Assembly: GCA_965223545.1 (NCBI GenBank)
Contig: OZ245006.1
Span: 6,816,001-6,880,000, forward strand
Source: Planctomycetota bacterium
Lineage (GTDB): Bacteria > Planctomycetota > UBA1135 > UBA2386
Direction: 5' to 3'
DNA: 64,000 bases
Shown: positions 1 through 64,000 of the stretch, one piece after another
How positions within the stretch are numbered: position 1 is the first letter of the stretch
Layout: the number at the start of each line of letters is the position of its first letter
The notes under the pieces: model-generated
The model's input: the letters and a program-made list of their open reading frames with translations, nothing else
What the model was told of the DNA's origin: nothing
Databases searched by the model: none
Program-made: the position numbers and the translations under genes

Positions 1-82
1 GGGCGGGATTCGAACCCGCGGTACGGAAAAACCGCACGCCACCTTAGCAAGGTGGTGCATTCGGCCACTCTGCCACCTCTCC
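1..82 (-). tRNA. tRNA-Ser(GCT), 3' end cut off by the window edge
   Basis: Reverse complement GGAGAGGTGGCAGAGTGGCCGAATGCA-CCACC-TTGCTAA-GGTGG-long variable arm-GCGGGTTCGAATCCCGC: D arm, GCT anticodon, long variable arm and T arm are present. Confidence 0.95.
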
Positions 83-186
83 GGAGGCATGGCGGGCAAG
101 CGTCGAGCCTGGTCGAGCCCGAGTCAAGCCACTTCTTCGCCTGGCTGCTGTCAGAAACCGCGCGGTGCGCGGTCCAATGGTGCGGC

Positions 187-762
187 ATGACCTCGCTCGT
201 CGCCGTGCTCCACCACGCCCCGCGCCGCGGCCGCCGTTCGCCCACGGCGGCCGCGGTCGACGAGCACGTCTTGCTGCGCCAGCAAGACCGCCTGCGCCGC
301 TTGGTGCAGCGGCTGCTGGCGTGGTCTGGCGAGGCCGGTGAGATCGAGGACGTCGTGCAGGAGACGCTGTTGCGGGCGTGGACACACCGGCGCCGTTTTC
401 GCGGCGACTGCGCGCTCGAGACCTGGCTGTCGCGCATCGCGCTCAACGCGGCGCGCAGTCACGTGCGCCGCCGCCGGCGGTGGGCGCGGCGCGCGCGTCC
501 ACTCGACGGGGAGATCGAGGATGGTAGTGGCGGCGGCGCTGGCGATGGCCGCCCCGCCGAGGCGCACGCCGCCGTGCACCGCGGTCTCGCGGCTCTGTCG
601 CACCGCGATCGCGAGGTGCTCGTGCTGCGCTATCTCGAACGCCGGCCGATCGTCGACATCGCCGGCTTGCTCGGCGTCGGCCGCGCCGCGGTCGACGCGC
701 GGCTCAGCCGCGCGCGCGCTCGACTGCGCGAGGTGTTGCAGGGAGGTGTCGGTGGGGACTGA
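187..762 (+). CDS. ECF (sigma-70 family) RNA polymerase sigma factor
   Basis: EDVVQETLLRAW, TWLSRIALN (region 2) and LSHRDREVLVLRY...RLSRARARL (region 4). ATG 187 avoids overlap with the tRNA. Confidence 0.9.
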   Translation: MTSLVAVLHHAPRRGRRSPTAAAVDEHVLLRQQDRLRRLVQRLLAWSGEAGEIEDVVQETLLRAWTHRRRFRGDCALETWLSRIALNAARSHVRRRRRWARRARPLDGEIEDGSGGGAGDGRPAEAHAAVHRGLAALSHRDREVLVLRYLERRPIVDIAGLLGVGRAAVDARLSRARARLREVLQGGVGGD

Positions 763-1279
763 AGAACGCCTGGCGCAGCTGCTGCGCGATGCAGACGCCG
801 CGGTCCCACCGGCCGCCGCGCCGCCGATCACCGCCGCCACCCTGCGGGCGCGCGCCCGGCAGCGGCAGCGCCGTCGCGCTGCGGTGGCGGGGCTGTTGCT
901 GCTCGGGGCGCTCGCCTTGGTGCCCGCGTGGCCGGCCTCGTCGCCGCAGTCGCCCAGCGCAGCACCGACAGTGGAAGGCGCGCTCGCCGAGGTGCGGGCG
1001 GCGAGCGTGGGGCTGGCGCGCGGCACGGCGCTGGCGGTCGACGCCGCCGCGGCGGCCGCCGCCCGCGCCGTCGAGCGCGCCGCCGCTGCCGCGCTGTGGA
1101 GCGCCGAAGTGCTGGGGGCGACTGCGGCCAGTCCCGACGCCGCGTTGCTCGGCGTGGTGCAGCACCTGCCCGCGACCGACGCCGCGGAGCGCGCCCGTGC
1201 GCTGCTGGCCGGCCGCGACGCTCAGGCAGAGGGGCCGACGACCGAATCCCGACCGAAGCGAAGAGAGGATCGACGATGA
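752..1279 (+). CDS. Putative anti-sigma factor (single TM helix)
   Basis: GTG start overlaps the sigma gene end; RRRAAVAGLLLLGALALV is a TM segment; position directly after an ECF gene. Confidence 0.6.
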   Translation: MGTEERLAQLLRDADAAVPPAAAPPITAATLRARARQRQRRRAAVAGLLLLGALALVPAWPASSPQSPSAAPTVEGALAEVRAASVGLARGTALAVDAAAAAAARAVERAAAAALWSAEVLGATAASPDAALLGVVQHLPATDAAERARALLAGRDAQAEGPTTESRPKRREDRR

Positions 1280-2391
1280 CGATGACCGAGCGTTGTGTTT
1301 TCGCGCCCGCGCGCGCGGCCTGGCTATTGGTGGGGCTCGCGGGAGTGTCTGGACTGGCGACGGCGCAGGAGACGCGGCGCTGCGCCGTCGGCATCACGGT
1401 GCACCACGACCCGACCGCCTTCCGCCTCACCGAGAGGTTGTTGACCGCGCTCGTCGGGCCGTCGGCCCGCGCGGCGCTGCTGCGCCAGGTCTACGGCGAA
1501 GGCAGCGACTTGCCGGCTTCGGCGGTGACGGCGTGGGTCGAGGACGGCACCCCGACGCAGGCCGGGATCATTGAGCAGCCGCCAGGCACCTTCGTCGGCG
1601 AGCTCCGCGTCGAGCTCGGGGCGGAGGTGCCGGTGGGGCGCGACGAGGTCTTCATCGACGGCTTGGCGGCGGTGTTGGAGACCGGCATCGTCGAGCGAAT
1701 CGCCATCGGGCCGCGACAGCTCGCCGACGAGGCGCGGGCGCGGTTGGTGGAGCGTCGGCACGAGCTGCTCGAGCATGCGGAGCAGTGGCGCACACAGCTC
1801 GCCTCGCCCGAGGAGCAAGCGCAACGACCGTTGGTCGCCTGCGAGCAGCAGGCCGAGAGCTTGCGGGAGCAGCTCCTGCAGGCCAGCCTGGAGCAGCGCA
1901 CCGCGCTGGCGTCGATCGTCGCGCTACAGCGCGAGATCGCGGAGATGTCGGCGCGGCTCGACGAACAGTTCGCGCAACGCGAGGTCATGGCGGTGGCGTG
2001 TGCCCGCGCCGAGAATCGGCTGGCGGAGGCGGCGGGCCAGGAGCAGGTCGACGAGATGCAGCGCGCCCTGGGCGATGCCCGCGCCCAAGAGAGCCGCGTC
2101 GCCAACGAGATCAGCCGCGTCACCCAGACGCTCGAGGCGCTGAGCAGCGAGATCTCTCGCCTCTCGGTGCAGCGCGTCCTGGGGGCCGAGCGCGGCGCCG
2201 CGCTGGCCGACCGACTGAGCGACGCCGAGGCGGCCTCCCGCGCGGCCCGGCGCCGGCAGAGCGAGCGCGAGGCGGGAGAGCAGGAGCTCGCCCGCCTCGC
2301 CGCGCAGCTTTCGGCGGTGTCCGAGCAGATGGCGACTCTCGACGCGCGGATCGCGGCGCTGTCGGCCGCGCGCGTGGTGGTTTGGCGGTAG
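1276..2391 (+). CDS. Secreted or periplasmic long coiled-coil protein
   Basis: ATGA overlap with the upstream gene; signal peptide ending ATAQ; A/E/L/R-rich heptad C-terminal half. Confidence 0.7.
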   Translation: MTMTERCVFAPARAAWLLVGLAGVSGLATAQETRRCAVGITVHHDPTAFRLTERLLTALVGPSARAALLRQVYGEGSDLPASAVTAWVEDGTPTQAGIIEQPPGTFVGELRVELGAEVPVGRDEVFIDGLAAVLETGIVERIAIGPRQLADEARARLVERRHELLEHAEQWRTQLASPEEQAQRPLVACEQQAESLREQLLQASLEQRTALASIVALQREIAEMSARLDEQFAQREVMAVACARAENRLAEAAGQEQVDEMQRALGDARAQESRVANEISRVTQTLEALSSEISRLSVQRVLGAERGAALADRLSDAEAASRAARRRQSEREAGEQELARLAAQLSAVSEQMATLDARIAALSAARVVVWR

Positions 2392-2431
2392 CGACGGGCC
2401 TCCGCGGTTTGAGGCTTCAAGGGCCCGGGTC

Positions 2432-2463
2432 TTGACAGCCGAACTGTAAGTGGATACTTACAG
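2432..2463 (+). promoter_or_regulatory. TTGACA -35 box followed by palindromic operator CTGTAAGT-GGAT-ACTTACAG (probable TetR site)
   Basis: TTGACA at 2432-2437; perfect 8-bp inverted repeat at 2444-2463 upstream of the operon containing the TetR gene. Confidence 0.65.
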
Positions 2464-2489
2464 ATTCGAATCCAACCGCGGAGAACGAC

Positions 2490-3053
2490 ATGAACAAGCT
2501 GTTTGCAAGTTGTGGGGTCCTGTTGGCCGGGTGTTTGCTCTCCCAGCCGGAGTCGACGGGCGGTGCGGCGGCGCCCACGGCCTCCGGTGCGGTCGAGCCG
2601 ATGGTGCTCGGCACGTTCGACTCGCGCGCGGTGCTCACCGCGCACGTGCGTTCCAAGGCCTTCTCGGACTACCTCGCCGCTCAGCGGGCCGACATCGACA
2701 AGGCCACGGCGCGGGCGCGGGATGCCGGCGACCAGGCGTTGGTCGCGGCGCTCGACGAGCTCGGACCGGCGATGCAGCGGCGCATCCACGAGCAGGGCTT
2801 CGGCACGGCGCCGATCGACGACCTGTTGGCGACGTTGAAAGAGCGCTTGCCGGTGCTGGCGAAGCAGGCCGGCGTCGATGCGATCGTGTGCAAGTGGGAT
2901 CTCGTCTACACCGCCGATCCCGCGCGCTGCGTCGACGTCACCGAGCTGCTGGTCGAGGAGTTCGCGCCGGACGAGGCGACGTGGAAGGCGGTGCGCAGCC
3001 TGATGGCCAGTGAGCCGGTCTCCGCGGAGCAGCTGCGCGCGCACCGCCACTGA
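2490..3053 (+). CDS. Exported OmpH/Skp-like helical protein
   Basis: GGAGA RBS, signal peptide, VLGTFDSRAV beta strand, helical hairpin, AKQAGVDAIV and VDVTELLV motifs resembling Skp. Confidence 0.6.
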   Translation: MNKLFASCGVLLAGCLLSQPESTGGAAAPTASGAVEPMVLGTFDSRAVLTAHVRSKAFSDYLAAQRADIDKATARARDAGDQALVAALDELGPAMQRRIHEQGFGTAPIDDLLATLKERLPVLAKQAGVDAIVCKWDLVYTADPARCVDVTELLVEEFAPDEATWKAVRSLMASEPVSAEQLRAHRH

Positions 3054-3076
3054 CGCGCGGCGGTAGGATCGGCGTC

Positions 3077-3661
3077 ATGCCACCGGCCTCCCGTCTCGCC
3101 GAGCAGCGCGCCGCGCTGCTGCCGATCCTCGCCCAGGCCTTCGGCGAGCTCGGTTATCGGCGCACGACCACCGCCGAGCTCGGCCGTCGTTGTGGAGTGC
3201 GCGAGAACATCCTCTACCGGCACTGGCCCGACAAGGTGTCGATGTTCGTTGCCGCGCTCGAGTACGTGCACGACCTGGCGCTCGAAACCTGGACGGCGGT
3301 GCTCGATGGCGCGCCGGAGGAAGGCGGTGGAGCCCATCGGTTGCTCGAGTACGAAGCGCGGCATCTGGGCGAGTTCCGCAACTACCGGATCATCTTCAGC
3401 GCGCTCGGCGACCTCGACCAGCCGGAGATCCGGCGCGCGCTGCGCCGGATGTACCGCAGCTTCCACCGCGTCATTCGCGGCGCGATCGATGCCGCGCGGC
3501 CCCGCGATACCGCCCCGCCCGCCGACCAAGCCGCGTGGGCGGTGTTGGGGCTGGGCACCATGGCGACCATTCTGGCTGAGCTCGGTGAGGTCGGTGCCCG
3601 CCGGCGCGCGGCGTTGATCAACGGAGTCGGTCGACTCTTGATCGACGGCAGCGGCCGCTGA
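3077..3661 (+). CDS. TetR/AcrR family transcriptional regulator
   Basis: FGELGYRRTTTAELGRRCGVRENILYRHWPDK is a TetR HTH. Confidence 0.9.
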   Translation: MPPASRLAEQRAALLPILAQAFGELGYRRTTTAELGRRCGVRENILYRHWPDKVSMFVAALEYVHDLALETWTAVLDGAPEEGGGAHRLLEYEARHLGEFRNYRIIFSALGDLDQPEIRRALRRMYRSFHRVIRGAIDAARPRDTAPPADQAAWAVLGLGTMATILAELGEVGARRRAALINGVGRLLIDGSGR

Positions 3662-3676
3662 CCGTCGCCGCGCGGC

Positions 3677-4714
3677 CTATTTCGGCAGGCGCTCGAGTCG
3701 CTGGATCGCGATCTTGCCGGGCTCTTCGTACTTGGCCTTCTCGATGGTGTCGTCGTAGAGCTGGCGGGCGCGGCGCAGGTGGCTGGCCTGAGTGCGGCCC
3801 TTCATCTCGCGCTCGATGGCGTCCTCGAGCTTCGACCAGGCGCGCTTGTGCTCTTTGACGCGGTCGTCCCTCTGCAGCTTCTTGCGCTCCTTCTTGGCCC
3901 ATTCGGCGAGCGCGAGACCGTCGAACTCGAACTCCATGCACAACAGGCGTCCGTAGGCGATGTCGGCGTAGAGGCCGTTCTTCTCGCGGGCGTACTCGAG
4001 CTCGGTGCGCTTGTGCTCGGCGAGCTTTTCGACGTGCGCGATCAGCTTGGCGGCGTCGGCGGCGATCGCGGGATCCTCGGACTCGGTGAGTGCTTGTGCG
4101 GCAGCGTGCGCGGCGCCGTACGCGCCCCACTCAAAGGCGTCGACGGCGGCCTTCAGCCCGTCGTGCAGCTGGGGGAGCGCCGAGTCGAAGACGTCTTCGA
4201 GCAGCGTTTCCAGCGCGGCCTCGGACGGGATGTCGTGGCCGACGATCTCGCCGCGGGCGTTGATCAGGTAGAAGCGAGGGAAGCTGATCGCGCCGAAGGT
4301 GGAGAAGCGCCGTCGGGTTTCGTCCTCGGGATCCCAGCCGATGTAGTACGTCGGCTTGTGCTGCTCCATCATCTTGCGCAGCGTTGAGCCGCGGTTTTCG
4401 CTGATCGCGACGACGCGAAACCCCCGATCCTTGAACTTGTCGTGGAGCCTGGAGAGCGGCACGACCTTCGCCATGCAGGGCGCCGAGCTGCACAGGAAGA
4501 ACTCGAGCAGCCAGACTTTCCCTTTCAAGCTGGCCGCCGACAGCGGCTCGCTGTGCTCGGAGCCCGCGTCGTACCATGTGCGCGCGGAGATCTCGGGAAC
4601 GGGCTCGCCCATCATGTCGAGCCACCCCGATTGTGCGGGAGGGGTGACGCCGAGCGCCAACCCTGCGGCGAGGGCGATCGCGGGACTGCGGCTTGAGCGT
4701 GTGTGGGCTGCCAT
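3677..4714 (-). CDS. Exported TlpA/redoxin-like thioredoxin-fold protein with helical C-terminus
   Basis: Signal peptide, GEPVPEI, LKGKVWLLEFFLCSSAPC, FRVVAIS, FPRFYLINARGEI. Confidence 0.8.
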   Translation of the reverse strand: MAAHTRSSRSPAIALAAGLALGVTPPAQSGWLDMMGEPVPEISARTWYDAGSEHSEPLSAASLKGKVWLLEFFLCSSAPCMAKVVPLSRLHDKFKDRGFRVVAISENRGSTLRKMMEQHKPTYYIGWDPEDETRRRFSTFGAISFPRFYLINARGEIVGHDIPSEAALETLLEDVFDSALPQLHDGLKAAVDAFEWGAYGAAHAAAQALTESEDPAIAADAAKLIAHVEKLAEHKRTELEYAREKNGLYADIAYGRLLCMEFEFDGLALAEWAKKERKKLQRDDRVKEHKRAWSKLEDAIEREMKGRTQASHLRRARQLYDDTIEKAKYEEPGKIAIQRLERLPK

Positions 4715-4791
4715 GGTTGCCGATTCTACCTCCGTGGAGTTCCGGGGAGAGGGTTCTTCGCCCGTCCCCTACGCAGGTTGGGTCGGTTTGT

Positions 4792-5841
4792 TCATTCGCG
4801 CCACTGCAGACTGGCGACGATTCCGCGGTGATCGGACCGGGTTTCTTGTCCCAGCGCGAACGCGGTCGTGACCAGCGCTGGCGAGTGGAGCACGTGGTCG
4901 ACGGCGATGCGCAGTAGCTGCGGCACGCCCCGGTCCATCGGCCACGTGCCCGGCGCGCGCCCCCCGGCGGCGGCCGCGCTCGACACCAGGCCACGGTCGT
5001 GCAGCCGAGCGAGGAACGCGCTCCGCGGCGGGGCGTTGAAGTCGCCGGCGACGACGACCGGCAGGGGGTCGCGGTCGATCCACGCAAGCAGCGCGCGGCG
5101 GTCGCGGTGGGCGAGCCGGTAGAGGGCGAGCGGGTGCGGCCGGCGCGGGTGGATGCCGTAGACCGCGAGCACGCGCCCGCGCCACCGCAGCGGCACGCGC
5201 AGCTGCTGGAAGGCGCCGAGCGTCTCGATCTGCGCCGCGCCCGCAGCCGGGTGGCGCGACCAGATCGCCATCGCCAAGCCCTCGATTGGCGCGCCGTTGC
5301 GTGGTGTCGCCGCCGCGAGGAAGCGGTGGGGGTAGTCGGCGGGGAACCAGTCGGCCAGGATCGCGGTCCAGGCCGTGCCGCACTCGGGCAGCACCAGCAC
5401 GTCGGCGTTCAGCTGTTGGAGCGCGGTGCGCAGTGAGGGGTCGCCGAGCTGGTCGGCGTTGGGGTTGACGGTGGCCAGTCGCAGGGGTGGCGGGCTGGCG
5501 GTGTCCGCTGCGCCGGGATTGTCGGCGGTTGCCGTCGGCCCGAACTCGACCGCGGCGATGCCGGCTCCACACCCCAGCAGCAGCAAGCCAGCGGGCCGGT
5601 GCAGCAGAAGTAGGGGCACGCCGGCCGCCAGGGCGAGCAGGCCGATCGGCAGCCAGAGCGCCGCCGCCGCCTCGGCGGCGTAGCCGGCCCAGCCGTCCCA
5701 GCCGGGCGCGTCGCCGCCGAGCCACGGGGCGACGCCGCCGAGAAGGGCGGCCGCCGCGATCGGCGCGGTCGCCACCCAAGCCGCCGCGCGGACGGCGCGG
5801 CGCCGGGTCGGCGCGGTCGATTGGGCTACGGCCCCGGTCAT
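4792..5841 (-). CDS. Endonuclease/exonuclease/phosphatase (EEP, YafD-like) membrane protein
   Basis: N-terminal TM helices, LRLATVN, VVVAGDFNA, VDHVL and SDH motifs. Confidence 0.9.
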   Translation of the reverse strand: MTGAVAQSTAPTRRRAVRAAAWVATAPIAAAALLGGVAPWLGGDAPGWDGWAGYAAEAAAALWLPIGLLALAAGVPLLLLHRPAGLLLLGCGAGIAAVEFGPTATADNPGAADTASPPPLRLATVNPNADQLGDPSLRTALQQLNADVLVLPECGTAWTAILADWFPADYPHRFLAAATPRNGAPIEGLAMAIWSRHPAAGAAQIETLGAFQQLRVPLRWRGRVLAVYGIHPRRPHPLALYRLAHRDRRALLAWIDRDPLPVVVAGDFNAPPRSAFLARLHDRGLVSSAAAAGGRAPGTWPMDRGVPQLLRIAVDHVLHSPALVTTAFALGQETRSDHRGIVASLQWRE

Positions 5842-5886
5842 CCGCCGGTGATTGTAGAATCGCTCAGCATCTCGAGGAGGACTCCC

Positions 5887-7026
5887 ATGCGCAGACCCAG
5901 TCTAGGTGCGTCGTCGATCGCGGCCCTCGCGGCCGCGTTGTTTCCCAGCGTGGCCCCCGCGAGCGTGCAAGGCGCGGTGCTCGTCGTCGACGCAGCGGGT
6001 GGTCCCGGCGTGCAGCACACCGCGATCCACACCGCGGTCGCCGCCGCAGCGCCGGGCGACACCGTGTTGGTGCGCGCGGGCAGCTACCCGGGGTTCGCGG
6101 TCGGCAAGCCGCTTTTGGTGATTGCCGATGCGGGCGCCGCCGTGCAGGTGTCGGGGGCGGTCTCGGTGGCCGGCACCGCGGTCGGTGAGACCGTCACGTT
6201 GCTCGGCCTGGAGTTCCGCGGCTATCCGGCGAGCCTGCAGATCACCGGCTGCCGCGGTCCGGTCTGGATCGAGGCGTGCCGCACGCGCATCGGCGGCGCC
6301 GGCTTCCACGCGCTGGAGATCAGCGACAGCGCGGCCGTGACCGTCGCGCGCAGTCGCCTCGAGGCGGCCGGCACGGGTGGCTACGGCGTCGGCGTGCTGC
6401 GCTCGAATGCCTACTTCGCGCAGACGAGTATTCGCGGCGGCGACGGCGCCTTCGAAGTCAGCGCTGGCTGCGGTTTGGTCGTCCAGGGAACGCCGCAAGT
6501 GGGTGGGTTCGCATTCCTCACCGATTGCTCGGTGTCGGGCGGCATGGATCTGTACGGCGGACTGACGATCGCCGTCGGTGGCTGGGGATACCACCACATC
6601 GAGCTGCTCGACTCCGCACTGCTCGGCCCGCGCTTCTCTTCGACACCCCCTGGCACGATCAACCAGCGCACCGGTGCGGGCCGCACCCTCGCCGCGTCGT
6701 CACCCGTGCGCGGTGGCAACATCCTCAACCTCGACTTCTTGGCGCAGCCCGGCGACGTGGTCGGTGTGCTGATCGCCGCCAGCCCGCTCTCGTCCGCTCC
6801 ACTGCTCGAGGCGTGGAACGGCGTGCTGTTGCTCGCGCCGCCGTGGTCGGCCTTCGCCGCCGGCGTCGTGCCCGTCAGTGGTCAACACCGCGTCCGGCTG
6901 CCGGTGCCGGCGTTGGCCGCGGGGCGCGACGTGGTGCAGCTTTACGTGCAGGGATTCGGGGTCGGGGGCTCGTCGGTTTGGATCGGGTCGGGCTCGGCGC
7001 TGGCGGTGTTGAACGCGCGGTTCTGA
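5887..7026 (+). CDS. Secreted beta-helix-like protein with shared C-terminal domain
   Basis: GAGGAG RBS; signal peptide; VLVVDAAGGPG...IHTAVAAAAPGDTVLVRAGSY is a pectin-lyase-like start. Confidence 0.8.
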   Translation: MRRPSLGASSIAALAAALFPSVAPASVQGAVLVVDAAGGPGVQHTAIHTAVAAAAPGDTVLVRAGSYPGFAVGKPLLVIADAGAAVQVSGAVSVAGTAVGETVTLLGLEFRGYPASLQITGCRGPVWIEACRTRIGGAGFHALEISDSAAVTVARSRLEAAGTGGYGVGVLRSNAYFAQTSIRGGDGAFEVSAGCGLVVQGTPQVGGFAFLTDCSVSGGMDLYGGLTIAVGGWGYHHIELLDSALLGPRFSSTPPGTINQRTGAGRTLAASSPVRGGNILNLDFLAQPGDVVGVLIAASPLSSAPLLEAWNGVLLLAPPWSAFAAGVVPVSGQHRVRLPVPALAAGRDVVQLYVQGFGVGGSSVWIGSGSALAVLNARF

Positions 7027-7046
7027 GGCTGGTCGAGCCAGCTGCC

Positions 7047-8129
7047 TCACCGATGCGTGAGGCGTACGATCGGCCCGCGGCCGACGAACACCCGACCGCT
7101 GGCCGGATAGGGCTGCCCGCTGGCGACGGGCAGCGAGCGCACCGTGCTGAGCGCGGCGGGCGGCATCGCCGTGCCGATCGTCAGCTCGAGGCCGTTGGTG
7201 GTGGTGATGCCGGCGGGGTTGCTGATCGGCGCGGATTCGAGATTGACGCCCTGCGCGAACACCGACATGCCCAAGGCGTTGGCCGACAGTGGCAGCGGGA
7301 TCCTGAGCAAGTGGCCGCTGTCCAGCTGGCTCCCCAGCGGGGTGCCGAACACGAACGGCACCACCAGCGTGGGGGCGGCGTAAAGCGTGCAACCCGTGGC
7401 GCCGATGTTCTGCAGCGATACCGAAGTCTGTGCCGCGCCGAACATCACTAAACCCGGAGTTCCGGGTTCGCCGAAGGTCGTGACGAACGCATCCGAACCC
7501 GGCAGTAGGAATCGCGCGGAGGCCGCGGCCGTCGTGTCGCTGCGCAGTGCCCCGACGCCGCACGGCGTGCCGAAGTTGCGCACCCGGCTGCCGGTGAACT
7601 CCTGCACCGCGTCGACCGACCAGAGGATCCGGCCGCCGGCCGCGACGGGCTCGCCCTCGATTTCGATGCACAGGTCGCCACCCAAGTACGGGTACGGCGC
7701 AATGAAGCGCAGCTCGACCGCGTTGGGCGCCGCCCAAACCGGTGGATTCTGTGCAGCGGTCGAGGCGGGCAGAGCGACCGTCCCGTTGAACACCGTCACC
7801 GGCGCCGGCCCGGAGTTGTCGGTAAACAACGACGACGGTGCCACCGGCGAGCGCTGTGCGGGCGACAAGCGCACCGTCAGCAGCGAACTCGACGCCGCGT
7901 AAGGCAACCCGAGGGCCGCGTCGCGCCGAAACCATAGGGCGTCGATCTGCTTGCCGATCAATCCGCCGAGCTCGCGGGCATGCAGCAGGATCTGTTGGCG
8001 AAAGCGATCCTCGAAGCCCGCGACGAAGCCGCGTGACCCGGCTTCTTGTTGGTCGTAGGCGCTGGGCACGACGACATCTTGCGCGGCGAGCCCGCTACAT
8101 GCGGCGAACAAGAAAACCAGTTTGCGCAT
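7047..8129 (-). CDS. Secreted protein, paralog of 22519-23631
   Basis: Signal peptide MRKLVFLFAACSGLAAQ; clear similarity to 22519-23631 (YDQQEAGS, FRQQ, GKQID.LW.RR, SNPAG.TTTNGL.L). Confidence 0.85.
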   Translation of the reverse strand: MRKLVFLFAACSGLAAQDVVVPSAYDQQEAGSRGFVAGFEDRFRQQILLHARELGGLIGKQIDALWFRRDAALGLPYAASSSLLTVRLSPAQRSPVAPSSLFTDNSGPAPVTVFNGTVALPASTAAQNPPVWAAPNAVELRFIAPYPYLGGDLCIEIEGEPVAAGGRILWSVDAVQEFTGSRVRNFGTPCGVGALRSDTTAAASARFLLPGSDAFVTTFGEPGTPGLVMFGAAQTSVSLQNIGATGCTLYAAPTLVVPFVFGTPLGSQLDSGHLLRIPLPLSANALGMSVFAQGVNLESAPISNPAGITTTNGLELTIGTAMPPAALSTVRSLPVASGQPYPASGRVFVGRGPIVRLTHR

Positions 8130-8130
8130 C

Positions 8131-8442
8131 TCAGACTCCCGTACTCACGACCTCGATGAACTCTTCAGAACCGCCGGGGATGACGCGGTCGGACAACACG
8201 ATCGTCGACGAGCCGACCGGTGCCTCGACCTCGCCGTTGCCGTCGCTGTCGAGCGTGACTTCCTCCCACGCTCCCCCGTCGACCGACGCGTACAGCGTGC
8301 CTTCACCCTGGTAGGTGACCGAAACCGTGCCGCCCTCGGTGACGGGATTGGGGGTGGCGGTGATTTCGGACGAACCGGGCGCTACCGAAACGAGCTGGAC
8401 CACTGCGATGGCACAGGCTGCTCGCCACGGCTCACACCACAT
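8131..8442 (-). CDS. Small acidic beta-sandwich-like protein, paralog of 23628-23900 (start uncertain, possibly GTG 8403)
   Basis: LYASVDGGAWEEVTL...IVLSDR matches LYYSVDGGPWQELPL...IVISDR; the stop is 1 nt from the next start. Confidence 0.75.
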   Translation of the reverse strand: MWCEPWRAACAIAVVQLVSVAPGSSEITATPNPVTEGGTVSVTYQGEGTLYASVDGGAWEEVTLDSDGNGEVEAPVGSSTIVLSDRVIPGGSEEFIEVVSTGV

Positions 8443-8550
8443 GCCTGATGCGGTTGCGCCGACGCGTCGGCGCGGCGGAATCTCTCTCCTCATTGGCGCG
8501 AGATTAGCCGCCGGTGCCCGTGAAGGCAAACGATCGCGGATCGGCGGCGC

Positions 8551-10206
8551 TCAACGCCGTGCCGCGGCAGCGCGCACTTCCGCCAGCCCCGGCCAATCGG
8601 CGTCCGCGTCGCGCCATATCGCTGCCAACCGCGCCAACACGGCCGTAGCCCCGGCGTCGTCGCCCAACGCTCGCCGTGCGCGTCCCAGCCCCAACAGTGA
8701 GCGCGCGCGGCCCGGTGCGCGCACCAGGGCGCGTTCGAAATGCTCCAGCGCCTCGCGCGCCTCGCCGTGCGCCAGCAACATCTCGCCCAGCGCTTCGTGC
8801 GCCGGCTTGGCGACCAGGGGTGGGCCGAAGTCGAGGTCCATCGCGTCCTCGGTCGCGCACGCTTCGCGCAAGTGCGCGAGCGTCCGCGCGGTGTCGCCCT
8901 CTCGCGCGGCGAGCGCGGCCTCGATCTGGTGGGTGACGACGCGGGCGGCGAGCTGGTCCTCGGCGGTCTCCGCGCGCTGGCCGCTGGGCGCGCAGCACGA
9001 CGCTGTGCTGCTTGCCAGAGCGTCGAGCGCGAGCTGCATCGGCGCCAGACGTCGCACGGTCTCGAGGGAGGTGCGGGCGTCGTCGGTTTGGCCGCGCGCC
9101 AGCGCCGACATCGCGCGCGCGAAGTGGTCGGTGGCGATCGTCGACGGCAGCAGGCCGTCGTGCGCGACCTCGAGGACGCCGTAGTCTCCCGGCCACGCGT
9201 CGGTCTCGACCAAGTGCGCGGCGCGCATCACGATCAGGTGAAAGCGCAGGCGCTGCGTCGGGTCTTCGCCGTGATCTCGCCGGACTTGGTCGAGCAAGGC
9301 CGCTGCGTCGGCGGCCCGGCCCCGCTGCAGGTAGCTGTAGGCGAGCCACTGGCAGGCGTGCCAGTTGCGGTCGTCGACGCCGAGCCCCTTGCGCTCGCGC
9401 CGTCGGTCGCCGGCGGCGAACGACGCTTCGTTGGCGAGGATCGAGTCCTGCCAGCGCCCGAGCGCGACGTAGATGTGGGAGGGCATGTGCAGCGCGTGGC
9501 CGGCGTCGGGGGCGATGCGGTCGTAGCGCTGCGCCATCGCGAGCCCGAGCGGCGCGTGCACGGGATCGTCGTAGCAGTGGATCAAGTAGTGCAGCAGCCC
9601 CGGGTGATCGGGGTGGCGGTGGTAGAGCGGCTGCAGGACTCCCGCGGCGCGCATGTAGATCCGCGGGTCGCGCCGGCCGAAGCTGGTGCCCAGGATCGCG
9701 AGGCCGCGCATGGCGCCGATCTCGACGTCGTGCGGGTAGCGCGCCTGCAGCGCCGCCAGCCGCTCCGCGTAGGCGGTCCAGCGCGCGTTGCGCGGCCCGT
9801 CGCCAAACAGCGCCTCGACGGTCGCGAGCCAACCACGTTCCAGGTCGGTGCCGGCCGCCGCTTGGCGCTCGGCCGGGCTCGCGCCGAGCTCGGCGAGCGC
9901 CGCGCGCGCGAGGTCGGGCTCTTCGCGCCGCCAGATGGGGTGGTAGAAGGTCAGCGCCTCGCCCCAGGTCGCCATCGCCAGGCCGGGCTCGAGCTTGCCC
10001 GCGCGGCGGAATGCGGTGCGCGCGTCCTCGTACTCGAAGCTGTGCAGCAGGAGCACGCCCTCTTCGAAGGCCGCCTGTGCCGCCGGCTGTTGCGCCGAGG
10101 TGGGAAAGTCGATGTGACCGAGCTGCGCGGCCACCGCCCCGCTCGGCAGCGCCGCGGTCGTCAGCCAGAGCGCGGCACGGGAGGACCGGTGGAGGAGTCG
10201 GTGCAT
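8551..10206 (-). CDS. Secreted TPR-containing protein
   Basis: Signal peptide ending AAQ, LGHIDFPTS, GVLLLHSFEY, HPGLLHYLIH, HALHMPSHIY and C-terminal TPRs. Confidence 0.85.
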   Translation of the reverse strand: MHRLLHRSSRAALWLTTAALPSGAVAAQLGHIDFPTSAQQPAAQAAFEEGVLLLHSFEYEDARTAFRRAGKLEPGLAMATWGEALTFYHPIWRREEPDLARAALAELGASPAERQAAAGTDLERGWLATVEALFGDGPRNARWTAYAERLAALQARYPHDVEIGAMRGLAILGTSFGRRDPRIYMRAAGVLQPLYHRHPDHPGLLHYLIHCYDDPVHAPLGLAMAQRYDRIAPDAGHALHMPSHIYVALGRWQDSILANEASFAAGDRRRERKGLGVDDRNWHACQWLAYSYLQRGRAADAAALLDQVRRDHGEDPTQRLRFHLIVMRAAHLVETDAWPGDYGVLEVAHDGLLPSTIATDHFARAMSALARGQTDDARTSLETVRRLAPMQLALDALASSTASCCAPSGQRAETAEDQLAARVVTHQIEAALAAREGDTARTLAHLREACATEDAMDLDFGPPLVAKPAHEALGEMLLAHGEAREALEHFERALVRAPGRARSLLGLGRARRALGDDAGATAVLARLAAIWRDADADWPGLAEVRAAAARR

Positions 10207-10327
10207 CGGCGGATTCGTGGTGGGCGACCCGACCGGGGTCGCGGTGTCCCGGCATTTTGCCGGCGGGGGTAGTCGCGCGCTTTCGCCGATAGAATAATCC
10301 GGGGGCCGCGCGGTATGCGCGCCAACG

Positions 10328-11290
10328 ATGTCATCATCCATCGAACTCGAACTGCGCGAGTTGGTTGCGGCGAGTGCCGCGAGAGACGAGGCGCGCCGTC
10401 GGTTGCGGGGCGCGCGGGCGGCGCTGCGGGCCGCCGACCGCGAGCACGGGCAGCGGCGCGCGGCGTTGCGAGCTAGTGAGGCCGCGGTGCGGGCGGCCGA
10501 ACGCCCCCGCTGGTGGCAGCTGCCGGCGGCGCTGTTTCGGGATACGGACGCGGCGATGGAACGCGCTCGGGAACAGCGCGCGAAGGATCGAGAGGCGACC
10601 GAGGCGAGCCGCGCTCGCACGCAGGAGTTGCGCACCGAGGTCGAGGACCTCGAGCGCGCGGCGCAGGCGGCGCCGCCCGATCTCGATGCGCGTCTCGATG
10701 AGGCCTTGGCTGCGGTGGAACGCCGAGTCCTGGCGGAAGGCGGTCCCCGCGCTGCCCGGTTGACCGATCTGGTGGCCCGCAGCGAGGAGCTCGCTGCAGC
10801 CGAGACCGCCCTGGAGAGCGCGTGGCAGCTGGGACGCCGGGCGCGGCGCGCGGTGGGGCGTGCGCGCGACGATCTGCGCGACGCGTCGCGAGTGGGGATG
10901 GTGGACATCGCGGGTGGGGCGGTACTGACGACTTGGGTGAAGCACGACCACCTGCGCTCGGCGCGGCGCCAGATCGCGAGTGCACGCAAGGCTTTGATGG
11001 CGTTCCGTCGCGGCGTCGGTGCGTGTTCCGGTCGGGTGCCGGCGCTCGACAGCGGCGGTGTCGGCGGGTCGTTGGCGATCGGCGATTTCCTGCTCGACTG
11101 CGGAGTCGTCGACGTCGTCGTGCAGACGCGAATCGACAAGATCGCGGAGAGCGTGGATCGCGCGGCCCGTTACGTGGCCCGAGAGATGCGTCGGTTGCGT
11201 GATCGGCGGCAGGAGGTGACTGATGCCCGCGCCGCGTTGGATCGCGAGCGCGCTGCTCTCTTGGAGCCGAGATCGGCATCAGCGGGCTGA
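10328..11290 (+). CDS. Hypothetical coiled-coil protein
   Basis: Long ORF with typical high-GC coding usage; helical heptads; DIAGG...KHDHL motif. Confidence 0.7.
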   Translation: MSSSIELELRELVAASAARDEARRRLRGARAALRAADREHGQRRAALRASEAAVRAAERPRWWQLPAALFRDTDAAMERAREQRAKDREATEASRARTQELRTEVEDLERAAQAAPPDLDARLDEALAAVERRVLAEGGPRAARLTDLVARSEELAAAETALESAWQLGRRARRAVGRARDDLRDASRVGMVDIAGGAVLTTWVKHDHLRSARRQIASARKALMAFRRGVGACSGRVPALDSGGVGGSLAIGDFLLDCGVVDVVVQTRIDKIAESVDRAARYVAREMRRLRDRRQEVTDARAALDRERAALLEPRSASAG

Positions 11291-11570
11291 GTTGACAGCG
11301 GGGTCGGCGGCGGGTCTGCGCTTTGGCGGAACGCGTCAGCCCGGCCGGGGCCGCGGAGTCGGGCTCCGTCGCCTCACGCGGTTGCTCCGGCACTCGAAGA
11401 GATGCCGGAAGCGCCAGAAATCCGGGGTCGTTCTGCTGGCTCGGGCCAACCAGCTTGTTGCTCGAGTTGCTGTCATGTTCGGCCGCTTCGAATCCGCCAC
11501 CGCCTCGGTCTACGCAGCCAGCGGCCGGACGCCTACACGTTGGAACCGGTGCGTTACCATCGTCGACGGC

Positions 11571-12254
11571 ATGGCATCACCCGTGGATTCGACGAGTTGG
11601 TCGCTGGTGCTCGGGGCCGCCGCGGCGGTGCCGGCGGACCGAGAGGAGTTCGGTCGCCGCTACGGCCCCGTCATCGCCGGCTACTTTGCCGCGCGTTGGC
11701 GGCTGCCGGTCGGTCACGAGCGCGTCGATGATGCGAGGCAGGAGGTTCTCCTTCGCTGCTTCTCGCCCGGTGGTCCGCTGGAACGCGTGGATCCAGCGCG
11801 CTCGGGCGGGTTCCGTGCCTACCTTCGCGGTGTGGTCGGACGCGTCGCGTCAGAGCTGGAGCGGAAGATGAGCCGCCGCGCGCGTCGTGAGGCTCGTGGG
11901 TTCGAGCCCGACGACGTGGCGGCGCTCCAGTCGACTCCCTCGGAGGCGTTTGATCGCGGGTGGGCCGAGATGGTGACCGACCAGGCGTGGGCCGTGATGG
12001 CGGACAAGGCGCGCGGTCATCCGTGGGCGGAGTTGCGGCTGAGGGTCCTTGGCATGCGCTACGCCGATGGCCTGGCGCCGCGCGAGATCGCAGCCGCTAT
12101 CGACGAGCTCGGGGTTCGGCAAGTGCGCCGCATGGTCGCGACCGGCCGGCATCACTTTCGCACCGCGATGATGCACGTCCTCTCCGGATACCACCCGGAT
12201 CTCAGCTCGGTGCAACTCGAGCAAAAGTGCCGTGAGCTGATCGACTTGCTATGA
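11571..12254 (+). CDS. ECF sigma factor, planctomycete kinase-associated type
   Basis: STSWSLV, F.RRYGP, DDARQEV, GGFRAYL, AFDRGWA; stop overlaps the kinase start (ATGA). Confidence 0.85.
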   Translation: MASPVDSTSWSLVLGAAAAVPADREEFGRRYGPVIAGYFAARWRLPVGHERVDDARQEVLLRCFSPGGPLERVDPARSGGFRAYLRGVVGRVASELERKMSRRARREARGFEPDDVAALQSTPSEAFDRGWAEMVTDQAWAVMADKARGHPWAELRLRVLGMRYADGLAPREIAAAIDELGVRQVRRMVATGRHHFRTAMMHVLSGYHPDLSSVQLEQKCRELIDLL

Positions 12255-15200
12255 GCCGACCCGACGACATCGGTTCCACCGGCCGAGGCCCCTTCGATCC
12301 CGCGGATTATCTGGGTCGCGGGCTCAGCTCGGTCATTCGGCGGCAGAGAAGCCGCGCGGGTCCCTACAGTGCACCTGCCGAGACGGCGCCGTCCACACGG
12401 GAGTCGGACTTCGTCGAGCCGGTGCCCGACGAACTCGCGGGTCTGCCAGTCGTGGGGCTGATCGGGCGGGGCGGAGTGGGTTTCGTCTACCGTGTGGTGG
12501 ATCCCAAATTCGAGCGAGACCTCGCGGTCAAGGTGCTGTCGAGGCGATACGCCGGCGACCCGGAGATGGTGCAGAGGTTTTGCGAGGAGGCGAAGATCTG
12601 CGGCCAGCTCCAGCACCCCGGAGTCGTGCCGATCCACGATTGCGATCGTCTCGAAGACGGTCGTCCGTTCTTCACCATGAAGGTGGTCGAAGGCGAGACG
12701 CTGGCGGAGGTCCTTCGGTCTCGGACCGATTCGGCGTCTGCTCGCCAACCCTGTCTCGAAGTCCTCAGCCGAGTTTGTCAGACGGTTGCGTACGTGCACG
12801 CGCGAGGAGTTGTGCACGGAGACCTGAAGCCAAGCAACGTGATGGTCGGAGCCTTCGGAGAGGTGCAGGTGATGGACTGGGGATTCGCGCGCGTCGTGGA
12901 CCCCGAGCGGACTCAGCCCCGTCCGGGCGGAGGCGGCGTGGGGCCCGGCTCCGACGGGTCCTCGTTGCATGTGCTCGGCACGCCAGCGTACATGGCCCCG
13001 GAACAAGCGCGCGGTGATATGGCAGCAATCACTGCGAGGACGGACGTGTTCGGCCTGGGCGCGATCTTGTGCGAGATTCTCACGGGAGCGCCGCCGTACC
13101 AGGGGGAGTCCCGTTCCGAGGTGTATCTCCGTGCAACCCGAGGTTGGCAGGACGACGTGCGCTCTCGGCTCGACGTGTGTGGAGCCGATGGTGCCCTGAT
13201 CGACCTCGCGCGGCGTTGTCTCGAGCTCGAACCGGGTCAGCGACCCGAGGATGCCGGCTCTGTCCAAGGGGAGATCGCGGCCTACTTGGAGTCTGTCGAG
13301 GAGCGTGCGCACCGGCTCGAGCTTCGCGCCGCTCGGGCTGAGGCGCGGGCTGCCCAGGAGCGGCGTTCCCGCCGCTTGGCGACCGCGTTGGCGTCCGTGG
13401 TTGTCGTTGCCGTTGTGACGGTGACGGCCATCGGGATCTGGATGCAGTCGGAGCGCAGCAGCCGCGAAGCAGAGACGCACCGCCTCATCGTTGCGGCCAT
13501 GGAGCGTGCCCGCTTGCTGGGCAGTCAGGCGCGGGGACGTTCTCCCGGCACAGTCCTTGGCTGGCGCGAAGCGGTGGCTTCCGCGCAACAGGCGGTGCAG
13601 CTGGCGGCCGTTCGCGATGCTTCGGCCGATGATTCCGCCCGGGCGGCTGACTTGTTGGCCCAACTCGAGCGCGATCGCTCGGCCGCGGAGCGCGACCGGG
13701 ATCTGCTGGAGTGGCTCGAGGAGGTCCGGCCGCACTACACGGATGACCGCGGATCATCGGGGGTGAGCGAGGCCTACCGGCGGGGCTTCGAAAAGTTCGG
13801 CTTGCCGTTCGATCCATCGGCAATCGACCGGTTTGCGGCAAGGGTCGGTGAGAGCGCGGTCGCGGCCAACCTATGTGCTGCGCTGGACGATTGGGCTTAT
13901 GCGGCCCGCCGGCAAGACGACCCGATTTGGCGGGACCTCGTGGCTGCAGCGCGCGCGGCTGACGCCGATCCAATGCGCGATCGGATGCGGGCTGCGTTGC
14001 TCGAGGGTGATCTCGGAGCTCTCGAGGAGATCGGTGACTCGGGTACTTTTGGCGCGGCCGCCCCAGCCACGGTCAACTTGCTGGCCAAGACGCTGTTCCA
14101 GAGCGGCCGGAAGGACACTGCGATCGGCGTGCTACGCCGCGCTTGCCTCGACCACCCGGACGACTTCTGGATGCAGCACGACTTGGCTGTGTTTCTGAGG
14201 GACCGGCTTGAGCCGCCGTGGAGCGAGATCCTCGGACTATGCCGTGCCGCGGCGGGGCTCCGCCCAAACGACGCCCATGCCCTGACGGACTTGGCCCACG
14301 CGCTCATGACAGTGCAGGAGTTGGATGGGGCCGAGGCAGTGCTGCGTCAAGCCCTCGACGTGCGCCCCGACTACTCGCGCGCCTTGCGCTTCTCGGGATT
14401 GGTTCAGCGCAGGCGTGGCGATATTGCTGGAAGCTGGACTTGGTTCGAGCGAGCCGCGGCGCTGCCTTTGAACAAGGACTCGGCCCTTGCGGCTTGCGAT
14501 GCCGCACTCGCGTGCGTCTACCTCGGCAGGCTTGACCAAGCGGCGTCCCACGCCCTCGATGCGATCGCCGTCCAACCCGAACGCGGCTCCGGCTACCTTC
14601 ACGCTGGATTCGTGGCCTTCTTCGCCGGGAAGTTCGATCAGGCAACCGCATACTATGCCGAAGGACTGCGCTGGAGCCCGGACTCGTCCAACGCATGGAT
14701 GAGGCGAGCCAGAGCCCATCTGCGGATGGGTGAGCTCGGCGAGGCTGACGCTGCCATCGCAAGGGCCGCTGAGACAGCGTTGCCCGCGGGGAGATCTCAA
14801 GTCTCGAGTTTTCGGAGCGTCGTGGATGCCCTGCTGGAAGTCTCTCGGACCGACACGGTGGCGATGCCAGTGTTCGTTGATCCGTTGTTCGTCGAGACAG
14901 GCTTGCGCCGAATTTGGCGTGCGCATCTCTCATTCCTGCGAGGCGATCCAGTCGCAGCGGCCCGCGCGCACGAGAGACTCGCCGAAAGCGACCCGGAGTT
15001 GTTCCGGAGTTGGCGTCACCGGCGGTGGGCTGCGCTCGCGCTGGTCGCCGCGAGCTGGGAGGCGCGTCGCTCGGAAGAAGCGAATCGCTGGCGCGAAAGG
15101 GCCCGATCGTGGTTGGAGCAGCAGCTCGATGTATGGCGCACTTCGCAGCGCGCGGGAAACAGGTCGCCGGCGGACACGTTGCTCGGAATAAGGCTGGTCC

Positions 15201-15331
15201 AAAACGACCCCGCCCTTGCACCCATCCGGTTCGACGCGCCGGAGGGTCGTTTGGCCGAGTCGGAACGGGGCCCTTGGAGCGGCTTCTTCGCGGAGTGTGA
15301 GCGGTTTGCCGATTCGTTGCTCCGAGACTGA
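12251..15331 (+). CDS. Hanks-type Ser/Thr protein kinase with TM segment and TPR repeats
   Basis: IGRGGVG, AVK, HGDLKPSN, DWG, GTPAYMAPEQ, DVFGLG; TM helix; TPRs. Confidence 0.95.
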   Translation: MSRPDDIGSTGRGPFDPADYLGRGLSSVIRRQRSRAGPYSAPAETAPSTRESDFVEPVPDELAGLPVVGLIGRGGVGFVYRVVDPKFERDLAVKVLSRRYAGDPEMVQRFCEEAKICGQLQHPGVVPIHDCDRLEDGRPFFTMKVVEGETLAEVLRSRTDSASARQPCLEVLSRVCQTVAYVHARGVVHGDLKPSNVMVGAFGEVQVMDWGFARVVDPERTQPRPGGGGVGPGSDGSSLHVLGTPAYMAPEQARGDMAAITARTDVFGLGAILCEILTGAPPYQGESRSEVYLRATRGWQDDVRSRLDVCGADGALIDLARRCLELEPGQRPEDAGSVQGEIAAYLESVEERAHRLELRAARAEARAAQERRSRRLATALASVVVVAVVTVTAIGIWMQSERSSREAETHRLIVAAMERARLLGSQARGRSPGTVLGWREAVASAQQAVQLAAVRDASADDSARAADLLAQLERDRSAAERDRDLLEWLEEVRPHYTDDRGSSGVSEAYRRGFEKFGLPFDPSAIDRFAARVGESAVAANLCAALDDWAYAARRQDDPIWRDLVAAARAADADPMRDRMRAALLEGDLGALEEIGDSGTFGAAAPATVNLLAKTLFQSGRKDTAIGVLRRACLDHPDDFWMQHDLAVFLRDRLEPPWSEILGLCRAAAGLRPNDAHALTDLAHALMTVQELDGAEAVLRQALDVRPDYSRALRFSGLVQRRRGDIAGSWTWFERAAALPLNKDSALAACDAALACVYLGRLDQAASHALDAIAVQPERGSGYLHAGFVAFFAGKFDQATAYYAEGLRWSPDSSNAWMRRARAHLRMGELGEADAAIARAAETALPAGRSQVSSFRSVVDALLEVSRTDTVAMPVFVDPLFVETGLRRIWRAHLSFLRGDPVAAARAHERLAESDPELFRSWRHRRWAALALVAASWEARRSEEANRWRERARSWLEQQLDVWRTSQRAGNRSPADTLLGIRLVQNDPALAPIRFDAPEGRLAESERGPWSGFFAECERFADSLLRD

Positions 15332-15397
15332 GCGCCTGCGTCTCGATCTCTCCGAGATTCTCGCGGTCAAAAAAGACGCGCGGGCCAACGGCTCACC

Positions 15398-16507
15398 GTG
15401 AACGTTGACCACCCACGGCTACTCCTCCGAATCCGGCCGACCGCATACTTGGGTCTCTTCGCCCTCCTGATGGCGATCGGATCATCCGCCTCGTTGGTTG
15501 CGCAGGCGACTGTGCAAGCGAACTACCCGCTGCTGACGGACCTCGCGGATGCCAGCGGCAACTACGCGGACGGCACGCTGCGCGGCGCGCCGCCGCCTGC
15601 TCCGCCCGCCAACGGCGTGTGTACGAATGGTATCTATACGTCGTCTCCGCCCGGTTCCGGGCGGATGCTCGCGCCCGGCAGCCAGGAGTTCCACACAGCG
15701 GACCTATTCAACCTGAACTCGAACGACTTCCAAATCGAGGTCTCGTTCAGGGTTGACGGCATGCCCTACAGGGGGCCGGGGTTTGTGCACGAGGGACCGA
15801 TCCTCGTTGTGAGTCCCTTGTGGAGATGGTTCGGTCTCGCCCTGCTGAACTCCGCGGGCACGTCGACAGCGACGACAGGCGAGTTGGGCGTTTCCTACAA
15901 CAACTCCCTCAAGTCGTGGTCGGCGACGACGGTGAACACGGGTCAATGGTACTCCGCCATGGTGCGGTACGAGGCCGGAACCGTCGAGCTGTACCTCGAT
16001 GGCGCGCGGATCCACCAAGCGTCGATTGGCACTCTCAACACCGGAGGCACGACCGAGATCCTGACGACTGACTATGCGTTCGGCAACGCCTTCAACGGTT
16101 GTATCCGCAATCTGCGGATTTGGAACGACCCCGATTTCTCGACAACGGCAGCGGGTGAGGCGATGCGCCTGGCGTCGCCACCCAATCCGTTGCTCCTGTT
16201 GGGCGGTCAGACAAATCGCCCGATCGTCGGTCAGGTTTGGGACCCACACATCGCAAACCCACCGAGCGGTGCTGTCCTCAATGCGCTGGTCATCGGTGTG
16301 AGTTCCGTGTCGATCCCGCTGCAATTCGGCACTCTCTTGTGTATCCCATCGCTCACCTTGCAGGGCCTACCAGGAGCCCCGTTCCAGATTCCGCTTCCGC
16401 CGAACCCGGCGCTGATCGGTGCGTCTCTTTGCACGCAAGGGGCGTCGGCGACCGCCAGCGCATTGCAGGTGTCAAACGCGATCGATGTCACGTTCGGCAA
16501 CGGCTAG
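15398..16507 (+). CDS. Secreted LamG/concanavalin-like protein with shared C-terminal domain
   Basis: Signal peptide ending LVAQ; GQWY...LYLDG...FNGCIRNLRIW LamG motifs. Confidence 0.8.
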   Translation: MNVDHPRLLLRIRPTAYLGLFALLMAIGSSASLVAQATVQANYPLLTDLADASGNYADGTLRGAPPPAPPANGVCTNGIYTSSPPGSGRMLAPGSQEFHTADLFNLNSNDFQIEVSFRVDGMPYRGPGFVHEGPILVVSPLWRWFGLALLNSAGTSTATTGELGVSYNNSLKSWSATTVNTGQWYSAMVRYEAGTVELYLDGARIHQASIGTLNTGGTTEILTTDYAFGNAFNGCIRNLRIWNDPDFSTTAAGEAMRLASPPNPLLLLGGQTNRPIVGQVWDPHIANPPSGAVLNALVIGVSSVSIPLQFGTLLCIPSLTLQGLPGAPFQIPLPPNPALIGASLCTQGASATASALQVSNAIDVTFGNG

Positions 16508-16644
16508 CCGCTCGGCCCGAACGCGCGCCCTCCCGGTCCACGGATGTGCGCGTTGCCCTTCTTCTCGCCTCGCGATTGCGGACGCAACGCCCGGGGCAAC
16601 CTTCCTCCCACCCCTTCCCTTCACTCCTGAATCCGCATACACAG

Positions 16645-17751
16645 ATGTTCAGAATCGCTCTTCTTTCGCTCATTGTCGGGAGCTTGCTTCCCGCGCAAAA
16701 CACTGGCATTACGCTCGCCAACACCGTTGACGGGTACGTCGAGGTGCCCTATTCGCCTCAGGTCGTGCCGCAAAGCGGGATCACGGTCGAGGCGTGGATT
16801 ACTTACGATGGCACGACGCTGGGTGCCGGTTGGCGCAACCCGACCATCATAAGGCAGAACCGCAACGCCGCCCAAGAGGCTTACCTGATGCGCGTCGAAG
16901 CCGAAGCCAGTAGCAAGACCGTGCTGCGTTGGCTCGTCACCGCCAGTTCCACCGTGACTGTCGATTGGAACTTCACTGCCGGGCAGCTGCAGACGTGGAC
17001 CCACGTAGCGGGTACCTATGACGGAACGGCAGCGAATCTATATGTCAACGGCCAGTTGGTCGGGACGAGCCCCGGTGCTGGCGCGTTGGTCGACAGTGGA
17101 GACGTCCTGCGCATCGGTAAGGGTTCCGACATCTCGACTCCGATCGAGGTCTGGAATGGCAGTATTGACGAGGTGCGCCTCTGGCCCTTTGCCCGAACCG
17201 GAGCAGAAATCTCGTCCACAATGAACGATGAGCTGTCATCGGTTCCAGGGCTCGTCTCGACCTGGAATCTCAACGGCAACGTGCAGGACTCCTCGTCCAC
17301 GCTCCACGGCAGTGTCAGCGGTGGTGTGAGTTACACCGCTTCTCCCGCACTGACCGTGACACCCCTGTCCAGCTCCGTCTTGGGCGCGGGCACACCCGGC
17401 TGCTTGGGTAGCATTGTCAGCTCGATCGCGGCGGTGCCGCGAGCCGGCAACAGGGGGTTCGCGTTCATGGCGCACCAGGTTCCGGCCGGTGCACCGACGA
17501 TTTCACTGTTGGGCCTTCGAGCGTTGGGCGCCCCGATTCAGATTGCTGGCGTCAATCTCTGGCTCGACCCGACCGCGCTGGTCGGTAGCTTCCCCTGTCC
17601 GGTGGATGCGCTCGGCACTGCCCGCCAACGACTGCCGCTCCCAGCGACCGTGGCAGGGCTGAATGTGATGATTCAGTTCGCCTCGATCGATCTCTGTGGT
17701 CCGCAAGGTCTGACCGCTTCCGACGCAATCTCCCTGCAGTTCGTGCCCTGA
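16645..17751 (+). CDS. Secreted LamG-domain protein with shared C-terminal domain
   Basis: Signal peptide MFRIALLSLIVGSLLPAQ; ITVEAWI, WTHVAGTYDG, LYVNG, GSIDEVRLW. Confidence 0.9.
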   Translation: MFRIALLSLIVGSLLPAQNTGITLANTVDGYVEVPYSPQVVPQSGITVEAWITYDGTTLGAGWRNPTIIRQNRNAAQEAYLMRVEAEASSKTVLRWLVTASSTVTVDWNFTAGQLQTWTHVAGTYDGTAANLYVNGQLVGTSPGAGALVDSGDVLRIGKGSDISTPIEVWNGSIDEVRLWPFARTGAEISSTMNDELSSVPGLVSTWNLNGNVQDSSSTLHGSVSGGVSYTASPALTVTPLSSSVLGAGTPGCLGSIVSSIAAVPRAGNRGFAFMAHQVPAGAPTISLLGLRALGAPIQIAGVNLWLDPTALVGSFPCPVDALGTARQRLPLPATVAGLNVMIQFASIDLCGPQGLTASDAISLQFVP

Positions 17752-17905
17752 GCGTCCGGGTCCGAGAGTCTTCGCGCGGCGACAACCTTTCGGAAGGCTC
17801 GTTGTCGCCGGAACTTCGATACCGCAACTCCCGGAGGCTCGAAACCAACACCGGCTGCTGGCCGCATCAGCGCGGCCACGGTCGCAACCTGACTCGGCGC
17901 CGCTC
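17748..17905. repeat. Double-hairpin REP/BIME-like repeat, locus 1 (module B on the minus strand plus partial module A)
   Basis: Reverse complement matches GAGCCTCCGGGAGTTGCGGTATCGAAG...CCTTCCGAAAGGTTGTCGCC; followed by TCAGCGCGGCCACGGTCGCAACC. Confidence 0.85.
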
Positions 17906-17945
17906 GACGATTCGCGGCGGTGTCGCGGCCAAGGCTCTGGGTGAT

Positions 17946-18698
17946 CTAACGGGTCGCGCCGCGCAGGGCGCGCTCCGGCAGGTAATCGCCGAACAGCTTC
18001 CAGTCCATGCCGTCGCCCCAGCCGGCGCCGTGGTCGCTGGTCATCCGCTCCTCGGTCCTCGCGCTGATGCGGTGCTCGCCGAACGCCAGCGCGGCGAGAA
18101 TGCGTCCGGGGCGCAGGTGACGGCTGGCCCAGCTCAGCGGTGAGTCGCCGTGCGCGTCGCGGGCGGTGACGTCGGCGCCGTGCTCCAGCAGCAGGTCGAT
18201 GGTGGCCCGGTCGGCGTACGCCGCGGCGCGGTGCAGCGGGGTCTCGCCACAGGTGCGCACGTCGCGCATGAAGCCGTCGCTCTCGGCGCCGGGGATCGTC
18301 GTGGCGTTGGGGTCGGCGCCGCGCTCGAGCAGCAGCTGCACCGTATGGCGGTAGTACGGTCGCCCGGCCTTGGCGAGGGCGTTGTGCAGCGGCGTCTCGC
18401 CGGTCGATGCCACGCAACATCGCGGATCGGCGCCGCGCTCGATCAGAAAGTCGCAGACGTGCCAGTGGCCGAAGAACGCCGCGTGGTTGAGCTCGTCGTC
18501 GAGAACCAGGCTGGAGAGGTCGTCGCCGGCTCGAACGAGTGCGCGGAGCGCGGTGAGGTCTCCGTAGTACACCAGCCACTGGGCTGGTCGCACCGAGCCT
18601 CGCGCCAGAGCCGAGCGCCAGTCGTCGAGGGCCAAGAGCTCGAAGATCAGATCAGTGCGGCCGCGGCGGATGCCGTCGAGAATCGCGGTCAGGTCCAT
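17946..18698 (-). CDS. Ankyrin repeat protein
   Basis: GETPLHNA, LLLERGADPN, GETPLHRAA, LLEHGADVTARDAHGDSPL. Confidence 0.92.
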   Translation of the reverse strand: MDLTAILDGIRRGRTDLIFELLALDDWRSALARGSVRPAQWLVYYGDLTALRALVRAGDDLSSLVLDDELNHAAFFGHWHVCDFLIERGADPRCCVASTGETPLHNALAKAGRPYYRHTVQLLLERGADPNATTIPGAESDGFMRDVRTCGETPLHRAAAYADRATIDLLLEHGADVTARDAHGDSPLSWASRHLRPGRILAALAFGEHRISARTEERMTSDHGAGWGDGMDWKLFGDYLPERALRGATR

Positions 18699-18821
18699 AT
18701 CAGTGATGCGGTCGAGCGTGTTCCGGAGCCTTGACGACATTCTGCCCGAAACTCGAGAATCGTGAGACACAGATTCGCGGTGTTCCGAATTGGGGGGACA
18801 ACTTCACCAAAGTATGAGCCC

Positions 18822-21773
18822 ATGTTCGCCAAAGGCCTGAGTGTCTCGTTTGTTATCGCGCTGCTCACCGCTGCAGCCGTCGCCCAAGGCGCGCGGCTGG
18901 TGCGCGACATCAATCTCACGGGCGCGACGGAGACGTCGTCCAATCCGGCCGGGTTCACGGACGTCGGCGGTGAAACCTACTTCGTCGCCGATTGGCCGGG
19001 AACGGGGGGCGAGGTTGTCCGATGGTCACCCGGCACCGGAGCGGCCACGCTGGTCGTCGATCCCTCGACATCGCTGTTCAGCTCCCGGGCGCGCGAGTTG
19101 AGCGAGCTGTCGGGTCTCGCCGTGTTCATTGCGGATGCGCTTGTCGGCGTGCATGTGCTCTCGGCGGACCCCTCTTTGTGGGTGGCCGATCCCCTTACGG
19201 GCAATGCGCAGCGATTGTCTTTCACGGTGGCGCCGAGTGGTCCCTTGGTCAAGGCTGGTGGATTGTTGTTCTTCAGCGGCAACGGCGACCTTTGGAGGAC
19301 CGATGGGACTCCGCGCGGCACGCAGATGGTTGCGGATCTGTTTCCTCAAGAGCGAGTTGCCCTCGGGTCGGAGCTGGTGTTCTCCGCGGTGGACGGCGGT
19401 GGTCCTGGCTTGTGGCGCACCGACGGGACCGCGAATGGCACCGAGCTGGTCCAGCGTTTCGCAAACCGGCCGCGACCGTTTGCGGCGGCGGGTGGCTTGG
19501 TGTTCATGGCCGCGACCGATCCGCAGACCGGGGCCTCCCTTGGCTTGTGGGTTACCGATGGGACTTCGGCCGGGACGCGCGAGATCGCCGGGCCGTTCCT
19601 GGACATCCAGCGCGCTAGAGGGCAGTGGAGCGTGCAGGGCACGACGCTTTACGTGGTCTGCGACGATGGCGTGACGGGCGAGGAGATCTGGCGGTCGGAC
19701 GGCTCCGCGGCGGGGACGGCAGTTGTCCGCGACATCGCGCCTGGCGGTGCCAGCTCGTTCCCGACCGGTCTGACCGCCGTCGGCTCCGATGTGATGTTCG
19801 CTGTTGGCGGTGCGCGAGAGTTGTGGAGGACGGATGGCAGCGCAGCAGGCACGGTGCGCGTTGTCTCAACGGCAACCGTGGCGGTGTGCGCCGATGGCGT
19901 GGCTTGGCGAGGTCGCTACTACTTCGGTGGGACTGATGCGGCCGCAGGATGTGAGCTGTGGGCCTCGGACGGCACTGCCGTCGGCACAGTCCGGGTTGCT
20001 GACATCGTCGCCGGCCCGACGGGGTCGTCGCCGACGAACTTGGCGCTTGTCGCCGGCGGTAGTCGCTTGGCTTTCTCCTGCGACGATGGAGTTTCCGGGC
20101 GGGAGCCGTGGGTGAGCGATGGCACGGCGATGGGGACCCGGCGGATGGCAAACATCGGTCTCACGAATGCTGGCTCATCACCTCGGGAGCTCGTCGATCT
20201 GTATGGCACGACGGTGTTCTCTGCGGACGACGGCGTCGCGGGCCGTGAGCTTTGGCGCAGTGATGGCACGACCGCGGGCACGGTTCGCGTCAAGGACATC
20301 CGGGTCGGCTCGGTTGGGTCGGCGCCGGACGGGTTGTTCGTCGCCGGGGACGCGGTGTTCTTTGCGGCGGACGATGGCGGCGGAAGGCGGCTGTGGAAGA
20401 GCGACGGGTCGCCAACGGGCACCGTCGCCGTCCACTCTGTGCTTCCGTCGACCGGAGCCGGTGCCGTGGCCGTGGGACGCGAGCTGTTCTTCGTCGGCGA
20501 TGATGGACGTAGCGGCACGGAGTTGTGGGCCTCGGATGGTACCGCGTCCGGGACTCGACTCGTGCTCGACCTGACTCCGGGGGCCGCTGGGACCGACTTG
20601 CGGATCATCGGTGCGGTCGGTGCGAGGGCGTTGTTTGTGGTCGATGCGGGCATGACGGAGTTGTGGTCGACCAACGGAACCGCTTCCGGCACGCGGTACT
20701 TGGCGGACACGGTTGCCTCTGTGCCACGAGCCGAGCTTGGCGGTGTGCTGTACTTCGCTGGCACGACGCCCTCCACGGGCACCGAGTTGTGGGGCACTGA
20801 CGGGACGGTCGTGGGCACGCGGATGGTGGTCGATCTCGTCGCGGGATCGGGGAGCTCGAACCCCACCGAGCTCGCGGCCACCGACGGGCTCCTGCTCTTC
20901 AGCGCCTGGACCTCGGGTTTTGGCGAGGAGCTGTGGGCCTCGGACGGGACAGCGCGGGGAACGGGGCTGGTTCTGGATATCGTTCCGGGACCCAATAGCG
21001 GCAGTCCGCGTGGGCTCACCGCGGCCGGTGAGTTCGTCGCCTTCACGCGGTCCATCGGCAGCACGGTGGACATCTGGCTCTCGGACGGCACGGCGTCGGG
21101 CACGACTCTTGTTCGGGATCGTTGGTTCTCGGTAGTCGGTTTGACGGCAGTCGGTGCCAGACAAATCTACTTCGCCGGCGATTCGGCGAACCCGGCGCCG
21201 AGCTACGTCAGCTACTTGGGCGGGGAGCCCTGGCGGGTGACTGCAGCGGCCGGAGTTGAGCTCGTCGCCGACATTGCGCCGACATTCGCCACGTCGACGC
21301 CGACCGGGATGACCCTGTCGTCTGGCGCGTTGCTGTTCGGAGCGGACGACGCGACTCGCGGTCGCGAGCTGTGGCTCGTCGAGCCGGGCGCAACGAGTCA
21401 ACCGGTCGGCCAGGGTTGTCTGAGTGGATCGCCAGCGCTGCGGCTCTGGGCCGATGACCCTGTTCTCGGCGCGACCGCTTTCGTCCGCGGCAGCGGCGCG
21501 CGCCCGGGAACCTCCGGGGCACTGCTGCTCGGAAGCCCTCGGCCGCCCACCGAGCTGGCGCCGGGCTGTTCTCTCTACCTGAATCTCGAGGGGTTGGTGA
21601 TTCTTGCGAGCCTGGCTCCGACGACCGGAGATTGGAGTCTCCCGATACCCCTGCCGTTGTCGACGGCATTGCACGGCGTGCACGTCGGCCTGCAGGCGGT
21701 TCTCGGGCCGGCACCGACGACGCTGGGCGCCGACCTGACGTCGTCGGTCGTGTGGACTCTGGCTGGTTCATGA
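18822..21773 (+). CDS. Secreted ELWxxDGT-repeat beta-propeller protein with shared C-terminal domain
   Basis: More than ten ELW(R/A)SDGT..GT..V.D repeats; signal peptide ending AVAQ. Confidence 0.92.
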   Translation: MFAKGLSVSFVIALLTAAAVAQGARLVRDINLTGATETSSNPAGFTDVGGETYFVADWPGTGGEVVRWSPGTGAATLVVDPSTSLFSSRARELSELSGLAVFIADALVGVHVLSADPSLWVADPLTGNAQRLSFTVAPSGPLVKAGGLLFFSGNGDLWRTDGTPRGTQMVADLFPQERVALGSELVFSAVDGGGPGLWRTDGTANGTELVQRFANRPRPFAAAGGLVFMAATDPQTGASLGLWVTDGTSAGTREIAGPFLDIQRARGQWSVQGTTLYVVCDDGVTGEEIWRSDGSAAGTAVVRDIAPGGASSFPTGLTAVGSDVMFAVGGARELWRTDGSAAGTVRVVSTATVAVCADGVAWRGRYYFGGTDAAAGCELWASDGTAVGTVRVADIVAGPTGSSPTNLALVAGGSRLAFSCDDGVSGREPWVSDGTAMGTRRMANIGLTNAGSSPRELVDLYGTTVFSADDGVAGRELWRSDGTTAGTVRVKDIRVGSVGSAPDGLFVAGDAVFFAADDGGGRRLWKSDGSPTGTVAVHSVLPSTGAGAVAVGRELFFVGDDGRSGTELWASDGTASGTRLVLDLTPGAAGTDLRIIGAVGARALFVVDAGMTELWSTNGTASGTRYLADTVASVPRAELGGVLYFAGTTPSTGTELWGTDGTVVGTRMVVDLVAGSGSSNPTELAATDGLLLFSAWTSGFGEELWASDGTARGTGLVLDIVPGPNSGSPRGLTAAGEFVAFTRSIGSTVDIWLSDGTASGTTLVRDRWFSVVGLTAVGARQIYFAGDSANPAPSYVSYLGGEPWRVTAAAGVELVADIAPTFATSTPTGMTLSSGALLFGADDATRGRELWLVEPGATSQPVGQGCLSGSPALRLWADDPVLGATAFVRGSGARPGTSGALLLGSPRPPTELAPGCSLYLNLEGLVILASLAPTTGDWSLPIPLPLSTALHGVHVGLQAVLGPAPTTLGADLTSSVVWTLAGS

Positions 21774-21809
21774 GGGCGCCGCTGCGCGGCTGGACCGTAC
21801 TGCTGATCC

Positions 21810-21979
21810 TGCACGTCGCGAAGCGCATGCGCGACGAGCTGGGAGTTGCCGCGGTGGCGCCGGCGCACTGCACGGGCCACATCGGCGTTCGCGTGTTCCG
21901 CCACGTGTTCGGCGAGCGTTACGTCAAGGCGGGGTTGGGCACGCGCACCCGGTTTCCGGCGTCGACTCCGAACGAGTGA
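21810..21979 (+). pseudogene. C-terminal remnant of an MBL-fold metallo-hydrolase
   Basis: LGVAAVAPAHCTGHIGVRVFRHVFGERYVKAGLG has the C-terminal PxHCTG motif, but no N-terminal HxHxDH is present. Confidence 0.55.
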
Positions 21980-22037
21980 GGCGCACGGGCTTCGGCATCA
22001 GACCGGTGAGTGTCTGGCAGCGATATGCTCGCTCGGC

Positions 22038-22424
22038 ATGAGCACGCAGTCCACGTTGTTCCAGGCCGTCCCGGTGTTCTTCGTCGAAGACGTGGCGAGG
22101 TCGATGGAGTGGTTCGAGCAGAAGCTCGGATGGCAGCCGGGCTTCGTCTTTCCGGAGGGTGGCGAAGCGCCTTCCTATGCGAGTGTTTGCCTTGGAAAGG
22201 CCGCGGTTCATCTGGCGCGCCATGACCCTGATCGGCACGGACCAGGACGGTCCCACTGTTACGTGTTCGTGAGCGGTGTCGACGCGTACCACGCCTCGGT
22301 CGTTGCAAGGGGACTCGACGTGGAAGGACCCAAGACGTGGCACTACGGGATGCGCGAGTTCGTCGCCGTCGATCCGGATGGCAACCACTTGTGCTTCGGA
22401 CAGGGCGTCGAGACGGCGGAGTAG
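22038..22424 (+). CDS. VOC/glyoxalase/bleomycin-resistance family protein
   Basis: PVFFVEDVARSMEWF..KLG and YGMREFVAVDPDGNHL. Confidence 0.9.
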   Translation: MSTQSTLFQAVPVFFVEDVARSMEWFEQKLGWQPGFVFPEGGEAPSYASVCLGKAAVHLARHDPDRHGPGRSHCYVFVSGVDAYHASVVARGLDVEGPKTWHYGMREFVAVDPDGNHLCFGQGVETAE

Positions 22425-22518
22425 AGGCGTGGTGCCTCCGTGCGAGAGAGAGGGTCGCCCGGCGAGAAGGTGCAGCGTTGCGCGGTTGGGAGCGGGGTCA
22501 AGAGTGGCGATTCTGTGC

Positions 22519-23631
22519 CTACCGCAATTCCAGCCGGATGACCGGTCCGCGCGACAGCCCGATCTCTCCCGTAGTCGGGCGCGGGGCCGTCGCTCCCGGT
22601 GACCGTGCCGAGGCCACCATGGAGATCGAAGCGGGCGGCATGGTCGGCCCGAGGGTGAGCTGCAGGCCGTTTGTCGTGGTGAGGCCAGCGGGGTTGCTGA
22701 CCGGTGGGATCTCGACACTCGCACCTTGCATGTAGAACGCCGCCCCCAGTAGCTGAGGCGTGGCCGGGATCGGCAGGCGCAGCCGGACCAGAGTGTCCGG
22801 CGCGCCCGTCGCGGCGAATGCGACCGGCAACGTGGCCTGCGGAACGACGGTGACCGAGCAGCCGGGAGCGCCGGTCGGGTCCAGCGGCACGGCGGTCGGC
22901 GCCGTGCCCAGGGCGAGCGCGCCGGTCGACCCGGCGACGGCGAACATCCCGACCAGCAGCTCCCCGCCCGGCATCAGCGTGCGGTCGCGGGCGTACAGGG
23001 TCTTGGGGCCGCGCGCCGCGGTGGCTCCGCAGGCCGCGCCGGTCGTGGTCACCGCGCTGCCGGTCGTTTCGACGAACGCGTCGACCCACCAGTTCGCACC
23101 CGAGAGGCCGCTGAGTGGCGTGCCCTCGATCTCGATGCACAAGTGGCCGGCCTGGTACCGCCACCCCGGCGAGAACGGGATGCGCACCGCGTACGGGCTC
23201 TGCCACGGATAGGGCGGCGTGATCGCGGCCGAGCTCGGCAGCGGCAAGGTCCCGCTGAAGACGACGGCAGGACTCGCGCCGTGATTCTGCGCGAAGGCTC
23301 GAGCGGGTGCTGCCGGGTGGCGCGCGTTGTCCGATACGGTGACGGTGATGCTGGCCGTCTCCGCCTGCACCGTGGCCCCCAACGAATGGTTGCGCCGCAA
23401 CCACAGGCCATCGATCTGCTTGCCGGCCGCTTGCTCAAGCAAGTCGTCGCGCACGAGCAGCTGCTGTCGAAACGCGTCCGAGAACCCGGCGACGTCGGTG
23501 ACCGAGCCCGCCTCCTGGGTGTCGTAGATCGCGGGAATCACGATGGCCTGCGCCGGGCACGTCGCCGCGGCGCCGAGCAGCGCGGCCAGCGACATCGGGG
23601 TAGAGGGCCGTCTGGGGGCTCGTGCGTTCAT
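22519..23631 (-). CDS. Secreted protein, paralog of 7047-8129
   Basis: ATGA overlap with the upstream small gene; signal peptide; same motifs as 7047-8129. Confidence 0.85.
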   Translation of the reverse strand: MNARAPRRPSTPMSLAALLGAAATCPAQAIVIPAIYDTQEAGSVTDVAGFSDAFRQQLLVRDDLLEQAAGKQIDGLWLRRNHSLGATVQAETASITVTVSDNARHPAAPARAFAQNHGASPAVVFSGTLPLPSSAAITPPYPWQSPYAVRIPFSPGWRYQAGHLCIEIEGTPLSGLSGANWWVDAFVETTGSAVTTTGAACGATAARGPKTLYARDRTLMPGGELLVGMFAVAGSTGALALGTAPTAVPLDPTGAPGCSVTVVPQATLPVAFAATGAPDTLVRLRLPIPATPQLLGAAFYMQGASVEIPPVSNPAGLTTTNGLQLTLGPTMPPASISMVASARSPGATAPRPTTGEIGLSRGPVIRLELR

Positions 23632-23900
23632 GGTCGGGGGCTTCCTGTGCTGTAGATCTCGACCTCGATGTTGTTCGTCGTCGGAAGATTGCGGTCGGAG
23701 ATGACGATCGACTCCGCGCCGCTGGGCGCCGTGATCGTGCCTGTACCGTCGGGTGACAGCGGTAGCTCTTGCCACGGGCCACCGTCCACCGAGTAGTAGA
23801 GCTGCTCGTCGCCGCCGAACTCCACCTCGATGTCTTCGCCCTCGAACGCGGGGTCCGGCTCGGCGCTCAGCGGTGGATCGAGCGGGTGGGGGAAGGTCAT
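23628..23900 (-). CDS. Small acidic beta-sandwich-like protein, paralog of 8131-8442
   Basis: ATGA overlaps on both sides; YYSVDGGPWQE motif. Confidence 0.8.
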   Translation of the reverse strand: MTFPHPLDPPLSAEPDPAFEGEDIEVEFGGDEQLYYSVDGGPWQELPLSPDGTGTITAPSGAESIVISDRNLPTTNNIEVEIYSTGSPRP

Positions 23901-24355
23901 CGGTCGGTGAGCAGCTGGACGGCGCGGACCACGGTTCCCGGAACGTCGGATCGTGCGTGGACCAGGCGCTGCAGGGCACGCGTGACCTTGGCGGTCGCCG
24001 CTTTGTGGCCGTCGTGTGCGGCGCATGCGATGCGCAGGACTCCGACCCAGGCCGTGTCATCCACGTGCTCGGCCTGGCGCAGCTCGGTGAAGAACGTCGG
24101 GTAGGATGCGAGCAGCTCGTCGATCGGAAGGAGGACGAACTCGCGATGGTCGCCGCTCGCTGGGGAGGAGGGTCCGGCACTCGGCGCCTCGGCGGGGCGC
24201 GCCCAGGCCACACCGCCGGTGGCGCCCAGGCCGGCGCCGACGATGCCGGCGCCGGCCGCCGCGAACAGCATTCGGCGCCGAGAAACCCGTTGCCGGTCGC
24301 GGAGAACTTGCAGCAGAGCTTCCTGCTGCCCGGGAAAACCACCTGCTCGCATCAA
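23897..24355 (-). CDS. Hypothetical protein with twin-arginine-like/TM segment
   Basis: VSRRRMLFAAAGAGIVGAGLGATGGVAWA; stop overlaps the next start. Confidence 0.6.
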   Translation of the reverse strand: MMRAGGFPGQQEALLQVLRDRQRVSRRRMLFAAAGAGIVGAGLGATGGVAWARPAEAPSAGPSSPASGDHREFVLLPIDELLASYPTFFTELRQAEHVDDTAWVGVLRIACAAHDGHKAATAKVTRALQRLVHARSDVPGTVVRAVQLLTDR

Positions 24356-24489
24356 CTCAGAGTCTAGCCAGCTGCAATGAACCCGGCAAGACCGATTGCA
24401 CAGGCCGACCGCAAACGAGCGACGCCGCGGACATCATTGGGGTGAACGGCGCCAAACGCTCTCCCCGATGTCCGAAGCTCTCGATCGAA

Positions 24490-24758
24490 GAACCTCCTCG
24501 GCACGCACGCGTGGCTGCAGCGGCTGGCCGGCTTGCCCACGGCCCGGAAGTGCATCGCGCTTGGTTGGCCGGCGTGCTGCACAACGTCTCTCGCCAGCTG
24601 CGCCGCACGGAGCGGCGGCGCGCGCGCCGAAGGTCCGAGGCACTGCTTTCGGGGCTGAAGTGGTGGCCGAGGTCAGTGCGCAGCGCCGTCTGGCCGAGAG
24701 ACAGAGTGCTCTCGACGAGCCATGGCGGACCGCGGTTCTCTCACCGCGCGAGCGCTGA
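24490..24758 (+). pseudogene. Degenerate, frameshifted ECF sigma factor remnant
   Basis: One frame gives RAWLAGVLHNVSRQLRRTERRRARR (region 2.3-2.4); another gives AEVVAEVSAQRRLAE...LDEPWRTAVL (start of region 4). Confidence 0.55.
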
Positions 24759-24831
24759 TCCCTGGCCAAGGGCTTCCATGGCGACCACGCAAATTCGCGG
24801 GACGTGGGCGCTGTGCGGGCAAACGCCTCGC

Positions 24832-26286
24832 ATGCACACGCGCGCGCGCTACCTGTTCAGCTTCGCTGTCCTCGCCCAACTCGCCCCGGCGCAGCCACCG
24901 GCGATGCGCCTGGTGCTCCCCGGAGTCGTCCACGCCGCCGCGCTCGGTGATCTCGATGGGGATGGAGTCGCCGACCTCGCCTTCGGTGACAGCGCCGCCG
25001 GTCAGCTGGTGGCGTTGTCCGGCGTGGATGGGTCATTCCTTCACCGTGTTGCCGGGGCGTCCCTGCCGCGGTCCGCGGTGGGCAATCTCGACGGCGTCGG
25101 CGGCGCCGATCTGGTCGCAGTGACGGCCGCGGTGGGGTACTCGGTCTACTCGGGGACGACCGGTGCGCTGCTGTACACGGTGCCACTCGCGAGCAACGAG
25201 ACGTCGGCAACCGGGGTCCTCGGCCGCGACGACCTCGACGGCGATGGCGCCGACGACTTGTTGGTGACCTACGCTTTGACTACGGGGTGGTACGCGGTGC
25301 GAGCACGGTCCGGCCGCGACGGCACCGTACTGTGGAGCTTCGACTACGACGCCGGGGCCTCGATCGGCTTTTCTGCCAATCCGCTGGGGGACGTGGATGG
25401 CGACGGCGTCGAGGATTTCTGGATGTCGCGGTTCGTCGGTGGCTACTCCGTCGATGAGATCGCGGAGATCTTCTCGGGTGCGACGCGAACCAAGATCCGC
25501 AGCTACCGCAACACATACGTCACCCTGAAGCCGATGGGGGATTCCGATGCCGACGGGTGCGACGACTACTTGGTGCAAGAGAGCTACTGGTGGACCGCGC
25601 CGCTGCCACGGACACTCGTTTCGGGCAAGACCGGTGCCCTGATCGCGGGCTTTGGCACGGCCGTCGACGTGGACTCCGCGGGCGACCTCGATGGCGATGG
25701 GATCGTGGACGTGCTCGCCCGCAACCGGTCGGGGTTGTCCGTGAATGTCCATAGCGGTCTGCCTCCCTTTGCCGTGCTGTGGACCTACTCCTCGCCGTCT
25801 CCGCTGCCATCGATCCGTGCACTCGGTGACGTCGATGGAGACGGCCGCGGTGATTTCGCGTTCTTCGATTCGACCCCCGATTGCGCGTCCATTTCCACCA
25901 GCGGCGCAGCCAACCTGTTGGGCGCGCCATCGGTGGCGCGTGTCGGGGCGCGTGCGAACCAGGACATGGCTCTGACGCCGGGTGACTACGGCGGCCAGGC
26001 GTATGCCGTCGTCGGCTCCATCTCCGGTACTCGGCCGGGCGTCGTGATCGGTGGAGTACCCGTTCCCCTGAATCCGGACGCGCTGACGTTCAGCCCGGCT
26101 GCGCGCGGGTTCTTGCTCGGCGGCAGTGGCGTGCTACCGACGGAGGGGAGCGCAAACATCGGCCTGCGCCTGCCGATCTTGCCGGCTTCGGCGATCGGAA
26201 TGACGGTGCACCACGTGGCGCTGATCTTCGGGCCCCTGGGGATCGAGGCCGCGACCGTGCCGGTGCCGCTCGTGATTCTGCCGTGA
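24832..26286 (+). CDS. Secreted FG-GAP/VCBS-repeat (integrin-alpha-like) protein with variant C-terminal domain
   Basis: Repeated GDLDGDGVAD Ca-binding motifs; signal peptide ending APAQ. Confidence 0.9.
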   Translation: MHTRARYLFSFAVLAQLAPAQPPAMRLVLPGVVHAAALGDLDGDGVADLAFGDSAAGQLVALSGVDGSFLHRVAGASLPRSAVGNLDGVGGADLVAVTAAVGYSVYSGTTGALLYTVPLASNETSATGVLGRDDLDGDGADDLLVTYALTTGWYAVRARSGRDGTVLWSFDYDAGASIGFSANPLGDVDGDGVEDFWMSRFVGGYSVDEIAEIFSGATRTKIRSYRNTYVTLKPMGDSDADGCDDYLVQESYWWTAPLPRTLVSGKTGALIAGFGTAVDVDSAGDLDGDGIVDVLARNRSGLSVNVHSGLPPFAVLWTYSSPSPLPSIRALGDVDGDGRGDFAFFDSTPDCASISTSGAANLLGAPSVARVGARANQDMALTPGDYGGQAYAVVGSISGTRPGVVIGGVPVPLNPDALTFSPAARGFLLGGSGVLPTEGSANIGLRLPILPASAIGMTVHHVALIFGPLGIEAATVPVPLVILP

Positions 26287-26350
26287 CGGGAGGGAGGCGG
26301 CGGCCGGGGATGTCGAGCAGAGCCCGAACCGCGTGCTATCGTCGCGCCCG

Positions 26351-28234
26351 ATGACAAACCGCGTATCGGTCGTCCTGGCGCTGTGCGTGGTCTCGGCCGC
26401 TGCCGCCCGGGCGCAGGATCGACTTGTCCGCCCCAACGTGGTGATGATCATCTCCGACGACCAGGCGTGGACCGACTTCGGTTTCATGGGGCACCCGGAG
26501 ATCCGCACACCGCATCTGGATGCGCTGGCCGACAAGAGCGTCGTGTTCGAGCACGGCTACGTGCCGTCGAGTCTCTGCCGACCGAGCTTGGCGACGATGA
26601 TCACCGGGCTCTACCCGCACGAGCACGGACTCACCGGCAACGATCCGCCGAAGGGCGAGCCGCGCGACCGGATGCTGTCGCGCATCGCCGCGGTCGATAC
26701 GCTGCCGAGGTTGCTCGCGCCCCTGGGCTACGAGAGCTTGCAGACCGGCAAGTGGTGGGAGGGCGATTGCCGCTGCGGTGGTTTCGACGAGGGGATGACC
26801 CATGGCGCTCCCGATCGCGGTGGTCGGCACGGCGACGACGGCCTGGAGATTGGCCGCAAGACGATGCGGCCGATCGCGGACTTCCTCGACGCGCGCGGCG
26901 AGCGGCCGTTCTTTCTCTGGTACGCGCCCTTCTTGCCGCACACGCCGCACAACCCACCCGAGCGCCTACTGCAGCGCTATCGGAAGCCGGGCAAGAGCGT
27001 GCACGTCGCGAAGTACCAAGCGATGTGCGAGTGGTTCGATGAGACGTGCGGCCAGCTGTTGGCCATGCTCGACGAACGCGGACTCACCGAGGACACGCTG
27101 GTGGTGTTCGCCGTCGACAACGGGTGGATCCAGCGCCCTGACCGCCGCGGTTACGCCCAGCGCAGCAAGCGGTCCCCGTACGAAGGCGGCGTGCGCACGC
27201 CGATTCTGCTGTCCTGGCCCGGCCGCCTCCAACCCACGCGGCGCGACGATCTCGCCAGCTCGGTCGACCTCGCGCCGACGATCTTGCGCGCTTGTGGAGT
27301 CACGCCGCCGGAGCGGATGACGGGCCGTGACCTACGCGACGCCGCGCACGCGCGCGACGCGGTGTTCGGTGCGACGTTCTCGCATGACGTCGTCGACCTC
27401 GACGCGCCGACCAAGGGCTTGCAGACGCGCTGGTCGGTGCACGACGGATTCAAGCTCGTCGTGCATCACGGCAGGGCGAAGCGTGTCGAGCTGTTCCACT
27501 TGACCGAGGACCCGCGCGAGCGCGTGGAGCTGGCAGTGCAGCTGCCCGAGCGGACTGGCGCGATGGTGGCGACGCTCGACGCGTGGTGGTCGCCGGCCCG
27601 TTTCGATCCCGTCTTGCGCCGCGTGCACGGCTTTCCGGTCTACGTCGATCCCGCGCTGTTGGACGGAGAACACGCGACAGAGGGCGCGCGCGCGCTCGGC
27701 ATGCTGGCCAACCACCTCGAGCGCATCTCCATGCTGGTCGAGGGCCAGCCGCTGCAGGACCTTCGCCAAGTCGGCATCTGGATCGAGCACGAGCACACCG
27801 AGCTGGAGCGCATGCAGTACCACCCGAGCGCGCGCTGGCTGGCCCGGCATGGCTACGACACGCGGCTGGCGCGGACGGTGCATATCCCTCGCGCGCGCGC
27901 GCTCCTTTCTCGGGCGCAGCTGCTCAAGCACCCGGCGGTCGTCCTGCACGAGCTCGCGCACGCCTATCACGACCAGGTGCTCGGCTTCGACGACGAACGC
28001 GTGCTCCGGGCCTTCCGCACCGCGCGTGACGGAAAGCGTTACGAGGACGTGCTGGCGCACACGGGTCGCCGGGTCCGGCACTACGCGATGACCGACCACA
28101 AGGAGTACTTCGCCGAAGCCACCGAGGCGTACCTCTACCGGAACGACTTCTTCCCGTTCGTTCGGGCCGAGCTCGCGGAGTTCGATCCGGTCTGCCACGA
28201 TCTACTCGAACGGATTTGGGGACCGGCGCGCTGA
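26351..28234 (+). CDS. Formylglycine-type sulfatase fused to a C-terminal HEXXH zinc metallopeptidase-like domain
   Basis: PNVVMIISDD, SLCRPSL, GKWW, PH, DNG, YEGGVRTP; then VLHELAHAYH...KEYFAE. Confidence 0.9.
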   Translation: MTNRVSVVLALCVVSAAAARAQDRLVRPNVVMIISDDQAWTDFGFMGHPEIRTPHLDALADKSVVFEHGYVPSSLCRPSLATMITGLYPHEHGLTGNDPPKGEPRDRMLSRIAAVDTLPRLLAPLGYESLQTGKWWEGDCRCGGFDEGMTHGAPDRGGRHGDDGLEIGRKTMRPIADFLDARGERPFFLWYAPFLPHTPHNPPERLLQRYRKPGKSVHVAKYQAMCEWFDETCGQLLAMLDERGLTEDTLVVFAVDNGWIQRPDRRGYAQRSKRSPYEGGVRTPILLSWPGRLQPTRRDDLASSVDLAPTILRACGVTPPERMTGRDLRDAAHARDAVFGATFSHDVVDLDAPTKGLQTRWSVHDGFKLVVHHGRAKRVELFHLTEDPRERVELAVQLPERTGAMVATLDAWWSPARFDPVLRRVHGFPVYVDPALLDGEHATEGARALGMLANHLERISMLVEGQPLQDLRQVGIWIEHEHTELERMQYHPSARWLARHGYDTRLARTVHIPRARALLSRAQLLKHPAVVLHELAHAYHDQVLGFDDERVLRAFRTARDGKRYEDVLAHTGRRVRHYAMTDHKEYFAEATEAYLYRNDFFPFVRAELAEFDPVCHDLLERIWGPAR

Positions 28235-28252
28235 GTGCGCGGGACACCAGGA

Positions 28253-28762
28253 TCACTGTGCCCTGCGCAGCTCATCGACCCACAGCTCCGTCCAGTGCGC
28301 GCCATCGTCGTGGGAGATCGACATCGACCGTCGCCACACGCCGTCGGCCAACAGCTCGGAAACCAGCCGGGATTCGCGCGTGCGGTGTGGCGAGATCGAG
28401 CGCCACTCGCTCCGAGTGCCCGTGACGGTACCGGCGTAGCGGGCCGCTGCTCGCCCGACCGAGTTCGTGTACTGCCATGACCACTTTCCGTTGGTGGGGT
28501 CGAAGAGTTGCACGGCCGTCCCGGTGTACGAGCGACCCGCCTTCCCGCGGATCTCCAAGGTGCGCAGCTGGCCAGCGCCGATGAGAACCGGCTCGACGCG
28601 CATGCGCATCGGCGCCTCGTCGCCGCTCGCGGCGTCGCGGCGCACTCCTTCCCACGTGCCCAGCGTCCACGCGAAGGGGTCGGTTGGTGGCGAGCTGGCG
28701 CACGCACACAGAGTGAGACAGGCGACGGCAGTGGCTGCCGAGATCGTGTGGACTTGCGGCAT
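28253..28762 (-). CDS. Putative lipoprotein, beta-barrel (DUF1579-like)
   Basis: Lipobox-like LCAC; W.LG.WEG; SISHDDGAHW. Confidence 0.7.
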   Translation of the reverse strand: MPQVHTISAATAVACLTLCACASSPPTDPFAWTLGTWEGVRRDAASGDEAPMRMRVEPVLIGAGQLRTLEIRGKAGRSYTGTAVQLFDPTNGKWSWQYTNSVGRAAARYAGTVTGTRSEWRSISPHRTRESRLVSELLADGVWRRSMSISHDDGAHWTELWVDELRRAQ

Positions 28763-28790
28763 GTTGGACGGCAAGGATCCGCCAACTCTA

Positions 28791-28992
28791 CTCAGCGTGG
28801 CCGGGGCCGCAACCAAGCTCGGATGCCGCTCTCGCCGGAGCGGGTTGGAAGGTCTGACACATCCGCCGCCGCGCTGAGCGCAGACGCCAGTGTTGCTTTC
28901 GAGCCTCCGGGAGTTGCGGTATCGAAGTCTCGGCGACGACGGGCCTTCCGAAAGGTTGTTGCCGCTCGAACATTCTCGGACCCCGAGGCTGA
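28791..28992 (+). repeat. Double-hairpin repeat, locus 2 (one A+B unit)
   Basis: CTCAGCGTGGC...GCCGCGCTGAG, linker, GAGCCTCCGGG...CCCCGAGGCT. Confidence 0.9.
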
Positions 28993-29034
28993 TTGGACCG
29001 CGCGTGGGACCAAGATGGTCATGGGTGCATCGGG

Positions 29035-31248
29035 TCACTCGCCGATCACCAGGTCGACTGCGTTGGTCAGAGAGAGGCCAGACCTCGCAGCGGCGAGCAG
29101 CAGGGCCTGGCTGTAGAGCGGCTGTCCGAACAGGCTGGTCGAGACTGACACCGGGAGCGGGAACGTTGCGAACCCGGAGGCGTTGACTTGCGCGGGCGAT
29201 GTGTCGAGCAGCTGGCCGGGATCAACCAAGAGCAGACAGACGTCGTTGAACGGATGCGTGGCTGGCGCCCGTGACAGCAGCAGGGTCGCAGTACTGCCGC
29301 GCGTGCCCCCATGTACGTCCAGTGCAAACGACGGGTTGCCGATCGTCGGCCGGCCGAAAGCGTGCAGGGTCGGCGGGGTGGTCGACCGGGCGCAGCCGCG
29401 TCCACGCTGCGCGATCGCGGCGGCCGTGGTCGCCGCGTAGATCCAGGTGTCGGAGAGCAACGAGGGGGTGCCGGTGAAGCTACCGCCAAACAGCATCAAC
29501 CGGCCCCGCCCACGGTCGTAAGCCATGCTGTGTTGGTTTCGCGCGGGCGGGGAGGTCGCCGGGACGTGTGCCGTCCACACGGTGCCGTCCCATTCCCACG
29601 TGTCGTTCAGGTTGGAGCCGTTGGCGTGACCGCCGAACAGCACGACGCGCTCGATCGACGGGTCGTAGACCATGTCGAGACAGCACCGCGGCGACGGGTC
29701 GGGGCCGGTTGCCCGCTGGAGCCAAGTTGTGCCGTCCCATTCCCAGGTGTCGCCCAGCTTCTGCACCCTTCGGTCGTTGCCGCCGAAGATGACGACGCGC
29801 TGCCGCGAGGCATCGTACGCCATCGCGTGGTCGAAACGGGCCGGGGGAGATGACTGCGGCGTGCGCCGAGTCCAGGTCGTACCGTCCCACTCCCAGGTGT
29901 TGTTGGTCGCGTTGAACCCGCCGGTGCGTCCACCGAACAACACGACCCGCGCTCGCGCGGCGTCGTACACCATCGTGTGGTCCGAGAGACGGCCGGGCCA
30001 GGTTGGTGGACTCAGCTGGGACCATTGAGTGCCGTCCCACTCCCAGGTGTCGTCGATCGTGAAAGACGAAGTGTCGACTCCGCCGAACAGAACAATGCGC
30101 TGGCGCGCCTCGTCGTAGGCCATGGCGTGGGCCATTCGAACGGGCGGCTGCCGGCTGGGCTGGAGGCGCCACCAGCGGAGCCCGTCCCACGACCAGGTGT
30201 CGTTCTTGAACGAACCACCGAAGAGCACGATCCGGTCACTTGCCGTCGAGTACGCCATCGCGTGTCCCGAGCGGCCATTCGGGCTCGGAAAGGTCGCCGG
30301 AGTCCACGTGCGACCGTCGTACTCCCAAGTGTCCGACAACCAGCCTGCGGCGCCGCCACCGCAGAGTACGACACGCTGACGCGCAGCGTCGTAGACCATC
30401 GCCTGCGCCGACCGGCCGGACGGTGCGACGGCCGGGGATTGCTGCGTCCAGGTGGAGCCGTCGTACTCCCACGTATCGGCGAGGGCAGTCCCAGCAAAGC
30501 CACTACTGCGGCCGCCGAACAGCACCACGCGTCGCCGCGTGCTGTCGTAGGTCATGCTGAAGTAGCCGCGCGCGGCCGGTGTCGTCGACCCACCGACCTG
30601 CGTCCACGCGACGCCGTCCCACTCCCAGGTGTCGCCCAGCCCGTTGAGCGAAGCGTCGATACCGCCAAACAGAACGATCCGCTGGCGGTTCTCATCGTAG
30701 ACGAGCTGGTGGTAGCCGCGCGCAGGCGGACCCTGTGCCGCCAGCGCCCGCGTCCAGTTGGTGCCGTCCCACTCCCAGGTTTCTTCGACCGTGCTGCCGG
30801 TGTCACGGCCGCCGAACAACACGACGCGTTGTCGGGCGGCGTCGTAGGCCATGGCGTGCTGCCAGTAGATGGACGGAGATTGCGGGGGGTTGCGTTGCTG
30901 CCAAGCCACGCCGTCCCATTCCCACGTCTGCTGTTCTCCGTACAAGACGACCCGCCGGCGCGCCGAGTCGTAAGTCAAGGCGTAGTAGAACGTCTGTGGC
31001 ACGTTTGGCGAGAGTCGCTCGGTCCACGTCCGCCCGTCCCACTCCCAGGTCTCGTGCAGATTGAAGGAGCTGTCGAACAAGACGGTGCGTTGACGAGCGG
31101 AGTCGTACGCCATGGCACTCGTGGTGCGCAGCCGGGGCTTCTCCACCCACGTGGCCTGGGCGTGCAGGAGCGTTCCACCGAGAGCGAGCGCCGTCCCGGC
31201 CATGAGCCCGAAAGGGCTTCGAAAACGGAAGGGGGCTAGACGGGCCAA
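29035..31248 (-). CDS. Secreted kelch-repeat (DTWEWDG) beta-propeller protein with shared C-terminal domain
   Basis: About 12 repeats of HAMAYD..RQRVVLFGG...DTWEWDG; AGGAG RBS 6 nt before TTG 31248. Confidence 0.92.
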   Translation of the reverse strand: MARLAPFRFRSPFGLMAGTALALGGTLLHAQATWVEKPRLRTTSAMAYDSARQRTVLFDSSFNLHETWEWDGRTWTERLSPNVPQTFYYALTYDSARRRVVLYGEQQTWEWDGVAWQQRNPPQSPSIYWQHAMAYDAARQRVVLFGGRDTGSTVEETWEWDGTNWTRALAAQGPPARGYHQLVYDENRQRIVLFGGIDASLNGLGDTWEWDGVAWTQVGGSTTPAARGYFSMTYDSTRRRVVLFGGRSSGFAGTALADTWEYDGSTWTQQSPAVAPSGRSAQAMVYDAARQRVVLCGGGAAGWLSDTWEYDGRTWTPATFPSPNGRSGHAMAYSTASDRIVLFGGSFKNDTWSWDGLRWWRLQPSRQPPVRMAHAMAYDEARQRIVLFGGVDTSSFTIDDTWEWDGTQWSQLSPPTWPGRLSDHTMVYDAARARVVLFGGRTGGFNATNNTWEWDGTTWTRRTPQSSPPARFDHAMAYDASRQRVVIFGGNDRRVQKLGDTWEWDGTTWLQRATGPDPSPRCCLDMVYDPSIERVVLFGGHANGSNLNDTWEWDGTVWTAHVPATSPPARNQHSMAYDRGRGRLMLFGGSFTGTPSLLSDTWIYAATTAAAIAQRGRGCARSTTPPTLHAFGRPTIGNPSFALDVHGGTRGSTATLLLSRAPATHPFNDVCLLLVDPGQLLDTSPAQVNASGFATFPLPVSVSTSLFGQPLYSQALLLAAARSGLSLTNAVDLVIGE

Positions 31249-31322
31249 CGAGGTCTCCTTGGTTGCGTGCCACACCAAGATATCAGGTTCATGCGAACCG
31301 GTGGTGATGGCGGCCGAGTTGT

Positions 31323-31540
31323 CTCAGCGCGGCCACGGCCGCAACCAAACTCGGATGCCGCTCTCGCCAGAGCGGTTTGGAAGGTCCGACCCATCCGCCG
31401 CCGCGCTGAGCCAGGAGGCACTGTCTCTCCGAGCCTCCGGCGCGGCGGCATTGTCGCCATGGCAGCGACGTCGCCTCGAAAATGTTGTCGCAGCTCGACG
31501 ACTCGAGGCGCCGGAGGCTCAGCGCGGCCGAGGCCGCAAC
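31323..31540 (+). repeat. Double-hairpin repeat, locus 3, left part (interrupted by IS110 no. 1)
   Basis: Module A, linker, module B and the start of the next module A ending GGCCGCAAC. Confidence 0.9.
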
Positions 31541-31569
31541 GGTATGTGTGGTTCCATGATCTGCGAAGC

Positions 31570-31845
31570 TAGAGTTCTCCACACCCGTCGCGCCGTAGCG
31601 GTGTGGAAGACTCGCGCGATGGTGCAGCCGCAGGAGTCGTGTCGGGAGTCTGGTCATCGGCCGCAAGAGAGCTTAGGGTCCCCCGGCGTGCGACGGAGAG
31701 GTTTCGCGATCTGCCGCAATGGTGGCGCTTCGAGCGGCCCCTCATTTGGTTCTGCGACTCTCCTCCCGCGTGGGGGACCCGATTTAGGAGATTGGCGGCG
31801 TGAGAAATCACGGCCCCGAAACACGAACCGTTTTGGCGACTCGCC
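31570..31845 (+). ncRNA. Predicted bridge RNA of IS110 no. 1
   Basis: 5' hairpin; target loop with GCCGCAA (31713-31719) and TTTGGTT (31745-31751); donor loop with TTAGGAGAT (31784-31792) and ACCGTT (31827-31832). RNA ends are approximate. Confidence 0.75.
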
Positions 31846-31914
31846 TCCTCAGGCGGACTGCGCGGGTAGGGAGAGTCCTCTCGTCGACACTCACTCGTTG
31901 AACATGGAGGGGAC

Positions 31915-33417
31915 ATGAATCGATTCGTTGGATTGGATCTCGGCTTGAGGAGCAAGCACCGAGCCGTCGTTCTGGATGGTGCGAAGTCTCGGGGCAGACC
32001 GTTTTCAGTCGAGAACAGCCGTGAGGGTATTGACCTTCTGCTGCGCCGTGCACAGGAAGGTGCCGAGGGTCCGGTGAGCTTCGTGATGGAACCAACGGGG
32101 TTGGCGTGGCTGCCCATCGCGGCGCACGTGAACGCCGCAGGGTTCCAGATCTACGTGAGCAAACCACAGAAGCTGAGCGACCTGCGGAAGTTCTATAGCA
32201 AGCACACCAAAACCGACGTAGTAGACGCCGAGGCCGCTGCGCGTCTGCCGCAGATGGATCCAAAGGGCGTCCACCAGCTGCGTGTTCCAACTGCCGACGA
32301 GACGACGATCCGTCGACTCGTGAAGCGGCGTGAGCGGTTGGCGCGCGAGCTCAGCGACCACAAGCGTCGTGTGCACGCGATACTGGTACTGGCGAATCCC
32401 AGCCTCATGAAGGCCTTGGGGGCAGAGAAGTTCAGTGCCGCTAAGATGGGGTTTCTGCGGCGCTACGTCGATCCGGTGAAAGCGGTCGGCCTTGGGAAGA
32501 GTCGCTTGGAGCGCTTCTTGACGAAGCGATCCAAGGGAACGCATGACCCGTGCTTGGTCGACCGCGTGCTCGAGTCCTGCCGACAGGCCGCCGAGTACTA
32601 CGCTGAGCTGCGAGCTGCGGGGCAGATGCCGTTCGACTACGAGGCCATCCAAGAGGATGTGGTGTACGAGCTGGATGAGATCGAGCGCAAGAACACGGAC
32701 GTTCGCAAGCTCGACGCAAAGATCAAGAAGCTCTACCTGGGCGTCGATCCTGACCGAACACTCGAGCAACTGCGCGGCGTCGGTCCCACGATCGCTGCGG
32801 CCATCGAAGCCTTGGTAGGCGACATCGCGCGGTTCTCGAACGGCAAGAAGTTCGTGAGCTACTGCGGACTGTGTCCACGCCGGAAGCAGACGGGCATGAG
32901 CGACCCCTCGATGCCAATCACCAAAACCGGCCAACGAGTACTCAAGAAGTACCTCTACCTAGCAGCTGACGTCGCTCGCCAGTGGGATCCGGATTTCGCG
33001 GCGTACTACGCTCGCCGCTACGCCGCAGGTGATCACCACAACCTCATCCTCATCGCATTGGCTGGCAAGATGGCGCGCCGCGTCTACGCCCTCCTGAAGC
33101 GTCGCGACAGCCAGCGCGCCGATGACAAGCCGGCGTCGACGCAAGTCCGCTACGTCCTGCGAGACGCCGACGGCAACGAGCTCACGAAGGTTGCCGCGCG
33201 CGCGCTCATCGCAGCCAAGTTCACGCGCAGCATCGTCGCGCCACAGCGGCATGAGCGCGACCAACGGCGACAGGGACGAGTGGGGACTCCGACGACGAGG
33301 GACTTGAGTGGCCGCCCAATGGACGCCACAGGCCTGGCCGTGGAATCCCCACGTCAACCTCACCCGATCGGTGATCTCATGCAAGAACACTTCCCTGGTC
33401 TTGTGGAAGAGTCCTGA
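31915..33417 (+). CDS. IS110 family transposase/recombinase (500 aa)
   Basis: GLDLG, MEPTG, KTDVVDA (DEDD RuvC-like); LRGVGP, SYCGLCP, ALAGKMARRVY; GGAGG RBS. Confidence 0.97.
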   Translation: MNRFVGLDLGLRSKHRAVVLDGAKSRGRPFSVENSREGIDLLLRRAQEGAEGPVSFVMEPTGLAWLPIAAHVNAAGFQIYVSKPQKLSDLRKFYSKHTKTDVVDAEAAARLPQMDPKGVHQLRVPTADETTIRRLVKRRERLARELSDHKRRVHAILVLANPSLMKALGAEKFSAAKMGFLRRYVDPVKAVGLGKSRLERFLTKRSKGTHDPCLVDRVLESCRQAAEYYAELRAAGQMPFDYEAIQEDVVYELDEIERKNTDVRKLDAKIKKLYLGVDPDRTLEQLRGVGPTIAAAIEALVGDIARFSNGKKFVSYCGLCPRRKQTGMSDPSMPITKTGQRVLKKYLYLAADVARQWDPDFAAYYARRYAAGDHHNLILIALAGKMARRVYALLKRRDSQRADDKPASTQVRYVLRDADGNELTKVAARALIAAKFTRSIVAPQRHERDQRRQGRVGTPTTRDLSGRPMDATGLAVESPRQPHPIGDLMQEHFPGLVEES

Positions 33418-33480
33418 ACAAGCCGTGCACACGCGATGTCGAGCCCCAGCGAAAACCCCTTGACATGACTTAGGAGATAT

Positions 33481-33573
33481 CAAACACGGAGCGTTCCGCG
33501 ACCCGAGCGTGGGTTGCAGGTCCCGCGGTCGCCGGCGGCCGCGCTGAGCCCGGAGGCCAGTGTTGTCTTCGAG
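33481..33573 (+). repeat. Double-hairpin repeat, locus 3, middle part between the two IS elements
   Basis: CAAACACGGAGCGTTCCGCGACCCG...GCGCTGAGCC...TGTTGTCTTCGAG continues the interrupted unit. Confidence 0.92.
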
Positions 33574-33649
33574 ATGGGATGAGAGGGTCGATCCCTCCGA
33601 CGCAGTCGCCACACAATGGCGCTGCAAAATCAAAGGAGCAGATCGACCC

Positions 33650-34726
33650 ATGACCAAAGTTACCGCTCAGACCTCCCCCGTGACCATCGGTCTCGACATT
33701 GGCGATCGGAACATCCACTACTGCGCACTGGACGCGTCGCGGACGGTCGTTGCGCGGGGCAGTTTCCCGACGACGCCGACAGCGCTCTCGAAGGCGCTGA
33801 GCGACTTCCCGGGCGCCAGAGTCGCTCTCGAGGCCGGCTCGCAGTCGGCCTGGATGTCTCGGCGGTTGCGCTCGGAGGGCTACGACGTTCACGTCGTGGA
33901 CCCGCGCCGAGTGCAGCTGATCGCCAAGGATCCTCGCAAGACCGACCGGCGCGATGCCGAGACCCTGGCTCGCCTGGAGGCAGGGATGCCCGAGTTGCTC
34001 GGCACGATCCACCACCGCAGCGAGCAGGCACAGGCCGACCTGTCGGTCATTCGTGCGCGCGACCTGCTGGTGAGGATGCGGACGATGGCAGTGCAGCAGG
34101 TCCGGAGCCTGGCGAAGGGCTTCGGCGTCCGGCTGCCGTCGGCATCGACCGCGGCGTTCCCGAAGCGAGCTCGCGAGTCCATGCCGGTCCTGCTACTCAC
34201 TGCGGCGGAGCCGCTGCTGGACTTGATCGCCGACCTGTCCCGCCGGATCGACGAGCTCGACAAGGCGCTCGTCGAGGCGAGCCGCGAGCGATACCCCGAG
34301 GTCGCCGTCGTGCAGCAAGTCAACGGCGTGGGGCCGGTCACAGCGACCGCGTTCGTGCTGACGATCGAGGATCCGACACGATTCGCCGAAAGCCGCCGCG
34401 TGGGCTCCTGGCTCGGCTTGTGCCCAAAGAGCTTCGCGTCGGGCGACAGCAATCCGGAGCTGTCGATCAGCAAGGCTGGCGACGGCTATCTGAGACGGCT
34501 TCTGGTGCAGTGTGCGCACTACATCCTCGGCCCGTTCGGCAAGGACTGTGACCTCCGGCGCTTCGGGCAACGCCTGATCGCCCGCGGCGGCCGCGGCGCG
34601 AGGAAACGCGCGGCGGTCGCGGTTGCCCGCAAGCTCGCGCTACTGCTGCATCGGCTGTGGCGTCATGGCTTGGTCTACGACCCACTCCACAACAGCGACC
34701 GCGTAGCTGCCCACACCGCGGTATGA
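33650..34726 (+). CDS. IS110/IS1111 family transposase (358 aa)
   Basis: IGLDIG, ALEAG, KTDRRDA, VNGVGP, WLGLCP..ASG, ISKAG, AVARKL; AAAGGAG RBS. Confidence 0.97.
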   Translation: MTKVTAQTSPVTIGLDIGDRNIHYCALDASRTVVARGSFPTTPTALSKALSDFPGARVALEAGSQSAWMSRRLRSEGYDVHVVDPRRVQLIAKDPRKTDRRDAETLARLEAGMPELLGTIHHRSEQAQADLSVIRARDLLVRMRTMAVQQVRSLAKGFGVRLPSASTAAFPKRARESMPVLLLTAAEPLLDLIADLSRRIDELDKALVEASRERYPEVAVVQQVNGVGPVTATAFVLTIEDPTRFAESRRVGSWLGLCPKSFASGDSNPELSISKAGDGYLRRLLVQCAHYILGPFGKDCDLRRFGQRLIARGGRGARKRAAVAVARKLALLLHRLWRHGLVYDPLHNSDRVAAHTAV

Positions 34727-34809
34727 CCCAACCATGATCGCCCCACCCCCAACCAACCGAATACCGTGGAGGAACCTGGCGTGATGCCGCTCCTGCACTG
34801 CTGAAGACT

Positions 34810-34960
34810 CACCGCCCGATCCCGGCGACAGCGACCGGAGGCTTGGCCCTCGAGGCCGTTATCGAGAAAGCTGCGCCGGGTCGGACGGATCTCATCGTGC
34901 ACCGGTCTCGGACGAGGCCATCAGAGTGCGTATGGAAGCCTGCGGAGTCCGAAGCTTGTC
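34810..34960 (+). ncRNA. Predicted seek/bridge RNA of IS1111-type element
   Basis: Stem-enclosed loop with CCGGAGGCT (34835-34843, complement of target AGCCTCCGG) and TCGAG (34862-34866); ATGGAAG (34932-34938) matches the element right end plus core. RNA ends are approximate. Confidence 0.72.
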
Positions 34961-35047
34961 GCGCAGGGCGGCGCCAAGGCGCCCAGATTCTCAAGAAGAA
35001 CAGATCCACAGACAAAGAGCTGTTGACGGGATCGCCCCTCTCATGGA

Positions 35048-35343
35048 AGCCTCCGGGAGTTGCGGTATCGAAGTCCCGGCGACGACAGGCCTTCCGAAAG
35101 GTTGTTGCCGCTCGAACATTCTCGGACCCGGAGGCTCAGCGCGGCCGAGGCCGCAACCAAGAACGGAGTATTCCGCGACCCGAGCATCGGCCGCGGGTCC
35201 GGCGGTCGCCGGCGGCCGCGCTGAGCCCAGAGGCCAGTGTTGTCTTCGAGCCTCCGGGAGCCGCGTTGTCGAAGTTCCAGCGGCATCGAGCCTTCCGAAA
35301 GGTTTTCGCCGCGCGAAGATTTGCGGACCCGGAGGCTCAGCGC
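35048..35343 (+). repeat. Double-hairpin repeat, locus 3, right part (B-A-B)
   Basis: AGCCTCCGGGAG... resumes the unit; near-identical to 56343-56752. Confidence 0.92.
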
Positions 35344-36167
35344 ATCAGCGGGCTGGCCTGCGCGAAGGTCCAGCGGTTGCCTTCGGGATCGGCGGCCTCG
35401 TAGGCGCGGAAGCCGTGCTGGTGGATGTCTTTGATGATCTCTGCGCCGTGCGCTTTGGCGTGTGCGAAGTGTGCGTCGAGGTCGGCGACGTGGATGAACG
35501 GTGTGTGGGTGATTGGCGTGTCCGCGACGGCGGTGGCTTCGCGGCCGCAGAGGATGATCGCGCCATTCCCGATGCGGAACTCGATCCAGCTGTGGCTCGG
35601 GTCGTTGGGCTCGACTTCGGGGACGCTGTTTGCGGGCTCGAAGCCGAAGACATCGCGCAGCCAGCGCCCGGCGGCTGCGGGCTCGGCGTAGTGGACGACG
35701 ACGGCGAGCCGCGCCAGGGGCAACGGCTCAGGGGGGACGTGATCGCGCTTTTGGATCCAGTCGTTCAGCCAGACCGGGCTCATCCGTACCCATGCCGTTC
35801 CGCCCTTGTCCTCGCCGCCGTCCGGGATCGTGGCCTGCACGTTCACCTCCGTGCCGCCCGCGCTCATCTCGAAGCGAACGTCGATCTCGACGTCGTCCAA
35901 AGAGCTCGTCCACGCAACCCGCTTGCCTGGCTCCCAGACGGTGATGCGCGCGAGCTCGAGGCCGTCGCCCGTCTCCTCGTCGTAGACCTCGACGATCCGA
36001 CCGCCGACTCCGGGCTCCATCCGCATGTAGTACGCCCGAGCGGTGTCGAAGAAGTTGATCGGGCCCTGGATCCACCAGCGGTCGAGCTCCTTCGTAAAGA
36101 CCTCGAAGGCGGTGGCGGGATCGACGGCGACCTCGATCGATGAGTTCACTGTGCGGGGAGTGGTCAC
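35337..36167 (-). CDS. SRPBCC/AHSA1 (START) domain fused to a VOC domain
   Basis: AFEVFT.ELDRWW, WEPGKRV, then WLRDVFGF...ADPEGNRWTF; GTGA overlap with arsR. Confidence 0.85.
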   Translation of the reverse strand: MTTPRTVNSSIEVAVDPATAFEVFTKELDRWWIQGPINFFDTARAYYMRMEPGVGGRIVEVYDEETGDGLELARITVWEPGKRVAWTSSLDDVEIDVRFEMSAGGTEVNVQATIPDGGEDKGGTAWVRMSPVWLNDWIQKRDHVPPEPLPLARLAVVVHYAEPAAAGRWLRDVFGFEPANSVPEVEPNDPSHSWIEFRIGNGAIILCGREATAVADTPITHTPFIHVADLDAHFAHAKAHGAEIIKDIHQHGFRAYEAADPEGNRWTFAQASPLMR

Positions 36168-36508
36168 TTCTTCTTCCTCCGTTCGACGTGTCGCTTGAAC
36201 GAGCGCAGCTGGGCGTCCCACTCCTGCTGGAGCCGTTCCAGCCACTCGTTCACCGCCTGCATGGATTGCGGGCGCAGGCGGAAGACCCGCCCCCGAGCGT
36301 CCTCTCGTGGACGCTCGTCGGTGGCGATTCCGGCGTCGAGCAGGACGCGCAGGTGCCGGCTCATGGTCGGCGGTGAGGTCCGCGTCGCCGCTGCAAGCTC
36401 CCCCGCGCGGCGCGGCCGCGAGCCGAGCAGCTCGACGACCGAGCGCCGCGTGGGATCGGCGAGCGCGTGGAAGACGCGATCGACCGTGGCCACGGATGCT
36501 TTTACCAT
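36164..36508 (-). CDS. ArsR/SmtB family transcriptional regulator
   Basis: VFHALADPTRR, MSRHLRVL. Confidence 0.92.
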   Translation of the reverse strand: MVKASVATVDRVFHALADPTRRSVVELLGSRPRRAGELAAATRTSPPTMSRHLRVLLDAGIATDERPREDARGRVFRLRPQSMQAVNEWLERLQQEWDAQLRSFKRHVERRKKK

Positions 36509-36545
36509 AGGTGGCAATAATTATCAAAATCAGCAAGTATGTCAA
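36502..36545 (-). promoter_or_regulatory. AT-rich promoter (TTGACA) with imperfect IR TTGCCA-CCTA-TGGTAA over the arsR start codon
   Basis: Minus strand TTGACATACTTGCTGATTTTGATAATTATTGCCACCTATGGTAA. Confidence 0.55.
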
Positions 36546-36726
36546 CTCCGCGACCGCAGTGTACGCCGGGAGCGGCGCGGTGGCGGATCGATGCGACCAC
36601 CGCACATCGTGAGGATCCGACTCACGCCTCGAGGGTGTGGTCACAAGAGCGGCCACTTCGATCGCCATCCGCGATCGAGGCATGAATGCACCCTCGCAGC
36701 GACAGAGACGAACGTGTGGAGATCCC

Positions 36727-37560
36727 ATGTCCGACGACACCCTCGAGCCCCTTGCAATCCAAGACATTCGTCCCGCCAACGCGGACGCGGCCCGCACTTG
36801 GAGCAATGGCGGGCACGCCTACGACGAGATCAGCCGGCAGATTGCCGACGCGATCGAGCACGGCGTCGATCGGCTGGATCCCCGGCCGGGGCAGCGGATC
36901 CTCGATATCGCGACCGGTACCGGTTGGGCGGCGCGCCGCATCGCGGGTCGCGGAGCTCATGTCACCGGCGTCGATTTCGGCGCCGACGTCATCGAAGCGG
37001 CGCGCCGTATCGGCACGTGTGATCGCCTCGAGTTCGTGGTCGGGGACGCCGAGGATCTGCCGTTCCCGGACGAGACCTTCGATGGCGTGATCTCGACCTT
37101 TGGCGTCATGTTCTGCGGCGATCCCGAGGGCGCGGCCGCCGAGCTGGCCCGCGTCTGCAAGCCGGGCGGCAGGCTCGCGCTCACCAACTGGGCGGCCACG
37201 GGCACCGTGCGCGCGATGTTCGAGCTGATCCAGCGGTACCGGCCGGCGCCGCAAACGGCCAGGCTGCCGTCACCATTCGACTGGGGCCGGCGTGAGTGCG
37301 TCCACAAATGGCTGGGGACGTGGTTCGATCTCGGGTTCGAGGACGCCATCTCCTACTGCAGAGCGAAGGACGGAGCGGCCGTATGGGAGGCCTTCGCCGC
37401 CGGCTTCGGGCCGGTTGTCACCTTGAGTCGCCAGCTCAGCCGCGCCACGCTGGCGCAATTCCGGGCCGAGTTCGAGAGGTTCCACGATCGCTTTCGAACG
37501 GATGCCGGTGTCCTCGTGGAGCGTTCCTACGTCGTGGCGGTCGGCGAGCGCGTCGCGTGA
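36727..37560 (+). CDS. Class I SAM-dependent methyltransferase
   Basis: ILDIATGTG, GDAEDLPF, STFGVMF, RVCKPGGRL. Confidence 0.92.
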   Translation: MSDDTLEPLAIQDIRPANADAARTWSNGGHAYDEISRQIADAIEHGVDRLDPRPGQRILDIATGTGWAARRIAGRGAHVTGVDFGADVIEAARRIGTCDRLEFVVGDAEDLPFPDETFDGVISTFGVMFCGDPEGAAAELARVCKPGGRLALTNWAATGTVRAMFELIQRYRPAPQTARLPSPFDWGRRECVHKWLGTWFDLGFEDAISYCRAKDGAAVWEAFAAGFGPVVTLSRQLSRATLAQFRAEFERFHDRFRTDAGVLVERSYVVAVGERVA

Positions 37561-37662
37561 CCCGTAGCTCACGCATGGACGGTCGAGACCCCACCAGCAA
37601 ACGCCGGTGGGTCGTTGCGGCTTGAGGACGGCCCACCCGTGCTCGATCATGATCGCGGCGCG

Positions 37663-39474
37663 ATGCCTGCCCCAGTCTTCTCCATCGTCGTGGTGCCGTT
37701 TCGGAACCTGTCCACGGATCCGGAGACCGACTACTTCGCGCGTGGCTTCGTCGAGGACTTGATCGCCGACCTGACGCGCTTCCGCGAGCTACGCGTGCTG
37801 GCTCGAGACAGCGCCTTCGAGCTGGCCTCGCTCGACAAGCCGTCCGAGTCGGTAGCACGGGAATGGGGAGCCGACTACCTCCTTACGGGCAGCGTACGGC
37901 GCCGCGACGATGGACTGCGGGTCACGACGCAGCTGGTCGGCGCCGTCGACAAAGACGTCATCTGGGCCGAGCGATTCGACGCTCCTGTCGAGTCGGTGTT
38001 CGAGATCCAGGACGCGATCACCGCCTCGGTCGCCGGCAAGCTGGCCGTCCGCGTCGGCGACCAGCGGCTCCAACGAGCGCGCAGTCGCTCGATGGGCGAG
38101 TTGCAGGCCTACGACTGCTGGCTGCGTGGGCTCGAACACCTGCGCCGCGGGACTCTCGAGGACGACGCCGAGTCGCGCCCCTTCTTTCAGCGCGCTCTCG
38201 AGATCGATCCGGACTACGCGCGGGCCTATACGGGGTTGTCCATCTCCCACTTCAACGAGTGGACGTGCCAAGCCTGGCATCTGTTCGACGAGAGTGGCGA
38301 AGGAGCGTTCCACTACGCGCAGCGCGCCGCAGAACTCGGCAGCGGCGACGCCATGGTGCAGGCGGTATTGGCGCGGGTCCATCGCTTCCGGCTCGAACAC
38401 GCCGAGGCCGACCAGCGCGCCGCGCGCGCGCTGGCGCTCAACCCCAACGACCCCAACGTGCTGATCCACATCGCGATCGCGACGCTGTTCAGTGGCGATC
38501 CCGAAGCGGCGCACGAGCTGGCAACGAGGGCGATCGACCTCAATCCGCTCCACGGTGCGTGGTACGGTGGGGTCGCCGGCTGGAGCCTCTTCATGGCCGG
38601 GGAAACCGCAACGGCTCTCCGCCTTCTCGACGAAGCCGGCGACTCCATCGTCAACTTCGCGGCCTATCGCGCCGCCTGCCATGCTCTGTTGGGCGACCAC
38701 GTCTCGGCGGCTCGCGCCTATGCCGATTTCGAGCGTGAGTATCGTGACAAGATCGCTTTCGGGCGCGCGCCCGGGCCGAGCGAGGCTCTGCGCTGGGCAG
38801 TGCAGGTCGAGCCGTTCCGCCGCCTCGAAGACTCGCGCCGGATGCCCGAGGCGCTGCGCGCCGCGGGTATCGCCGATGTCGACGTGCAAGCCGCTCTGGA
38901 CGGTCGTCCGCGCACGATGGTCCAACCCGCCGGCATCCTCAGCCCGCCCGGCAGTGTGTTCCGCAGGGACGATGACGTCTGGGTGATCCGGTTCGACGGC
39001 GCCGGTGCGCGACTGGTCGGATTGAAGGGCTTTCACGACTTGGTTCGGCTGTTGCGCGAACCTGGCGTGCCGATCCACTGCCTCGAGCTCTCAGGCGCTC
39101 CTCCCGCACACGAGTCACGCCACGACGTGCTCGACGCCGATGCCCGCCAGGACTACCGCCGCCGGATTGAAGAGTTGCAGGCCGACGTCGAGCGGGCCCA
39201 ACGCGACAACGATCCCGGTCTGACCGAACGGTTGCGTGCCGAGCTCGACGCGTTGATCGACGAGCTCACCAAGGCCAGCGGGATGGGGGGACGATCCCGC
39301 AATCTCGATCGTCGCGTGGAGCGGGCCCGCACGGCGACCACCTGGCGGATTCGCAGCGCCATCAAGAAGATCGCTTCCGCCCATCCGCGCCTCGGGCAGC
39401 ACCTCGATAACTCCGTCCGCACGGGCACCTTCTGCGTCTATTCGCCCGAGCGCAACGTGGTCTGGGAGCTGTAG
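37663..39474 (+). CDS. TolB-N-like/TPR regulator with C-terminal putative DNA-binding domain
   Basis: SIVVVPFRNLS, YLLTGSVRR, WAERFD, FEIQD, TPRs; C-terminal ERARTATTWRIRSAI...VRTGTFCVY. Confidence 0.8.
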   Translation: MPAPVFSIVVVPFRNLSTDPETDYFARGFVEDLIADLTRFRELRVLARDSAFELASLDKPSESVAREWGADYLLTGSVRRRDDGLRVTTQLVGAVDKDVIWAERFDAPVESVFEIQDAITASVAGKLAVRVGDQRLQRARSRSMGELQAYDCWLRGLEHLRRGTLEDDAESRPFFQRALEIDPDYARAYTGLSISHFNEWTCQAWHLFDESGEGAFHYAQRAAELGSGDAMVQAVLARVHRFRLEHAEADQRAARALALNPNDPNVLIHIAIATLFSGDPEAAHELATRAIDLNPLHGAWYGGVAGWSLFMAGETATALRLLDEAGDSIVNFAAYRAACHALLGDHVSAARAYADFEREYRDKIAFGRAPGPSEALRWAVQVEPFRRLEDSRRMPEALRAAGIADVDVQAALDGRPRTMVQPAGILSPPGSVFRRDDDVWVIRFDGAGARLVGLKGFHDLVRLLREPGVPIHCLELSGAPPAHESRHDVLDADARQDYRRRIEELQADVERAQRDNDPGLTERLRAELDALIDELTKASGMGGRSRNLDRRVERARTATTWRIRSAIKKIASAHPRLGQHLDNSVRTGTFCVYSPERNVVWEL

Positions 39475-39601
39475 AGGACGCGTACCCACATCGTGTGGGT
39501 GGGCCTCACGCCCTCTTGGTGACAAGGCGAACGGCTGATTGCGAGCTGCACTCGCGAGCTCGAGCCGCTCGCCGCCAGACTCCAGAGTGGAGGCGTATCC
39601 G

Positions 39602-40729
39602 ATGCTACCCAACAACCTCCGGCTGTGGCTCTTCGACCGGCTGTCGGTCAAGACCATGCGTTACGTCACCGCGGTCAAGAAGGACCGCGCCCAGGGCCTG
39701 ACCAAGTCCGTCTACGACCAGATCGACGAGGACTTCTTCATCAACGGCTCGCTGACCAGCCGTTCGCCGGTGCCCGAGCTGCTCGCCGCGATCTGGACGG
39801 CGGGTCGCGAGACCATGCTCGTCGACGACGGGCTGGACCGCACCACGAAGGAGGCAATCTGCGCAGTGTTGTCGGATGCCAACGCGTGTCCGTACTGCGG
39901 CGACATGCTGATCAGTCTGGTGGACGCCGGCAAGGAGCACGACGCGGCCTCGGCGATCTACGATCGCGATGTCGAGCGGATCCAGGACCCAACCTTGCGA
40001 CGGCAGCTCGAGTGGGTCCGGGCCGTGGGCACCCCGGGCGCCGACAACATTCCGGCGAACCCGTTCACAGCGGCGCAACTCCCCGAACTCGTCGGCACGC
40101 TGATGTCGATGGCGGACATCAACCGCTACAGCCACGTCGTGATGGACGGTTCACCGGTCGATCTGCCGCTCGGTCTGCAGCGACCGGCGTTGCGGATGTT
40201 TGGCCGCGAGCTCGAGGGCACCAAGACTCGGTCGGCCGAGCCCGGTCGGGCGCTGGGCTTGTTGCCCGACGCGCCGTTGCCCGACGACCTCGCCTGGGCA
40301 GCGCCGAACCCGCGCATCGCCTCCGCGCTTGCACGCTGGACCGCAGCGGTGGAGCGAGAGACCGCTGGCGTGGTCTCGCAGGCCGTGCAGAACCGTGTCG
40401 CCGAGCAGCTGCGCGGCTGGAACCACGAGCTGATGCCGATCAGTCGCAGCTGGGCCGACGCCGCCGTCACCGGACTCGACGGTGAGGATCGCGCGATCGC
40501 GAAGTTCGCGTTGGTTCTGGCGAAAGCGCCGACGCAGGCTTCCGAGGATCTCGTCGAACCGTTCGTCGGAGGCGACCAGGAGCGGTTCGTGCGCATCCTG
40601 GCCTGGGCATCGTTCACCGGCGCCAGGGCCTACGCGAAATACGTCGCTCGGACGGCCGGCTTGGCGGCCACCGACCCGGACGAGGCGGCGGTCTCTCCGG
40701 TCGGGCTCTGCAAGGCGGAGATCGTGTGA
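39602..40729 (+). CDS. Carboxymuconolactone decarboxylase/AhpD-like protein
   Basis: KEAICAVLSDANACPYC. Confidence 0.8.
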   Translation: MLPNNLRLWLFDRLSVKTMRYVTAVKKDRAQGLTKSVYDQIDEDFFINGSLTSRSPVPELLAAIWTAGRETMLVDDGLDRTTKEAICAVLSDANACPYCGDMLISLVDAGKEHDAASAIYDRDVERIQDPTLRRQLEWVRAVGTPGADNIPANPFTAAQLPELVGTLMSMADINRYSHVVMDGSPVDLPLGLQRPALRMFGRELEGTKTRSAEPGRALGLLPDAPLPDDLAWAAPNPRIASALARWTAAVERETAGVVSQAVQNRVAEQLRGWNHELMPISRSWADAAVTGLDGEDRAIAKFALVLAKAPTQASEDLVEPFVGGDQERFVRILAWASFTGARAYAKYVARTAGLAATDPDEAAVSPVGLCKAEIV

Positions 40730-41793
40730 TGGGACGGTGCCTTGGATGCCTGCTGGTGCCGATCGTCCTGGCCGCCGCCGTAGGCGGCACGACCCAACAC
40801 GGCCTCGCTCAGGGGGAGCTTCCCGTTCAAATCACCGCCGCGCTGGACCGGGCGCGGCCGGTGCTCTTCGACATGGCGAAGACTTCGACCCAAGGTGTGC
40901 ACGCGCTGATTTGTCTCGCCCTGGCTCACGGCGGTTCGACGATGGCCGACCCGGAGTTCCGACAGGCGATCTCTCGACTCGAGGACAGCAAGCTGGCCCA
41001 AACGTACGACCTCAGCGTGCGACTGATGGTGATGGCCGAGGTCCAGGATTACCCAGCGCGGCGCCGCGCCGCGGACAGGGACCTCGCGCAGCTGCTGAAG
41101 AATCAGCGGGGAGGCGGGTTCGGCTACACGCCAAAGGGCGGGCATTGGGATCTCAGCAACACGCAGTACGCGGCGCTGGGCATGCGCGCCGCCGCGAGCT
41201 TGGGGGTCCCCATCTCGCGGCGCCGATGGATCGCGCTCGGTCGCACCGTACTGACCGCACAGGTCCGCCGAGGCGGATTCGGCTATCGACCGAAAGGGCG
41301 CGGCTCGAATCCCTCGATGACCGTCGCGGGAATCGCGGTACTCCAGATATGCCGCATGCAACTGAACGACAAGGGCACGCTGAGCAAGAGAATGCGGTCG
41401 GCGATCAGGAGGGCGTGGGATTACATGGCGAACAACAAGGAATCGATCGGCGCCGGTAGCGACAGCCAACGCAGCTACTACTTCCACTACGGACTCGAGC
41501 GGGCCGCGATCTTGTCCGACTTGGAGATGGTGGATGGCATCGACTGGTATCGCACAGGAGTAAGGATGCTCCTCGAAGACCAGGACCCCGACGGCGGATG
41601 GGGTGCTGCCCCTTGGGCAAGAGAAGCCGATCCCCGCCGGCCCGAGATGCACCGCGGCGGGGAGATCATGACTGCTTTCGCAGTTCTCTTCCTGCGGCAT
41701 TCGTTTCGCAAAACGCTGACGACAGGTCCGATCACGCCGCGCCCCCGAGCGTCATCTGATCTCCGGACCCCAGCGTCGGTCAGGGCTGGATGA
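40726..41793 (+). CDS. Exported prenyltransferase/squalene-oxidase-repeat (alpha-barrel) protein
   Basis: NQRGGGFGY, DLSNTQYAALG, SMTVAG, YYFHYGLERA, QDPDGGW. Confidence 0.8.
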   Translation: MMGRCLGCLLVPIVLAAAVGGTTQHGLAQGELPVQITAALDRARPVLFDMAKTSTQGVHALICLALAHGGSTMADPEFRQAISRLEDSKLAQTYDLSVRLMVMAEVQDYPARRRAADRDLAQLLKNQRGGGFGYTPKGGHWDLSNTQYAALGMRAAASLGVPISRRRWIALGRTVLTAQVRRGGFGYRPKGRGSNPSMTVAGIAVLQICRMQLNDKGTLSKRMRSAIRRAWDYMANNKESIGAGSDSQRSYYFHYGLERAAILSDLEMVDGIDWYRTGVRMLLEDQDPDGGWGAAPWAREADPRRPEMHRGGEIMTAFAVLFLRHSFRKTLTTGPITPRPRASSDLRTPASVRAG

Positions 41794-42229
41794 TCATCAG
41801 CGTCGCCGGGGTGATCTGCAGACACGGCCCCGCGCTGAGGAACCCCATGCTCATGGCCGCCTGCGCCGCGATCCCCGTACCGACCAGCGCTGGCACGTAG
41901 GGTACCTGCAGGGTGAGGACGCGCAGATGCGAGACCGGGAGCACGACGGTTGGCGCCACCACGATGCCACACGTCTGGCCGCCGCAGGTTCCGCTGGCGA
42001 ACGGAAACACGAGCGCCGATTGTGCGCCGATCACCATCACGCTGCCGATCGCGGGCAAGCCGGTCGGGTTGTACTCCAGCGCGATCGGCGAACCGAGCTG
42101 GGTCAAGCCGTGACACTTCATCGGCGGCGTGCTCGGGCAACCGGTGCCCGCGAGGGTCACGCACTGGGTGGCGGCCTCGGGCGCCAGCAGCGCCGAAGCG
42201 AGGAGAACGCTGAGCAGGGGCTTGATCAT
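41780..42229 (-). CDS. Small secreted protein consisting almost entirely of the shared C-terminal domain
   Basis: Signal peptide MIKPLLSVLLASALLAPEAATQ; GTGC...LG...C...LQVPYVPALVG...AQ. Confidence 0.7.
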   Translation of the reverse strand: MIKPLLSVLLASALLAPEAATQCVTLAGTGCPSTPPMKCHGLTQLGSPIALEYNPTGLPAIGSVMVIGAQSALVFPFASGTCGGQTCGIVVAPTVVLPVSHLRVLTLQVPYVPALVGTGIAAQAAMSMGFLSAGPCLQITPATLMIIQP

Positions 42230-42356
42230 CGTGCGAAGCGAGCCGGGTCGGGGTGCAGCACCGTTGCCGATGCATGGTAGAGCAGGACGGGTCGGCTGCG
42301 GCCGGGCAATCCACACGGGCGGAGTTCCGTCCTCCCGCTTCGCGGCGATTCCGGGC

Positions 42357-42896
42357 TCAAGCCTCGTCGAGGGTCGCCCGGACTTCCCGCAGCCACAGCA
42401 CCCGCGCCCGCAGCGTGCGCAACGCTCCGCGGCTGATGAGGTAGGCGAACAGATCGCCATGCGTCTTGTCCTCCGCGCACCTGGCCGTCACCCGGACGAT
42501 CTGCTCCTGGAGCCCGGCCTCCGCCTCGGCCAAGAACGCGGTCCGCTGCTTCGCCGTGAGGACTGACAAGAACCGCACTCGCACGCGGAGCGGGTCGATG
42601 TCCATCAACGCGGCGGGCTCGGGCAGTGGTGGACGCAGCCAAGCCTTGAGCGTGCGGCGGCCGGCGGGCGTCAACTCGTAGAGGCGGGAGGCGCGCCGGC
42701 CGGTCCTCGCGGCACTGGAAGCGAGCAGCCCGCTCGCCTCGAGCCGCTCGACGACCGGGTAGATCGCGCCGGCACTGCCACTCCAGTGCGACGACGGGGA
42801 CTTGGCGAACGTCTGCCGCACGGCGTAGGGCGTGCAGGGTCCTTCGAGCTGGATGATGCCCAGGACCACGTGCTCGAGGTCGGTGCGCGGCGCCAT
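42357..42896 (-). CDS. PadR family transcriptional regulator
   Basis: VLGII, GAIYP...RLE..GL, YELTPAGR..L..WL. Confidence 0.9.
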   Translation of the reverse strand: MAPRTDLEHVVLGIIQLEGPCTPYAVRQTFAKSPSSHWSGSAGAIYPVVERLEASGLLASSAARTGRRASRLYELTPAGRRTLKAWLRPPLPEPAALMDIDPLRVRVRFLSVLTAKQRTAFLAEAEAGLQEQIVRVTARCAEDKTHGDLFAYLISRGALRTLRARVLWLREVRATLDEA

Positions 42897-42990
42897 GCCA
42901 TGAGCTTAGCGCTTGGCACCGGCGCGACCGAGGCAAGGCAACGTTCCCCGCGATCGGCACGGCAACGGCCCGCGACAGCGCGCGAGTTTT

Positions 42991-43015
42991 TCGATAGTCT
43001 GAATCGGACTATCGA
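42991..43015. promoter_or_regulatory. Palindromic operator TCGATAGTC-N7-GACTATCGA (probable PadR site)
   Basis: Perfect 9-bp inverted repeat between divergent padR and the protease gene. Confidence 0.6.
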
Positions 43016-43032
43016 TCCAAACCACGCAAGCC

Positions 43033-45078
43033 ATGTCCGTACCCCACCCGCTGCCAGCGATCTCGATGACCTTGGCCATGTTCGTAGTCGGGGGCCTGCG
43101 TCCCGCGGTCGCTCAGGCAGAGACGACGCCGGCCGTCTACGGCCGGATCCCCGCCACGACGGAGCTTCCCGAGGATGGCTGTGTGATCCCGTTCGGCATC
43201 TACCGCGGTCGGCCGGCGGTGTCGGTGAGGATCAACGGCAAGGGACCGTTCCTGCTGCTCGTCGACTCGGGTGCCGGGACGACGGTGCTCAACCACGACT
43301 TGGTCGCGGAGCTCGAGCTGCCGGTGCTGGAGCAGTCGCGGCTCGGCGATCCGTCCGATCCACAAGCCATCGAGACCGACATCGTCAACCTCGAGAACCT
43401 GCGCGTCGGCGAGGCGGTCTTCGGCAAGGTGCAAGCGGCGAGTTGGGACCGCAGCGCGCTGTATCCCGACCGGGAGACGATGCCGCGAGGCATCCTGGGC
43501 TTCCCGTTGTTCGCGCACTGCTTGCTCACGGTGGACGCCGCCGCGGAGCGGTTCGTGTTGAAGCGCGGCCGTCTTTCCGCGACGGAGCGGCACACCGTGT
43601 CCTACGAGCTGTGGCACGGCGTCTGCCAGTTCCCGATGGAGCTTGCCGGCAAACCGGTCCAGGCGCACCTCGACACCGGGTTCGGCGGTGGGCTGATGCT
43701 GCCGCGCGGCTGGGCGGAGACGCTCGCGCTCGCCGCGCCACCTCGGGTGATCGGCCGCGGGCGCACGGTGAACTCGGATTTCGAGATCCTGCAAGCGACG
43801 CTGGACGGCGCCGTCTCGATCGCGGGCCATCGGCTCGACAGTCCCGAGGTCCTGTTCGCCGAGATCATGAACGCCGCCGACCGCGTGGTTCTCGGGGTCG
43901 GGTTCATGCGCCGCTACACGATCACGTTCGACCAAGAACACCGGCGCGTGCAATTTCTGCCGGTCGCGGCGAGAGCCGGCGAGGCCGACGCGTTCGAGGC
44001 CGTCCTCCCCGGTCCGGTCCGCGAGCGCGGCGTACACGTCGCAGCGCTCGCCGACGGAGGCTACGTCGTCGCCGGGGTTACGCAGCGCGGTGGCGACAGC
44101 GGCGCCGATGCAATGCTCCTGCGCGCCGACGTTCGGGGCGAGGTGATGTGGACGCGATCGTACGGCGGTGACCGTGAGGACAACGGGTGGGCCGTGGTCG
44201 AGCTCGACGACGGCTTCGCGCTCGCGGGCTTTACCAAGAGCTTGGGCGCCGCAGGCTACGACTTCTTCCTGGTCCGCACCGATGCAGCGGGCGAGGTGCT
44301 GTGGCAGAAGACCTACGGCGGCGACGGCGACGACCGGTGCTGGGCGTTGGCGAGGAGCGAGGACGGTGGCTTCCTGCTGGCGGGAGAGACCGACAGCTCC
44401 GGAGCGGGAGAGCGGGACTGGCTGGTGATCGCGACGGACGCGGCCGGCAACCAGATGTGGAGCAAGACCTACGGTGGCGCGCGCGACGATCGCTGCTTCT
44501 CGATCGCGCCCGGCCCGGACGGCGGCTGGGTGCTGGCCGGCCAGACCTACTCCGACACCGCGGGTGACCGGGACGCACAAGTCCTCGCGATCGATGCAGG
44601 CGGCGGGCAGCGTTGGTCACACAAGTTCGGCGGCGAGGCCTCCGACGTCGGCCACTCGATCTGTCGCACGGCGGCCGGCGACTACCTCGTCACCGGCTAC
44701 ACGAAGAGCTTCGGCGCGAACGGCGAAGACCCGTTCCTGATGCGTCTCCGCGCCGACGGCAGCACCGTGTGGACCCGGGTGCTGCCGGTGCCTGGTCGGT
44801 GCCGGGCGATCACCGGAGCCGCGGGCGCTGGCGGCGGCTTCTTCTGCGTCGGCTTTGCGACGCCGCCGGGCGCGCGCCGGGGCGAAGCCGTGCTGCTCCG
44901 CGTGGACGACGAAGGCGCGTTGGAGTGGCGCAGGCAATTCTTTGGCCAAGAGGCCGGCGAAAGCATGGGCTACACCGTGGCCGCAACGCCCGATGGCGGC
45001 TGCGTGTTCACCGGTCACGTCGTGCGGGCGGGTGACACCGACGCGTTTCTCGTCAAGGCAGGCGCCGACGCGCGCTGA
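43033..45078 (+). CDS. Secreted tandem retropepsin-like aspartyl protease fused to a beta-propeller
   Basis: LVDSGA and GILG, HLDTG and VLG; then repeated W.KTYGG...D blades. Confidence 0.85.
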   Translation: MSVPHPLPAISMTLAMFVVGGLRPAVAQAETTPAVYGRIPATTELPEDGCVIPFGIYRGRPAVSVRINGKGPFLLLVDSGAGTTVLNHDLVAELELPVLEQSRLGDPSDPQAIETDIVNLENLRVGEAVFGKVQAASWDRSALYPDRETMPRGILGFPLFAHCLLTVDAAAERFVLKRGRLSATERHTVSYELWHGVCQFPMELAGKPVQAHLDTGFGGGLMLPRGWAETLALAAPPRVIGRGRTVNSDFEILQATLDGAVSIAGHRLDSPEVLFAEIMNAADRVVLGVGFMRRYTITFDQEHRRVQFLPVAARAGEADAFEAVLPGPVRERGVHVAALADGGYVVAGVTQRGGDSGADAMLLRADVRGEVMWTRSYGGDREDNGWAVVELDDGFALAGFTKSLGAAGYDFFLVRTDAAGEVLWQKTYGGDGDDRCWALARSEDGGFLLAGETDSSGAGERDWLVIATDAAGNQMWSKTYGGARDDRCFSIAPGPDGGWVLAGQTYSDTAGDRDAQVLAIDAGGGQRWSHKFGGEASDVGHSICRTAAGDYLVTGYTKSFGANGEDPFLMRLRADGSTVWTRVLPVPGRCRAITGAAGAGGGFFCVGFATPPGARRGEAVLLRVDDEGALEWRRQFFGQEAGESMGYTVAATPDGGCVFTGHVVRAGDTDAFLVKAGADAR

Positions 45079-45096
45079 GGAATGTCGGCTTTTGTC

Positions 45097-45882
45097 TCAC
45101 GAAGCCGCGACGCCGCGACCCGCGGTGACCCCCCCGTCGATCGCCAGGATTGCGCCCGTCGTCCATGCGGACCTCTCGCTCGCCAGGAAGAGGATCGCCT
45201 CCGCCACTTCGCCAGGTTGTCCGTTGCGTCCGATCGGGTGGAACGAATCGAAGCCGGCGAGAGTTTGGCGCACCTGCTCCTTCGGGATGAACGACTCGTA
45301 GACCGGCGTCTCGACGACTGCGGGTGCCACGGCGTTGACCCGGATCCGGTCGTCCGCGAGCTCGATCGCCAGGTTGTGGGTCAGGGCGTGCACGCCGGCC
45401 TTGGCGACTGAGTAGGCCGACGACGGTGTCGCGCCGACCGCGTGGTCGGCCCACATCGAGCCGACATTGACGATTGCGCCGCCGCCGCGGGCGCGCATCG
45501 CGGAGACGGCGGCTTGCGACGCGAAGAACGTGCCGGCGACGATGACTTCCAAGTAGCGAGCCAAGTCCTCGGCGTCGTGCTCGACGAACGGCTTGGGCGA
45601 GAAGATGCCGGCGTTGTTGACGAGAATGTCGACGCCGCCGAACTTCGCTTCTGCCGTCTTGGCGAGCTGCCGTGCCACTTCTCGGTCACCGATCGAGCCG
45701 GCGACCGGGATGATCCGCTCGCCCGTCGGATCGAGTTCTCGCGCTGTGCGGGCAAGCACGTCCTCGCGTCGCCCGTTGATCGCGACGCCAGCGCCACCAC
45801 GTTCCAGGAAACGTCTTGCTGCTTCCTTGCCGATGCCGGTTCCGCCACCGGTGATGAGTGCTACCTTGCCTGTGAAGTCCAT
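45097..45882 (-). CDS. SDR family oxidoreductase
   Basis: TGGGTGIG, NNAG, YSVAK, IRVNAVAP. Confidence 0.95.
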   Translation of the reverse strand: MDFTGKVALITGGGTGIGKEAARRFLERGGAGVAINGRREDVLARTARELDPTGERIIPVAGSIGDREVARQLAKTAEAKFGGVDILVNNAGIFSPKPFVEHDAEDLARYLEVIVAGTFFASQAAVSAMRARGGGAIVNVGSMWADHAVGATPSSAYSVAKAGVHALTHNLAIELADDRIRVNAVAPAVVETPVYESFIPKEQVRQTLAGFDSFHPIGRNGQPGEVAEAILFLASERSAWTTGAILAIDGGVTAGRGVAAS

Positions 45883-46028
45883 CCGATTCTCCTTGGTCGT
45901 GTGGTTTCGAGCGCGACCCATTCGTCGCGTGGCTTGAACTACGCGGCTGCCGAGGAAAAGTCAGGTGAGTACTTCGAGGTAGGGTAGGTACCGCGAGGTG
46001 CTAATTGCGATGACCAGCGGAGAAACGC

Positions 46029-46340
46029 TTGCAAAGAAGACGGATCCCTGAATCGACGGTCGACATGCTGCGTGCGCTGTTCGGCTGCAAGTGGTCGCTG
46101 ACCGTGTTTGCACTGATCGAGGCGGGTGTGCGGCGACCGGGCGAGATGGTGCGCAGCGTGGATGGCCTGACCACGAAGTCGCTGAACGAATGCGTGCAGC
46201 GCTTGCTCGAGTTCGGGATCCTCGAGAAATCGGTCTATCCCGAGGTGCCGCCCCGGGTGGAGTACTCGATCACGGAGCGTGGTGAACGCGTGCGCGCGAT
46301 CTTCGCGCAGATCGAGGAGCTGGCGAAGGAGTTCGCGTAG
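46029..46340 (+). CDS. HxlR family winged-helix regulator
   Basis: GCKWSL, YPEVPPRVEYSIT.RG; divergent from the SDR gene. Confidence 0.9.
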   Translation: MQRRRIPESTVDMLRALFGCKWSLTVFALIEAGVRRPGEMVRSVDGLTTKSLNECVQRLLEFGILEKSVYPEVPPRVEYSITERGERVRAIFAQIEELAKEFA

Positions 46341-46437
46341 CCGCGCCGACTCGCGGTTGGACCGACCCGATCGGGTCAGCTCCCCGCGACTCGGCCAAGA
46401 GCGAAAGCGCTGGCTCCCGGACGTGCTATGGCATGCT

Positions 46438-47355
46438 GTGGCGAACGTGTTCGAGCTGATCGCTGCCCCTCATTCGCCTTTCGACCTACACGGCGAGCTG
46501 AACCTCGCCGCCGTCGATCTGCAGGCTGCCCACCTGCGGAGGACCGGGATCCACGGCGTCCTCGTGGCCGGAACCACTGGTGAGGGGGCCTCGCTCACGG
46601 GGGCGGAGCGGCGCCGGCTCGCAGAGCGGTGGGTGGCGGTTGGCGGCGACCTGCGCGTCGTGCTGCACGTCGGCCACGCCAGCCCTCACGAGGCTCGCGA
46701 CCTCGCCCGACACGCCGCCGAGATCGGTGCGCATGCCATCTGTGCCGCGCCACCCAACTGGTTCCCCATCCACAGCGCCGAGGAGCTCGCCCAGACGTGC
46801 GAGGTGATTGCGTCGGGCGCCCCCGATCTGCCTTTCCTCTACTACCACATCCCGGCGCTCTCGGGAGTCCGCGTGCCGATGGCCCGACTGCTCGAGCGCG
46901 TGCGCGAGCGCGTCCCGAGCTTCGCCGGAGTGAAGTACACGCACCTCGATCCGGTGGACTTCCAGGCCTGTGTCCGCGCGCACGGCGACGACCTTCAGCT
47001 CATGTGGGGCTGCGACGAGCTCCTCGTCACGGGTCTCCAGCTCGGCGCACACGGCGCGGTCGGGAGCACCTACAACTTCGCCGCCTCGCTGTACCACGGC
47101 GTCGTGGCGGCGCACGCCGCAGGTGAGATCGAAACCGCGCGCATCCTGCAGTCGCGCTCGGCACTGTTGGTCGAGACCCTCGATCGACGTGGCTATCACG
47201 CCGCGGCGAAGACGGTGATGAAGTTCCTCGGCATCGATTGCGGGCCGGTGCGACTGCCCCTCAAGCGCCTCGATCCTCGAGCGGAGGGCGCCTTGCGCCT
47301 CGAACTCGAGGAGCTCGGTTTCTTCGACTGGATCGGGGAGCAAAAAGGCTCGTGA
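46438..47355 (+). CDS. nanA: N-acetylneuraminate lyase (DapA family)
   Basis: GTTGE, YYHIP, GVKYT, GCDE, GSTYN; adjacent to the symporter and epimerase genes. Confidence 0.8.
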   Translation: MANVFELIAAPHSPFDLHGELNLAAVDLQAAHLRRTGIHGVLVAGTTGEGASLTGAERRRLAERWVAVGGDLRVVLHVGHASPHEARDLARHAAEIGAHAICAAPPNWFPIHSAEELAQTCEVIASGAPDLPFLYYHIPALSGVRVPMARLLERVRERVPSFAGVKYTHLDPVDFQACVRAHGDDLQLMWGCDELLVTGLQLGAHGAVGSTYNFAASLYHGVVAAHAAGEIETARILQSRSALLVETLDRRGYHAAAKTVMKFLGIDCGPVRLPLKRLDPRAEGALRLELEELGFFDWIGEQKGS

Positions 47356-49907
47356 GCCCGCTTCTCGCGCTGTGCCTCTTGATCCCCCTGCAGACTCCTC
47401 TGCAGAACGAACAGGGCGCAGGGCGCGACGCGGATCGTTTGACGTGGAGCGAGTTGCCCGCGCTGCCGGACACGCCGGGCCTCGGAGGCCCGTTCGTCGG
47501 GGTGCACCGCGGCGTCCTGCTCGTCGCCGGAGGAGCGAACTTTCCGGACGCCCCGCCGTGGGAAGGCGGCAGCAAGGTTTGGCACGCAGACGTCTTCGCC
47601 CTCGAGCCAGGTGCGGACGCATGGCGCCACGCGGGCGAATTGGAATACCCGCTGGCCTACGGCGCGGCGATCTCGACGCCCGCGGGAGTCGCGCTCCTGG
47701 GCGGTTCCGACTCGGCGCGACATCACGCGGCGTGCTGGATGCTCTCGTGGGACTCGGCGTCGCGCACCGTGCAGTGCGTTCCCCTCCCGCCGCTGCCCAT
47801 CCCTACGGCGTTCCCCGCGGCAGCCGCGATCGCGGATGTCGTCTACCTCGCCGCGGGCAGCGACGGCACCGATCCGACCGCGTTGACGCGCGCCTTCTGG
47901 GCGCTGGATCTGTCGTTGGCCGAGGCCGATCGCGAATGGGTCGAGCTCCCGGCCTGGCCGGGGCCGGCGCGGCACAAGGCCGTCGCGGCCGTGCAGGGGG
48001 GTCGCAGCAGTGCGGAGCACTTCTACCTGTTCTCCGGCGAGATCCCCACGCGCGGCACCGACGGCGAGCTCGCCTACGACTACCGCACCGACGCGTTCCG
48101 CTTCGATCCCAGGACCTCGACCTGGCGGCGGCTGGGCGACCTGCCGAACCCCGTTGCCGCGGCGTGCGCGATGCCGATCGGCCAATCGCAGGTCCTCGTG
48201 TTCAGTGGCTCGACCGGCGAGCACGTGTACGCCCCGGACCCGCGGCCCGAGTTTCCGCGCGCCGTGTTGAGCTTCCACACGATCACGGACACGTGGAGCG
48301 AGGCCGGCTCGATGCCGCAGGCGGTCGTGACCACCGGCGTGGTCCGCTGGCAAGACCGCATCGTGCTGGCTTCGGGCGAGGTCCGTCCCGGAGTGCGCAC
48401 TCCCGCGGTCCGCGCGGTCGAGCCGGTGCGCGGCGACGTGGGCTTCGGCACGCTCAACTCGATCGTGCTCGTCGTCTACCTGCTCGCTCTGGTCGCCATC
48501 GGCGTCACCTTCGCCCGCCGGAAGAAGGGCGCGACCGACTTCTTTCTGGCCGGCAAGCGCATCCCGTGGTGGGCGGCCGGGATCTCGATCTTCGCCACTC
48601 AACTCTCGGCGATCACGTTCGTGTCGACCCCCGCCATCGCCTATGCGAGCGATTGGCTCGTCTTGCCGGGCAAGGCGATGATCCTGTTGATGGCGCCGGT
48701 CGTGGTGCTGCTGTACCTGCCGTTCTTCTGTCGTCTCGACATCACGACTGCCTACGAGTACCTCGAGCGACGCTTCAACGTCGTCGTGCGTCTGTTCGGC
48801 AGCGCGTCTTTCATCGCGTTCCAACTGATGCGAATGGCGGTGGTGATCTTTCTTCCCGCGCTGGCTCTGGCGTTGATCACTGGCATCAACGTCTACGCGT
48901 GTATCTTGGTCATGGGCGTGCTGTCGACGCTGTACACGGTGCTCGGCGGCATGGCGGCGGTCGTCTGGACGGACGTGCTGCAGACGGTCGTGCTGGTCGG
49001 CGGAATGCTCGTGGCGATCTTCGTCGTCGCGTTCGACGTCGGCGGTTTCGGCGTCGTGCTCGACGTGGCGCGCGCTGAGGGCAAGACACGACTGTGGAGC
49101 GGTTCGCTGAGTCTCACCGAGCTGACGACCTGGTCGCTCTTGCTCGGTACGTTCGCGCTGCAGTTCGGTCCGTACACCACCGACCAGGCGGTGATCCAGC
49201 GCTACCTGACGACGAAAGACGAGCGCGCCGCCGCCCGCGGAGTCTGGCTCAACGGTCTGCTCGCGATCCCCGTCGGACTCGTGTTCATGGCGCTGGGCAC
49301 GTGCTTGTACGTGTTCTTCAAGAGCCGGCCGGAGCTGCTGCCCTTGGGCATGCAGAATGACGAGGTGCTCCCTTTTTTCGTGTCCGGCCAGCTTCCGGCG
49401 GGCCTGTCGGGCCTGGTCATCGCCGGCATCTTCGCCGCCTCGATGTCGAGCCTCGACTCGAGCATGCACTCGATCGCCACGGCGTGCACCGTGGACTGGT
49501 ACCGCCGCTTCACTCCGGACGCGACCGACGCGAGCTCCCTGCGTCTGGCTCGCGCCTTGACCGTGCTCCTGGGTGTCCTCGCCATTGGCACGGCGTGTCT
49601 GCTCGTGACCTTCGACATTCAGAGCTTGTGGTTCTTCTTCCAGAAATCACTCGGCCTCGTGTCGAGCGGGCTGGTCGGAGTGTTCCTGCTGGGCATCTTC
49701 ACGCGCCGCGCGAGCGCCGCGGGCGCGATGATCGGCGTCGCCGCCAGCGTTGCCGCGCTGATCTGGGCGACTTGGTTCAGCTCGCTGCACTTCTACCTCT
49801 ACGCCGTGGTCGGAATCGGGACGTGCGTGGTCGTCGGCTACGGCGCAAGCCTCTTGCTTCCCGCCGCCGACCGCGACCTCGACGGCCTGACCCACGCTAC
49901 ACTCTGA
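47352..49907 (+). CDS. Kelch (NanM-like mutarotase) domain fused to a sodium:solute symporter
   Basis: VAGGANFP, LAYGA, GEVRPGVRTP kelch motifs; then FFLAGKRIPWW, YEYLERRF, WTDVLQ, DQAVIQRYL, AASMSSLDS. Confidence 0.92.
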   Translation: MSPLLALCLLIPLQTPLQNEQGAGRDADRLTWSELPALPDTPGLGGPFVGVHRGVLLVAGGANFPDAPPWEGGSKVWHADVFALEPGADAWRHAGELEYPLAYGAAISTPAGVALLGGSDSARHHAACWMLSWDSASRTVQCVPLPPLPIPTAFPAAAAIADVVYLAAGSDGTDPTALTRAFWALDLSLAEADREWVELPAWPGPARHKAVAAVQGGRSSAEHFYLFSGEIPTRGTDGELAYDYRTDAFRFDPRTSTWRRLGDLPNPVAAACAMPIGQSQVLVFSGSTGEHVYAPDPRPEFPRAVLSFHTITDTWSEAGSMPQAVVTTGVVRWQDRIVLASGEVRPGVRTPAVRAVEPVRGDVGFGTLNSIVLVVYLLALVAIGVTFARRKKGATDFFLAGKRIPWWAAGISIFATQLSAITFVSTPAIAYASDWLVLPGKAMILLMAPVVVLLYLPFFCRLDITTAYEYLERRFNVVVRLFGSASFIAFQLMRMAVVIFLPALALALITGINVYACILVMGVLSTLYTVLGGMAAVVWTDVLQTVVLVGGMLVAIFVVAFDVGGFGVVLDVARAEGKTRLWSGSLSLTELTTWSLLLGTFALQFGPYTTDQAVIQRYLTTKDERAAARGVWLNGLLAIPVGLVFMALGTCLYVFFKSRPELLPLGMQNDEVLPFFVSGQLPAGLSGLVIAGIFAASMSSLDSSMHSIATACTVDWYRRFTPDATDASSLRLARALTVLLGVLAIGTACLLVTFDIQSLWFFFQKSLGLVSSGLVGVFLLGIFTRRASAAGAMIGVAASVAALIWATWFSSLHFYLYAVVGIGTCVVVGYGASLLLPAADRDLDGLTHATL

Positions 49908-49915
49908 CCCATCCG

Positions 49916-51100
49916 ATGACACCGGAGCGCATCGAGGAACTCATCGCCGTCTATCGCGACGGCTTGCTCGAGGACACGCTGCCATTCTGGATGCGCCACT
50001 GCGTCGACCGTGAGCAGGGTGGATTCTTCTTCTGTCTCGACCGGGACGGTCGAGTCGTCGACACGGACAAGGGCATGTGGCAGCACGGCCGCTTCACTTG
50101 GCTGCTGTCCACGCTCTACAACTCGGTGGAGCCGCGGGAGGAGTGGCTCGAGCTCGCGCGGCATGGAGTGGACTTCCTCCGCCGCCACGGCTTCGGCAGC
50201 GACGGCCGCATGTACTTCCAGGTCACGCGCGAGGGCGCGCCGCTCCGCAAGCGTCGCTACGTCTTCACCGAAGCCTTCGCTGCGATCGCGCTCGCCGCTT
50301 TCGCGCGGGCGAGCGACGACGCGTGGGCAGCGGACGAGGCGCGCAGGCTCTTCCGCGAAGTGCTGCGCCACGGCACGACGCCGGGCTTGATTCCTCCGAA
50401 GGTCGATCCGCGGACGCGCCCATGCAAGGGCATCGGCTTTCCGATGATCGTCCTCGCCACCGCGCAGGTGATGCGCGACGACCTGCGCGACCCGCTCGCA
50501 AACGAGTGGGTCGATCGCACGATCGACGAGATTCGTCGAGACTTCGTGAAGCCCGACCTCGAGGTCGTGATGGAGACGGTCGGGCCGAACGGCGAGCTGA
50601 TCGACCACTTCGACGGCCGCACACTGAACCCCGGGCACGCCCTCGAGGCGGCCTGGTTCATCCTGGCCGAGGCCCGACACCGTGGCGGTGACGCCGACCT
50701 GGAGCGATTGGGTTCGTCGATGGTCGCCTGGATGTGGCGGCGCGGGTGGGACGAGGAGTACGGCGGGCTGTTCTACTTCCGCGACCTGCATGGCGGGCCG
50801 GTGCAGGAGTACTGGCACGACATGAAGTTTTGGTGGCCCCACAACGAGGCCGTCCTCGCGACCCTGATGGCGCACCGCGCGACCGGAGAGGCGAAGTACG
50901 CAGATTGGCACCGCAAAGTGCACGACTGGTCGCATCGTTGGTTTGCGGACCCCGAGCATGGCGAGTGGTTCGGCTATCTGCATCGAGACGGTCGACGATC
51001 GGTCACCCTCAAGGGCAACCTGTGGAAAGGCCCGTTTCACCTCCCGCGCATGCAGTTGTTGGCGTGGAAGACACTCGAGGAGATGCGCGATGGGGTGTAG
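49916..51100 (+). CDS. N-acylglucosamine 2-epimerase (AGE family)
   Basis: DTDKGMWQHGR, NPGHALEAAWF, KFWWPHNE, GEWFGYL, KGPFHLPR. Confidence 0.93.
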   Translation: MTPERIEELIAVYRDGLLEDTLPFWMRHCVDREQGGFFFCLDRDGRVVDTDKGMWQHGRFTWLLSTLYNSVEPREEWLELARHGVDFLRRHGFGSDGRMYFQVTREGAPLRKRRYVFTEAFAAIALAAFARASDDAWAADEARRLFREVLRHGTTPGLIPPKVDPRTRPCKGIGFPMIVLATAQVMRDDLRDPLANEWVDRTIDEIRRDFVKPDLEVVMETVGPNGELIDHFDGRTLNPGHALEAAWFILAEARHRGGDADLERLGSSMVAWMWRRGWDEEYGGLFYFRDLHGGPVQEYWHDMKFWWPHNEAVLATLMAHRATGEAKYADWHRKVHDWSHRWFADPEHGEWFGYLHRDGRRSVTLKGNLWKGPFHLPRMQLLAWKTLEEMRDGV

Positions 51101-51178
51101 GACCCGGGCGATGGCGAGACCCACGTGGAGGCGTCCCAGTGGCGAGTGGATGCAGCGTTGCCGGTATCGGCAATCTCC

Positions 51179-51718
51179 TCAGCGCCGGCGCTGGCTGCGC
51201 TCGCGCCGAATCCAGCGCCACCATACGAAGCGAGCCAGGATCCACGCGGCACCGAGCAGCAATCCGAGCGTCCACTTGTAGAGCAGGATCAGCACGCTCG
51301 ACAGCGCTGTCGACTGCGGCGCCGCAAACGCGGGCCGCCAACGCACGCGCCGCAGCCGTAGCAGTCCCATGCCACGGAGTGGCATCGGTTGCCCTCCGGC
51401 GTCGACCGCGATCAAGTGGCGGGCGCCGCTGAGCAGGGCAACGACCTTCATCCGGTCGTAGCAGTTTGCGCCGGTCCACGCGACGTAGGCGACGGCGAAG
51501 CGCTCGGCGCGGATCGCGCGGAGGAAGGCCAACCTCGAGCCACGAGGTTTGTCGTCGACGGCGCGCACGTGGTCGAGTGCGTCGCCGAGTTGCGCGCGGT
51601 CGGTGGCGCGGTAGTAGGCGACCAGCTCGGCGTCCGGGTGCGCAACGCGCGCGCGTTCGATCAAGCCCCGCGCCTGTTCTGTCGGCGCCGTCAAGAACAC
51701 GCCGCAACGCTCACCCAT
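51179..51718 (-). CDS. Hypothetical membrane protein in the glycosyltransferase operon
   Basis: Start overlaps the GT gene end; C-terminal hydrophobic segment. Confidence 0.65.
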   Translation of the reverse strand: MGERCGVFLTAPTEQARGLIERARVAHPDAELVAYYRATDRAQLGDALDHVRAVDDKPRGSRLAFLRAIRAERFAVAYVAWTGANCYDRMKVVALLSGARHLIAVDAGGQPMPLRGMGLLRLRRVRWRPAFAAPQSTALSSVLILLYKWTLGLLLGAAWILARFVWWRWIRRERSQRRR

Positions 51719-53873
51719 GTGTGTGCGTGCCTCCCGCATCTGCGCGGTGTGTCAGCGCCGCGCGGTAGACGTCCTCGTAGGCGTTGGCCGCTTGCTCCGG
51801 TGAGAACTCTTCGACCACGAGCCGGCGGCCCGCGGCGCCGAGGCGGCGTCGGTAGGCGGGGTCTCGCAGGCAGCGGAGGATGCCCTCGGCGAACGCGGTG
51901 GCGTCGTCCGCGAGCACGGCGTGCACACCATCGCGGGCGGGGATTCCCTCGAGGCCGCGGCGCGTCGCGACCACGGGGCGCGCCGCGGACCACGCCTCCA
52001 GTACTTTGCCGCGCAGGCCGCCGCCCATCCGAATCGGCACGGCGACCACGGTGGATGCATGCAGGACGGCGTTCATGTCCGGTACGAAGCCGGTGACCTC
52101 GACGCCTGGGTCCGTCGCGAGGTGGGCGACGTGGCCGGCCGGGTCGTGGCCGACGATCGACAGCACCACATCCGGCGCCGCCGCGCGCACGGCCGGAAAC
52201 ACCTCGCGCGCTAGCCAGGCCGCGGCGTCCACGTTGGGCTCGTGCAAGAAGTAGCCGACGAACGTGATGCGCGGGGCTTCGGGCTCGTGTGGCGGCGGTG
52301 TCAGCCGGTCCGCGTCGATGCCGCTCGGGATGGTGTCGACGGGCAGGTCCGGTAGGTAGGTGCGCAGCTCGCGCTCGTCATCGCTGGAGAGTGTCACGAC
52401 GCGCGTGAACGCGGCCGTGTACTGCAGATCGTAGTCGAGCGCCTGCGCCCACTCGAACAGCCGCAGCGGCAGCTCGCGCAGGCGCGCCCGCTCGCAGCGG
52501 CGTTGCGCGAACAGTCCCTCCGGCTCGCTCACGGTGTACACGGACGCGAGCCCCGCGACCTCGTCCTGCACCAAGTGAGCCATTTCGCCGAACTCGACCT
52601 GGACGACGTCGAAGTCGGTGGCGGCGATCACCGCGCACACCGCCGCGCGCATGGCGCGGTGCGTGTAGTCGCGCGCGAGCCTCGCCGGGATCCGGTGGTG
52701 CAGGTTGGTGGTCTCGTGGTTCTGTGCACGCACGTGTGTGTAGACGGCCTTGCAGAACGCGCGCAACGATGCCGCCTGCGCTTCTTCGCCGGCGTCGTCG
52801 AGGAACGCGAAAAGAGTCACTTCGTGGCGTCGCGCGAGTTCGTGCAGCAGGTTCCAGTGGACCCACGAGCCGTCGGTGTCGTGCCGCGGCAACCGCGCGG
52901 CCAGGACCAGCAGGCGCAGCCGCGGCAGCGGTCGTCCCGGCAGGAGCGGCGGTAGTGCCGGCCGTGGGGCGCGGGAGGCTTGACGAGTGACCCACGCATG
53001 CGAGTGCGTCGCGTCGCGGCGCGCGGCTGCGCGGCGGGTCAGGACGCGTGGCAGGCACAAGAGGGCGCGGCCGAGCCCGGCCAGCTCATCGCGCAGCGGG
53101 CTACGATCCCAGCGCTCTTCACGGCGCGCGGCCGCCACGACCTGCAGTGGCAGCCGCGCGCAGTGCGCGGCTGTCGAACCCGCTTCGGTCGGGTGGATCC
53201 AGGTGAAGGTGTAGTGGTCGCGGGCGTTGGCGCCGGTCCGAGAGTCGCGCGTCGGGTGCGCTGCCGCCACGCGCCAGCCACGCCGCCGTGCGCGGTAGAA
53301 GACGTCGGCGCAGGACGTCGCGACCTCCGCGTAGATGGCGTCGAAGCCGCCGAGCTGGTCGAGCTTGCGGCGGTCGAGGGCCATTGGCTCGCTCTCGGTG
53401 CTTGCTGTCGGCGCGTGCGCGGCAAAGACCGAGGGGTCATCGAAGGCGCGCAACGTTTGGGCGAGCGCGGCTTGGTCGGGGGCCGCGTTCGCCGCGACCA
53501 GCAGCAGCACGTCGTGCCGCGCGGCGCTGACCGCCGCGCGCAGACCGGCGTTGCCGGGCGCCGCGACCAGGAACTCGGTCGCGATCTGTGCGCGGCCCGC
53601 CGCGGCGGTCACCTGCTCGCGCAGGCGTGGGGCTGGCGCGCCCGTCGCGGCGCCGAAGACGACCACCGAGACGCTGCCGCGGTCGGGGCTGGTGTCGATT
53701 GCGCTGATTCGGCGACGGCCGCGCAGGCACGCGACGAGGTCCGCCGTCGCCAACGCGCAACCGAGAAGCGCCGTCACCGGGATCAGTGCGAGCACGACCA
53801 CCGCCTCGATGAGGGCGTTGCAGAGCGCCCACACGGGCAAGAGCAAGAGGATGACGACTCCGGTGTGACGCAC
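51711..53873 (-). CDS. Glycosyltransferase: degenerate GT2-like domain fused to a GT4 domain
   Basis: LGGFDAIY...ADVFYRARRRGW (GT2 remnant); IPSGID, FVG...PNVDA, GGGLRGKVLEAW..ARPVV (GT4). Confidence 0.85.
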   Translation of the reverse strand: MRHTGVVILLLLPVWALCNALIEAVVVLALIPVTALLGCALATADLVACLRGRRRISAIDTSPDRGSVSVVVFGAATGAPAPRLREQVTAAAGRAQIATEFLVAAPGNAGLRAAVSAARHDVLLLVAANAAPDQAALAQTLRAFDDPSVFAAHAPTASTESEPMALDRRKLDQLGGFDAIYAEVATSCADVFYRARRRGWRVAAAHPTRDSRTGANARDHYTFTWIHPTEAGSTAAHCARLPLQVVAAARREERWDRSPLRDELAGLGRALLCLPRVLTRRAAARRDATHSHAWVTRQASRAPRPALPPLLPGRPLPRLRLLVLAARLPRHDTDGSWVHWNLLHELARRHEVTLFAFLDDAGEEAQAASLRAFCKAVYTHVRAQNHETTNLHHRIPARLARDYTHRAMRAAVCAVIAATDFDVVQVEFGEMAHLVQDEVAGLASVYTVSEPEGLFAQRRCERARLRELPLRLFEWAQALDYDLQYTAAFTRVVTLSSDDERELRTYLPDLPVDTIPSGIDADRLTPPPHEPEAPRITFVGYFLHEPNVDAAAWLAREVFPAVRAAAPDVVLSIVGHDPAGHVAHLATDPGVEVTGFVPDMNAVLHASTVVAVPIRMGGGLRGKVLEAWSAARPVVATRRGLEGIPARDGVHAVLADDATAFAEGILRCLRDPAYRRRLGAAGRRLVVEEFSPEQAANAYEDVYRAALTHRADAGGTHTHG

Positions 53874-53945
53874 GGTTGCAGCGCGGTGCTGCCCTTCTCC
53901 TACAGGCCCGCCGACGTGTTACGGTAGTTACAACTCTACGCGCGA

Positions 53946-55112
53946 ATGACCAATCCGGCCATATCCTCGTTCGACGGCGCAGCCCCGCGCCCGCGGCTGC
54001 AAGCCTCTCGGCCGACCATGCTCGGGCGAGAACACGAGTACGTGGCGGATGCGCTGGAGAGCGGCTGGGTCTCCGGGGCGGGTCCCTACGTCGATCGGTT
54101 CGAGCGCGATGTCGCAGCGTTCCTCGGTCTCGACGGTGGCGTCGCTGTGTCGAGCGGCACCGCGGCGCTGCACCTCGCGCTGGCCGCGGCCGGTTGTGGA
54201 CCCGGCGACGAGGTGATCGTGCCGGCGCTCACCTTCGTCGCGTGCGCCAACGCGGTGCGCTACTGCGGCGCGCGGCCGGTCTTCGCCGACAGCGACCCTG
54301 CGACCTGGAACGTGACGCGCGACAGCCTCGAGCGCGTCTGGACCGATCGATGCCGCGGCGTGCTGCTCGTGCACTTCCTGGGCCGTCCGGCACCCGCCCC
54401 GGACGTCGTCGCGCTGTGCCGCGAACGCGGCGCCTGGTTGGTCGAGGACTGCGCGCAGAGTTTCGGCGCGACGCTCGGCGGTCGCCACACCGGCAGCTTC
54501 GGCGACTTCGCTGCGTTCAGCTTCTACGGCAACAAGACGATCACCACCGGCGAGGGCGGCATGGTGTTCGCGCGCGACCCAGAGCGTCGCGGCTTGCTGC
54601 GGTCGCTGCGCGCGCACGGCATCGAGCCGGAGCACGAGCACTGGCATGCGGAGCTCGGTTTCAGCTACCGCATGCCGAACACCGCGGCGGCGATCGGCTG
54701 TGGACAGATCGAGCAGGCGGCGCTGCACGTCGAGGCCCGGCGGCGCGTCAACGCGCGCTACCGGCACAACCTGGCGCCGCTGGCCGCGGACGGTCTCGTC
54801 GACTTGCCGGCCGAGGCCGCCGGCGAGCGTGCCGTTGGTTGGTACGCGGCGTTGGTGCTGCGGCGCGGCGGCGGCGCGGTCCGGCGTCGCATCCGCGACG
54901 CGGCCCTGCACCAGCACGGCATCCAGACGCGGCCTTTCTTCGCGCCGTTGCACCAGCTGCCGGTCCACGCCCGCGCGGTGTCGCTGCCGGTGGCCGAGCA
55001 CCTCGGCGCGCACGGCATCATGCTGCCGACCTACACCGACCTCGCTGACGCCGAGATCGATGACGTCTGCCGCGTGTTGGACTCCTTGGTCCGAGCCGAG
55101 CTGCGAGGGTGA
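53946..55112 (+). CDS. DegT/DnrJ/EryC1/StrS PLP aminotransferase (perosamine-synthase-like)
   Basis: SSGTAALHLA, EDCAQS, FSFYGNKTITTGEGG. Confidence 0.95.
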   Translation: MTNPAISSFDGAAPRPRLQASRPTMLGREHEYVADALESGWVSGAGPYVDRFERDVAAFLGLDGGVAVSSGTAALHLALAAAGCGPGDEVIVPALTFVACANAVRYCGARPVFADSDPATWNVTRDSLERVWTDRCRGVLLVHFLGRPAPAPDVVALCRERGAWLVEDCAQSFGATLGGRHTGSFGDFAAFSFYGNKTITTGEGGMVFARDPERRGLLRSLRAHGIEPEHEHWHAELGFSYRMPNTAAAIGCGQIEQAALHVEARRRVNARYRHNLAPLAADGLVDLPAEAAGERAVGWYAALVLRRGGGAVRRRIRDAALHQHGIQTRPFFAPLHQLPVHARAVSLPVAEHLGAHGIMLPTYTDLADAEIDDVCRVLDSLVRAELRG

Positions 55113-56266
55113 CCGAGTCGGCCTCGATCGCACGGCTGCGTGCGCAGCTCGCCGCTGAGGACGGGCCGGTGGTATGCGAGCTCGCGCCGGGTGTTCACGT
55201 CTTGGACCGGGCGCTTCTGGTCGGGCGGTCGGGCGTCGAGCTGCGCGGCCACCCGACGGAACCTACGGTGTTGTGCCGCGCGCCAGGGTTCATCGGATCG
55301 CTGGTGGCTTGCAGGGGGTGCGCCGACGTATCCGTGCGCGACCTGAGTATTGACGGCCGCGCGCGCGGTGCCGCGGAGGCGCGGCCCTTCCACCCGGACG
55401 TTTCGATTTCGGCGGCGGAGCGCGTCACGCTGCGGCGGGTCCACTGCAGCGACGCGGTCAGGTGCGCGGTCGGCATTGGGCGTTCGACGCGCGGAGCGTT
55501 GCTCGAGGATGTTCGCGTGGTGGCTGCCGGCGAGTACGGGGTGTGGATGGGGGCGGCGTTCGCGGCGCAGCTGCCGTTGCCGCTGCCCGCAAAGGACGCG
55601 CGGTTGCTACCGACGGACGTGCGGCTGACCGGGTGTGAACTCCGCGACTGCGGCGCGTCCGGCGTCTACGTCGAGGCGCGGGACGTGGTGTTGGTGGATT
55701 GTCGTTTGGTCGGCAACCACGCTCGATTCCCGTTCGGCGTCGACGGCGGCCAGGTCGAGATCGACTACCGCGCCCACGGCGTCGAGCTGCTGCGCTGCGC
55801 GGTCCTCGACGGTCCCGCCCTGACGCGGGATGGCAAGGACCTGCGCGCGGTCGGCCTCGAGATCTACGGCAGCGGCGTCGTGCTGCGCGAGACCACCGTC
55901 GAGGGCAACGCGCACGAGGGGCTGTTCTTGAACGGCGCCCGCGACGTCGTAGTCGAGGCGTCGAGCCGCATCGCCGGCAACCAGACCGCGCGCGCGAAGC
56001 CGCGGCCCGACGTCGCGATCACGACCACGCCGGAGCTCGCCGCGCGCAACGCGGTGGCGCGCGACATCACTTTCGACGGGGTGACCCTCGATCGCGGCGT
56101 GCTGGTGTGGACGACCGGTTCCGCGGCGCCGCTGCTCGATCGGCTGCGCGTCCGGGGGTGCAGGTTGCTGCACACGCGCGAACCGGTCGTCGTGGCCGCG
56201 GCGGAGGATGGTGCGACGCTGCGCGGTGCGCAGTGGCGCATTCGCGGCAACCGCGCGGTGTCGTGA
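55109..56266 (+). CDS. Right-handed parallel beta-helix protein
   Basis: GTGA overlap with the DegT gene; LAPGVH, repeated V.L..C/N turns, GNAHEGLFL. Confidence 0.7.
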   Translation: MTESASIARLRAQLAAEDGPVVCELAPGVHVLDRALLVGRSGVELRGHPTEPTVLCRAPGFIGSLVACRGCADVSVRDLSIDGRARGAAEARPFHPDVSISAAERVTLRRVHCSDAVRCAVGIGRSTRGALLEDVRVVAAGEYGVWMGAAFAAQLPLPLPAKDARLLPTDVRLTGCELRDCGASGVYVEARDVVLVDCRLVGNHARFPFGVDGGQVEIDYRAHGVELLRCAVLDGPALTRDGKDLRAVGLEIYGSGVVLRETTVEGNAHEGLFLNGARDVVVEASSRIAGNQTARAKPRPDVAITTTPELAARNAVARDITFDGVTLDRGVLVWTTGSAAPLLDRLRVRGCRLLHTREPVVVAAAEDGATLRGAQWRIRGNRAVS

Positions 56267-56299
56267 GGGGCAGCGTGGCCCACGCAGGGCGCTGTGCAG

Positions 56300-56752
56300 C
56301 TCGAGGCGACGCCGCCGCCATGGCAACGGCGCCGCGGCGCCGGAGGCTCAGCGCGGCCGAGGCCGCAACCAAACACGGAGCATTCCGCGACCCGAGCGTC
56401 GGTCGCGGGTCCGGCGGTCGCCGGCGGCCGCGCTGAGCCCAGAGGCCAGTGTTGTCTTCGAGCCTCCGGGAGCCGCGTTGTCCAAGTTCCAGCGGCATCG
56501 AGCCTTCCGAAAGGTTGTCGCCGCGCGAAGATTTGCGGACCCTGAGGCTCAGCGCGGCCGAGGCCGCAACCAGACACGGAGCATTCCGCGACCCGAGCGT
56601 CGGTCGCGGGTCCCGCGGTCGCCGGCGGCCGCGCTGAGCCCAGAGGCCAGTGTTGTCTTCGAGCCTCCGGGAGCTGCGTTGTCGAAGCTCCAGCGGCATC
56701 GAGCCTTCCGAAAGGTTGTCGCCGCGCGAAGATTTGCGGCCCCGGACGCTCA
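56300..56752 (+). repeat. Double-hairpin repeat, locus 4: two tandem 201-bp units plus a partial module B
   Basis: GAGGCTCAGCGCGGCCGAGGCCGCAACC recurs at 56343 and 56544. Confidence 0.93.
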
Positions 56753-56769
56753 AGAGCCTCAGCACCTAC

Positions 56770-57250
56770 CTATGGATCGAGAGCGAGCACGGCACCCAGC
56801 GGAGCTCGTCCGAGAAGGGGATGCGGCGCGTCACGCGATCGCGGAGCTGGTCGAAGCGATACGTCGCTACCGCTGGTAGCTGGTAGTGCCGTAGCCGTTC
56901 TTCGAACTCCGCCGCGGTCAGCCACTCGACGTCGCGGCCGGTCAAGAGCGCGTGTCACCTCGGCGGTGCGGATCGCCGCGTCGCGCTGGCCGCGCGGGAA
57001 CTGCGCCTCGGCCAGCGTCGCGAGCATTATCGGGCTGTCCTCGTTCGACAGCGCGACGGCCTGGCGCGCGCAGTTGATGGCCTGCTCGCGGTCGCTGTCG
57101 CTCAAACCCACATCCTCGGTGGTCGCGAGCCACCATGCACGCTGCTGCCAGGCAAACGGCTCGAGCGGGAACCGCTCGGTCACGGTGGCCAACATCGCCT
57201 TCGCCGCGTCGAGGTTGCCGTTCTTTGCGAGCGCGCCGGCGCCGCCCCTT
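56770..57250 (-). pseudogene. Frameshifted C-terminal TPR remnant (kinase-TPR-like)
   Basis: AWWLAT...AINCARQAVAL...LATLAEAQF, then a frame change to LLTGRDVEWLTAAEFEERLRHY; no start or N-terminal part. Confidence 0.55.
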
Positions 57251-57388
57251 CGAGTCGTCGCGTAGCATTCGGTGACATGCCTGACACGTCGACCAGCGGT
57301 CTGGGAACCGCGTACGGCGTCGCAAGTGCTTCCATCGCCGAAGCGTGAGGCACGCTCGGCATCTCGCGGCATTGCCTGACACCTCGAC

Positions 57389-57434
57389 TGGTATGCCCGA
57401 CAGGATTCGAACCTGTGACCTCCGGTTTAGGAAC
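57389..57434 (-). other. 3' half of tRNA-Arg(CCT): putative att site of an integrative element
   Basis: Minus strand GTTCCTAAACCGGAGGTCACAGGTTCGAATCCTGTCGGGCATACCA has the anticodon loop, T arm, acceptor 3' strand and CCA, but no 5' half. Confidence 0.8.
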
Positions 57435-57679
57435 GCGACGTCGCGCGAACACAACCTCCCACGCCACAACGATGTGCAGCATGGTTGCCCGGAGGCTTGT
57501 CCTCCAGCTTGTTCATGCCCTAGGCACGTCAGGGCATTCGAGGACACCGCGGCAGATGACCGTGATGAGCTCGATCGTATCGCGCGGGCGTGGTCCAGTG
57601 TGCCTCGCGCGGTGCGGCACGCGATCGTGGAGCTGATCGAGGCGATGGCAGGGCGTTAGCCCTGGAAAGAATGCGTTCC

Positions 57680-58140
57680 AGCGTGGCCCCGCATCGGGGC
57701 TTTCTTCAGAGCGCTGCGCGCGCCGACCGCCTGGTGGTGCTCGATCGCTTCTGGACGGTGTTGTCGAGTGCTGCGTGGGAGGACGTGTGCCGCCGCCGGC
57801 TGCCGCGGCTCGGCGCGCGCTCCGCGCTGGCGCGGAGGGGCCGTGGGGCCCCGCGTCGCGTTGGTGGCACGGCAACCGGCCCGAGTGGGACGTGGTGAGC
57901 AGGTCGACCGCCGGCGGGCAGCTATTGCTCGGCGAGGTCAAGTGGAGCGGCCGGCCATGCAGCCGGTCCATGCTGGAGCGGGAGTGCCGCCGGCTCGCGA
58001 GCAGGGAGCTGCCGCAGGTTCCGCAAGACCTGGGCGGTGTCGAGATCGTGCGTGCCCTGTTCGTCCCGGCGCGCGCCAAGGGTGCCCGGTCGAAGTGCAA
58101 CGGTGTCCTCGTTGTGGATGCTGCCGCGGTCCTGCGTTGA
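57680..58140 (+). pseudogene. Frameshifted C-terminal remnant of ATPase-associated DUF234/PD-(D/E)xK domain
   Basis: AWEDVCR in one frame; RWWHGNRPEWDVV...LLLGEVKWS in another. Confidence 0.6.
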
Positions 58141-58213
58141 CGTGTATTGGCCGGCGTCGATCGCCTCGAACTCGAGCGACTGAGCGAGCGATCGCGGGTG
58201 AAAGCGAGCCTGA

Positions 58214-58891
58214 TCAGTCGGCAAGCAGCTCGAACAGCCGCCGGCACTCGTCGTCGAGCTCTTGCTCGGTCCGCACCGCGTGCCGGGCGACGACGGCGCG
58301 CAGGCACTGCCGGAACTCACTCCGGGCGCGCGAGTACTGCCGGTGGGTCGCGGCCGGGTCCATCGACCAACGCGCGGCGATCTCGTTGATCGGAAGGTCG
58401 CCGACGAAACGCAGCCGCAGCAGCTCGACCCGCAATCGCGCGCCGTCGTCGTCGGCCCGTTCTCGCATCAGGTCGCCCGCTTCGCGCATCAGCATCCGCG
58501 CCCACCCGCGGTCGAACGCTCTCGATGCGCGGTCGCCGTGGTCGGCCGTGTCCAAGGACCCGAGCTGCGTGTTCTCGACGGGACCGGAGCGCGCGCGCGC
58601 TTCCACGCGCAGGGCGACGTGCCGCACGACCCCGAACAGGAACCCGCGGAAATCACCCTTGTCGGCGTCGGCGCGCGACAACGAGCCGTTCTGGCGGAAG
58701 CACTCGACGAACACGTCCTGCACGGCGTCGTCGATCTGCTCGGCCAACGGAGTTCCGCGCCACCGCCCGGCGAGGAAGCTGCGTACGAGGGGCAGGTACG
58801 TGCGGCCGAACATCGACCGCGACGGCGCGTCGCCGGACGCCGCGCGCCGGATCAGGCTCCAGCTCGTCTCGCTCGGGCGGTCGTTCGACAT
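58214..58891 (-). CDS. ECF sigma factor, kinase-associated type (paralog of 11571-12254)
   Basis: ETSWSLI, FGRTY.P, DDAVQDVF, GDFRGFL, AFDRGWA. Confidence 0.9.
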   Translation of the reverse strand: MSNDRPSETSWSLIRRAASGDAPSRSMFGRTYLPLVRSFLAGRWRGTPLAEQIDDAVQDVFVECFRQNGSLSRADADKGDFRGFLFGVVRHVALRVEARARSGPVENTQLGSLDTADHGDRASRAFDRGWARMLMREAGDLMRERADDDGARLRVELLRLRFVGDLPINEIAARWSMDPAATHRQYSRARSEFRQCLRAVVARHAVRTEQELDDECRRLFELLAD

Positions 58892-59022
58892 GGGCAGATC
58901 GTCATTGTCGCTGGGCTCGGCCGGGAGCCGCAAGGCGGGCGGCGCGAGCTCGCCGGCTGATTTTTCGAGAATCAGGCGAGAGGTTCGAGCCCTGGCCTGA
59001 AGAAGGAGAGAGGAGCCTCAGA

Positions 59023-62000
59023 ATGACCGACCCGAACGAAGAACCCCGCGACGACATGGCCGGCGGCCTGCGCGCCGCCTTCGGCGACGAGCCGGCGGCC
59101 GACCGGCCGAGCGTGCTGCGACTGCTGCAGGAGCGGTCGAACTCGAAGCTGGACCTGTACCTGCACGACGAGGGCGAAACCGAAGAGCACGCCGTGCCGG
59201 TCACGATCGACGACGAGAGCAAGGCGTTGCGAGATCCTACCGGCCGCTACCAGGTGCTCGGCGAGATCGGACGCGGCGGGGTCGGCGTCGTCTACAAGGG
59301 GCGCGACCAGGACCTCGGCCGCGACGTCGCGATGAAGCTCCTGCGGCCAGAGTACGCCAACCGGCCGGAGATCCTCGAGCGATTCGTCGAGGAGGCGCAG
59401 ATCGGCGGCCAGCTGCAGCACCCCGGCATCGTGCCGGTCTACGACCTCGGGCTGCAGCACGGCGAGCGGCCGTACTTCGCGATGAAGCTCGTCAAGGGCG
59501 AGACGCTCGACGCGATCCTGCAACGCCGTCAGGGTCCCGAGGAAGAGCGCCGGCGACTGCTCGGCATCTTCGAGCAGGTGTGCCAGACCGTCGCGTATGC
59601 GCACGCGCGCCGCGTCGTGCACCGCGACCTCAAGCCGCAGAACGTGATGGTGGGCAGCTTCGGCGAGGTGCAGATCGTCGACTGGGGCTTCGCCAAGGTC
59701 CTGCCCAAGAGCAGCAAGCCCGAGCACGAGCGATCCGCGGAACGCCTGTCGAGTGTCGCCAGCGTGATCTCGACCGTGCGTTCCGATCCGGACAAGGGTA
59801 CGCACTCGGTCGTCGGCTCGATGCTCGGCACGCCGGCCTACATGCCGCCGGAGCAGGCGATCGGCGACGTCGATCACATGGATCGGTGCAGCGACGTGTT
59901 CGGCCTCGGCGCGATCCTGTGCGAGATCCTCACGGGGTCGCCGCCGTACCTGAAGGCGGACGGGGACTTGATCCAGCAGGCGGCGCGCGCCGACCTCGAG
60001 GCGACCTACGAGCGAATCGACGCGAGCGGCGCCGATCCCGCGATCGCGCGCCTGTGCCGACAGTGCCTGTCGCCGGCGCGCCAGGCGCGGCCGGAATCGG
60101 CGAGACAGGTCGCCGAGGCCGTCGGTGAGTTCCTGTCGTCGGTCGAGGAGCGCGCGCGGCAAGCCCAGATCCACGCCGCCGAGGCGAAGGTGCGCGCCCG
60201 AGCCGCGGTGTGGTTGTCGGCAGCCGCGATCCTGGTGCTCGGACTCGGGTGCGGCGGCTGGTTCTACCTCGACGGTGAGGCGCGGGCGCAGAGCGAGCGC
60301 GCGGACCGGCGCGTGGCGTCGGTGATGGAGGATGCCGGCGTGCGGTTCGGAATGGCGCGCGCCGCGAGCGCCGTCGACCTGAGCCTGTGGACGCGCGCGC
60401 TCGACGCCGCGGACCGCGCGGTCGAGCTGGCGCAGGCCGACGAGGTGACGGCCAGCAAGCGGCAGGCCGCGGTCGAGCTGAGGCAGCGGATCGACGCCGG
60501 CCACGCCGAAGCCCGGGCCGAGGCGACTCGCCTGGCGAAGGCCGACCGGATCCGTGTCCGATTGCGCGAGGCGCGCGTGCCCGTCGACGACAACGTCAAG
60601 AGCAAGACCTATCGCGCCCGGGAGGCCAAGCGGCGTTGCGAGGCATACCGAGCTGCGTTCCGCGAGTACCTGGACGGCCGCGAGCTGCGGAAGATGACGG
60701 CTACCGCAGGTGCGGCCGCCCTCGCCGGCGACCTCGACGTCGAGATCGCCGCCGCTCTGGACGATTGGGTGGCGAGCCGTGTCTTTCTGGCCCGCAACTC
60801 GAAAACCGCCGAGCTCGACGCCAAGGTGACGGCCGTGCTGCGCGGCGTCGCGACGGCGCTCGATCCCGATCCGATGCGGAGTCGGGTGCGCTCGGCCGTT
60901 GCCGGGGACGCTCCCGACAAGAGCACGTTGCTCGAGATCTTCGCCCAGGCCGACCTCCAAGCTCTTCCGGTCGCGAGCCTGAGCCTGCTCGGCGGCGCCC
61001 TCGCCGACGTGCAGGCGGAGGACGAGGCGCGAACGGTCTACGAGGTGGCCGCCGAGCGCTTCCCCGGCGACTTCGGCAGCGCGTTCGAGCTGGCGTTCCT
61101 GCACGAGCGTGCCGAGGAGTGGCGCGAGGCCCTCGCGGGTTTCAAGGTCGCGGGAGCCGTGCACCCGGAGATGCTCGAGGTCTGGCATCGGGCCGGACAC
61201 GCAATGCACCAACTGGGACGGTACGAGGCCGCGGAGCGGGTCTTTCGGCGGCTCGTTCGCCAGGACGCGGACAACACCCACTGGCAGTATCACCTCGCTG
61301 CGACACTGACTCGTCTCGAGCAGTATCCCGAGGCCAGGTCGCTGTTGGAGCGGGCGGTCAGCCTCTCCCCCGACATCGCGGTCAATCACGACGAGCTCGC
61401 CAGGGTGCTGAGAGAGCTCGGCGAGCTCGAGCGGGCGGAACATCATCAGCGACGTGCCATCGATCTCGACCCGTCGCAGGCGCATCAGCACGTTGGGCTC
61501 GGTCTGGTCTTGCAGCAGCAGGGCAAGCTCGACGAAGCGCTGGCGGCCTACCAGAAGGCGTTGGAGGTCGACCCCGATTCGGTCTGGGCGTGGAGCAACT
61601 GGGGGAACATTCTGCAGGTTCGAGGCAAGCTCGAGCAAGCCGAGGAGAAGCAGCGACGCGCCCTCGCGATCGACCCTCGGTTCGGGATGGGTTACAACAA
61701 CCTCGGCGACATCCTGTTGGCGCAGGGAGAGGTCGACGAGGCCCTGGCTGCCTATCAGCGTGCCATCGACCTTGAGCCCGGCGAATCGCTGCCCTACACC
61801 GGGATGTCGCGGTGCCTCGCCCGACTCGGCCGGCGGCAGGAAGCCCTCGAAGTCGCGAAGAGGGCTCTGGCGCTCGATCCGGAGCTTCCGAACGCGCACA
61901 GTGAGCTCGGCAGTCGGTCGTTCGAGTCCGGGGAGTACGAGCAAGCGATCGCGAGCTACCGGCGTGCCATCCAGCTCGAGACTCGTCCGACGGAGCGGTG

Positions 62001-63069
62001 GGGGCTCCATTACAACCTGGGGCTCGCCCAGTCCAGGTCGGGTCGTTACGCCGAGGCCGTCGACAGCTTTCGCAGCGCGCTCGCCTTTCACGGCGACGAG
62101 ACGATCATCCAGGTCCAGCTGGGCCACGCGCTCCTGAACAGCGGCGAGATCGACGCCGCCTTCGAGAGCCTGACGCGCAGCATCGAGCTGGACGACGGCG
62201 TCGCCATGGCGCATTACGATCTCGCGGTCATCCACGCGCAGCGATCGGAGCTGAGCGAGGCAGAGGGCGCCGTTCGCCGAGCGCTGGCATTGGAGAGCGC
62301 GACCGCGTCGTGGGACCTCCTGGGTCGCGTCCTGATTCGCATGGGCGACCACGACGAAGCCATCGAGTGCTACCAGAAGGCCGTGGAGCTCGATCCGGAC
62401 TTCGCCTCGGCCCATTACAGCATCGGCTACCTGCTCGGAAGCCAGGGCCGAATGGAAGCAGCCCTCGCAGCGCTGCGACGCGCGGAAGCGATCGACGAAC
62501 GAACGGGTCGCCTGAACGCCCGCGAGCGGGCGGCGGTGCAACGCCTGATCGCCGACGCCGAGGTCGCCTTGAAGGCGACTGCGGACCTGCTCGAGAAGGT
62601 CCGCAGCGGCGCCGACGTGTCGGATCCGAACCTGCTCGTGCAAGCCGCGTGGCTGCTCTACCAGAACGACGAGTATCTGCTCGCGACGCGAACCTACGCC
62701 CGCGCCTTGAAGCGATCGCCCGAACTGCAGGCGATCTATCCGCACCGCTACAACGAAGCCTGCTCGGCGGTGCTCGCAGCGAGCGGCAAAGGCGAGGGCG
62801 CGGCAACGCTGACGGACCAGGAGCGGGCCGAGCTGCGCAATCGAGCGCGAACCGCGCTGGCTGCCGAGTTGGAACGGTGGCGCGAGACAATCGAGGCGGA
62901 TGGCGCTCCGGCCCAGGTGGCGCAAAAAGAGGTCGAACACGCCCTGCGAGATCCGGCCTTCGTGAGCCTACGTAGCGGAGCTCTCGAATCGCTGGACGCC
63001 GGCGATGCCGCAGCCTGGCGCTCGCTGTGGGAGAGTCTTGCGACTTTGGCGAAGGAACAAGCAAACTAG
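59023..63069 (+). CDS. Ser/Thr protein kinase with TM segment and long TPR array (1348 aa)
   Basis: GGAG RBS; IGRGGVG, AMK, HRDLKPQN, DWG, GTPAYMPPEQ; more than ten TPRs. Confidence 0.96.
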   Translation: MTDPNEEPRDDMAGGLRAAFGDEPAADRPSVLRLLQERSNSKLDLYLHDEGETEEHAVPVTIDDESKALRDPTGRYQVLGEIGRGGVGVVYKGRDQDLGRDVAMKLLRPEYANRPEILERFVEEAQIGGQLQHPGIVPVYDLGLQHGERPYFAMKLVKGETLDAILQRRQGPEEERRRLLGIFEQVCQTVAYAHARRVVHRDLKPQNVMVGSFGEVQIVDWGFAKVLPKSSKPEHERSAERLSSVASVISTVRSDPDKGTHSVVGSMLGTPAYMPPEQAIGDVDHMDRCSDVFGLGAILCEILTGSPPYLKADGDLIQQAARADLEATYERIDASGADPAIARLCRQCLSPARQARPESARQVAEAVGEFLSSVEERARQAQIHAAEAKVRARAAVWLSAAAILVLGLGCGGWFYLDGEARAQSERADRRVASVMEDAGVRFGMARAASAVDLSLWTRALDAADRAVELAQADEVTASKRQAAVELRQRIDAGHAEARAEATRLAKADRIRVRLREARVPVDDNVKSKTYRAREAKRRCEAYRAAFREYLDGRELRKMTATAGAAALAGDLDVEIAAALDDWVASRVFLARNSKTAELDAKVTAVLRGVATALDPDPMRSRVRSAVAGDAPDKSTLLEIFAQADLQALPVASLSLLGGALADVQAEDEARTVYEVAAERFPGDFGSAFELAFLHERAEEWREALAGFKVAGAVHPEMLEVWHRAGHAMHQLGRYEAAERVFRRLVRQDADNTHWQYHLAATLTRLEQYPEARSLLERAVSLSPDIAVNHDELARVLRELGELERAEHHQRRAIDLDPSQAHQHVGLGLVLQQQGKLDEALAAYQKALEVDPDSVWAWSNWGNILQVRGKLEQAEEKQRRALAIDPRFGMGYNNLGDILLAQGEVDEALAAYQRAIDLEPGESLPYTGMSRCLARLGRRQEALEVAKRALALDPELPNAHSELGSRSFESGEYEQAIASYRRAIQLETRPTERWGLHYNLGLAQSRSGRYAEAVDSFRSALAFHGDETIIQVQLGHALLNSGEIDAAFESLTRSIELDDGVAMAHYDLAVIHAQRSELSEAEGAVRRALALESATASWDLLGRVLIRMGDHDEAIECYQKAVELDPDFASAHYSIGYLLGSQGRMEAALAALRRAEAIDERTGRLNARERAAVQRLIADAEVALKATADLLEKVRSGADVSDPNLLVQAAWLLYQNDEYLLATRTYARALKRSPELQAIYPHRYNEACSAVLAASGKGEGAATLTDQERAELRNRARTALAAELERWRETIEADGAPAQVAQKEVEHALRDPAFVSLRSGALESLDAGDAAAWRSLWESLATLAKEQAN

Positions 63070-63308
63070 GTTCGGCGGGGTTTCCTTCTCGCCCGAATGC
63101 CCAGGTGCGACCGTCACCGCGGCGCGGAGCCGGCCGAGCTGCGGGCTAGCCCTACGTCCGGGTCGGGCAGTCACTTGAACTCCGCCCCTGTACCACGCCT
63201 CATGCGGTGCGGCAGGCGATCGCGGAACTGATCGACGCAAAGGCAGAGCCATCCCCCAAGGAACACTAGACCAGCAAGCGCGAGGAGCTCCGACGTCACA
63301 GATCCGTC

Positions 63309-64000
63309 TCACCACTCGTGACTGTGCCCTGCCACCTTCACCTGGAGACGGCCAATGAGTTCGGAGGCGAGTTCGAGTGCTCGCTTTGCCCTCCTGCTCG
63401 TGTAGTTCGTCAACAGCTTTCGTGCCTTGGCAGGCGACGTCTTGTGTAATTGCGCTGCCTCGCGTTCGAACGCCGCTTGGCTCGAGAATTGCTCGCGCTC
63501 GAACGGGCCAGACACCGACCGCACGTCGCCGATCAAGCGGGGGAAGTACGGCGCCACCGTGTTCGCGAGTGTGCGGAATATCCAAAACGCAGATTCACCG
63601 TCGTAGCTCGCGTCGCCAACCGCGTATGGCCGGGGAATCTCGTCGATTCCGAAGTAGAACGGTACATAGATGGCAGTCGGAGCCGAGCTCAGACCGATCC
63701 ACATCAGAGCGCCTACATCGGCCGGTAGCTCGCCTCGCAGCTCGACAACATCGGTATGCACGCCGCGAAACGTCGCAATCGGATACTCGCGGTGAGCGCT
63801 CTTGTCCGGGGAGTAGACGTCGTACGGCGTGCTTTGGTAGTGGTCGCGAAGCAGCGGCAGCAGGTTCTGGACAGTGACCTTCTCGGCGGGCCGAACGTAG
63901 AGGGGCAGCGCAGGGTTCTCGGCATCGAGCTCGAGGTCGCCCAGCAAGCAGAGTCCTCGCCATACCCGGCGTGTGTTGCTGAAAAGCCTCTCGCTGTCTT
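63309..64000 (-). CDS. C69 family dipeptidase (5' part lies outside the window)
   Basis: NTRRVWR, LRDHYQSTPYD, YVPFY.G, SAFW.F. Confidence 0.85.
   Translation of the reverse strand, partial: DSERLFSNTRRVWRGLCLLGDLELDAENPALPLYVRPAEKVTVQNLLPLLRDHYQSTPYDVYSPDKSAHREYPIATFRGVHTDVVELRGELPADVGALMWIGLSSAPTAIYVPFYFGIDEIPRPYAVGDASYDGESAFWIFRTLANTVAPYFPRLIGDVRSVSGPFEREQFSSQAAFEREAAQLHKTSPAKARKLLTNYTSRRAKRALELASELIGRLQVKVAGHSHEW

Follow-up and report, generated by a model that had tools for sequence, protein, structure and literature searches.

The type A C-terminal domain (CTD) of Bacteroidota's type IX secretion system (T9SS) (TIGR04183, Por_Secre_tail) is a single Ig-like domain that ends many Sec-exported proteins with unrelated bodies; it is necessary and sufficient for outer-membrane export and is usually cleaved. 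Dockerins are small calcium-binding helical domains with a duplicated loop-helix motif. PEP-CTERM/exosortase and sortase-type systems likewise attach the same tag to the C-terminus of varied exported proteins within one lineage. T9SS CTDs are 70-100 aa long and some of them stay uncleaved (PMC11285876). We have found a domain with the same arrangement in a genome of the Planctomycetota (G000), within a window of 64,000 nucleotides (contig OZ245006.1, positions 6,816,001 to 6,880,000) where a first-pass annotation had proposed a common tail on nine secreted proteins.

All nine open reading frames are present at the starts given, with the quoted motifs at their ends, and profile searches, joined by a subfamily B link for protein 24832, place a shared domain of about 125 aa on each. 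On the forward strand it ends two proteins with Pfam LamG passengers, 15398-16507 (domain at 16145..16498) and 16645-17751 (17368..17742), and an ELWxxDGT repeat protein recognized by NCBIfam, 18822-21773 (21384..21764), all three being profile matches. On the reverse strand it ends the kelch protein 29035-31203 (29041..29421; E 1.5e-23; kelch by Pfam), the copy used for structure prediction. A tail "at or near the C-terminus" describes most copies; in two reverse-strand paralogues about 40 residues follow. In the 360-aa protein 7047-8129 (7173..7589, residues 181-319, E 1.4e-16), model and fold search predict that the domain is inserted in a jelly-roll passenger, which the extension behind it (7050..7172, reverse strand) is predicted to complete, judging by pLDDT of 94-98, fold alignment and linker lengths. 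The 358-aa protein 22519-23595 carries the domain at 22648..23058 (profile match), followed by a 42-aa extension (linker lengths). The copies in 5887 and 24832 are more divergent, as had been noted. The former, which closes the 379-aa protein 5887-7026 (6646..7011, forward strand, residues 254-362), matches weakly (E 2.9e-4), and the beta-helix claimed for its passenger comes down to a weak NosD match (E 0.006). The latter, the last segment of FG-GAP protein 24832-26286 (25906..26283, forward strand; FG-GAP by Pfam), belongs to subfamily B, as seen by phmmer and hhalign. The small protein 41780-42229 (149 aa, reverse strand) does carry the domain (41783..42163; phmmer matches to six family members; E 2.2e-6) but no passenger, consisting of signal peptide and domain only.

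Pairwise similarity between tails is weak, at E 1e-3 to 1e-6 among six core copies of the nine-sequence set, with the exception of the 7047/22519 pair (1e-25). The main profile was seeded with six tails (7047, 15398, 16645, 18822, 22519 and 29035), through which the tails align significantly. Its first round collected 196 genome open reading frames with no reversed decoys, and the cleaned profile 336; later rounds drifted and were discarded. The domain occurs on 404 of the 5,664 called proteins of the genome (about 7%), one copy each and again with no reversed decoys, and 5887 and 41780, both outside the seed, match with HMMER filters off. By phmmer the 24832 tail finds 19 other C-terminal copies, and this subfamily B aligns to the main profile over its C-terminal 46 columns (hhalign probability 87%, E 3.9e-6). 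A third variant, ending in QxWxR[DN], aligns weakly (hhalign probability 13%, E 0.002). The domain is present in 39 of 40 relatives and in 61 of 301 genomes of the phylum, and the family comprises 31,806 clusters at 50% identity, with only about 25-30% identity among copies.

The first-pass annotation could not put a name to the family, and neither could we: searches by sequence in Pfam, NCBIfam and PDB gave no match that spans the domain, 45 tails found no Pfam family at E 1, and a literature search returned no description. An Atlas search gave solely hypothetical Planctomycetota clusters (0.96-0.97), the best named matches being CHRD passengers (0.78-0.82). These sequence searches support a domain that appears restricted to its lineage and without a name in family databases. 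With no family model for so common a domain, thousands of proteins carry no better label than hypothetical; the profile built here flags what is likely the surface proteome in several Planctomycetota families that are uncultured.

The 29035 copy is predicted to form an all-beta, Ig-like sandwich of 125-130 aa and ten strands (pLDDT 95.7). The predicted fold is a generic one, and its likeness to known chains would reflect shared fold only. The best structural matches are 6grq_A (Z 9.1, rmsd 2.8, 95 aligned) and complement C3 (Z 8.9, rmsd 2.8, 101 aligned); Ig-C2/macroglobulin (MG) domains are closest in fold, yet identity is 7-20%, and numerous unrelated chains with an Ig-like fold score within 1-2 Z units. 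Foldseek at E 0.001 found no match in PDB or viral models. In a wide fold search the C-terminal region of PorU, the sole T9SS CTD structure among the top 50 matches listed, ranks 44th (Z 7.3) amid generic Ig-like chains. The domain shares passenger types with T9SS CTDs, such as choice-of-anchor B, but differs from their seven strands (3+4 sandwich) in its ten predicted strands and cysteine pair, in its greater length, and in the near absence of lysine (0.2%). No T9SS tail model in Pfam or NCBIfam matched the nine proteins at E 0.1; a TIGR04183 scan of the genome gave no match, with its controls equally silent. Unlike PEP-CTERM, the domain is folded and has neither a terminal membrane helix nor a basic cluster, by alignment and model. 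Dockerin type I (PF00404) and GC-type dockerins (NF041540) occupy the same place on the same passengers, whereas the domain is all-beta and uncharged, has no profile similarity to them (hhalign probability 0.05%) and is matched by neither family model in Pfam, NCBIfam and hhalign searches.

Hydropathy of the domain averages 0.52 against -0.08 in equal windows of the passengers, being higher in 96% of 346 proteins, and charged residues make up 7.9% against 16.4%. The low charge could stem from an additional, buried layer in the fold. The two cysteines vary together (both in 193 copies, neither in 62, one in 19), and a Gln is near-invariant. This Gln prompted us to consider a covalent Cys-Gln or Thr-Gln bond, an idea that was dropped given the pairwise co-variation of the cysteines and the lack of any conserved His or Lys.

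The domain ends within 15 residues of the C-terminus in 354 of the 404 carriers (88%), and no carrier repeats it. More than 50 residues follow it in 15 carriers, in nine of which it lies directly after the signal peptide and in six internally, and about five proteins, by eye, consist of signal peptide and domain alone. For 16 paralogues, 7047 and 22519 among them, prediction places the domain inside the passenger fold, with a folded extension of 34-43 aa behind it. In fold alignments to the 7047 model, compact jelly-roll chains cover residues 1..344 and Ig-like chains no more than 174..305. A profile built from the 7047-type extension found no significant match to the segment before the domain in five extension-less paralogues, the equivalence of the two segments being based on lengths and model. 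T9SS CTDs are always C-terminal; the N-terminal, internal and inserted copies set this domain apart, and in view of them a secretion signal that is cleaved or confined to the terminus is not supported. Such copies also serve as natural controls for telling an anchor from a cleaved signal.

By heuristics applied to our own gene calls, 295 of the 404 carriers have a signal peptide followed by Gln, as do 767 of the 5,260 other proteins; the corresponding counts are 1 and 521 for two or more membrane helices, and 2 and 167 for a lipobox. Carriers are soluble Sec-type proteins. None of the outcomes named beforehand as counting against the proposed domain (tails that fail to align, a match to a characterized domain, absence of C-terminal and signal-peptide bias) was encountered, and the bias is strong genome-wide. 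No glutaminyl cyclase of the PF05096 type was found in five genomes. The passengers sort into 106 sequence clusters with no relation to one another, one of them a receptor-operon partner, and one carrier is a choice-of-anchor B protein scoring over the family cut-off. Of the conserved neighbors of carrier genes, 12 pairs in all, only a TonB-dependent receptor operon stood out.

The same passengers end either in this domain or in dockerins, and the two have been swapped repeatedly. In tail-negative genomes, choice-of-anchor B proteins end in a GC-type dockerin (G080, G107) or in a dockerin-I-like domain (over the Pfam cut-off in G095, under it in G062); the G065 member has no tail domain, and the G027 member was read only in part. 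Among the 40 relatives only G027 is tail-negative; its dockerin matches number 39, and its five FG-GAP proteins end in dockerin-like domains, three of them over the Pfam cut-off. The passenger PF28492 adjoins a TonB-dependent receptor gene in both G000 and the small tail-positive genome G213. Of its best 120 homologues, 40 end in the domain by profile and 29 in dockerins, and 12 that end in QxWxR[DN] score E <0.001 with the main profile. On the passenger tree, where 34 QxWxR[DN] variants and five by-eye copies were counted as tails, the dockerin label requires at least five changes. Dockerin matches number 0-5 in 36 tail-rich genomes (0 in G000) and at least 12 in 8 of 40 tail-negative genomes, the other 32 having neither expansion; among the genomes tested, which are kin, the two expansions did not coincide. 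Cohesin PF00963 had no match in G000, G029, G213, G027 and G080, in a search whose controls rang in 2 of 14. With no cohesin match in these five genomes, the swap indicates equivalence rather than function. It makes testable how proteins are placed on the planctomycete envelope and what the many dockerins of planctomycetes target.

In the search for machinery, 2.36 Mb of G213 was compared with G000, and 87 proteins picked by hand, most of them among the 229 exported candidates that the two share, were run against Pfam, 18 of them also against NCBIfam. No dedicated barrel or scaffold was seen among the 87; about 20 stayed unnamed, two families were profiled across genomes, and the barrels were ordinary ones (BamA, TonB-dependent receptor, porins). 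In G000, which is 91% complete, SprA and C25 (PorU) had no match and PorV had matches only under the cut-off, with controls that lacked a true positive or were weak. Exosortase TIGR04178 gave no hit in G000, G029 and G213 and three in G080, which served as the positive. No scaffoldin-like repeat protein common to G000 and G213 was found. Secretins number 5-9 per genome in five genomes tested, and type II secretins also occur in G027. Two candidate partners were rejected: a giant lipoprotein family (G000:C1:377897-389517), present in G027 and not found with this query in 10 of 35 tail-rich genomes, and a protein of N-terminal domain plus kelch, which occurs in only 25 of 34 genomes. The latter aligns over almost its entire length in 12 tail-positive genomes spread over several families, which also speaks for independence of chain end.

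We lean towards the view that the domain is an uncleaved anchor or docking module that holds exported proteins on the envelope, most likely on the outer surface. A carrier would cross the inner membrane by Sec, and the domain would fold and form its disulfide in the periplasm. Passage through the outer membrane would most likely use a type II secretion system, the only candidate exporter seen. The uncharged, proline-rich domain would then bind, uncleaved, to a lipid, polymer or receptor of the envelope; our first guess is an outer-membrane lipid or lipid-linked polymer, since the tests run showed no co-occurring protein partner. Soluble signal-peptide carriers, the dockerin swap, independence of chain end, the predicted insertion, low charge and co-varying cysteines argue for an anchor. 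The predominantly terminal, never repeated copies argue against it, since a single terminal copy is a trait of export signals and less typical of binding modules. Of the export, anchoring or scaffold-binding role first suggested, single copies, terminal bias and the dockerin swap are in keeping, and the cleaved terminal signal is not. It is possible, if doubtful, that a deep Planctomycetota clade has a surface-display pathway of its own, so far undescribed, with this uncleaved, position-tolerant domain as its address tag; a cell lacking T9SS and sortases would thereby export several hundred proteins and keep them on its surface, and dockerins would be the interchangeable tag of that pathway in cohesin-less sisters.

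A rather unlikely alternative is that the domain works as a folded signal for export, recognized in the periplasm by a type II system or another outer-membrane translocon, with optional cleavage and with anchoring left to something else. The single, mostly terminal copies, the near exclusion of lipoproteins and membrane proteins, the predicted Ig-like fold, as in the PorU region, the uncleaved T9SS CTDs (PMC11285876) and the several secretins per genome all fit an export signal, but N-terminal, internal and inserted copies and a membrane-embedded carrier do not. The T9SS searches, though weakly controlled, and the ordinary barrels shared with G213 also speak against it, as do the secretin clusters, which do not separate tail-positive genomes from G027.

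A general substrate- or particle-binding module on released proteins, like a carbohydrate-binding module, is improbable. Its beta-sandwich, movable position, stand-alone copies and uncharged surface would suit that role, but the passengers are too varied, down to a receptor-operon partner, tandem copies are absent, no alignment column exceeds 45% aromatic conservation, and dockerin exchange is lineage-wide. Self-assembly of the copies into a surface lattice displaying the passengers, which stand-alone copies, hydrophobic make-up and 7% of genes might suggest, is very improbable given low identity among copies and a ribosomal-like codon bias that, by a crude measure, is lower rather than higher in carrier genes, with one in the top 70; homodimer prediction scores of 0.08 and 0.06 were counted neither for nor against it. 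Equally remote is the idea that the domain retains proteins in the periplasm, which is enlarged in planctomycetes, by binding peptidoglycan or a membrane's inner face: a multi-helix carrier, two lipoprotein-like carriers and the failure to find a T9SS accord with it, but the passengers include choice-of-anchor B and large propeller proteins, which carry surface tags elsewhere, and ordinary periplasmic proteins common to G213 and G000 are without the domain. As to location, the single multi-helix carrier, a membrane glycosyltransferase-like protein, favors the periplasm over the cell surface.

All nine tail-bearing proteins reported by the first-pass annotation (5887, 7047, 15398, 16645, 18822, 22519, 24832, 29035 and 41780, named by their starts) are present in the window sequence as stated, and the ~125-aa domain that they carry represents a real, large and uncatalogued family. 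An initial profile seeded on six window tails matched 196 ORFs of the Planctomycetota bacterium genome (G000; 8.1 Mb, 69.7% GC, 91% complete) in the first round and 335 in the second, with no reversed decoys at E 0.001 in either, and a cleaned 128-column profile matched 336. The tails of 5887 (E 2.9e-4) and 41780 (E 2.2e-6) were matched from outside the seed, and that of 24832 belongs to a divergent branch, subfamily B, which merges with the main family on iteration and profile comparison. Using the main profile and a second profile for subfamily B with filters off (E 0.01), the domain was found on 404 of 5,664 called proteins (7.1%) and on no reversed decoys; gene calls were codon-based and made for this analysis, and some starts are wrong.

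The claim that the tail has no named family holds against Pfam, NCBIfam and PDB sequences. Searches of the nine window proteins with Pfam and NCBIfam matched the passengers (the remainder of each protein) and never the domain, 45 tails scanned one by one gave a best E of 0.02, and a PDB sequence search with the domain returned nothing below E 0.4. The profile matches 31,806 representatives clustered at 50% identity, and in the Atlas the closest clusters consist of hypothetical proteins that are most frequent in Planctomycetota. No description of the domain came up in literature searches covering result lists and the openings of abstracts, and the words 'secretion', 'secreted', 'signal peptide' and 'C-terminal' do not occur in the main text of 10.1101/817700. 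Many copies occur in 39 of 40 relatives. Across a sample of the phylum, 61 of 301 genomes matched (55 with at least six of at most 13 scored candidates, six with one), families being mostly all-or-none. Of the 1,932 genes called in G213, a small genome from a different order, 40 encode carriers, in 35 of which the domain is terminal. For one passenger, the main profile matches the end of 36 out of 78 titled loci; by title these are Planctomycetota (31), untitled (3), Deltaproteobacteria (1) and Dehalococcoidia (1), and the last two may be mislabelled or transferred.

The domain is an uncharged beta-sandwich that soluble Sec substrates carry once, mostly at the C-terminus. No called G000 protein contains two main-profile matches, and the suspected C-terminal bias was borne out, the domain ending within 15 residues of the C-terminus in 354 of the 404 copies, 16-50 residues away in 35 and further in 15. 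A predicted signal peptide followed by Gln was found in 295/404 carriers vs 767/5,260 other proteins, whereas multi-helix membrane proteins (1/404 vs 521/5,260) and lipoboxes (2/404 vs 167/5,260) are rare among carriers. When 371 copies were known, their passengers grouped into 106 clusters. A choice-of-anchor B protein is among the carriers, scoring 160 bits against a cut-off of 100, and carrier genes are scattered along the whole chromosome. The sole multi-helix carrier (L175:498-2648; G000:C1:2680994-2683147, - strand) ends in a subfamily B copy and weakly matches an arabinofuranosyltransferase (NF041481, E 7e-12), far below cut-off. Gln behind the predicted signal peptide is frequent genome-wide and resembles the Q-rule of Bacteroidota, in which Gln follows the signal peptide; glutaminyl cyclase (PF05096) had no match in five genomes. 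An exported 3,441-aa protein with near-identical 207-aa repeats (L274; G000:C1:5016380-5026717, - strand) has no tail match.

An AlphaFold2 model of the domain is all-beta with ten strands (pLDDT 95.7, pTM 0.88). Because the PorU C-terminal region (Z 7.3) matches it in a wide structural search alongside Ig-C2 and macroglobulin domains (Z 8-9), the predicted fold is a generic Ig-like sandwich. Conservation over 370 aligned copies is highest at Gln103 (96%), Gly29 (91%) and Pro90 (89%), and two cysteines co-vary (both in 193, neither in 62, one in 19), which suggests an optional disulfide. Charged residues make up 7.9% of the domain vs 16.4% of equal windows of its own passengers; hydropathy is 0.52 vs -0.08, higher in the domain in 96% of 346 proteins.

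The domain is interchangeable with dockerins. The PF28492 passenger, which is encoded next to a TonB-dependent receptor, has 2,748 homologues, and the ends of the best 120 were classified: 40 match this domain by profile, five were assigned to it by eye and 34 show a QxWxR variant; of the remainder, 29 carry a dockerin, five another domain and three a short motif, and four have nothing. On a FastTree phylogeny of this passenger the dockerin label needs six changes, at least five of them forced by well-supported branches. G027, a genome of G000's order, has no tail and 39 dockerin matches, and its five FG-GAP proteins all end in dockerin-like domains (three above the Pfam cut-off). Choice-of-anchor B was above cut-off in 6/80 tail-negative genomes, the six proteins ending in a dockerin (4) or nothing (1) or not being read to the end (1). 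Dockerin matches number 0-5 in 36 tail-rich genomes and at least 12 in 8/40 tail-negative genomes, the genomes being kin; cohesin had no match in five genomes, two of them dockerin-rich. G000 and G213 share a PF28492 operon (G000:C1:4672357-4684333; L105:7461-18913) comprising the tail-bearing PF28492 protein, an unnamed protein, the TonB-dependent receptor (52% identity between orders) and ExbD-like and TPR genes. Other unnamed C-terminal tags also occur on this passenger (P0056, P0058, P0089, P0115, P0120; L314, L321, L335, L343, L366, L369; P0012, P0015, P0017), namely a beta-rich domain unrelated to the tail and a tag that terminates in a KFYR-like motif; records titled Omnitrophota and Sumerlaeota show a short end motif containing W/Y.

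The domain also tolerates changes of position. Six copies are internal and nine others directly follow the signal peptide. By eye, about five proteins, 41780 among them, consist of a signal peptide and the domain alone. A protein with an N-terminal domain plus kelch has matches in 25/34 tail-positive genomes, near full length in 12, and was matched in 4/16 tail-negative genomes through the kelch part only. In the 7047/22519 family, the domain is preceded by 12-27 residues and followed by 34-43 in 16 members, and in five these lengths are 31-52 and 0-1, respectively; a profile of the 7047-type extension did not significantly detect the pre-domain segment. The predicted 7047 model has a pTM of 0.85, with pLDDT 94-98 in the extension behind the domain. 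Compact jelly-roll chains align to this model over 1..344 (best Z 10.9, rmsd 3.2, 153 aligned), as does a 130-residue carbohydrate-binding module over 113 residues (Z 7.8), whereas Ig-like chains align over 174..305 only; this predicts that the domain sits as an insertion within a passenger loop, and cleaving it off would be expected to take the passenger's last strands with it. Two proteins related to a lipoprotein-like family (L176) carry the tail internally (G000:C1:4934992-4942339).

The first-pass annotation proposed a lineage-specific export, anchoring or scaffold-binding domain. Dockerin tails and the T9SS CTD follow the same tag logic, although in sequence, position and the partners looked for the domain does not fit either. 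In G000, SprA and peptidase C25 had no match and PorV none above cut-off, all with weak controls, and exosortase had no match. That the domain is an uncleaved export signal is the main rival explanation and, in our judgement, an unlikely one; single terminal copies are consistent with it, and at least some T9SS CTDs are described as not cleaved (PMC11285876). We lean modestly towards retention on the envelope: carriers would be exported by Sec, the domain would fold in the periplasm, the outer membrane would probably be crossed via type II secretion, and binding to the envelope would be non-covalent and without cleavage. G000 has six secretins, with related clusters also in tail-negative G027, which is the best contrast genome for a partner search; comparison of G213 with G000 yielded no dedicated barrel or scaffold. 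The giant lipoprotein family L176 failed as a partner candidate in a profile test across genomes. At its G000 locus three tandem lipoprotein-like genes (1,149-1,308 aa; G000:C1:377897-389517) lie near a type IV pilus cluster, and the family occurs in 13/13 same-order genomes tested, including G027, where contig C103 carries an order-typical giant lipoprotein and an FG-GAP protein with a dockerin-like end.

Other genes in the window, assigned by eye, encode a sulfatase-like protein with a C-terminal domain bearing an HExxH motif (26333-28234, + strand), two Ser/Thr kinase proteins whose C-terminal halves look TPR-like (12251-15331 and about 59017-63069, both + strand), and a protein joining a kelch-type propeller to a membrane domain that resembles a sodium:solute symporter (47238-49907, + strand).

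Follow-up and report, generated by a model that had tools for sequence, protein, structure and literature searches.

The two elements found in one repeat array of a Planctomycetota genome (contig OZ245006.1; positions refer to the window, the whole 64,000 nt stretch analysed) are most probably both recently active bridge-RNA recombinase insertion sequences, of which element 1, a member of the IS110 group, appears to have entered by normal bridge recombination in which a core mismatch was repaired from the exchanged top strand. On the same favoured explanation, element 2 is a typical member of the IS1111 group, its AG core common to target and donor, and the two are separate arrivals that met in a single repeat unit by chance.

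Excision of both elements from the array (Table 1) leaves exactly 605 bp, which an earlier note on this DNA had put at about that figure. Its division of the restored array into three 201 bp units was mistaken, as the lengths are 195, 201, 201 and 8 bp, and the uninterrupted array to which it was likened contains two units rather than three. The elements are close neighbours as described, both being inserted in the middle unit, although the gap is 93 rather than approximately 92 bp. The layouts ascribed to them are borne out, with element 1 having a long left end and element 2 sub-terminal inverted repeats and a long right end; 'unrelated' is likewise apt, the two recombinases being alignable over only 70 aa, at 34% identity. 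A check of the flanks, also suggested in the earlier note, found the fixed target across copies that characterizes the IS110 family: all 11 copies of element 1 lie between GCCGCAAC and CAAA, followed by C in seven and G in four, and all four copies of element 2 lie at TTCG-AG-CCTCCGGG, the flank anticipated as TTCG-AG-CCTCCGG.

Table 1. Features of the double insertion and of the host repeat in the window
Feature	Position	Strand	Remarks
Single repeat unit	28791..28992	+	further copy
Host repeat unit 1	31323..31517	+	195 bp subtype (module A, linker, module B); intact element 1 target
Middle repeat unit, start	31518..31540	+	hairpin GCGGC-n4-GCCGC; left target ending AC
Element 1, IS110 group	31541..33480	+	1,940 bp; no duplicated core; 11 identical genomic copies
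Element 1 predicted target-binding loop	31675..31780	+	left guide 31713-31720, right guide 31745-31751
Element 1 predicted donor-binding loop	31781..31845	+	left guide 31784-31792, right guide 31827-31831
Element 1 recombinase	31915..33417	+	500 aa; D8/E59/D101/D104, Thr326, Lys83
Element 1 TTGACA	33460..33465	+	right end; putative circle promoter
Middle repeat unit, between elements	33481..33573	+	93 bp; AG core at its end
Element 2, IS1111 group	33574..35049	+	1,476 bp; AG core at both junctions; 4 copies, one interrupted
Element 2 left sub-terminal inverted repeat	33579..33595	+	7 bp from end, AG included
Element 2 recombinase	33650..34726	+	358 aa; ATG at 33650
Element 2 predicted guide RNA region	34812..34945	+	target guides: top-strand 34835-34843, bottom-strand 34859-34866
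Element 2 predicted donor guides	34889-34896 and 34932-34938	+	
Element 2 right sub-terminal inverted repeat	35028..35044	-	3 bp plus AG from end
Middle repeat unit, remainder of module B	35050..35134	+	
Repeat unit 3	35135..35343	+	201 bp plus terminal CTCA
Uninterrupted two-unit array	56343..56752	+	empty reference site

The host repeat, represented by 361 modules in 150 arrays across the genome, is BIME-like, being abundant, palindromic (fold z -4.1) and arranged in tandem mosaics at gene ends as is characteristic of REP and BIME sequences. The end of the repeat coincides with a stop codon in 56 of 103 cases, compared with 226 of 3,000 controls. Within the CTCA that terminates the third unit in the array, TCA is the TGA stop of a minus-strand ORF ending at 35337. 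With the BIME/REPIN sequences and class 3 TnpA-Y1 structures described in PMC6006769, the repeat shares composite intergenic hairpins, tandem arrays and high copy number, as well as a foot of the CnGA type (CTGA on the minus strand); it differs from them in its units of about 200 bp that end on TGA stop codons. The genome has 14 Y1 matches, the nearest modelled repeat lying at a distance of 4.9 kb, and a search for repeat-flanked TnpA-REP/RAYT genes found no Y1 gene within 4.8 kb of any modelled copy; by eye, a linker-like remnant is visible upstream of one Y1 copy. Among array pairs less than 6 kb apart, the gaps of which are unannotated, no autonomous element with modules A and B at its ends was evident. 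An in-frame coding repeat was also considered and is judged unlikely: the commonest spacings in this genome are 195 and 201, but those of a related repeat in G018 are 181-184. The genome also carries planctomycete-type PSCyt2 genes.

Both elements have their sites in this repeat, and targeting is far above chance. The target 12-mer of element 1 occurs 106 times in the emptied genome, against about one occurrence expected under a fifth-order Markov model, and 105 of these lie inside repeat arrays; that of element 2 occurs 65 times against about five expected, every one within an array. As this target is an abundant intergenic repeat, insertions would seldom harm the host.

When 11 and four insertions were dealt over the target sites in 20,000 draws, a pair fell within 120 bp in 30% and within one array in 40%, so that a special meaning of the 93 bp spacing is rejected (P≈0.30). 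Sharing of repeats also has precedents: a single REP of P. putida KT2440 serves as target for both ISPpu9 and ISPpu10 (PMC1525189; PMC12288879), and ISRm19 and ISRm22 both insert in S. meliloti REPs (PMC1525189). Given the ISPpu9/ISPpu10 case and the chance-level spacing, the shared landing pad that headed the earlier note is ordinary. ISPpu9 and ISPpu10 are likewise two IS110-family elements in one genome with all copies at a fixed repeat position, but in the published descriptions both are IS110 members of 57.8% similarity, use one shared position and have 2 bp direct repeats; here, an IS110-group element lacking a direct repeat and a nearly unalignable IS1111-group element lie 93 bp apart in a 200 bp composite unit.

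None of the public-run contigs examined spans both elements, and double occupancy of the locus therefore rests on the assembly. Even so, that a mis-assembly of repeats placed the elements side by side is barely credible, given that the assembly consists of two contigs, every element copy has its own distal flanks, the restored array stays in register, both junction types are present in public-run contigs and adjacency of this kind is expected at P about 0.3. Element ends also adjoin the repeat in contigs from three other studies. In run X1, contig depth was 59.7 for element 1, about 57.6 for element 2 and 23.4 for unique flanks, below expectation for 11 and four copies; such depths are not usable as copy numbers.

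Both recombinases score above the cut-offs for PF01548 (DEDD RuvC-like), PF02371 (Tnp) and NF033542, and a non-coding end of each element has predicted guides which, at the sequence level, are complementary to its target and donor and covary with the targets. The order of the guides agrees with the respective group in each (rule in PMC11187229). Element 2 resembles ISPa11 and ISEc11 (PMC11187229; PMC1525189) in its sub-terminal inverted repeats (matching at 16 of 17 bp), in the 7 and 3 bp extensions typical of the IS1111 group (PMC11187229), here AGATGGG on the left and GGA on the right, and in a downstream non-coding region in which the top-strand match precedes the bottom-strand match. ISPa11 also targets a REP (PMC1525189), although the target of element 2 is different. 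Across 17 loci of the element 2 family, the summed guide matches were 65 and 73, compared with permutation means of 37 and 28, and were reached by none of 10,000 shuffles. Element 1 has the features of the IS110 group: a long left end (374 bp before the ORF, against 63 bp at the right end) with a predicted RNA, no long sub-terminal inverted repeats and a bottom-strand guide that comes first. In 15 loci of its subclade, 58 of the 60 positions made up by the first four right-target bases match the guide; at the core, pairing with the final base of the left junction holds for the donor-loop base in 22/22 loci and for the target-loop base in 21/22, the miss (L054) being read as a parsing slip. The predicted guides are partly paired in unconstrained folds, with weak fold z-scores (-1.8 and -0.8), and an Rfam scan of 28500-36000 returned nothing at E<=1. 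Once the ends of element 1 are joined, its TTGACA would stand 17 bp from a -10-like TATGTG, a spacing that fits a promoter. Neither the assembly nor the listed joints of four contig sets included a circle junction, contigs being apt to drop rare variants. We infer that bridge RNA is expressed and that circles form.

That element 1 lacks a core duplication passed unremarked in the earlier note, and is more unusual than the shared repeat. IS621-type bridge recombinases have the same dinucleotide at both junctions; in all 11 copies of element 1 the left junction is AC and the right AT, and comparison with 95 intact targets, which establish the empty-site sequence, shows no homology at the junctions. 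A 1 bp core was rejected, as the 11-mer expected from it has a single occurrence, which lies outside the repeat; the target 12-mer with an AT core is likewise found once, outside the repeat. Similar differences recur in a subclade of relatives whose left end begins GGTAT (41-56% identity, tree support 99/96). The dinucleotides differ between junctions in 13 of the 15 subclade loci with both ends, including GG/AT, GC/AT, CC/AT and TG/AT, at position 8 in ten loci and position 9 in 11, whereas 20 of 22 relatives outside it, with a left end starting TGTAT, have matched cores. Two subclade loci, L058 and L059, have AC at both junctions, and in two others position 9 is shared. For these relatives, many of them close kin, boundaries were placed by conserved ends and by matches to the guides rather than by empty sites, and on our reading they represent about five mismatch lineages.

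By the favoured mechanism, each element would circularise, the joined ends forming the donor, and its RNA would pair with a fixed 12-14 bp site in the repeat. For element 1, a target core AC would be recombined with a donor core AT; on the model of IS621, the top strands would be cleaved immediately 3' of core position 9 and exchanged, the bottom-strand cuts would lie further left, and the short heteroduplex would be repaired or replicated from the top strand. Repair in this direction would keep the target AC at the left junction and the donor AT at the right, with no duplication. Both right-hand guides have a G opposite position 9, able to pair with C and to wobble with T. A blunt crossover would leave a sequence indistinguishable from that of a staggered cut followed by repair. 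It is unlikely, if still worth weighing, that there is no core at all, with both strands crossing at one bond, or a single strand transferred and copied in, and no heteroduplex ever formed. Such a route would account for the zero junction homology in 11/11 copies, and single-strand copy-out has been reported for IS621 and CazIS110 (10.64898/2026.08.31.748434; 10.1101/2025.10.25.684509). However, although the right junction is AT in most loci, it is AC in L058, L059 and L071 and AG in L064, position 9 in each being that of the left junction, a pattern to be expected if bottom-strand repair takes place occasionally; the geometry of the ends (TTGAC to left-end start) is also identical in the subclade and in matched-core relatives. 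Less probable again is a fixed accident, whereby one ancestral copy of an ordinary matched-core element, its enzyme tolerating wobble, mutated at the right junction and then spread. The difference in element 1 is a single C/T transition that G-T wobble could absorb, and 11 identical copies count as one lineage, but the mismatch recurs in the subclade in pairs several of which are unable to wobble.

Repair from the exchanged top strand remains the preferred reading of element 1, the recombinase of which has ISCro4 and IS621 as its best solved relatives. Thr326 (codon 32890-32892) aligns with Ser241 of IS621 (our own count), the serine of the RRYESG motif, and is presumably the nucleophile in place of the usual catalytic serine; threonine occupies this position in 45 of 103 homologues. 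Lys83 lies opposite Asn84 of IS621. Neither residue correlates cleanly with core tolerance, and both were rejected as its cause: L050 and L052 combine serine with a mismatch, L058 and L059 threonine with a match, and lysine at the Asn84 position is found in matched-core relatives too. No description of a threonine at the catalytic serine or of a mismatched core was found in the largely open-access literature covered; the sole match to 'core mismatch' concerned bases beside the core. Element 1 otherwise resembles IS621 (PMC11208160; PMC11208158) in its DEDD and Tnp domains, a guide RNA (predicted in element 1) in the long left end, left-then-right guide order, REP-type target and -35 in the right end. 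By contrast, IS621 is described with CT at both junctions, an almost invariant T9, Ser241 and Asn84, where element 1 has AC/AT, Thr326, Lys83 and a 500 aa protein. The lack of a duplication has a precedent in the wider family, since a passage in Tobes and Pareja (PMC1525189) indicates an ISPa11 arrangement without direct repeats; element 2, for its part, has AG on both sides. As with the target stem-loop of ISPpu10 (10.64898/2026.03.19.712850), the left target of element 1 is the 3' arm of a 5 bp hairpin in 9/11 copies; by eye, one of the others, outside the repeat, has a shifted 5 bp stem and one no visible stem, and the hairpin is a frequent feature of the site rather than a demonstrated requirement.

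The earlier proposal that two lineages hold guides to different positions of one repeat stands, and almost every copy of the two elements lies in that repeat. That these were independently acquired fits element 2, as none of its 16 relatives with a parsed loop has its target, but is less certain for element 1. A 54%-identical metagenome relative (L050/L051) uses the target of the latter as well, and the target motif is present in 11 of the 301 genomes from the phylum, so that this guide may have come by descent instead of being acquired in the present host; relatives of element 1 were present in none of five genomes carrying the target motif or a related repeat. Two repeats in the present genome bear a 5 bp footprint resembling off-register excision. 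The odds seem roughly even that the subclade joins target and donor without a shared core, the guides reading target base 9 and donor A at position 8, many members having a threonine nucleophile, and excision being able to slip to a matching AT inside the left end, leaving a target-destroying 5 bp footprint.

The shared landing pad is a further example of a known strategy, and the core mismatch matters more. Boundary pipelines in which the core is taken to be a sequence repeated at the ends (PMC11208160) may have passed over elements such as element 1. In work with IS622 in the human genome, the choice of sites was confined to those with CT or GT cores, and the two partners had to have identical cores (10.1101/2025.05.14.653916); the authors of the IS621 structure paper single out the core preference as a property to be engineered out. 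A natural subclade tolerating different cores, if confirmed, would widen the targetable space and offer a direct test of whether bottom-strand repair completes bridge recombination; joining without a shared core, if true, would lift the identical-core rule used in programming bridge recombinases.

Two IS110-family elements interrupt an array of the host repeat 93 bp apart, both housed within its middle unit: the IS110-group element 1 and the IS1111-group element 2, encoding recombinases of 500 aa and 358 aa that align at 34% identity over a region confined to 70 aa. The earlier note held that removing 31541-33480 and 33574-35049 would restore about 605 bp, as three 201 bp units; the length is indeed 605 bp, but the units measure 195, 201 and 201 bp, with a terminal 8 bp. 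A 747 aa Kelch-repeat beta-propeller protein adjoins this array (29035-31278, reverse strand). Contigs from four of 24 public sequencing runs were compared with the window: X5, X6 and X7, which come from three other studies, show element ends continuing into repeat sequence, and the empty site of element 2, which the note had suggested seeking, is present in X7. None of the four runs' contigs spans the whole stretch, and the circle junctions also suggested were not found among the joints listed in them. When 11 and four insertions were dealt randomly over the target sites of the emptied genome, a pair lay no more than 120 bp apart in 30% of draws, hence no particular explanation is required for their closeness. 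The paired insertion is genuine and, as framed, a further case of a known arrangement, ISPpu9 and ISPpu10 being two IS110 elements found at the same position of one host repeat (PMC1525189 and PMC12288879, accessible portions). By contrast, elements 1 and 2 represent an IS110-group and an IS1111-group member at different positions, a combination not found in the accessible portions of the literature searched, and are a small advance over that pair.

The window covers C1:6816001-6880000 of a host genome of 8.1 Mb, in two contigs and with 70% G+C, whose ten matches to PSCyt2, a family tied to planctomycetes, suggest that it belongs to that phylum. A single repeat unit used as a query has 170 matches in the genome, and separate models of the two modules recover 171 copies of module A and 190 of module B, distributed over 150 arrays, most arranged as AB, ABAB or ABABAB. 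The unit, called BIME-like here, is predicted to fold into two long stem-loops (z -4.1). Arrays end abruptly at a TCA, beyond which the flanks of 62 arrays lack conservation; a long GC3-rich frame terminates with its TGA at this TCA in 56 of the 103 arrays with the terminal CTCA found, out of 125 ending in B, compared with 226 of 3,000 control sites. The full repeat is confined to this genome among the 61 searched, with short partial matches in six of 36 family members, including G018, a genome with a related tandem repeat. Of 301 genomes of the phylum, 11 have a short motif containing the element 1 target; the controls gave no matches. The CTGA foot of the repeat is like the structures adjoining class 3 TnpA-Y1 genes (PMC6006769, accessible part); the 14 Y1 matches in the genome are all more than 4.8 kb from any modelled repeat copy. 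A candidate mobiliser of the repeat is a multi-copy 236 aa Y1 protein (L133, C1:2260082-2260792, and 11 similar copies), scoring under the REP-tyrosine-transposase cut-off, the copies of which have CTGA-footed stem-loops upstream and a right end fixed at the stop codon.

Element 1 is present in 11 copies, each 1,940 bp long and 100% identical, and element 2 in four, three intact and one interrupted. The flanks anticipated earlier recur throughout, with GCCGCAAC on the left and CAAA on the right of 11/11 copies of element 1, and TTCG-AG-CCTCCGGG, with AG at both sides, in 4/4 copies of element 2. At least one repeat arm adjoins ten of the 11 element 1 copies, and neither arm is present at C1:5137697. 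Intact target sites number 95 for element 1 and 61 for element 2, or 106 and 65 after emptying the genome, relative to Markov expectations of about one and five. At two element 1 sites (C1:8049846-8049927 and 5762062-5762178) module B is inverted beside module A, so module B can flip between its inverted ends. The interrupted element 2 copy (L130, C1:7063615-7067772) contains a 2.5 kb IS66 and a 185 bp tandem copy of the element 2 right end, joined directly after the DNA encoding its own left target guide; this resembles self-targeting, and similar right-end expansions are described in the accessible part of 10.64898/2026.08.14.744561. A third IS110-family element (23 copies, C1:517054-518723 and 22 others), with a long left end and a short right end, is inserted at the central AG of a different palindromic repeat, GGAGCC-AG-GCTCC, with 85 intact sites; two copies border the Y1 gene at C1:3914571, arranged like REPs around a RAYT. 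The target of this third element is shared by L046 (G199:C80), which belongs to the IS1111 group and is related to element 2, and the two groups would appear to converge on one palindrome in different genomes.

The predicted guides of both elements follow the orders reported for their respective groups in the accessible text of PMC11187229, and comparison with relatives confirms the predicted positions.

Predicted guide matches of elements 1 and 2 (window positions)
Feature	Position	Remark
Element 1 left-end guide match to left target	31713-31720	
Element 1 left-end guide match to right target	31745-31751	
Element 1 left-end guide match to left donor	31784-31792	
Element 1 left-end guide match to right donor	31827-31831	
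Element 2 right-end match to top-strand target	34835-34843	9/9
Element 2 right-end match to bottom-strand target	34859-34866	after top-strand match

Among 300 other genomes of the class, 43 contain element 2 relatives; both ends were found in 18 of 25 loci fetched and a loop parsed in 17, whose guides match their own targets better than in all 10,000 permutations, kin among these loci not being independent. The target of element 2 itself recurs in none of 16 relatives. Relatives of element 1 are rare in the class (1/300 genomes) and common in metagenomes (103 proteins, and sets of 80 and eight loci). L050 and L051, relatives with 54% identity to element 1, share its target guides and are inserted at the same motif. 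In other genomes, at L050 and L136-L141, the element 1 target motif is preceded by CNCAG, amid short low-complexity repeats, not 200 bp units.

IS621-type elements are expected to have an identical core dinucleotide at both junctions. At the junctions of element 1, AC ends the left and AT the right, AC occurs once in the empty site, and zero bases are shared at the crossover; a shared core is not obtainable however the ends are drawn. This differs from the IS110-family insertions without duplication discussed in the accessible part of PMC11187229, mostly as a question of end placement. The comparison covered 88 loci, element 1 itself plus 87 relatives, and both ends could be found by pattern in 38. 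Where the left end begins TGTAT, junction dinucleotides are identical (CT, GT or AT) in 20/22, the remaining two having doubtful right ends. In the GGTAT subclade of element 1 (22 loci, with L063 and L068 dropped as duplicates and the doubtful right end of L060 uncounted), they differ in 13 of the 15 loci with both ends, at position 9 in 11 and position 8 in ten; the first right-junction base is A in 15/15, and pairing of the donor-loop core base with the last left-junction base holds in 22/22. A tree of 38 proteins (L077 on a long branch; L017, L121, L127, L128 and all but five single-end loci excluded) supports this subclade at 99/96, containing all 13 mismatched rows and two matched ones, and the 18 rows outside it all have matched cores. 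Boundaries in relatives were inferred from conserved ends and guide matches; over the first four right-target bases, the subclade guides agree with the target at 58 of 60 positions. Ten element 1 relatives (L011, L061, L064, L066, L067, L069 and L071-L074) have C-ATG or C-GTG immediately after the insertion point, which in several lies a few bases downstream of a TANNCT hexamer, with the right end contributing AGGAG; these sequences suggest that they possibly target leaderless promoters, the right end supplying a ribosome site.

IS621 cleaves the top strands after position 9 and exchanges them, its bottom-strand cuts fall between 9* and 10*, and mismatch repair has been proposed (PMC11208158 and PMC13626964, accessible parts). 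Similar geometry would place the element 1 core within the heteroduplex, such that repair templated by the top strand would leave exactly AC on the left and AT on the right. Element 1 probably uses IS621-type strand exchange, the core mismatch then being repaired from the top strand; the main rival, for junctions sharing zero bases, is a blunt or single-strand crossover. Thr326 of element 1 aligns with the catalytic serine of IS621 and Lys83 with Asn84; among 103 homologues, the former position is Thr in 45 and Ser in 58, and the latter Lys in 90. Considered as markers of core mismatch, neither Thr nor Lys83 tracks it cleanly. GGTAT also lies between the target halves at C1:537464 and C1:611325, in repeat copies belonging to different subtypes, and the join recurs in a contig of run X1, which is possibly related to the source and is not independent support. 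This footprint corresponds to deletion of element 1 from the AT five bases inside its left end to the right-end AT, and is read as off-register excision at identical cores; it may alternatively reflect microhomology deletion, or one event spread by gene conversion. The literature searched, the coverage of which was limited, contained no description of mismatched cores in natural elements or of threonine acting as nucleophile. The core mismatch of element 1 would represent a new form of bridge recombination, and one that is cheap to test.

Follow-up and report, generated by a model that had tools for sequence, protein, structure and literature searches.

The IS110 element and its surroundings

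The window, that is the whole stretch of 64,000 nucleotides analysed here, carries on its forward strand at 31541-33480 an IS110 element of 1,940 bp. Its recombinase gene (31915-33417, forward strand) encodes a protein of 500 aa with the PF01548 and PF02371 domains. The C-terminal Tnp domain (PF02371) was matched with an E-value of 4e-21, the NF033542 model scored 208.7 bits against a cut-off of 140, and membership of the IS110 family was matched at E 1.9e-24. The DEDD residues D8, E59, D101 and D104 are conserved, and the AlphaFold model (pLDDT 84) has ISCro4 and IS621 as its nearest folds in a Foldseek search. At the position of Ser241 of IS621 the protein has a threonine, Thr326; in 103 homologues this position is occupied by Ser (58) or Thr (45), and by nothing else. 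Thr326 is probably the catalytic residue for the top-strand cut, as judged from this alignment. The recombinase also has a C-terminal extension of ~100 aa that is missing from IS621. This extension (33111-33417, residues about 400-500) consists of a conserved strand and helices at residues 425-455, followed by a low-confidence tail.

The left end of the element is 374 nt long and holds the RNA described below, and the right end is 61 nt long, an organization that fits the IS110 group and not the IS1111 group. No long sub-terminal inverted repeats were evident by eye at the element ends. The element belongs to the IS110 family and the IS110 group, and is predicted to work like IS621.

The genome contains 11 copies of the element, with 100% identity across the 1,940 bp. 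In sequencing run X2 the element was recovered as a single contig (corresponding to 31533-33485) at a depth of about ten times that of single-copy sequence. The contigs of public runs, of which X2 and X3 come from one study that is possibly the window's own source, reproduce the element without differences and with the same junctions, no other letter being listed there, although contigs lose rare variants. A circle joint was absent from the contigs listed for four DNA runs, which is uninformative given this loss of rare forms, and no RNA run was listed as containing the stretch.

Most of the 11 copies are hosted by a REP-like palindromic repeat, whose left arm occurs 171 times in the genome (with at most 2 substitutions) and whose pattern was present in 1 of 100 relatives. 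At our locus the left arm of the target-bearing repeat lies at 31518-31529 on the forward strand, and pairs with 33537-33548 in the rejoined empty site. The flanks of the 11 copies are constant from -8 to -1 and from +1 to +4 and variable beyond, a span identical to that of the two target guides of the RNA. In two insertions (G000 C1 5137697 and 7273463) the full left repeat arm is missing, and in one of them both arms are missing, while the 12-bp target is kept. It therefore seems, from these sequences, that the insertion site is set by the guide match rather than by the hairpin. Repeats with CAAA were filled in 9 of 110 cases and variant repeats in 0 of 38, a difference short of significance (p 0.11).

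A second element of the IS110 family lies at 33574-35049 (approximate ends), occurs in 4 copies and occupies another position in the same repeat family. Sub-terminal inverted repeats, a long right end and what seems to be an AG at either end make it look like an IS1111-type element. Another IS-like insertion splits one of its copies, which also has its right end duplicated. The genome has fourteen matches to PF01797 (Y1_Tnp). A gene for a 747-aa kelch-repeat protein (29035-31278, reverse strand) adjoins the repeat cluster, with no sign of a link to the element.

A probable bridge RNA in the left end

A bridge RNA is expected in the left end of this element, since 85.7% of IS110-group elements are given one there in PMC11208160. 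The initial annotation, made from the letters alone, had read such an RNA at this place, with the 5' hairpin, target loop and donor loop in the order of IS621 and with four guide segments. This reading is supported: its motif positions are all correct, the four guides are real and lie where it had placed them, and the target guides covary with the flanks among homologues. The hairpin arms TCCACAC and GTGTGGA are found at 31578 and 31601, GGGTCCCC at 31676, GCTTCGAGC at 31727, GGGGACCC at 31773 and CGTGAGAAATCACG at 31799. The guide matches are GCCGCAA at 31713-31719, TTTGGTT at 31745-31751, TTAGGAGAT at 31784-31792 and ACACGAACCGTT at 31821-31832, the last agreeing at 10 of 12 bases with the reverse complement of 31538-31549. 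When the 374-nt left end was shuffled 5000 times with its dinucleotides preserved, GCCGCAA recurred in 76 shuffles, TTTGGTT in 55, TTAGGAGAT in 2 and the 5-nt core part of the fourth guide in 1596; the four matches in order recurred in none. The left end very likely encodes an IS110 bridge RNA of the IS621 type, with a 5' stem-loop and two internal loops in conserved stems.

All parts of this RNA and its targets are read on the forward strand. The left target guide (31712-31720) covers positions 1-9 of the target, with a mismatch at position 1 and a U-G wobble at position 9. The right target guide (31745-31752) is composed of UUUG (31745-31748), a core-pairing GU (31749-31750) and the handshake bases UC (31751-31752). 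In the donor loop the left guide (31784-31793) matches 33470-33478, its last U being unmatched at position 8; positions 1-7 of the left donor (33472-33478) are identical to guide bases 31786-31792. The right donor guide (31821-31833) has a 5' extension, followed by ACC (31827-31829), which pairs with GGT, a core-pairing GU (31830-31831) and the handshake bases UU (31832-31833). The right donor itself (31541-31548) begins with GGTAT, which is invariant in 14 aligned left ends, and includes a -10-like hexamer (31543-31548) of a predicted promoter at the circle junction. The left target occupies 31532-31538 (positions 1-7); 31533-31540 is invariant in 11 of 11 insertions and the bases further left vary. 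The right target, CAAA at 33481-33484 (positions 10-13), is likewise invariant in all 11, and the next base varies.

Folded as a single sequence, 31570-31860 reaches only moderate stability (z -2.2, equalled by 4 of 200 shuffles). This fold contains the 5' hairpin and the target-loop stems, leaves the target guides partly paired and lacks the donor loop, and forcing all guides open costs ~14 kcal/mol. The open guide loops are thus drawn from the comparative alignment and not from the single-sequence fold. In the comparative scaffold of 14 aligned left ends, where structure and pairing score come from the same alignment, 95.1% of cells are paired and two-sided changes are seen at 18 of 45 pairs (0 of 500 shuffles). 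The 5' stem-loop (31578-31607) is paired in 95.9% of cells, with a two-sided change at one pair. The target-binding loop with its closing stems (31695-31763; capping hairpin 31721-31741) has helices that are 90.5-98.2% paired and show two-sided changes. The donor-binding loop (31779-31836) is closed by a CCG/UGG helix (31779-31781 with 31834-31836) that is 100% paired and never varies, and its capping hairpin (31794-31817) is 93.8% paired, with two-sided changes at 5 of 8 pairs. The outer stem of the initial annotation is part of the minimum free energy structure, but only 75.5% of its cells pair over the 14 sequences, and its last three pairs compete with the invariant CCG/UGG helix; as a conserved helix the full 8-bp stem is doubtful, and that reading was rejected. 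An Rfam search over 31000-35500 found no matching family (a single chance match had E 0.98), and no linear promoter or terminator was found in 31400-31950.

The donor loop is followed by a conserved 3' extension (31837-31912; columns 335-361 of alignment A2). One part of it is complementary to the RNA's 5' side (93.5% paired, two-sided changes at 4 of 7 pairs), the next part resembles the target-loop stem's 5' arm, which it could displace, and a small hairpin near the ribosome-binding site comes after it. Judging from these pairings, the extension is possibly a switch between guide RNA and mRNA.

Homologous loci were taken from genomes (8) and metagenomes (80); of the 88 sequences with a match, the window counted, 33 were tabulated with scaffold anchors placed by hand. 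Loci with little upstream DNA, duplicates and distant groups with other scaffolds were left out, as were L020 and L043 (left end unreadable) and L069 (anchor failed). The right cut in homologues was placed 15 nt past the -35 hexamer and checked by the right-guide match. A close homologue was found neither in 100 relatives nor in 400 genomes of the phylum, nor in viral contigs, and plasmid matches had ~30% identity at best. The genome of L001 has one copy of its element only.

The initial annotation had proposed covariation between the loops and their target or donor among homologues as a check, and the target loop passed it. The left target guide agreed with the flank at 174 of 217 bases over 31 distinct guide sets, against 95.0 +/- 6.4 after shuffling, with three registers allowed both here and in the shuffles. 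The right target guide agreed at 106 of 112 bases over the 28 elements with a right end (shuffled 34.3 +/- 6.0), and neither total was reached in 20000 permutations. The homologues are kin and not independent, though their targets differ widely; in a reduced set of 16 the counts were 95 of 112 for the left and 60 of 64 for the right guide, again with 0 of 20000 permutations. The target guides therefore change with their flanks across homologues. The donor loop passed only modestly, because donor ends vary little: position 10 covaries, the base of the right donor guide tracking the G or T with which the left end starts in 33 of 33 rows, but mismatches are present in several of the left donor guides. 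The position-9 base of the right donor guide equals the target base in 30 of 31 (shuffled 11.4).

Five homologues (L021, L023, L026, L034 and L035), whose recombinases are just 54-58% identical, share the left target CCGCAAC, and their left target guide has moved by one base within the loop. In another subgroup (L001, L037, L048, L049, L050 and L057) the element lies 6-7 nt downstream of a TANNNT hexamer (by eye in 6 of 7, L039 being the exception) and directly upstream of C-ATG or C-GTG (all 6 that have a right end), and its right end would supply an AGGAGA ribosome-binding site. The flanks of this subgroup look like promoters of leaderless mRNAs that serve as targets.

The handshake signal across homologues appears weak or absent, and the rule of IS621 does not seem to be clearly followed. 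In the donor loop 15 of 31 agree (shuffled 10.2; 334 of 20000 permutations), and in the target loop 14 of 28 pair to the donor and 16 of 28 to the target. By the IS621 rule the handshake bases of the present element give 2 pairs before exchange and 1 after, and insertion is not favoured.

Junctions and core dinucleotides

In 11 of 11 copies the left junction reads GCCGCA-AC|GGTAT and the right junction reads GAGAT-AT|CAAA. Empty sites of the form GCCGCA-AC-CAAA occur in 95 exact copies in the genome, versus 1 with T, which lies outside the repeat. Of 103 empty REP sites, 101 have C at position 9, 2 have A and none has T; GCCGCAATCAAA occurs once in the genome, outside the repeat, and the AC form of the right junction has 0 occurrences in the genome. 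The comparison of junctions with empty sites therefore indicates that exactly 1,940 bp were inserted and that no identical dinucleotide is repeated. Based on the 11 filled sites, the ~100 empty sites and a frame common to the homologues, the top-strand cut is placed after position 9, and the core is thus AC in the target (31539-31540, retained at the left junction) and AT in the donor (33479-33480). The AA-like core that had been suggested from the overlap of the target guides does not hold, as the same filled and empty sites and homologue frame place the cut after position 9. The imperfect fit of the right junction noticed at that time is a real mismatch (AT versus AC), of a kind fixed across a clade, and not noise. 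The rule of IS621 and ISCro4, by which one identical dinucleotide stands at both ends, is not followed by this element.

The empty-site evidence concerns the window's own element; cores of homologues were read from single filled loci, in which short metagenome contigs may join the flanks of different copies. Read in this way, cores are matched in 15 of the 28 elements with both ends (AT, AC, AG or GT) and unmatched in 13. In the unmatched set the right end is AT in 12 of 13, while the left is AC, GC, CC, GG, TG or CA. The two right guides have the same core bases in 31 of 31. In these 13 elements, guide base 9 pairs with the target base in 12 and with that of the donor in none; for guide base 8, the donor is paired in all 13 and the target in 5. 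As exceptions, L031 fits neither core and the left flank of L037 misses its own guide. Distant loci, examined by eye, have matched CT, CA or CC cores in 11 of 12, the right end being missing in one. A scan of viral sequences for empty sites of L024 gave 24 matches, mostly unrelated (GC 5, AT 0), which is too weak a result to build on; the energies of hairpins in rejoined targets were set aside, as they are confounded by GC content.

All 13 unmatched elements fall into one clade of 18 rows (SH-aLRT 96 in a quick tree with a midpoint root), which also has 4 matched elements and 1 incomplete one, and the sister clade of 10 rows has 9 matched and 1 incomplete. On these sequences the unmatched cores are a trait of the clade.

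A proposed route for transposition and its relation to known systems

Taken together, the locus probably holds an active IS110-group element with a two-loop bridge RNA of the IS621 type that joins an AT donor to an AC target. According to the model that we propose, which follows the analogy of IS621 and CazIS110, the top strand would first be copied out as a circle, in which the right end (...AT) joins the left end (GGTAT...). The circle junction would build a TTGACA-17-TATGTG promoter for an RNA of ~280 nt starting near 31555. The complex of RNA and recombinase would then find GCCGCAAC|CAAA, and top strands would be cut after position 9 and swapped. Finally, the host would repair the product from the top strand, such that the target AC stays left and the donor AT goes right. 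Identical cores would not be required for this. Since the two right guides share one dinucleotide, the pairing given up in one loop during exchange would be regained in the other, and the core mismatch would thus be neutral for direction. Fixation of the top strand predicts AC left and AT right, as is seen in 11 of 11 copies (binomial p 0.001 if the copies are independent); bottom-strand exchange followed by unbiased repair would give mixed junctions. PMC11208158 also raises an exchange of both strands with repair directed by the top strand, which is compatible with the data as well. The junction pattern agrees with the IS621 cut after position 9 (PMC11208158), with the top-strand integration of CazIS110-1, reported to be favoured >1,300-fold (10.1101/2025.10.25.684509), and with the single-strand excision of IS621 that leaves a gap (10.64898/2026.08.31.748434).

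The promoter at the circle junction is predicted from its pattern only: the rejoined ends give TTGACA, 17 nt and TATGTG, with a -10 that scores 3 of 6. The -35 hexamer TTGACA lies in the right end (33460-33465, forward strand), and a -35-like hexamer is found 15 nt before the right cut in 28 of 28 elements with a right end. TGn is an extended -10 motif, and one may speculate that the donor T9 is kept as the TGn of a weak promoter. In the 17 tabulated elements that start with GG, T9 gives TGn before a weak -10 (mean 3.5 of 6) in 15, with L036 and L031 lacking T9, while the -10 boxes of the 11 elements that start with TG are strong (5.3 of 6) and their cores match; these amount to about two independent points, namely two sister groups.

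GGTAT, the first five bases of the element, was also found inserted exactly at the cut site in two REP copies, which differ in subtype. These footprints lie at G000 C1 +611325 and C1 -537464, and each corresponds to the element deleted between TAT 31543-31545 and TAT 33478-33480. Contigs of runs X2 and X3 contain this joint, at the depth of single-copy sequence. The simplest reading, although speculative, is faulty repair after copy-out, in which gap filling from the left cut would slip onto the right-end TAT; plain replication slippage is possible as well. In ISApl1, another copy-out element, microhomology scars near the length of the element have been described (10.1101/2023.06.07.543989). 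Deletions of 7 nt at the cut site (G000 C1 +597546 and -2551310) could be scars of the element on ACGG microhomology, and 4-nt deletions at the cut site of seven further REP copies could be plain slippage.

Other explanations of the unmatched ends have to be weighed against this route. The cores could match during the reaction itself if the circle took base 9 from the left (A-C) and the right T was made later by biased repair. A guide-encoded core composed of donor base 8 and target base 9 would match such a circle in 12 of 13 unmatched elements, and AC/AC and AG/AG elements do exist (L036 and L055). However, this would call for a change from C to T in 11 of 11 copies and from G to T in L001, L049 and L050, for which there is no known templating source, and the genome lacks a right junction with AC; we hold it to be quite improbable. 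Alternatively, an ordinary matched core may have been misread, the targets having had T9 (or an AA core), with the cut between positions 8 and 9 and the left C being part of the element. The left target guide indeed ends in a U that matches T9 perfectly, and the right donor guide matches base 9 of the left junction as it would a cognate donor base. Such a T-bearing target was rejected, as T9 was seen in none of the 103 REP copies and the lone GCCGCAATCAAA is outside the repeat. All 11 T-variants and no C-variant would need to have been filled, and the right target guide of homologues has G or C opposite T, with A in 0 of 13, which leaves this the least probable of the alternatives.

The element could also be an inactive relic in which Thr326 cannot replace Ser, its copies arising by conversion, by another recombinase acting in trans or as an effect of assembly. 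A Thr at a conserved catalytic position would fit this view, as would the second IS110-family element with 4 copies in the same repeat family. Yet the 11 copies are identical with distinct flanks, two of them outside a full repeat arm; independent contigs reproduce the element without differences; Thr is found in 45 of 103 homologues, in which only Ser or Thr occurs; and the second element has other ends and another target position. We consider a relic very improbable, slightly more so than cores that match in the reaction.

The preferred reading, an active element joining an AT donor to an AC target, leads to a broader proposal, to which we give about even chances. According to it, the clade has dropped the need for a shared core: the donor keeps AT, base 8 is free (A, G, C and T are seen) and base 9 is set by the right guides. 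The 11 of 11 copies and the two end-anchored footprints would then document, within the genome, how the top strand is copied out and pasted in via phosphothreonine in vivo. If true, one fixed donor could be aimed at almost any site, and since the cores differ, each natural insertion would record the strand that was inherited. A natural exception to the shared core, if working, would widen the targetable space, and unmatched-core joining could loosen a design limit of bridge-RNA genome editing. The element carries its own strand marker for the question of one- versus two-strand excision and insertion in IS110 elements, which a 2026 preprint calls unresolved.

Where cores are described in PMC11208160, PMC11208158, PMC13626964, PMC12288879, 10.1101/2025.05.14.653916, 10.64898/2026.03.19.712850 and 10.64898/2026.04.29.721476, they are identical at both ends, and according to a structural study of 2026 the core does not vary and is paired in every case. 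Designs for editing have been selected for identity of the two cores, and CT versus GT cores have been used to block cross-reaction. In a survey pipeline cores were defined as the repeated sequence and only concordant ones were kept, and elements with unmatched cores could therefore have been missed. The phrase 'core mismatch' in one paper concerns the bases next to the core. In the open literature we found no account of natural unmatched cores, of a Thr nucleophile or of such footprints. Unmatched ends may nevertheless have been known before. The ISEc21 seekRNA system, which also has an upstream non-coding RNA, is described as inserting without duplication, with one copy of any common bases assigned to the element (PMC11187229). 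The same source reports some cases without any duplication, so unmatched ends may be known there in other vocabulary.

Among characterized systems, IS621 (PMC11208160, PMC11208158; PDB 8WT6-8WT9) is like the present element in many respects as described there: the DEDD and Tnp domains, the 7+2+4 target frame, a long left end in which a 5' hairpin is followed by the target and donor loops, a REP-type target, a left donor guide that falls one base short of the left target guide, and a left end that starts with two bases and TAT. It is among the best Foldseek matches, with an E-value of about 4e-11. The two differ in that identity is only ~21%, the IS621 recombinase has 326 aa versus 500 here, and Ser241 is replaced by Thr. 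The IS621 core is CT at both ends versus an AC target and AT donor here, and T9 is not fixed in the target of our element, which also has a longer left end (374 nt) and loops capped by a GGNGG..CCCC motif. ISCro4/IS622 (PDB 9T56; 10.1101/2025.05.14.653916) is the best sequence match in the PDB (E 9e-17) and the best fold match. It has the same loop order, but its cores are CT and only identical-core sites were paired in the work described. ISPpu9 and ISPpu10 (PMC12288879; 10.64898/2026.03.19.712850) are likewise IS110-group elements in REP palindromes, but have an identical AG or CT dinucleotide at both ends. Finally, CazIS110-1 (10.1101/2025.10.25.684509) has a main text that never uses the word 'core', so that its core state is not comparable from that text; it is described with about ten genomic copies, copy-out and top-strand insertion, a mode of transposition that would explain the junctions we observe.
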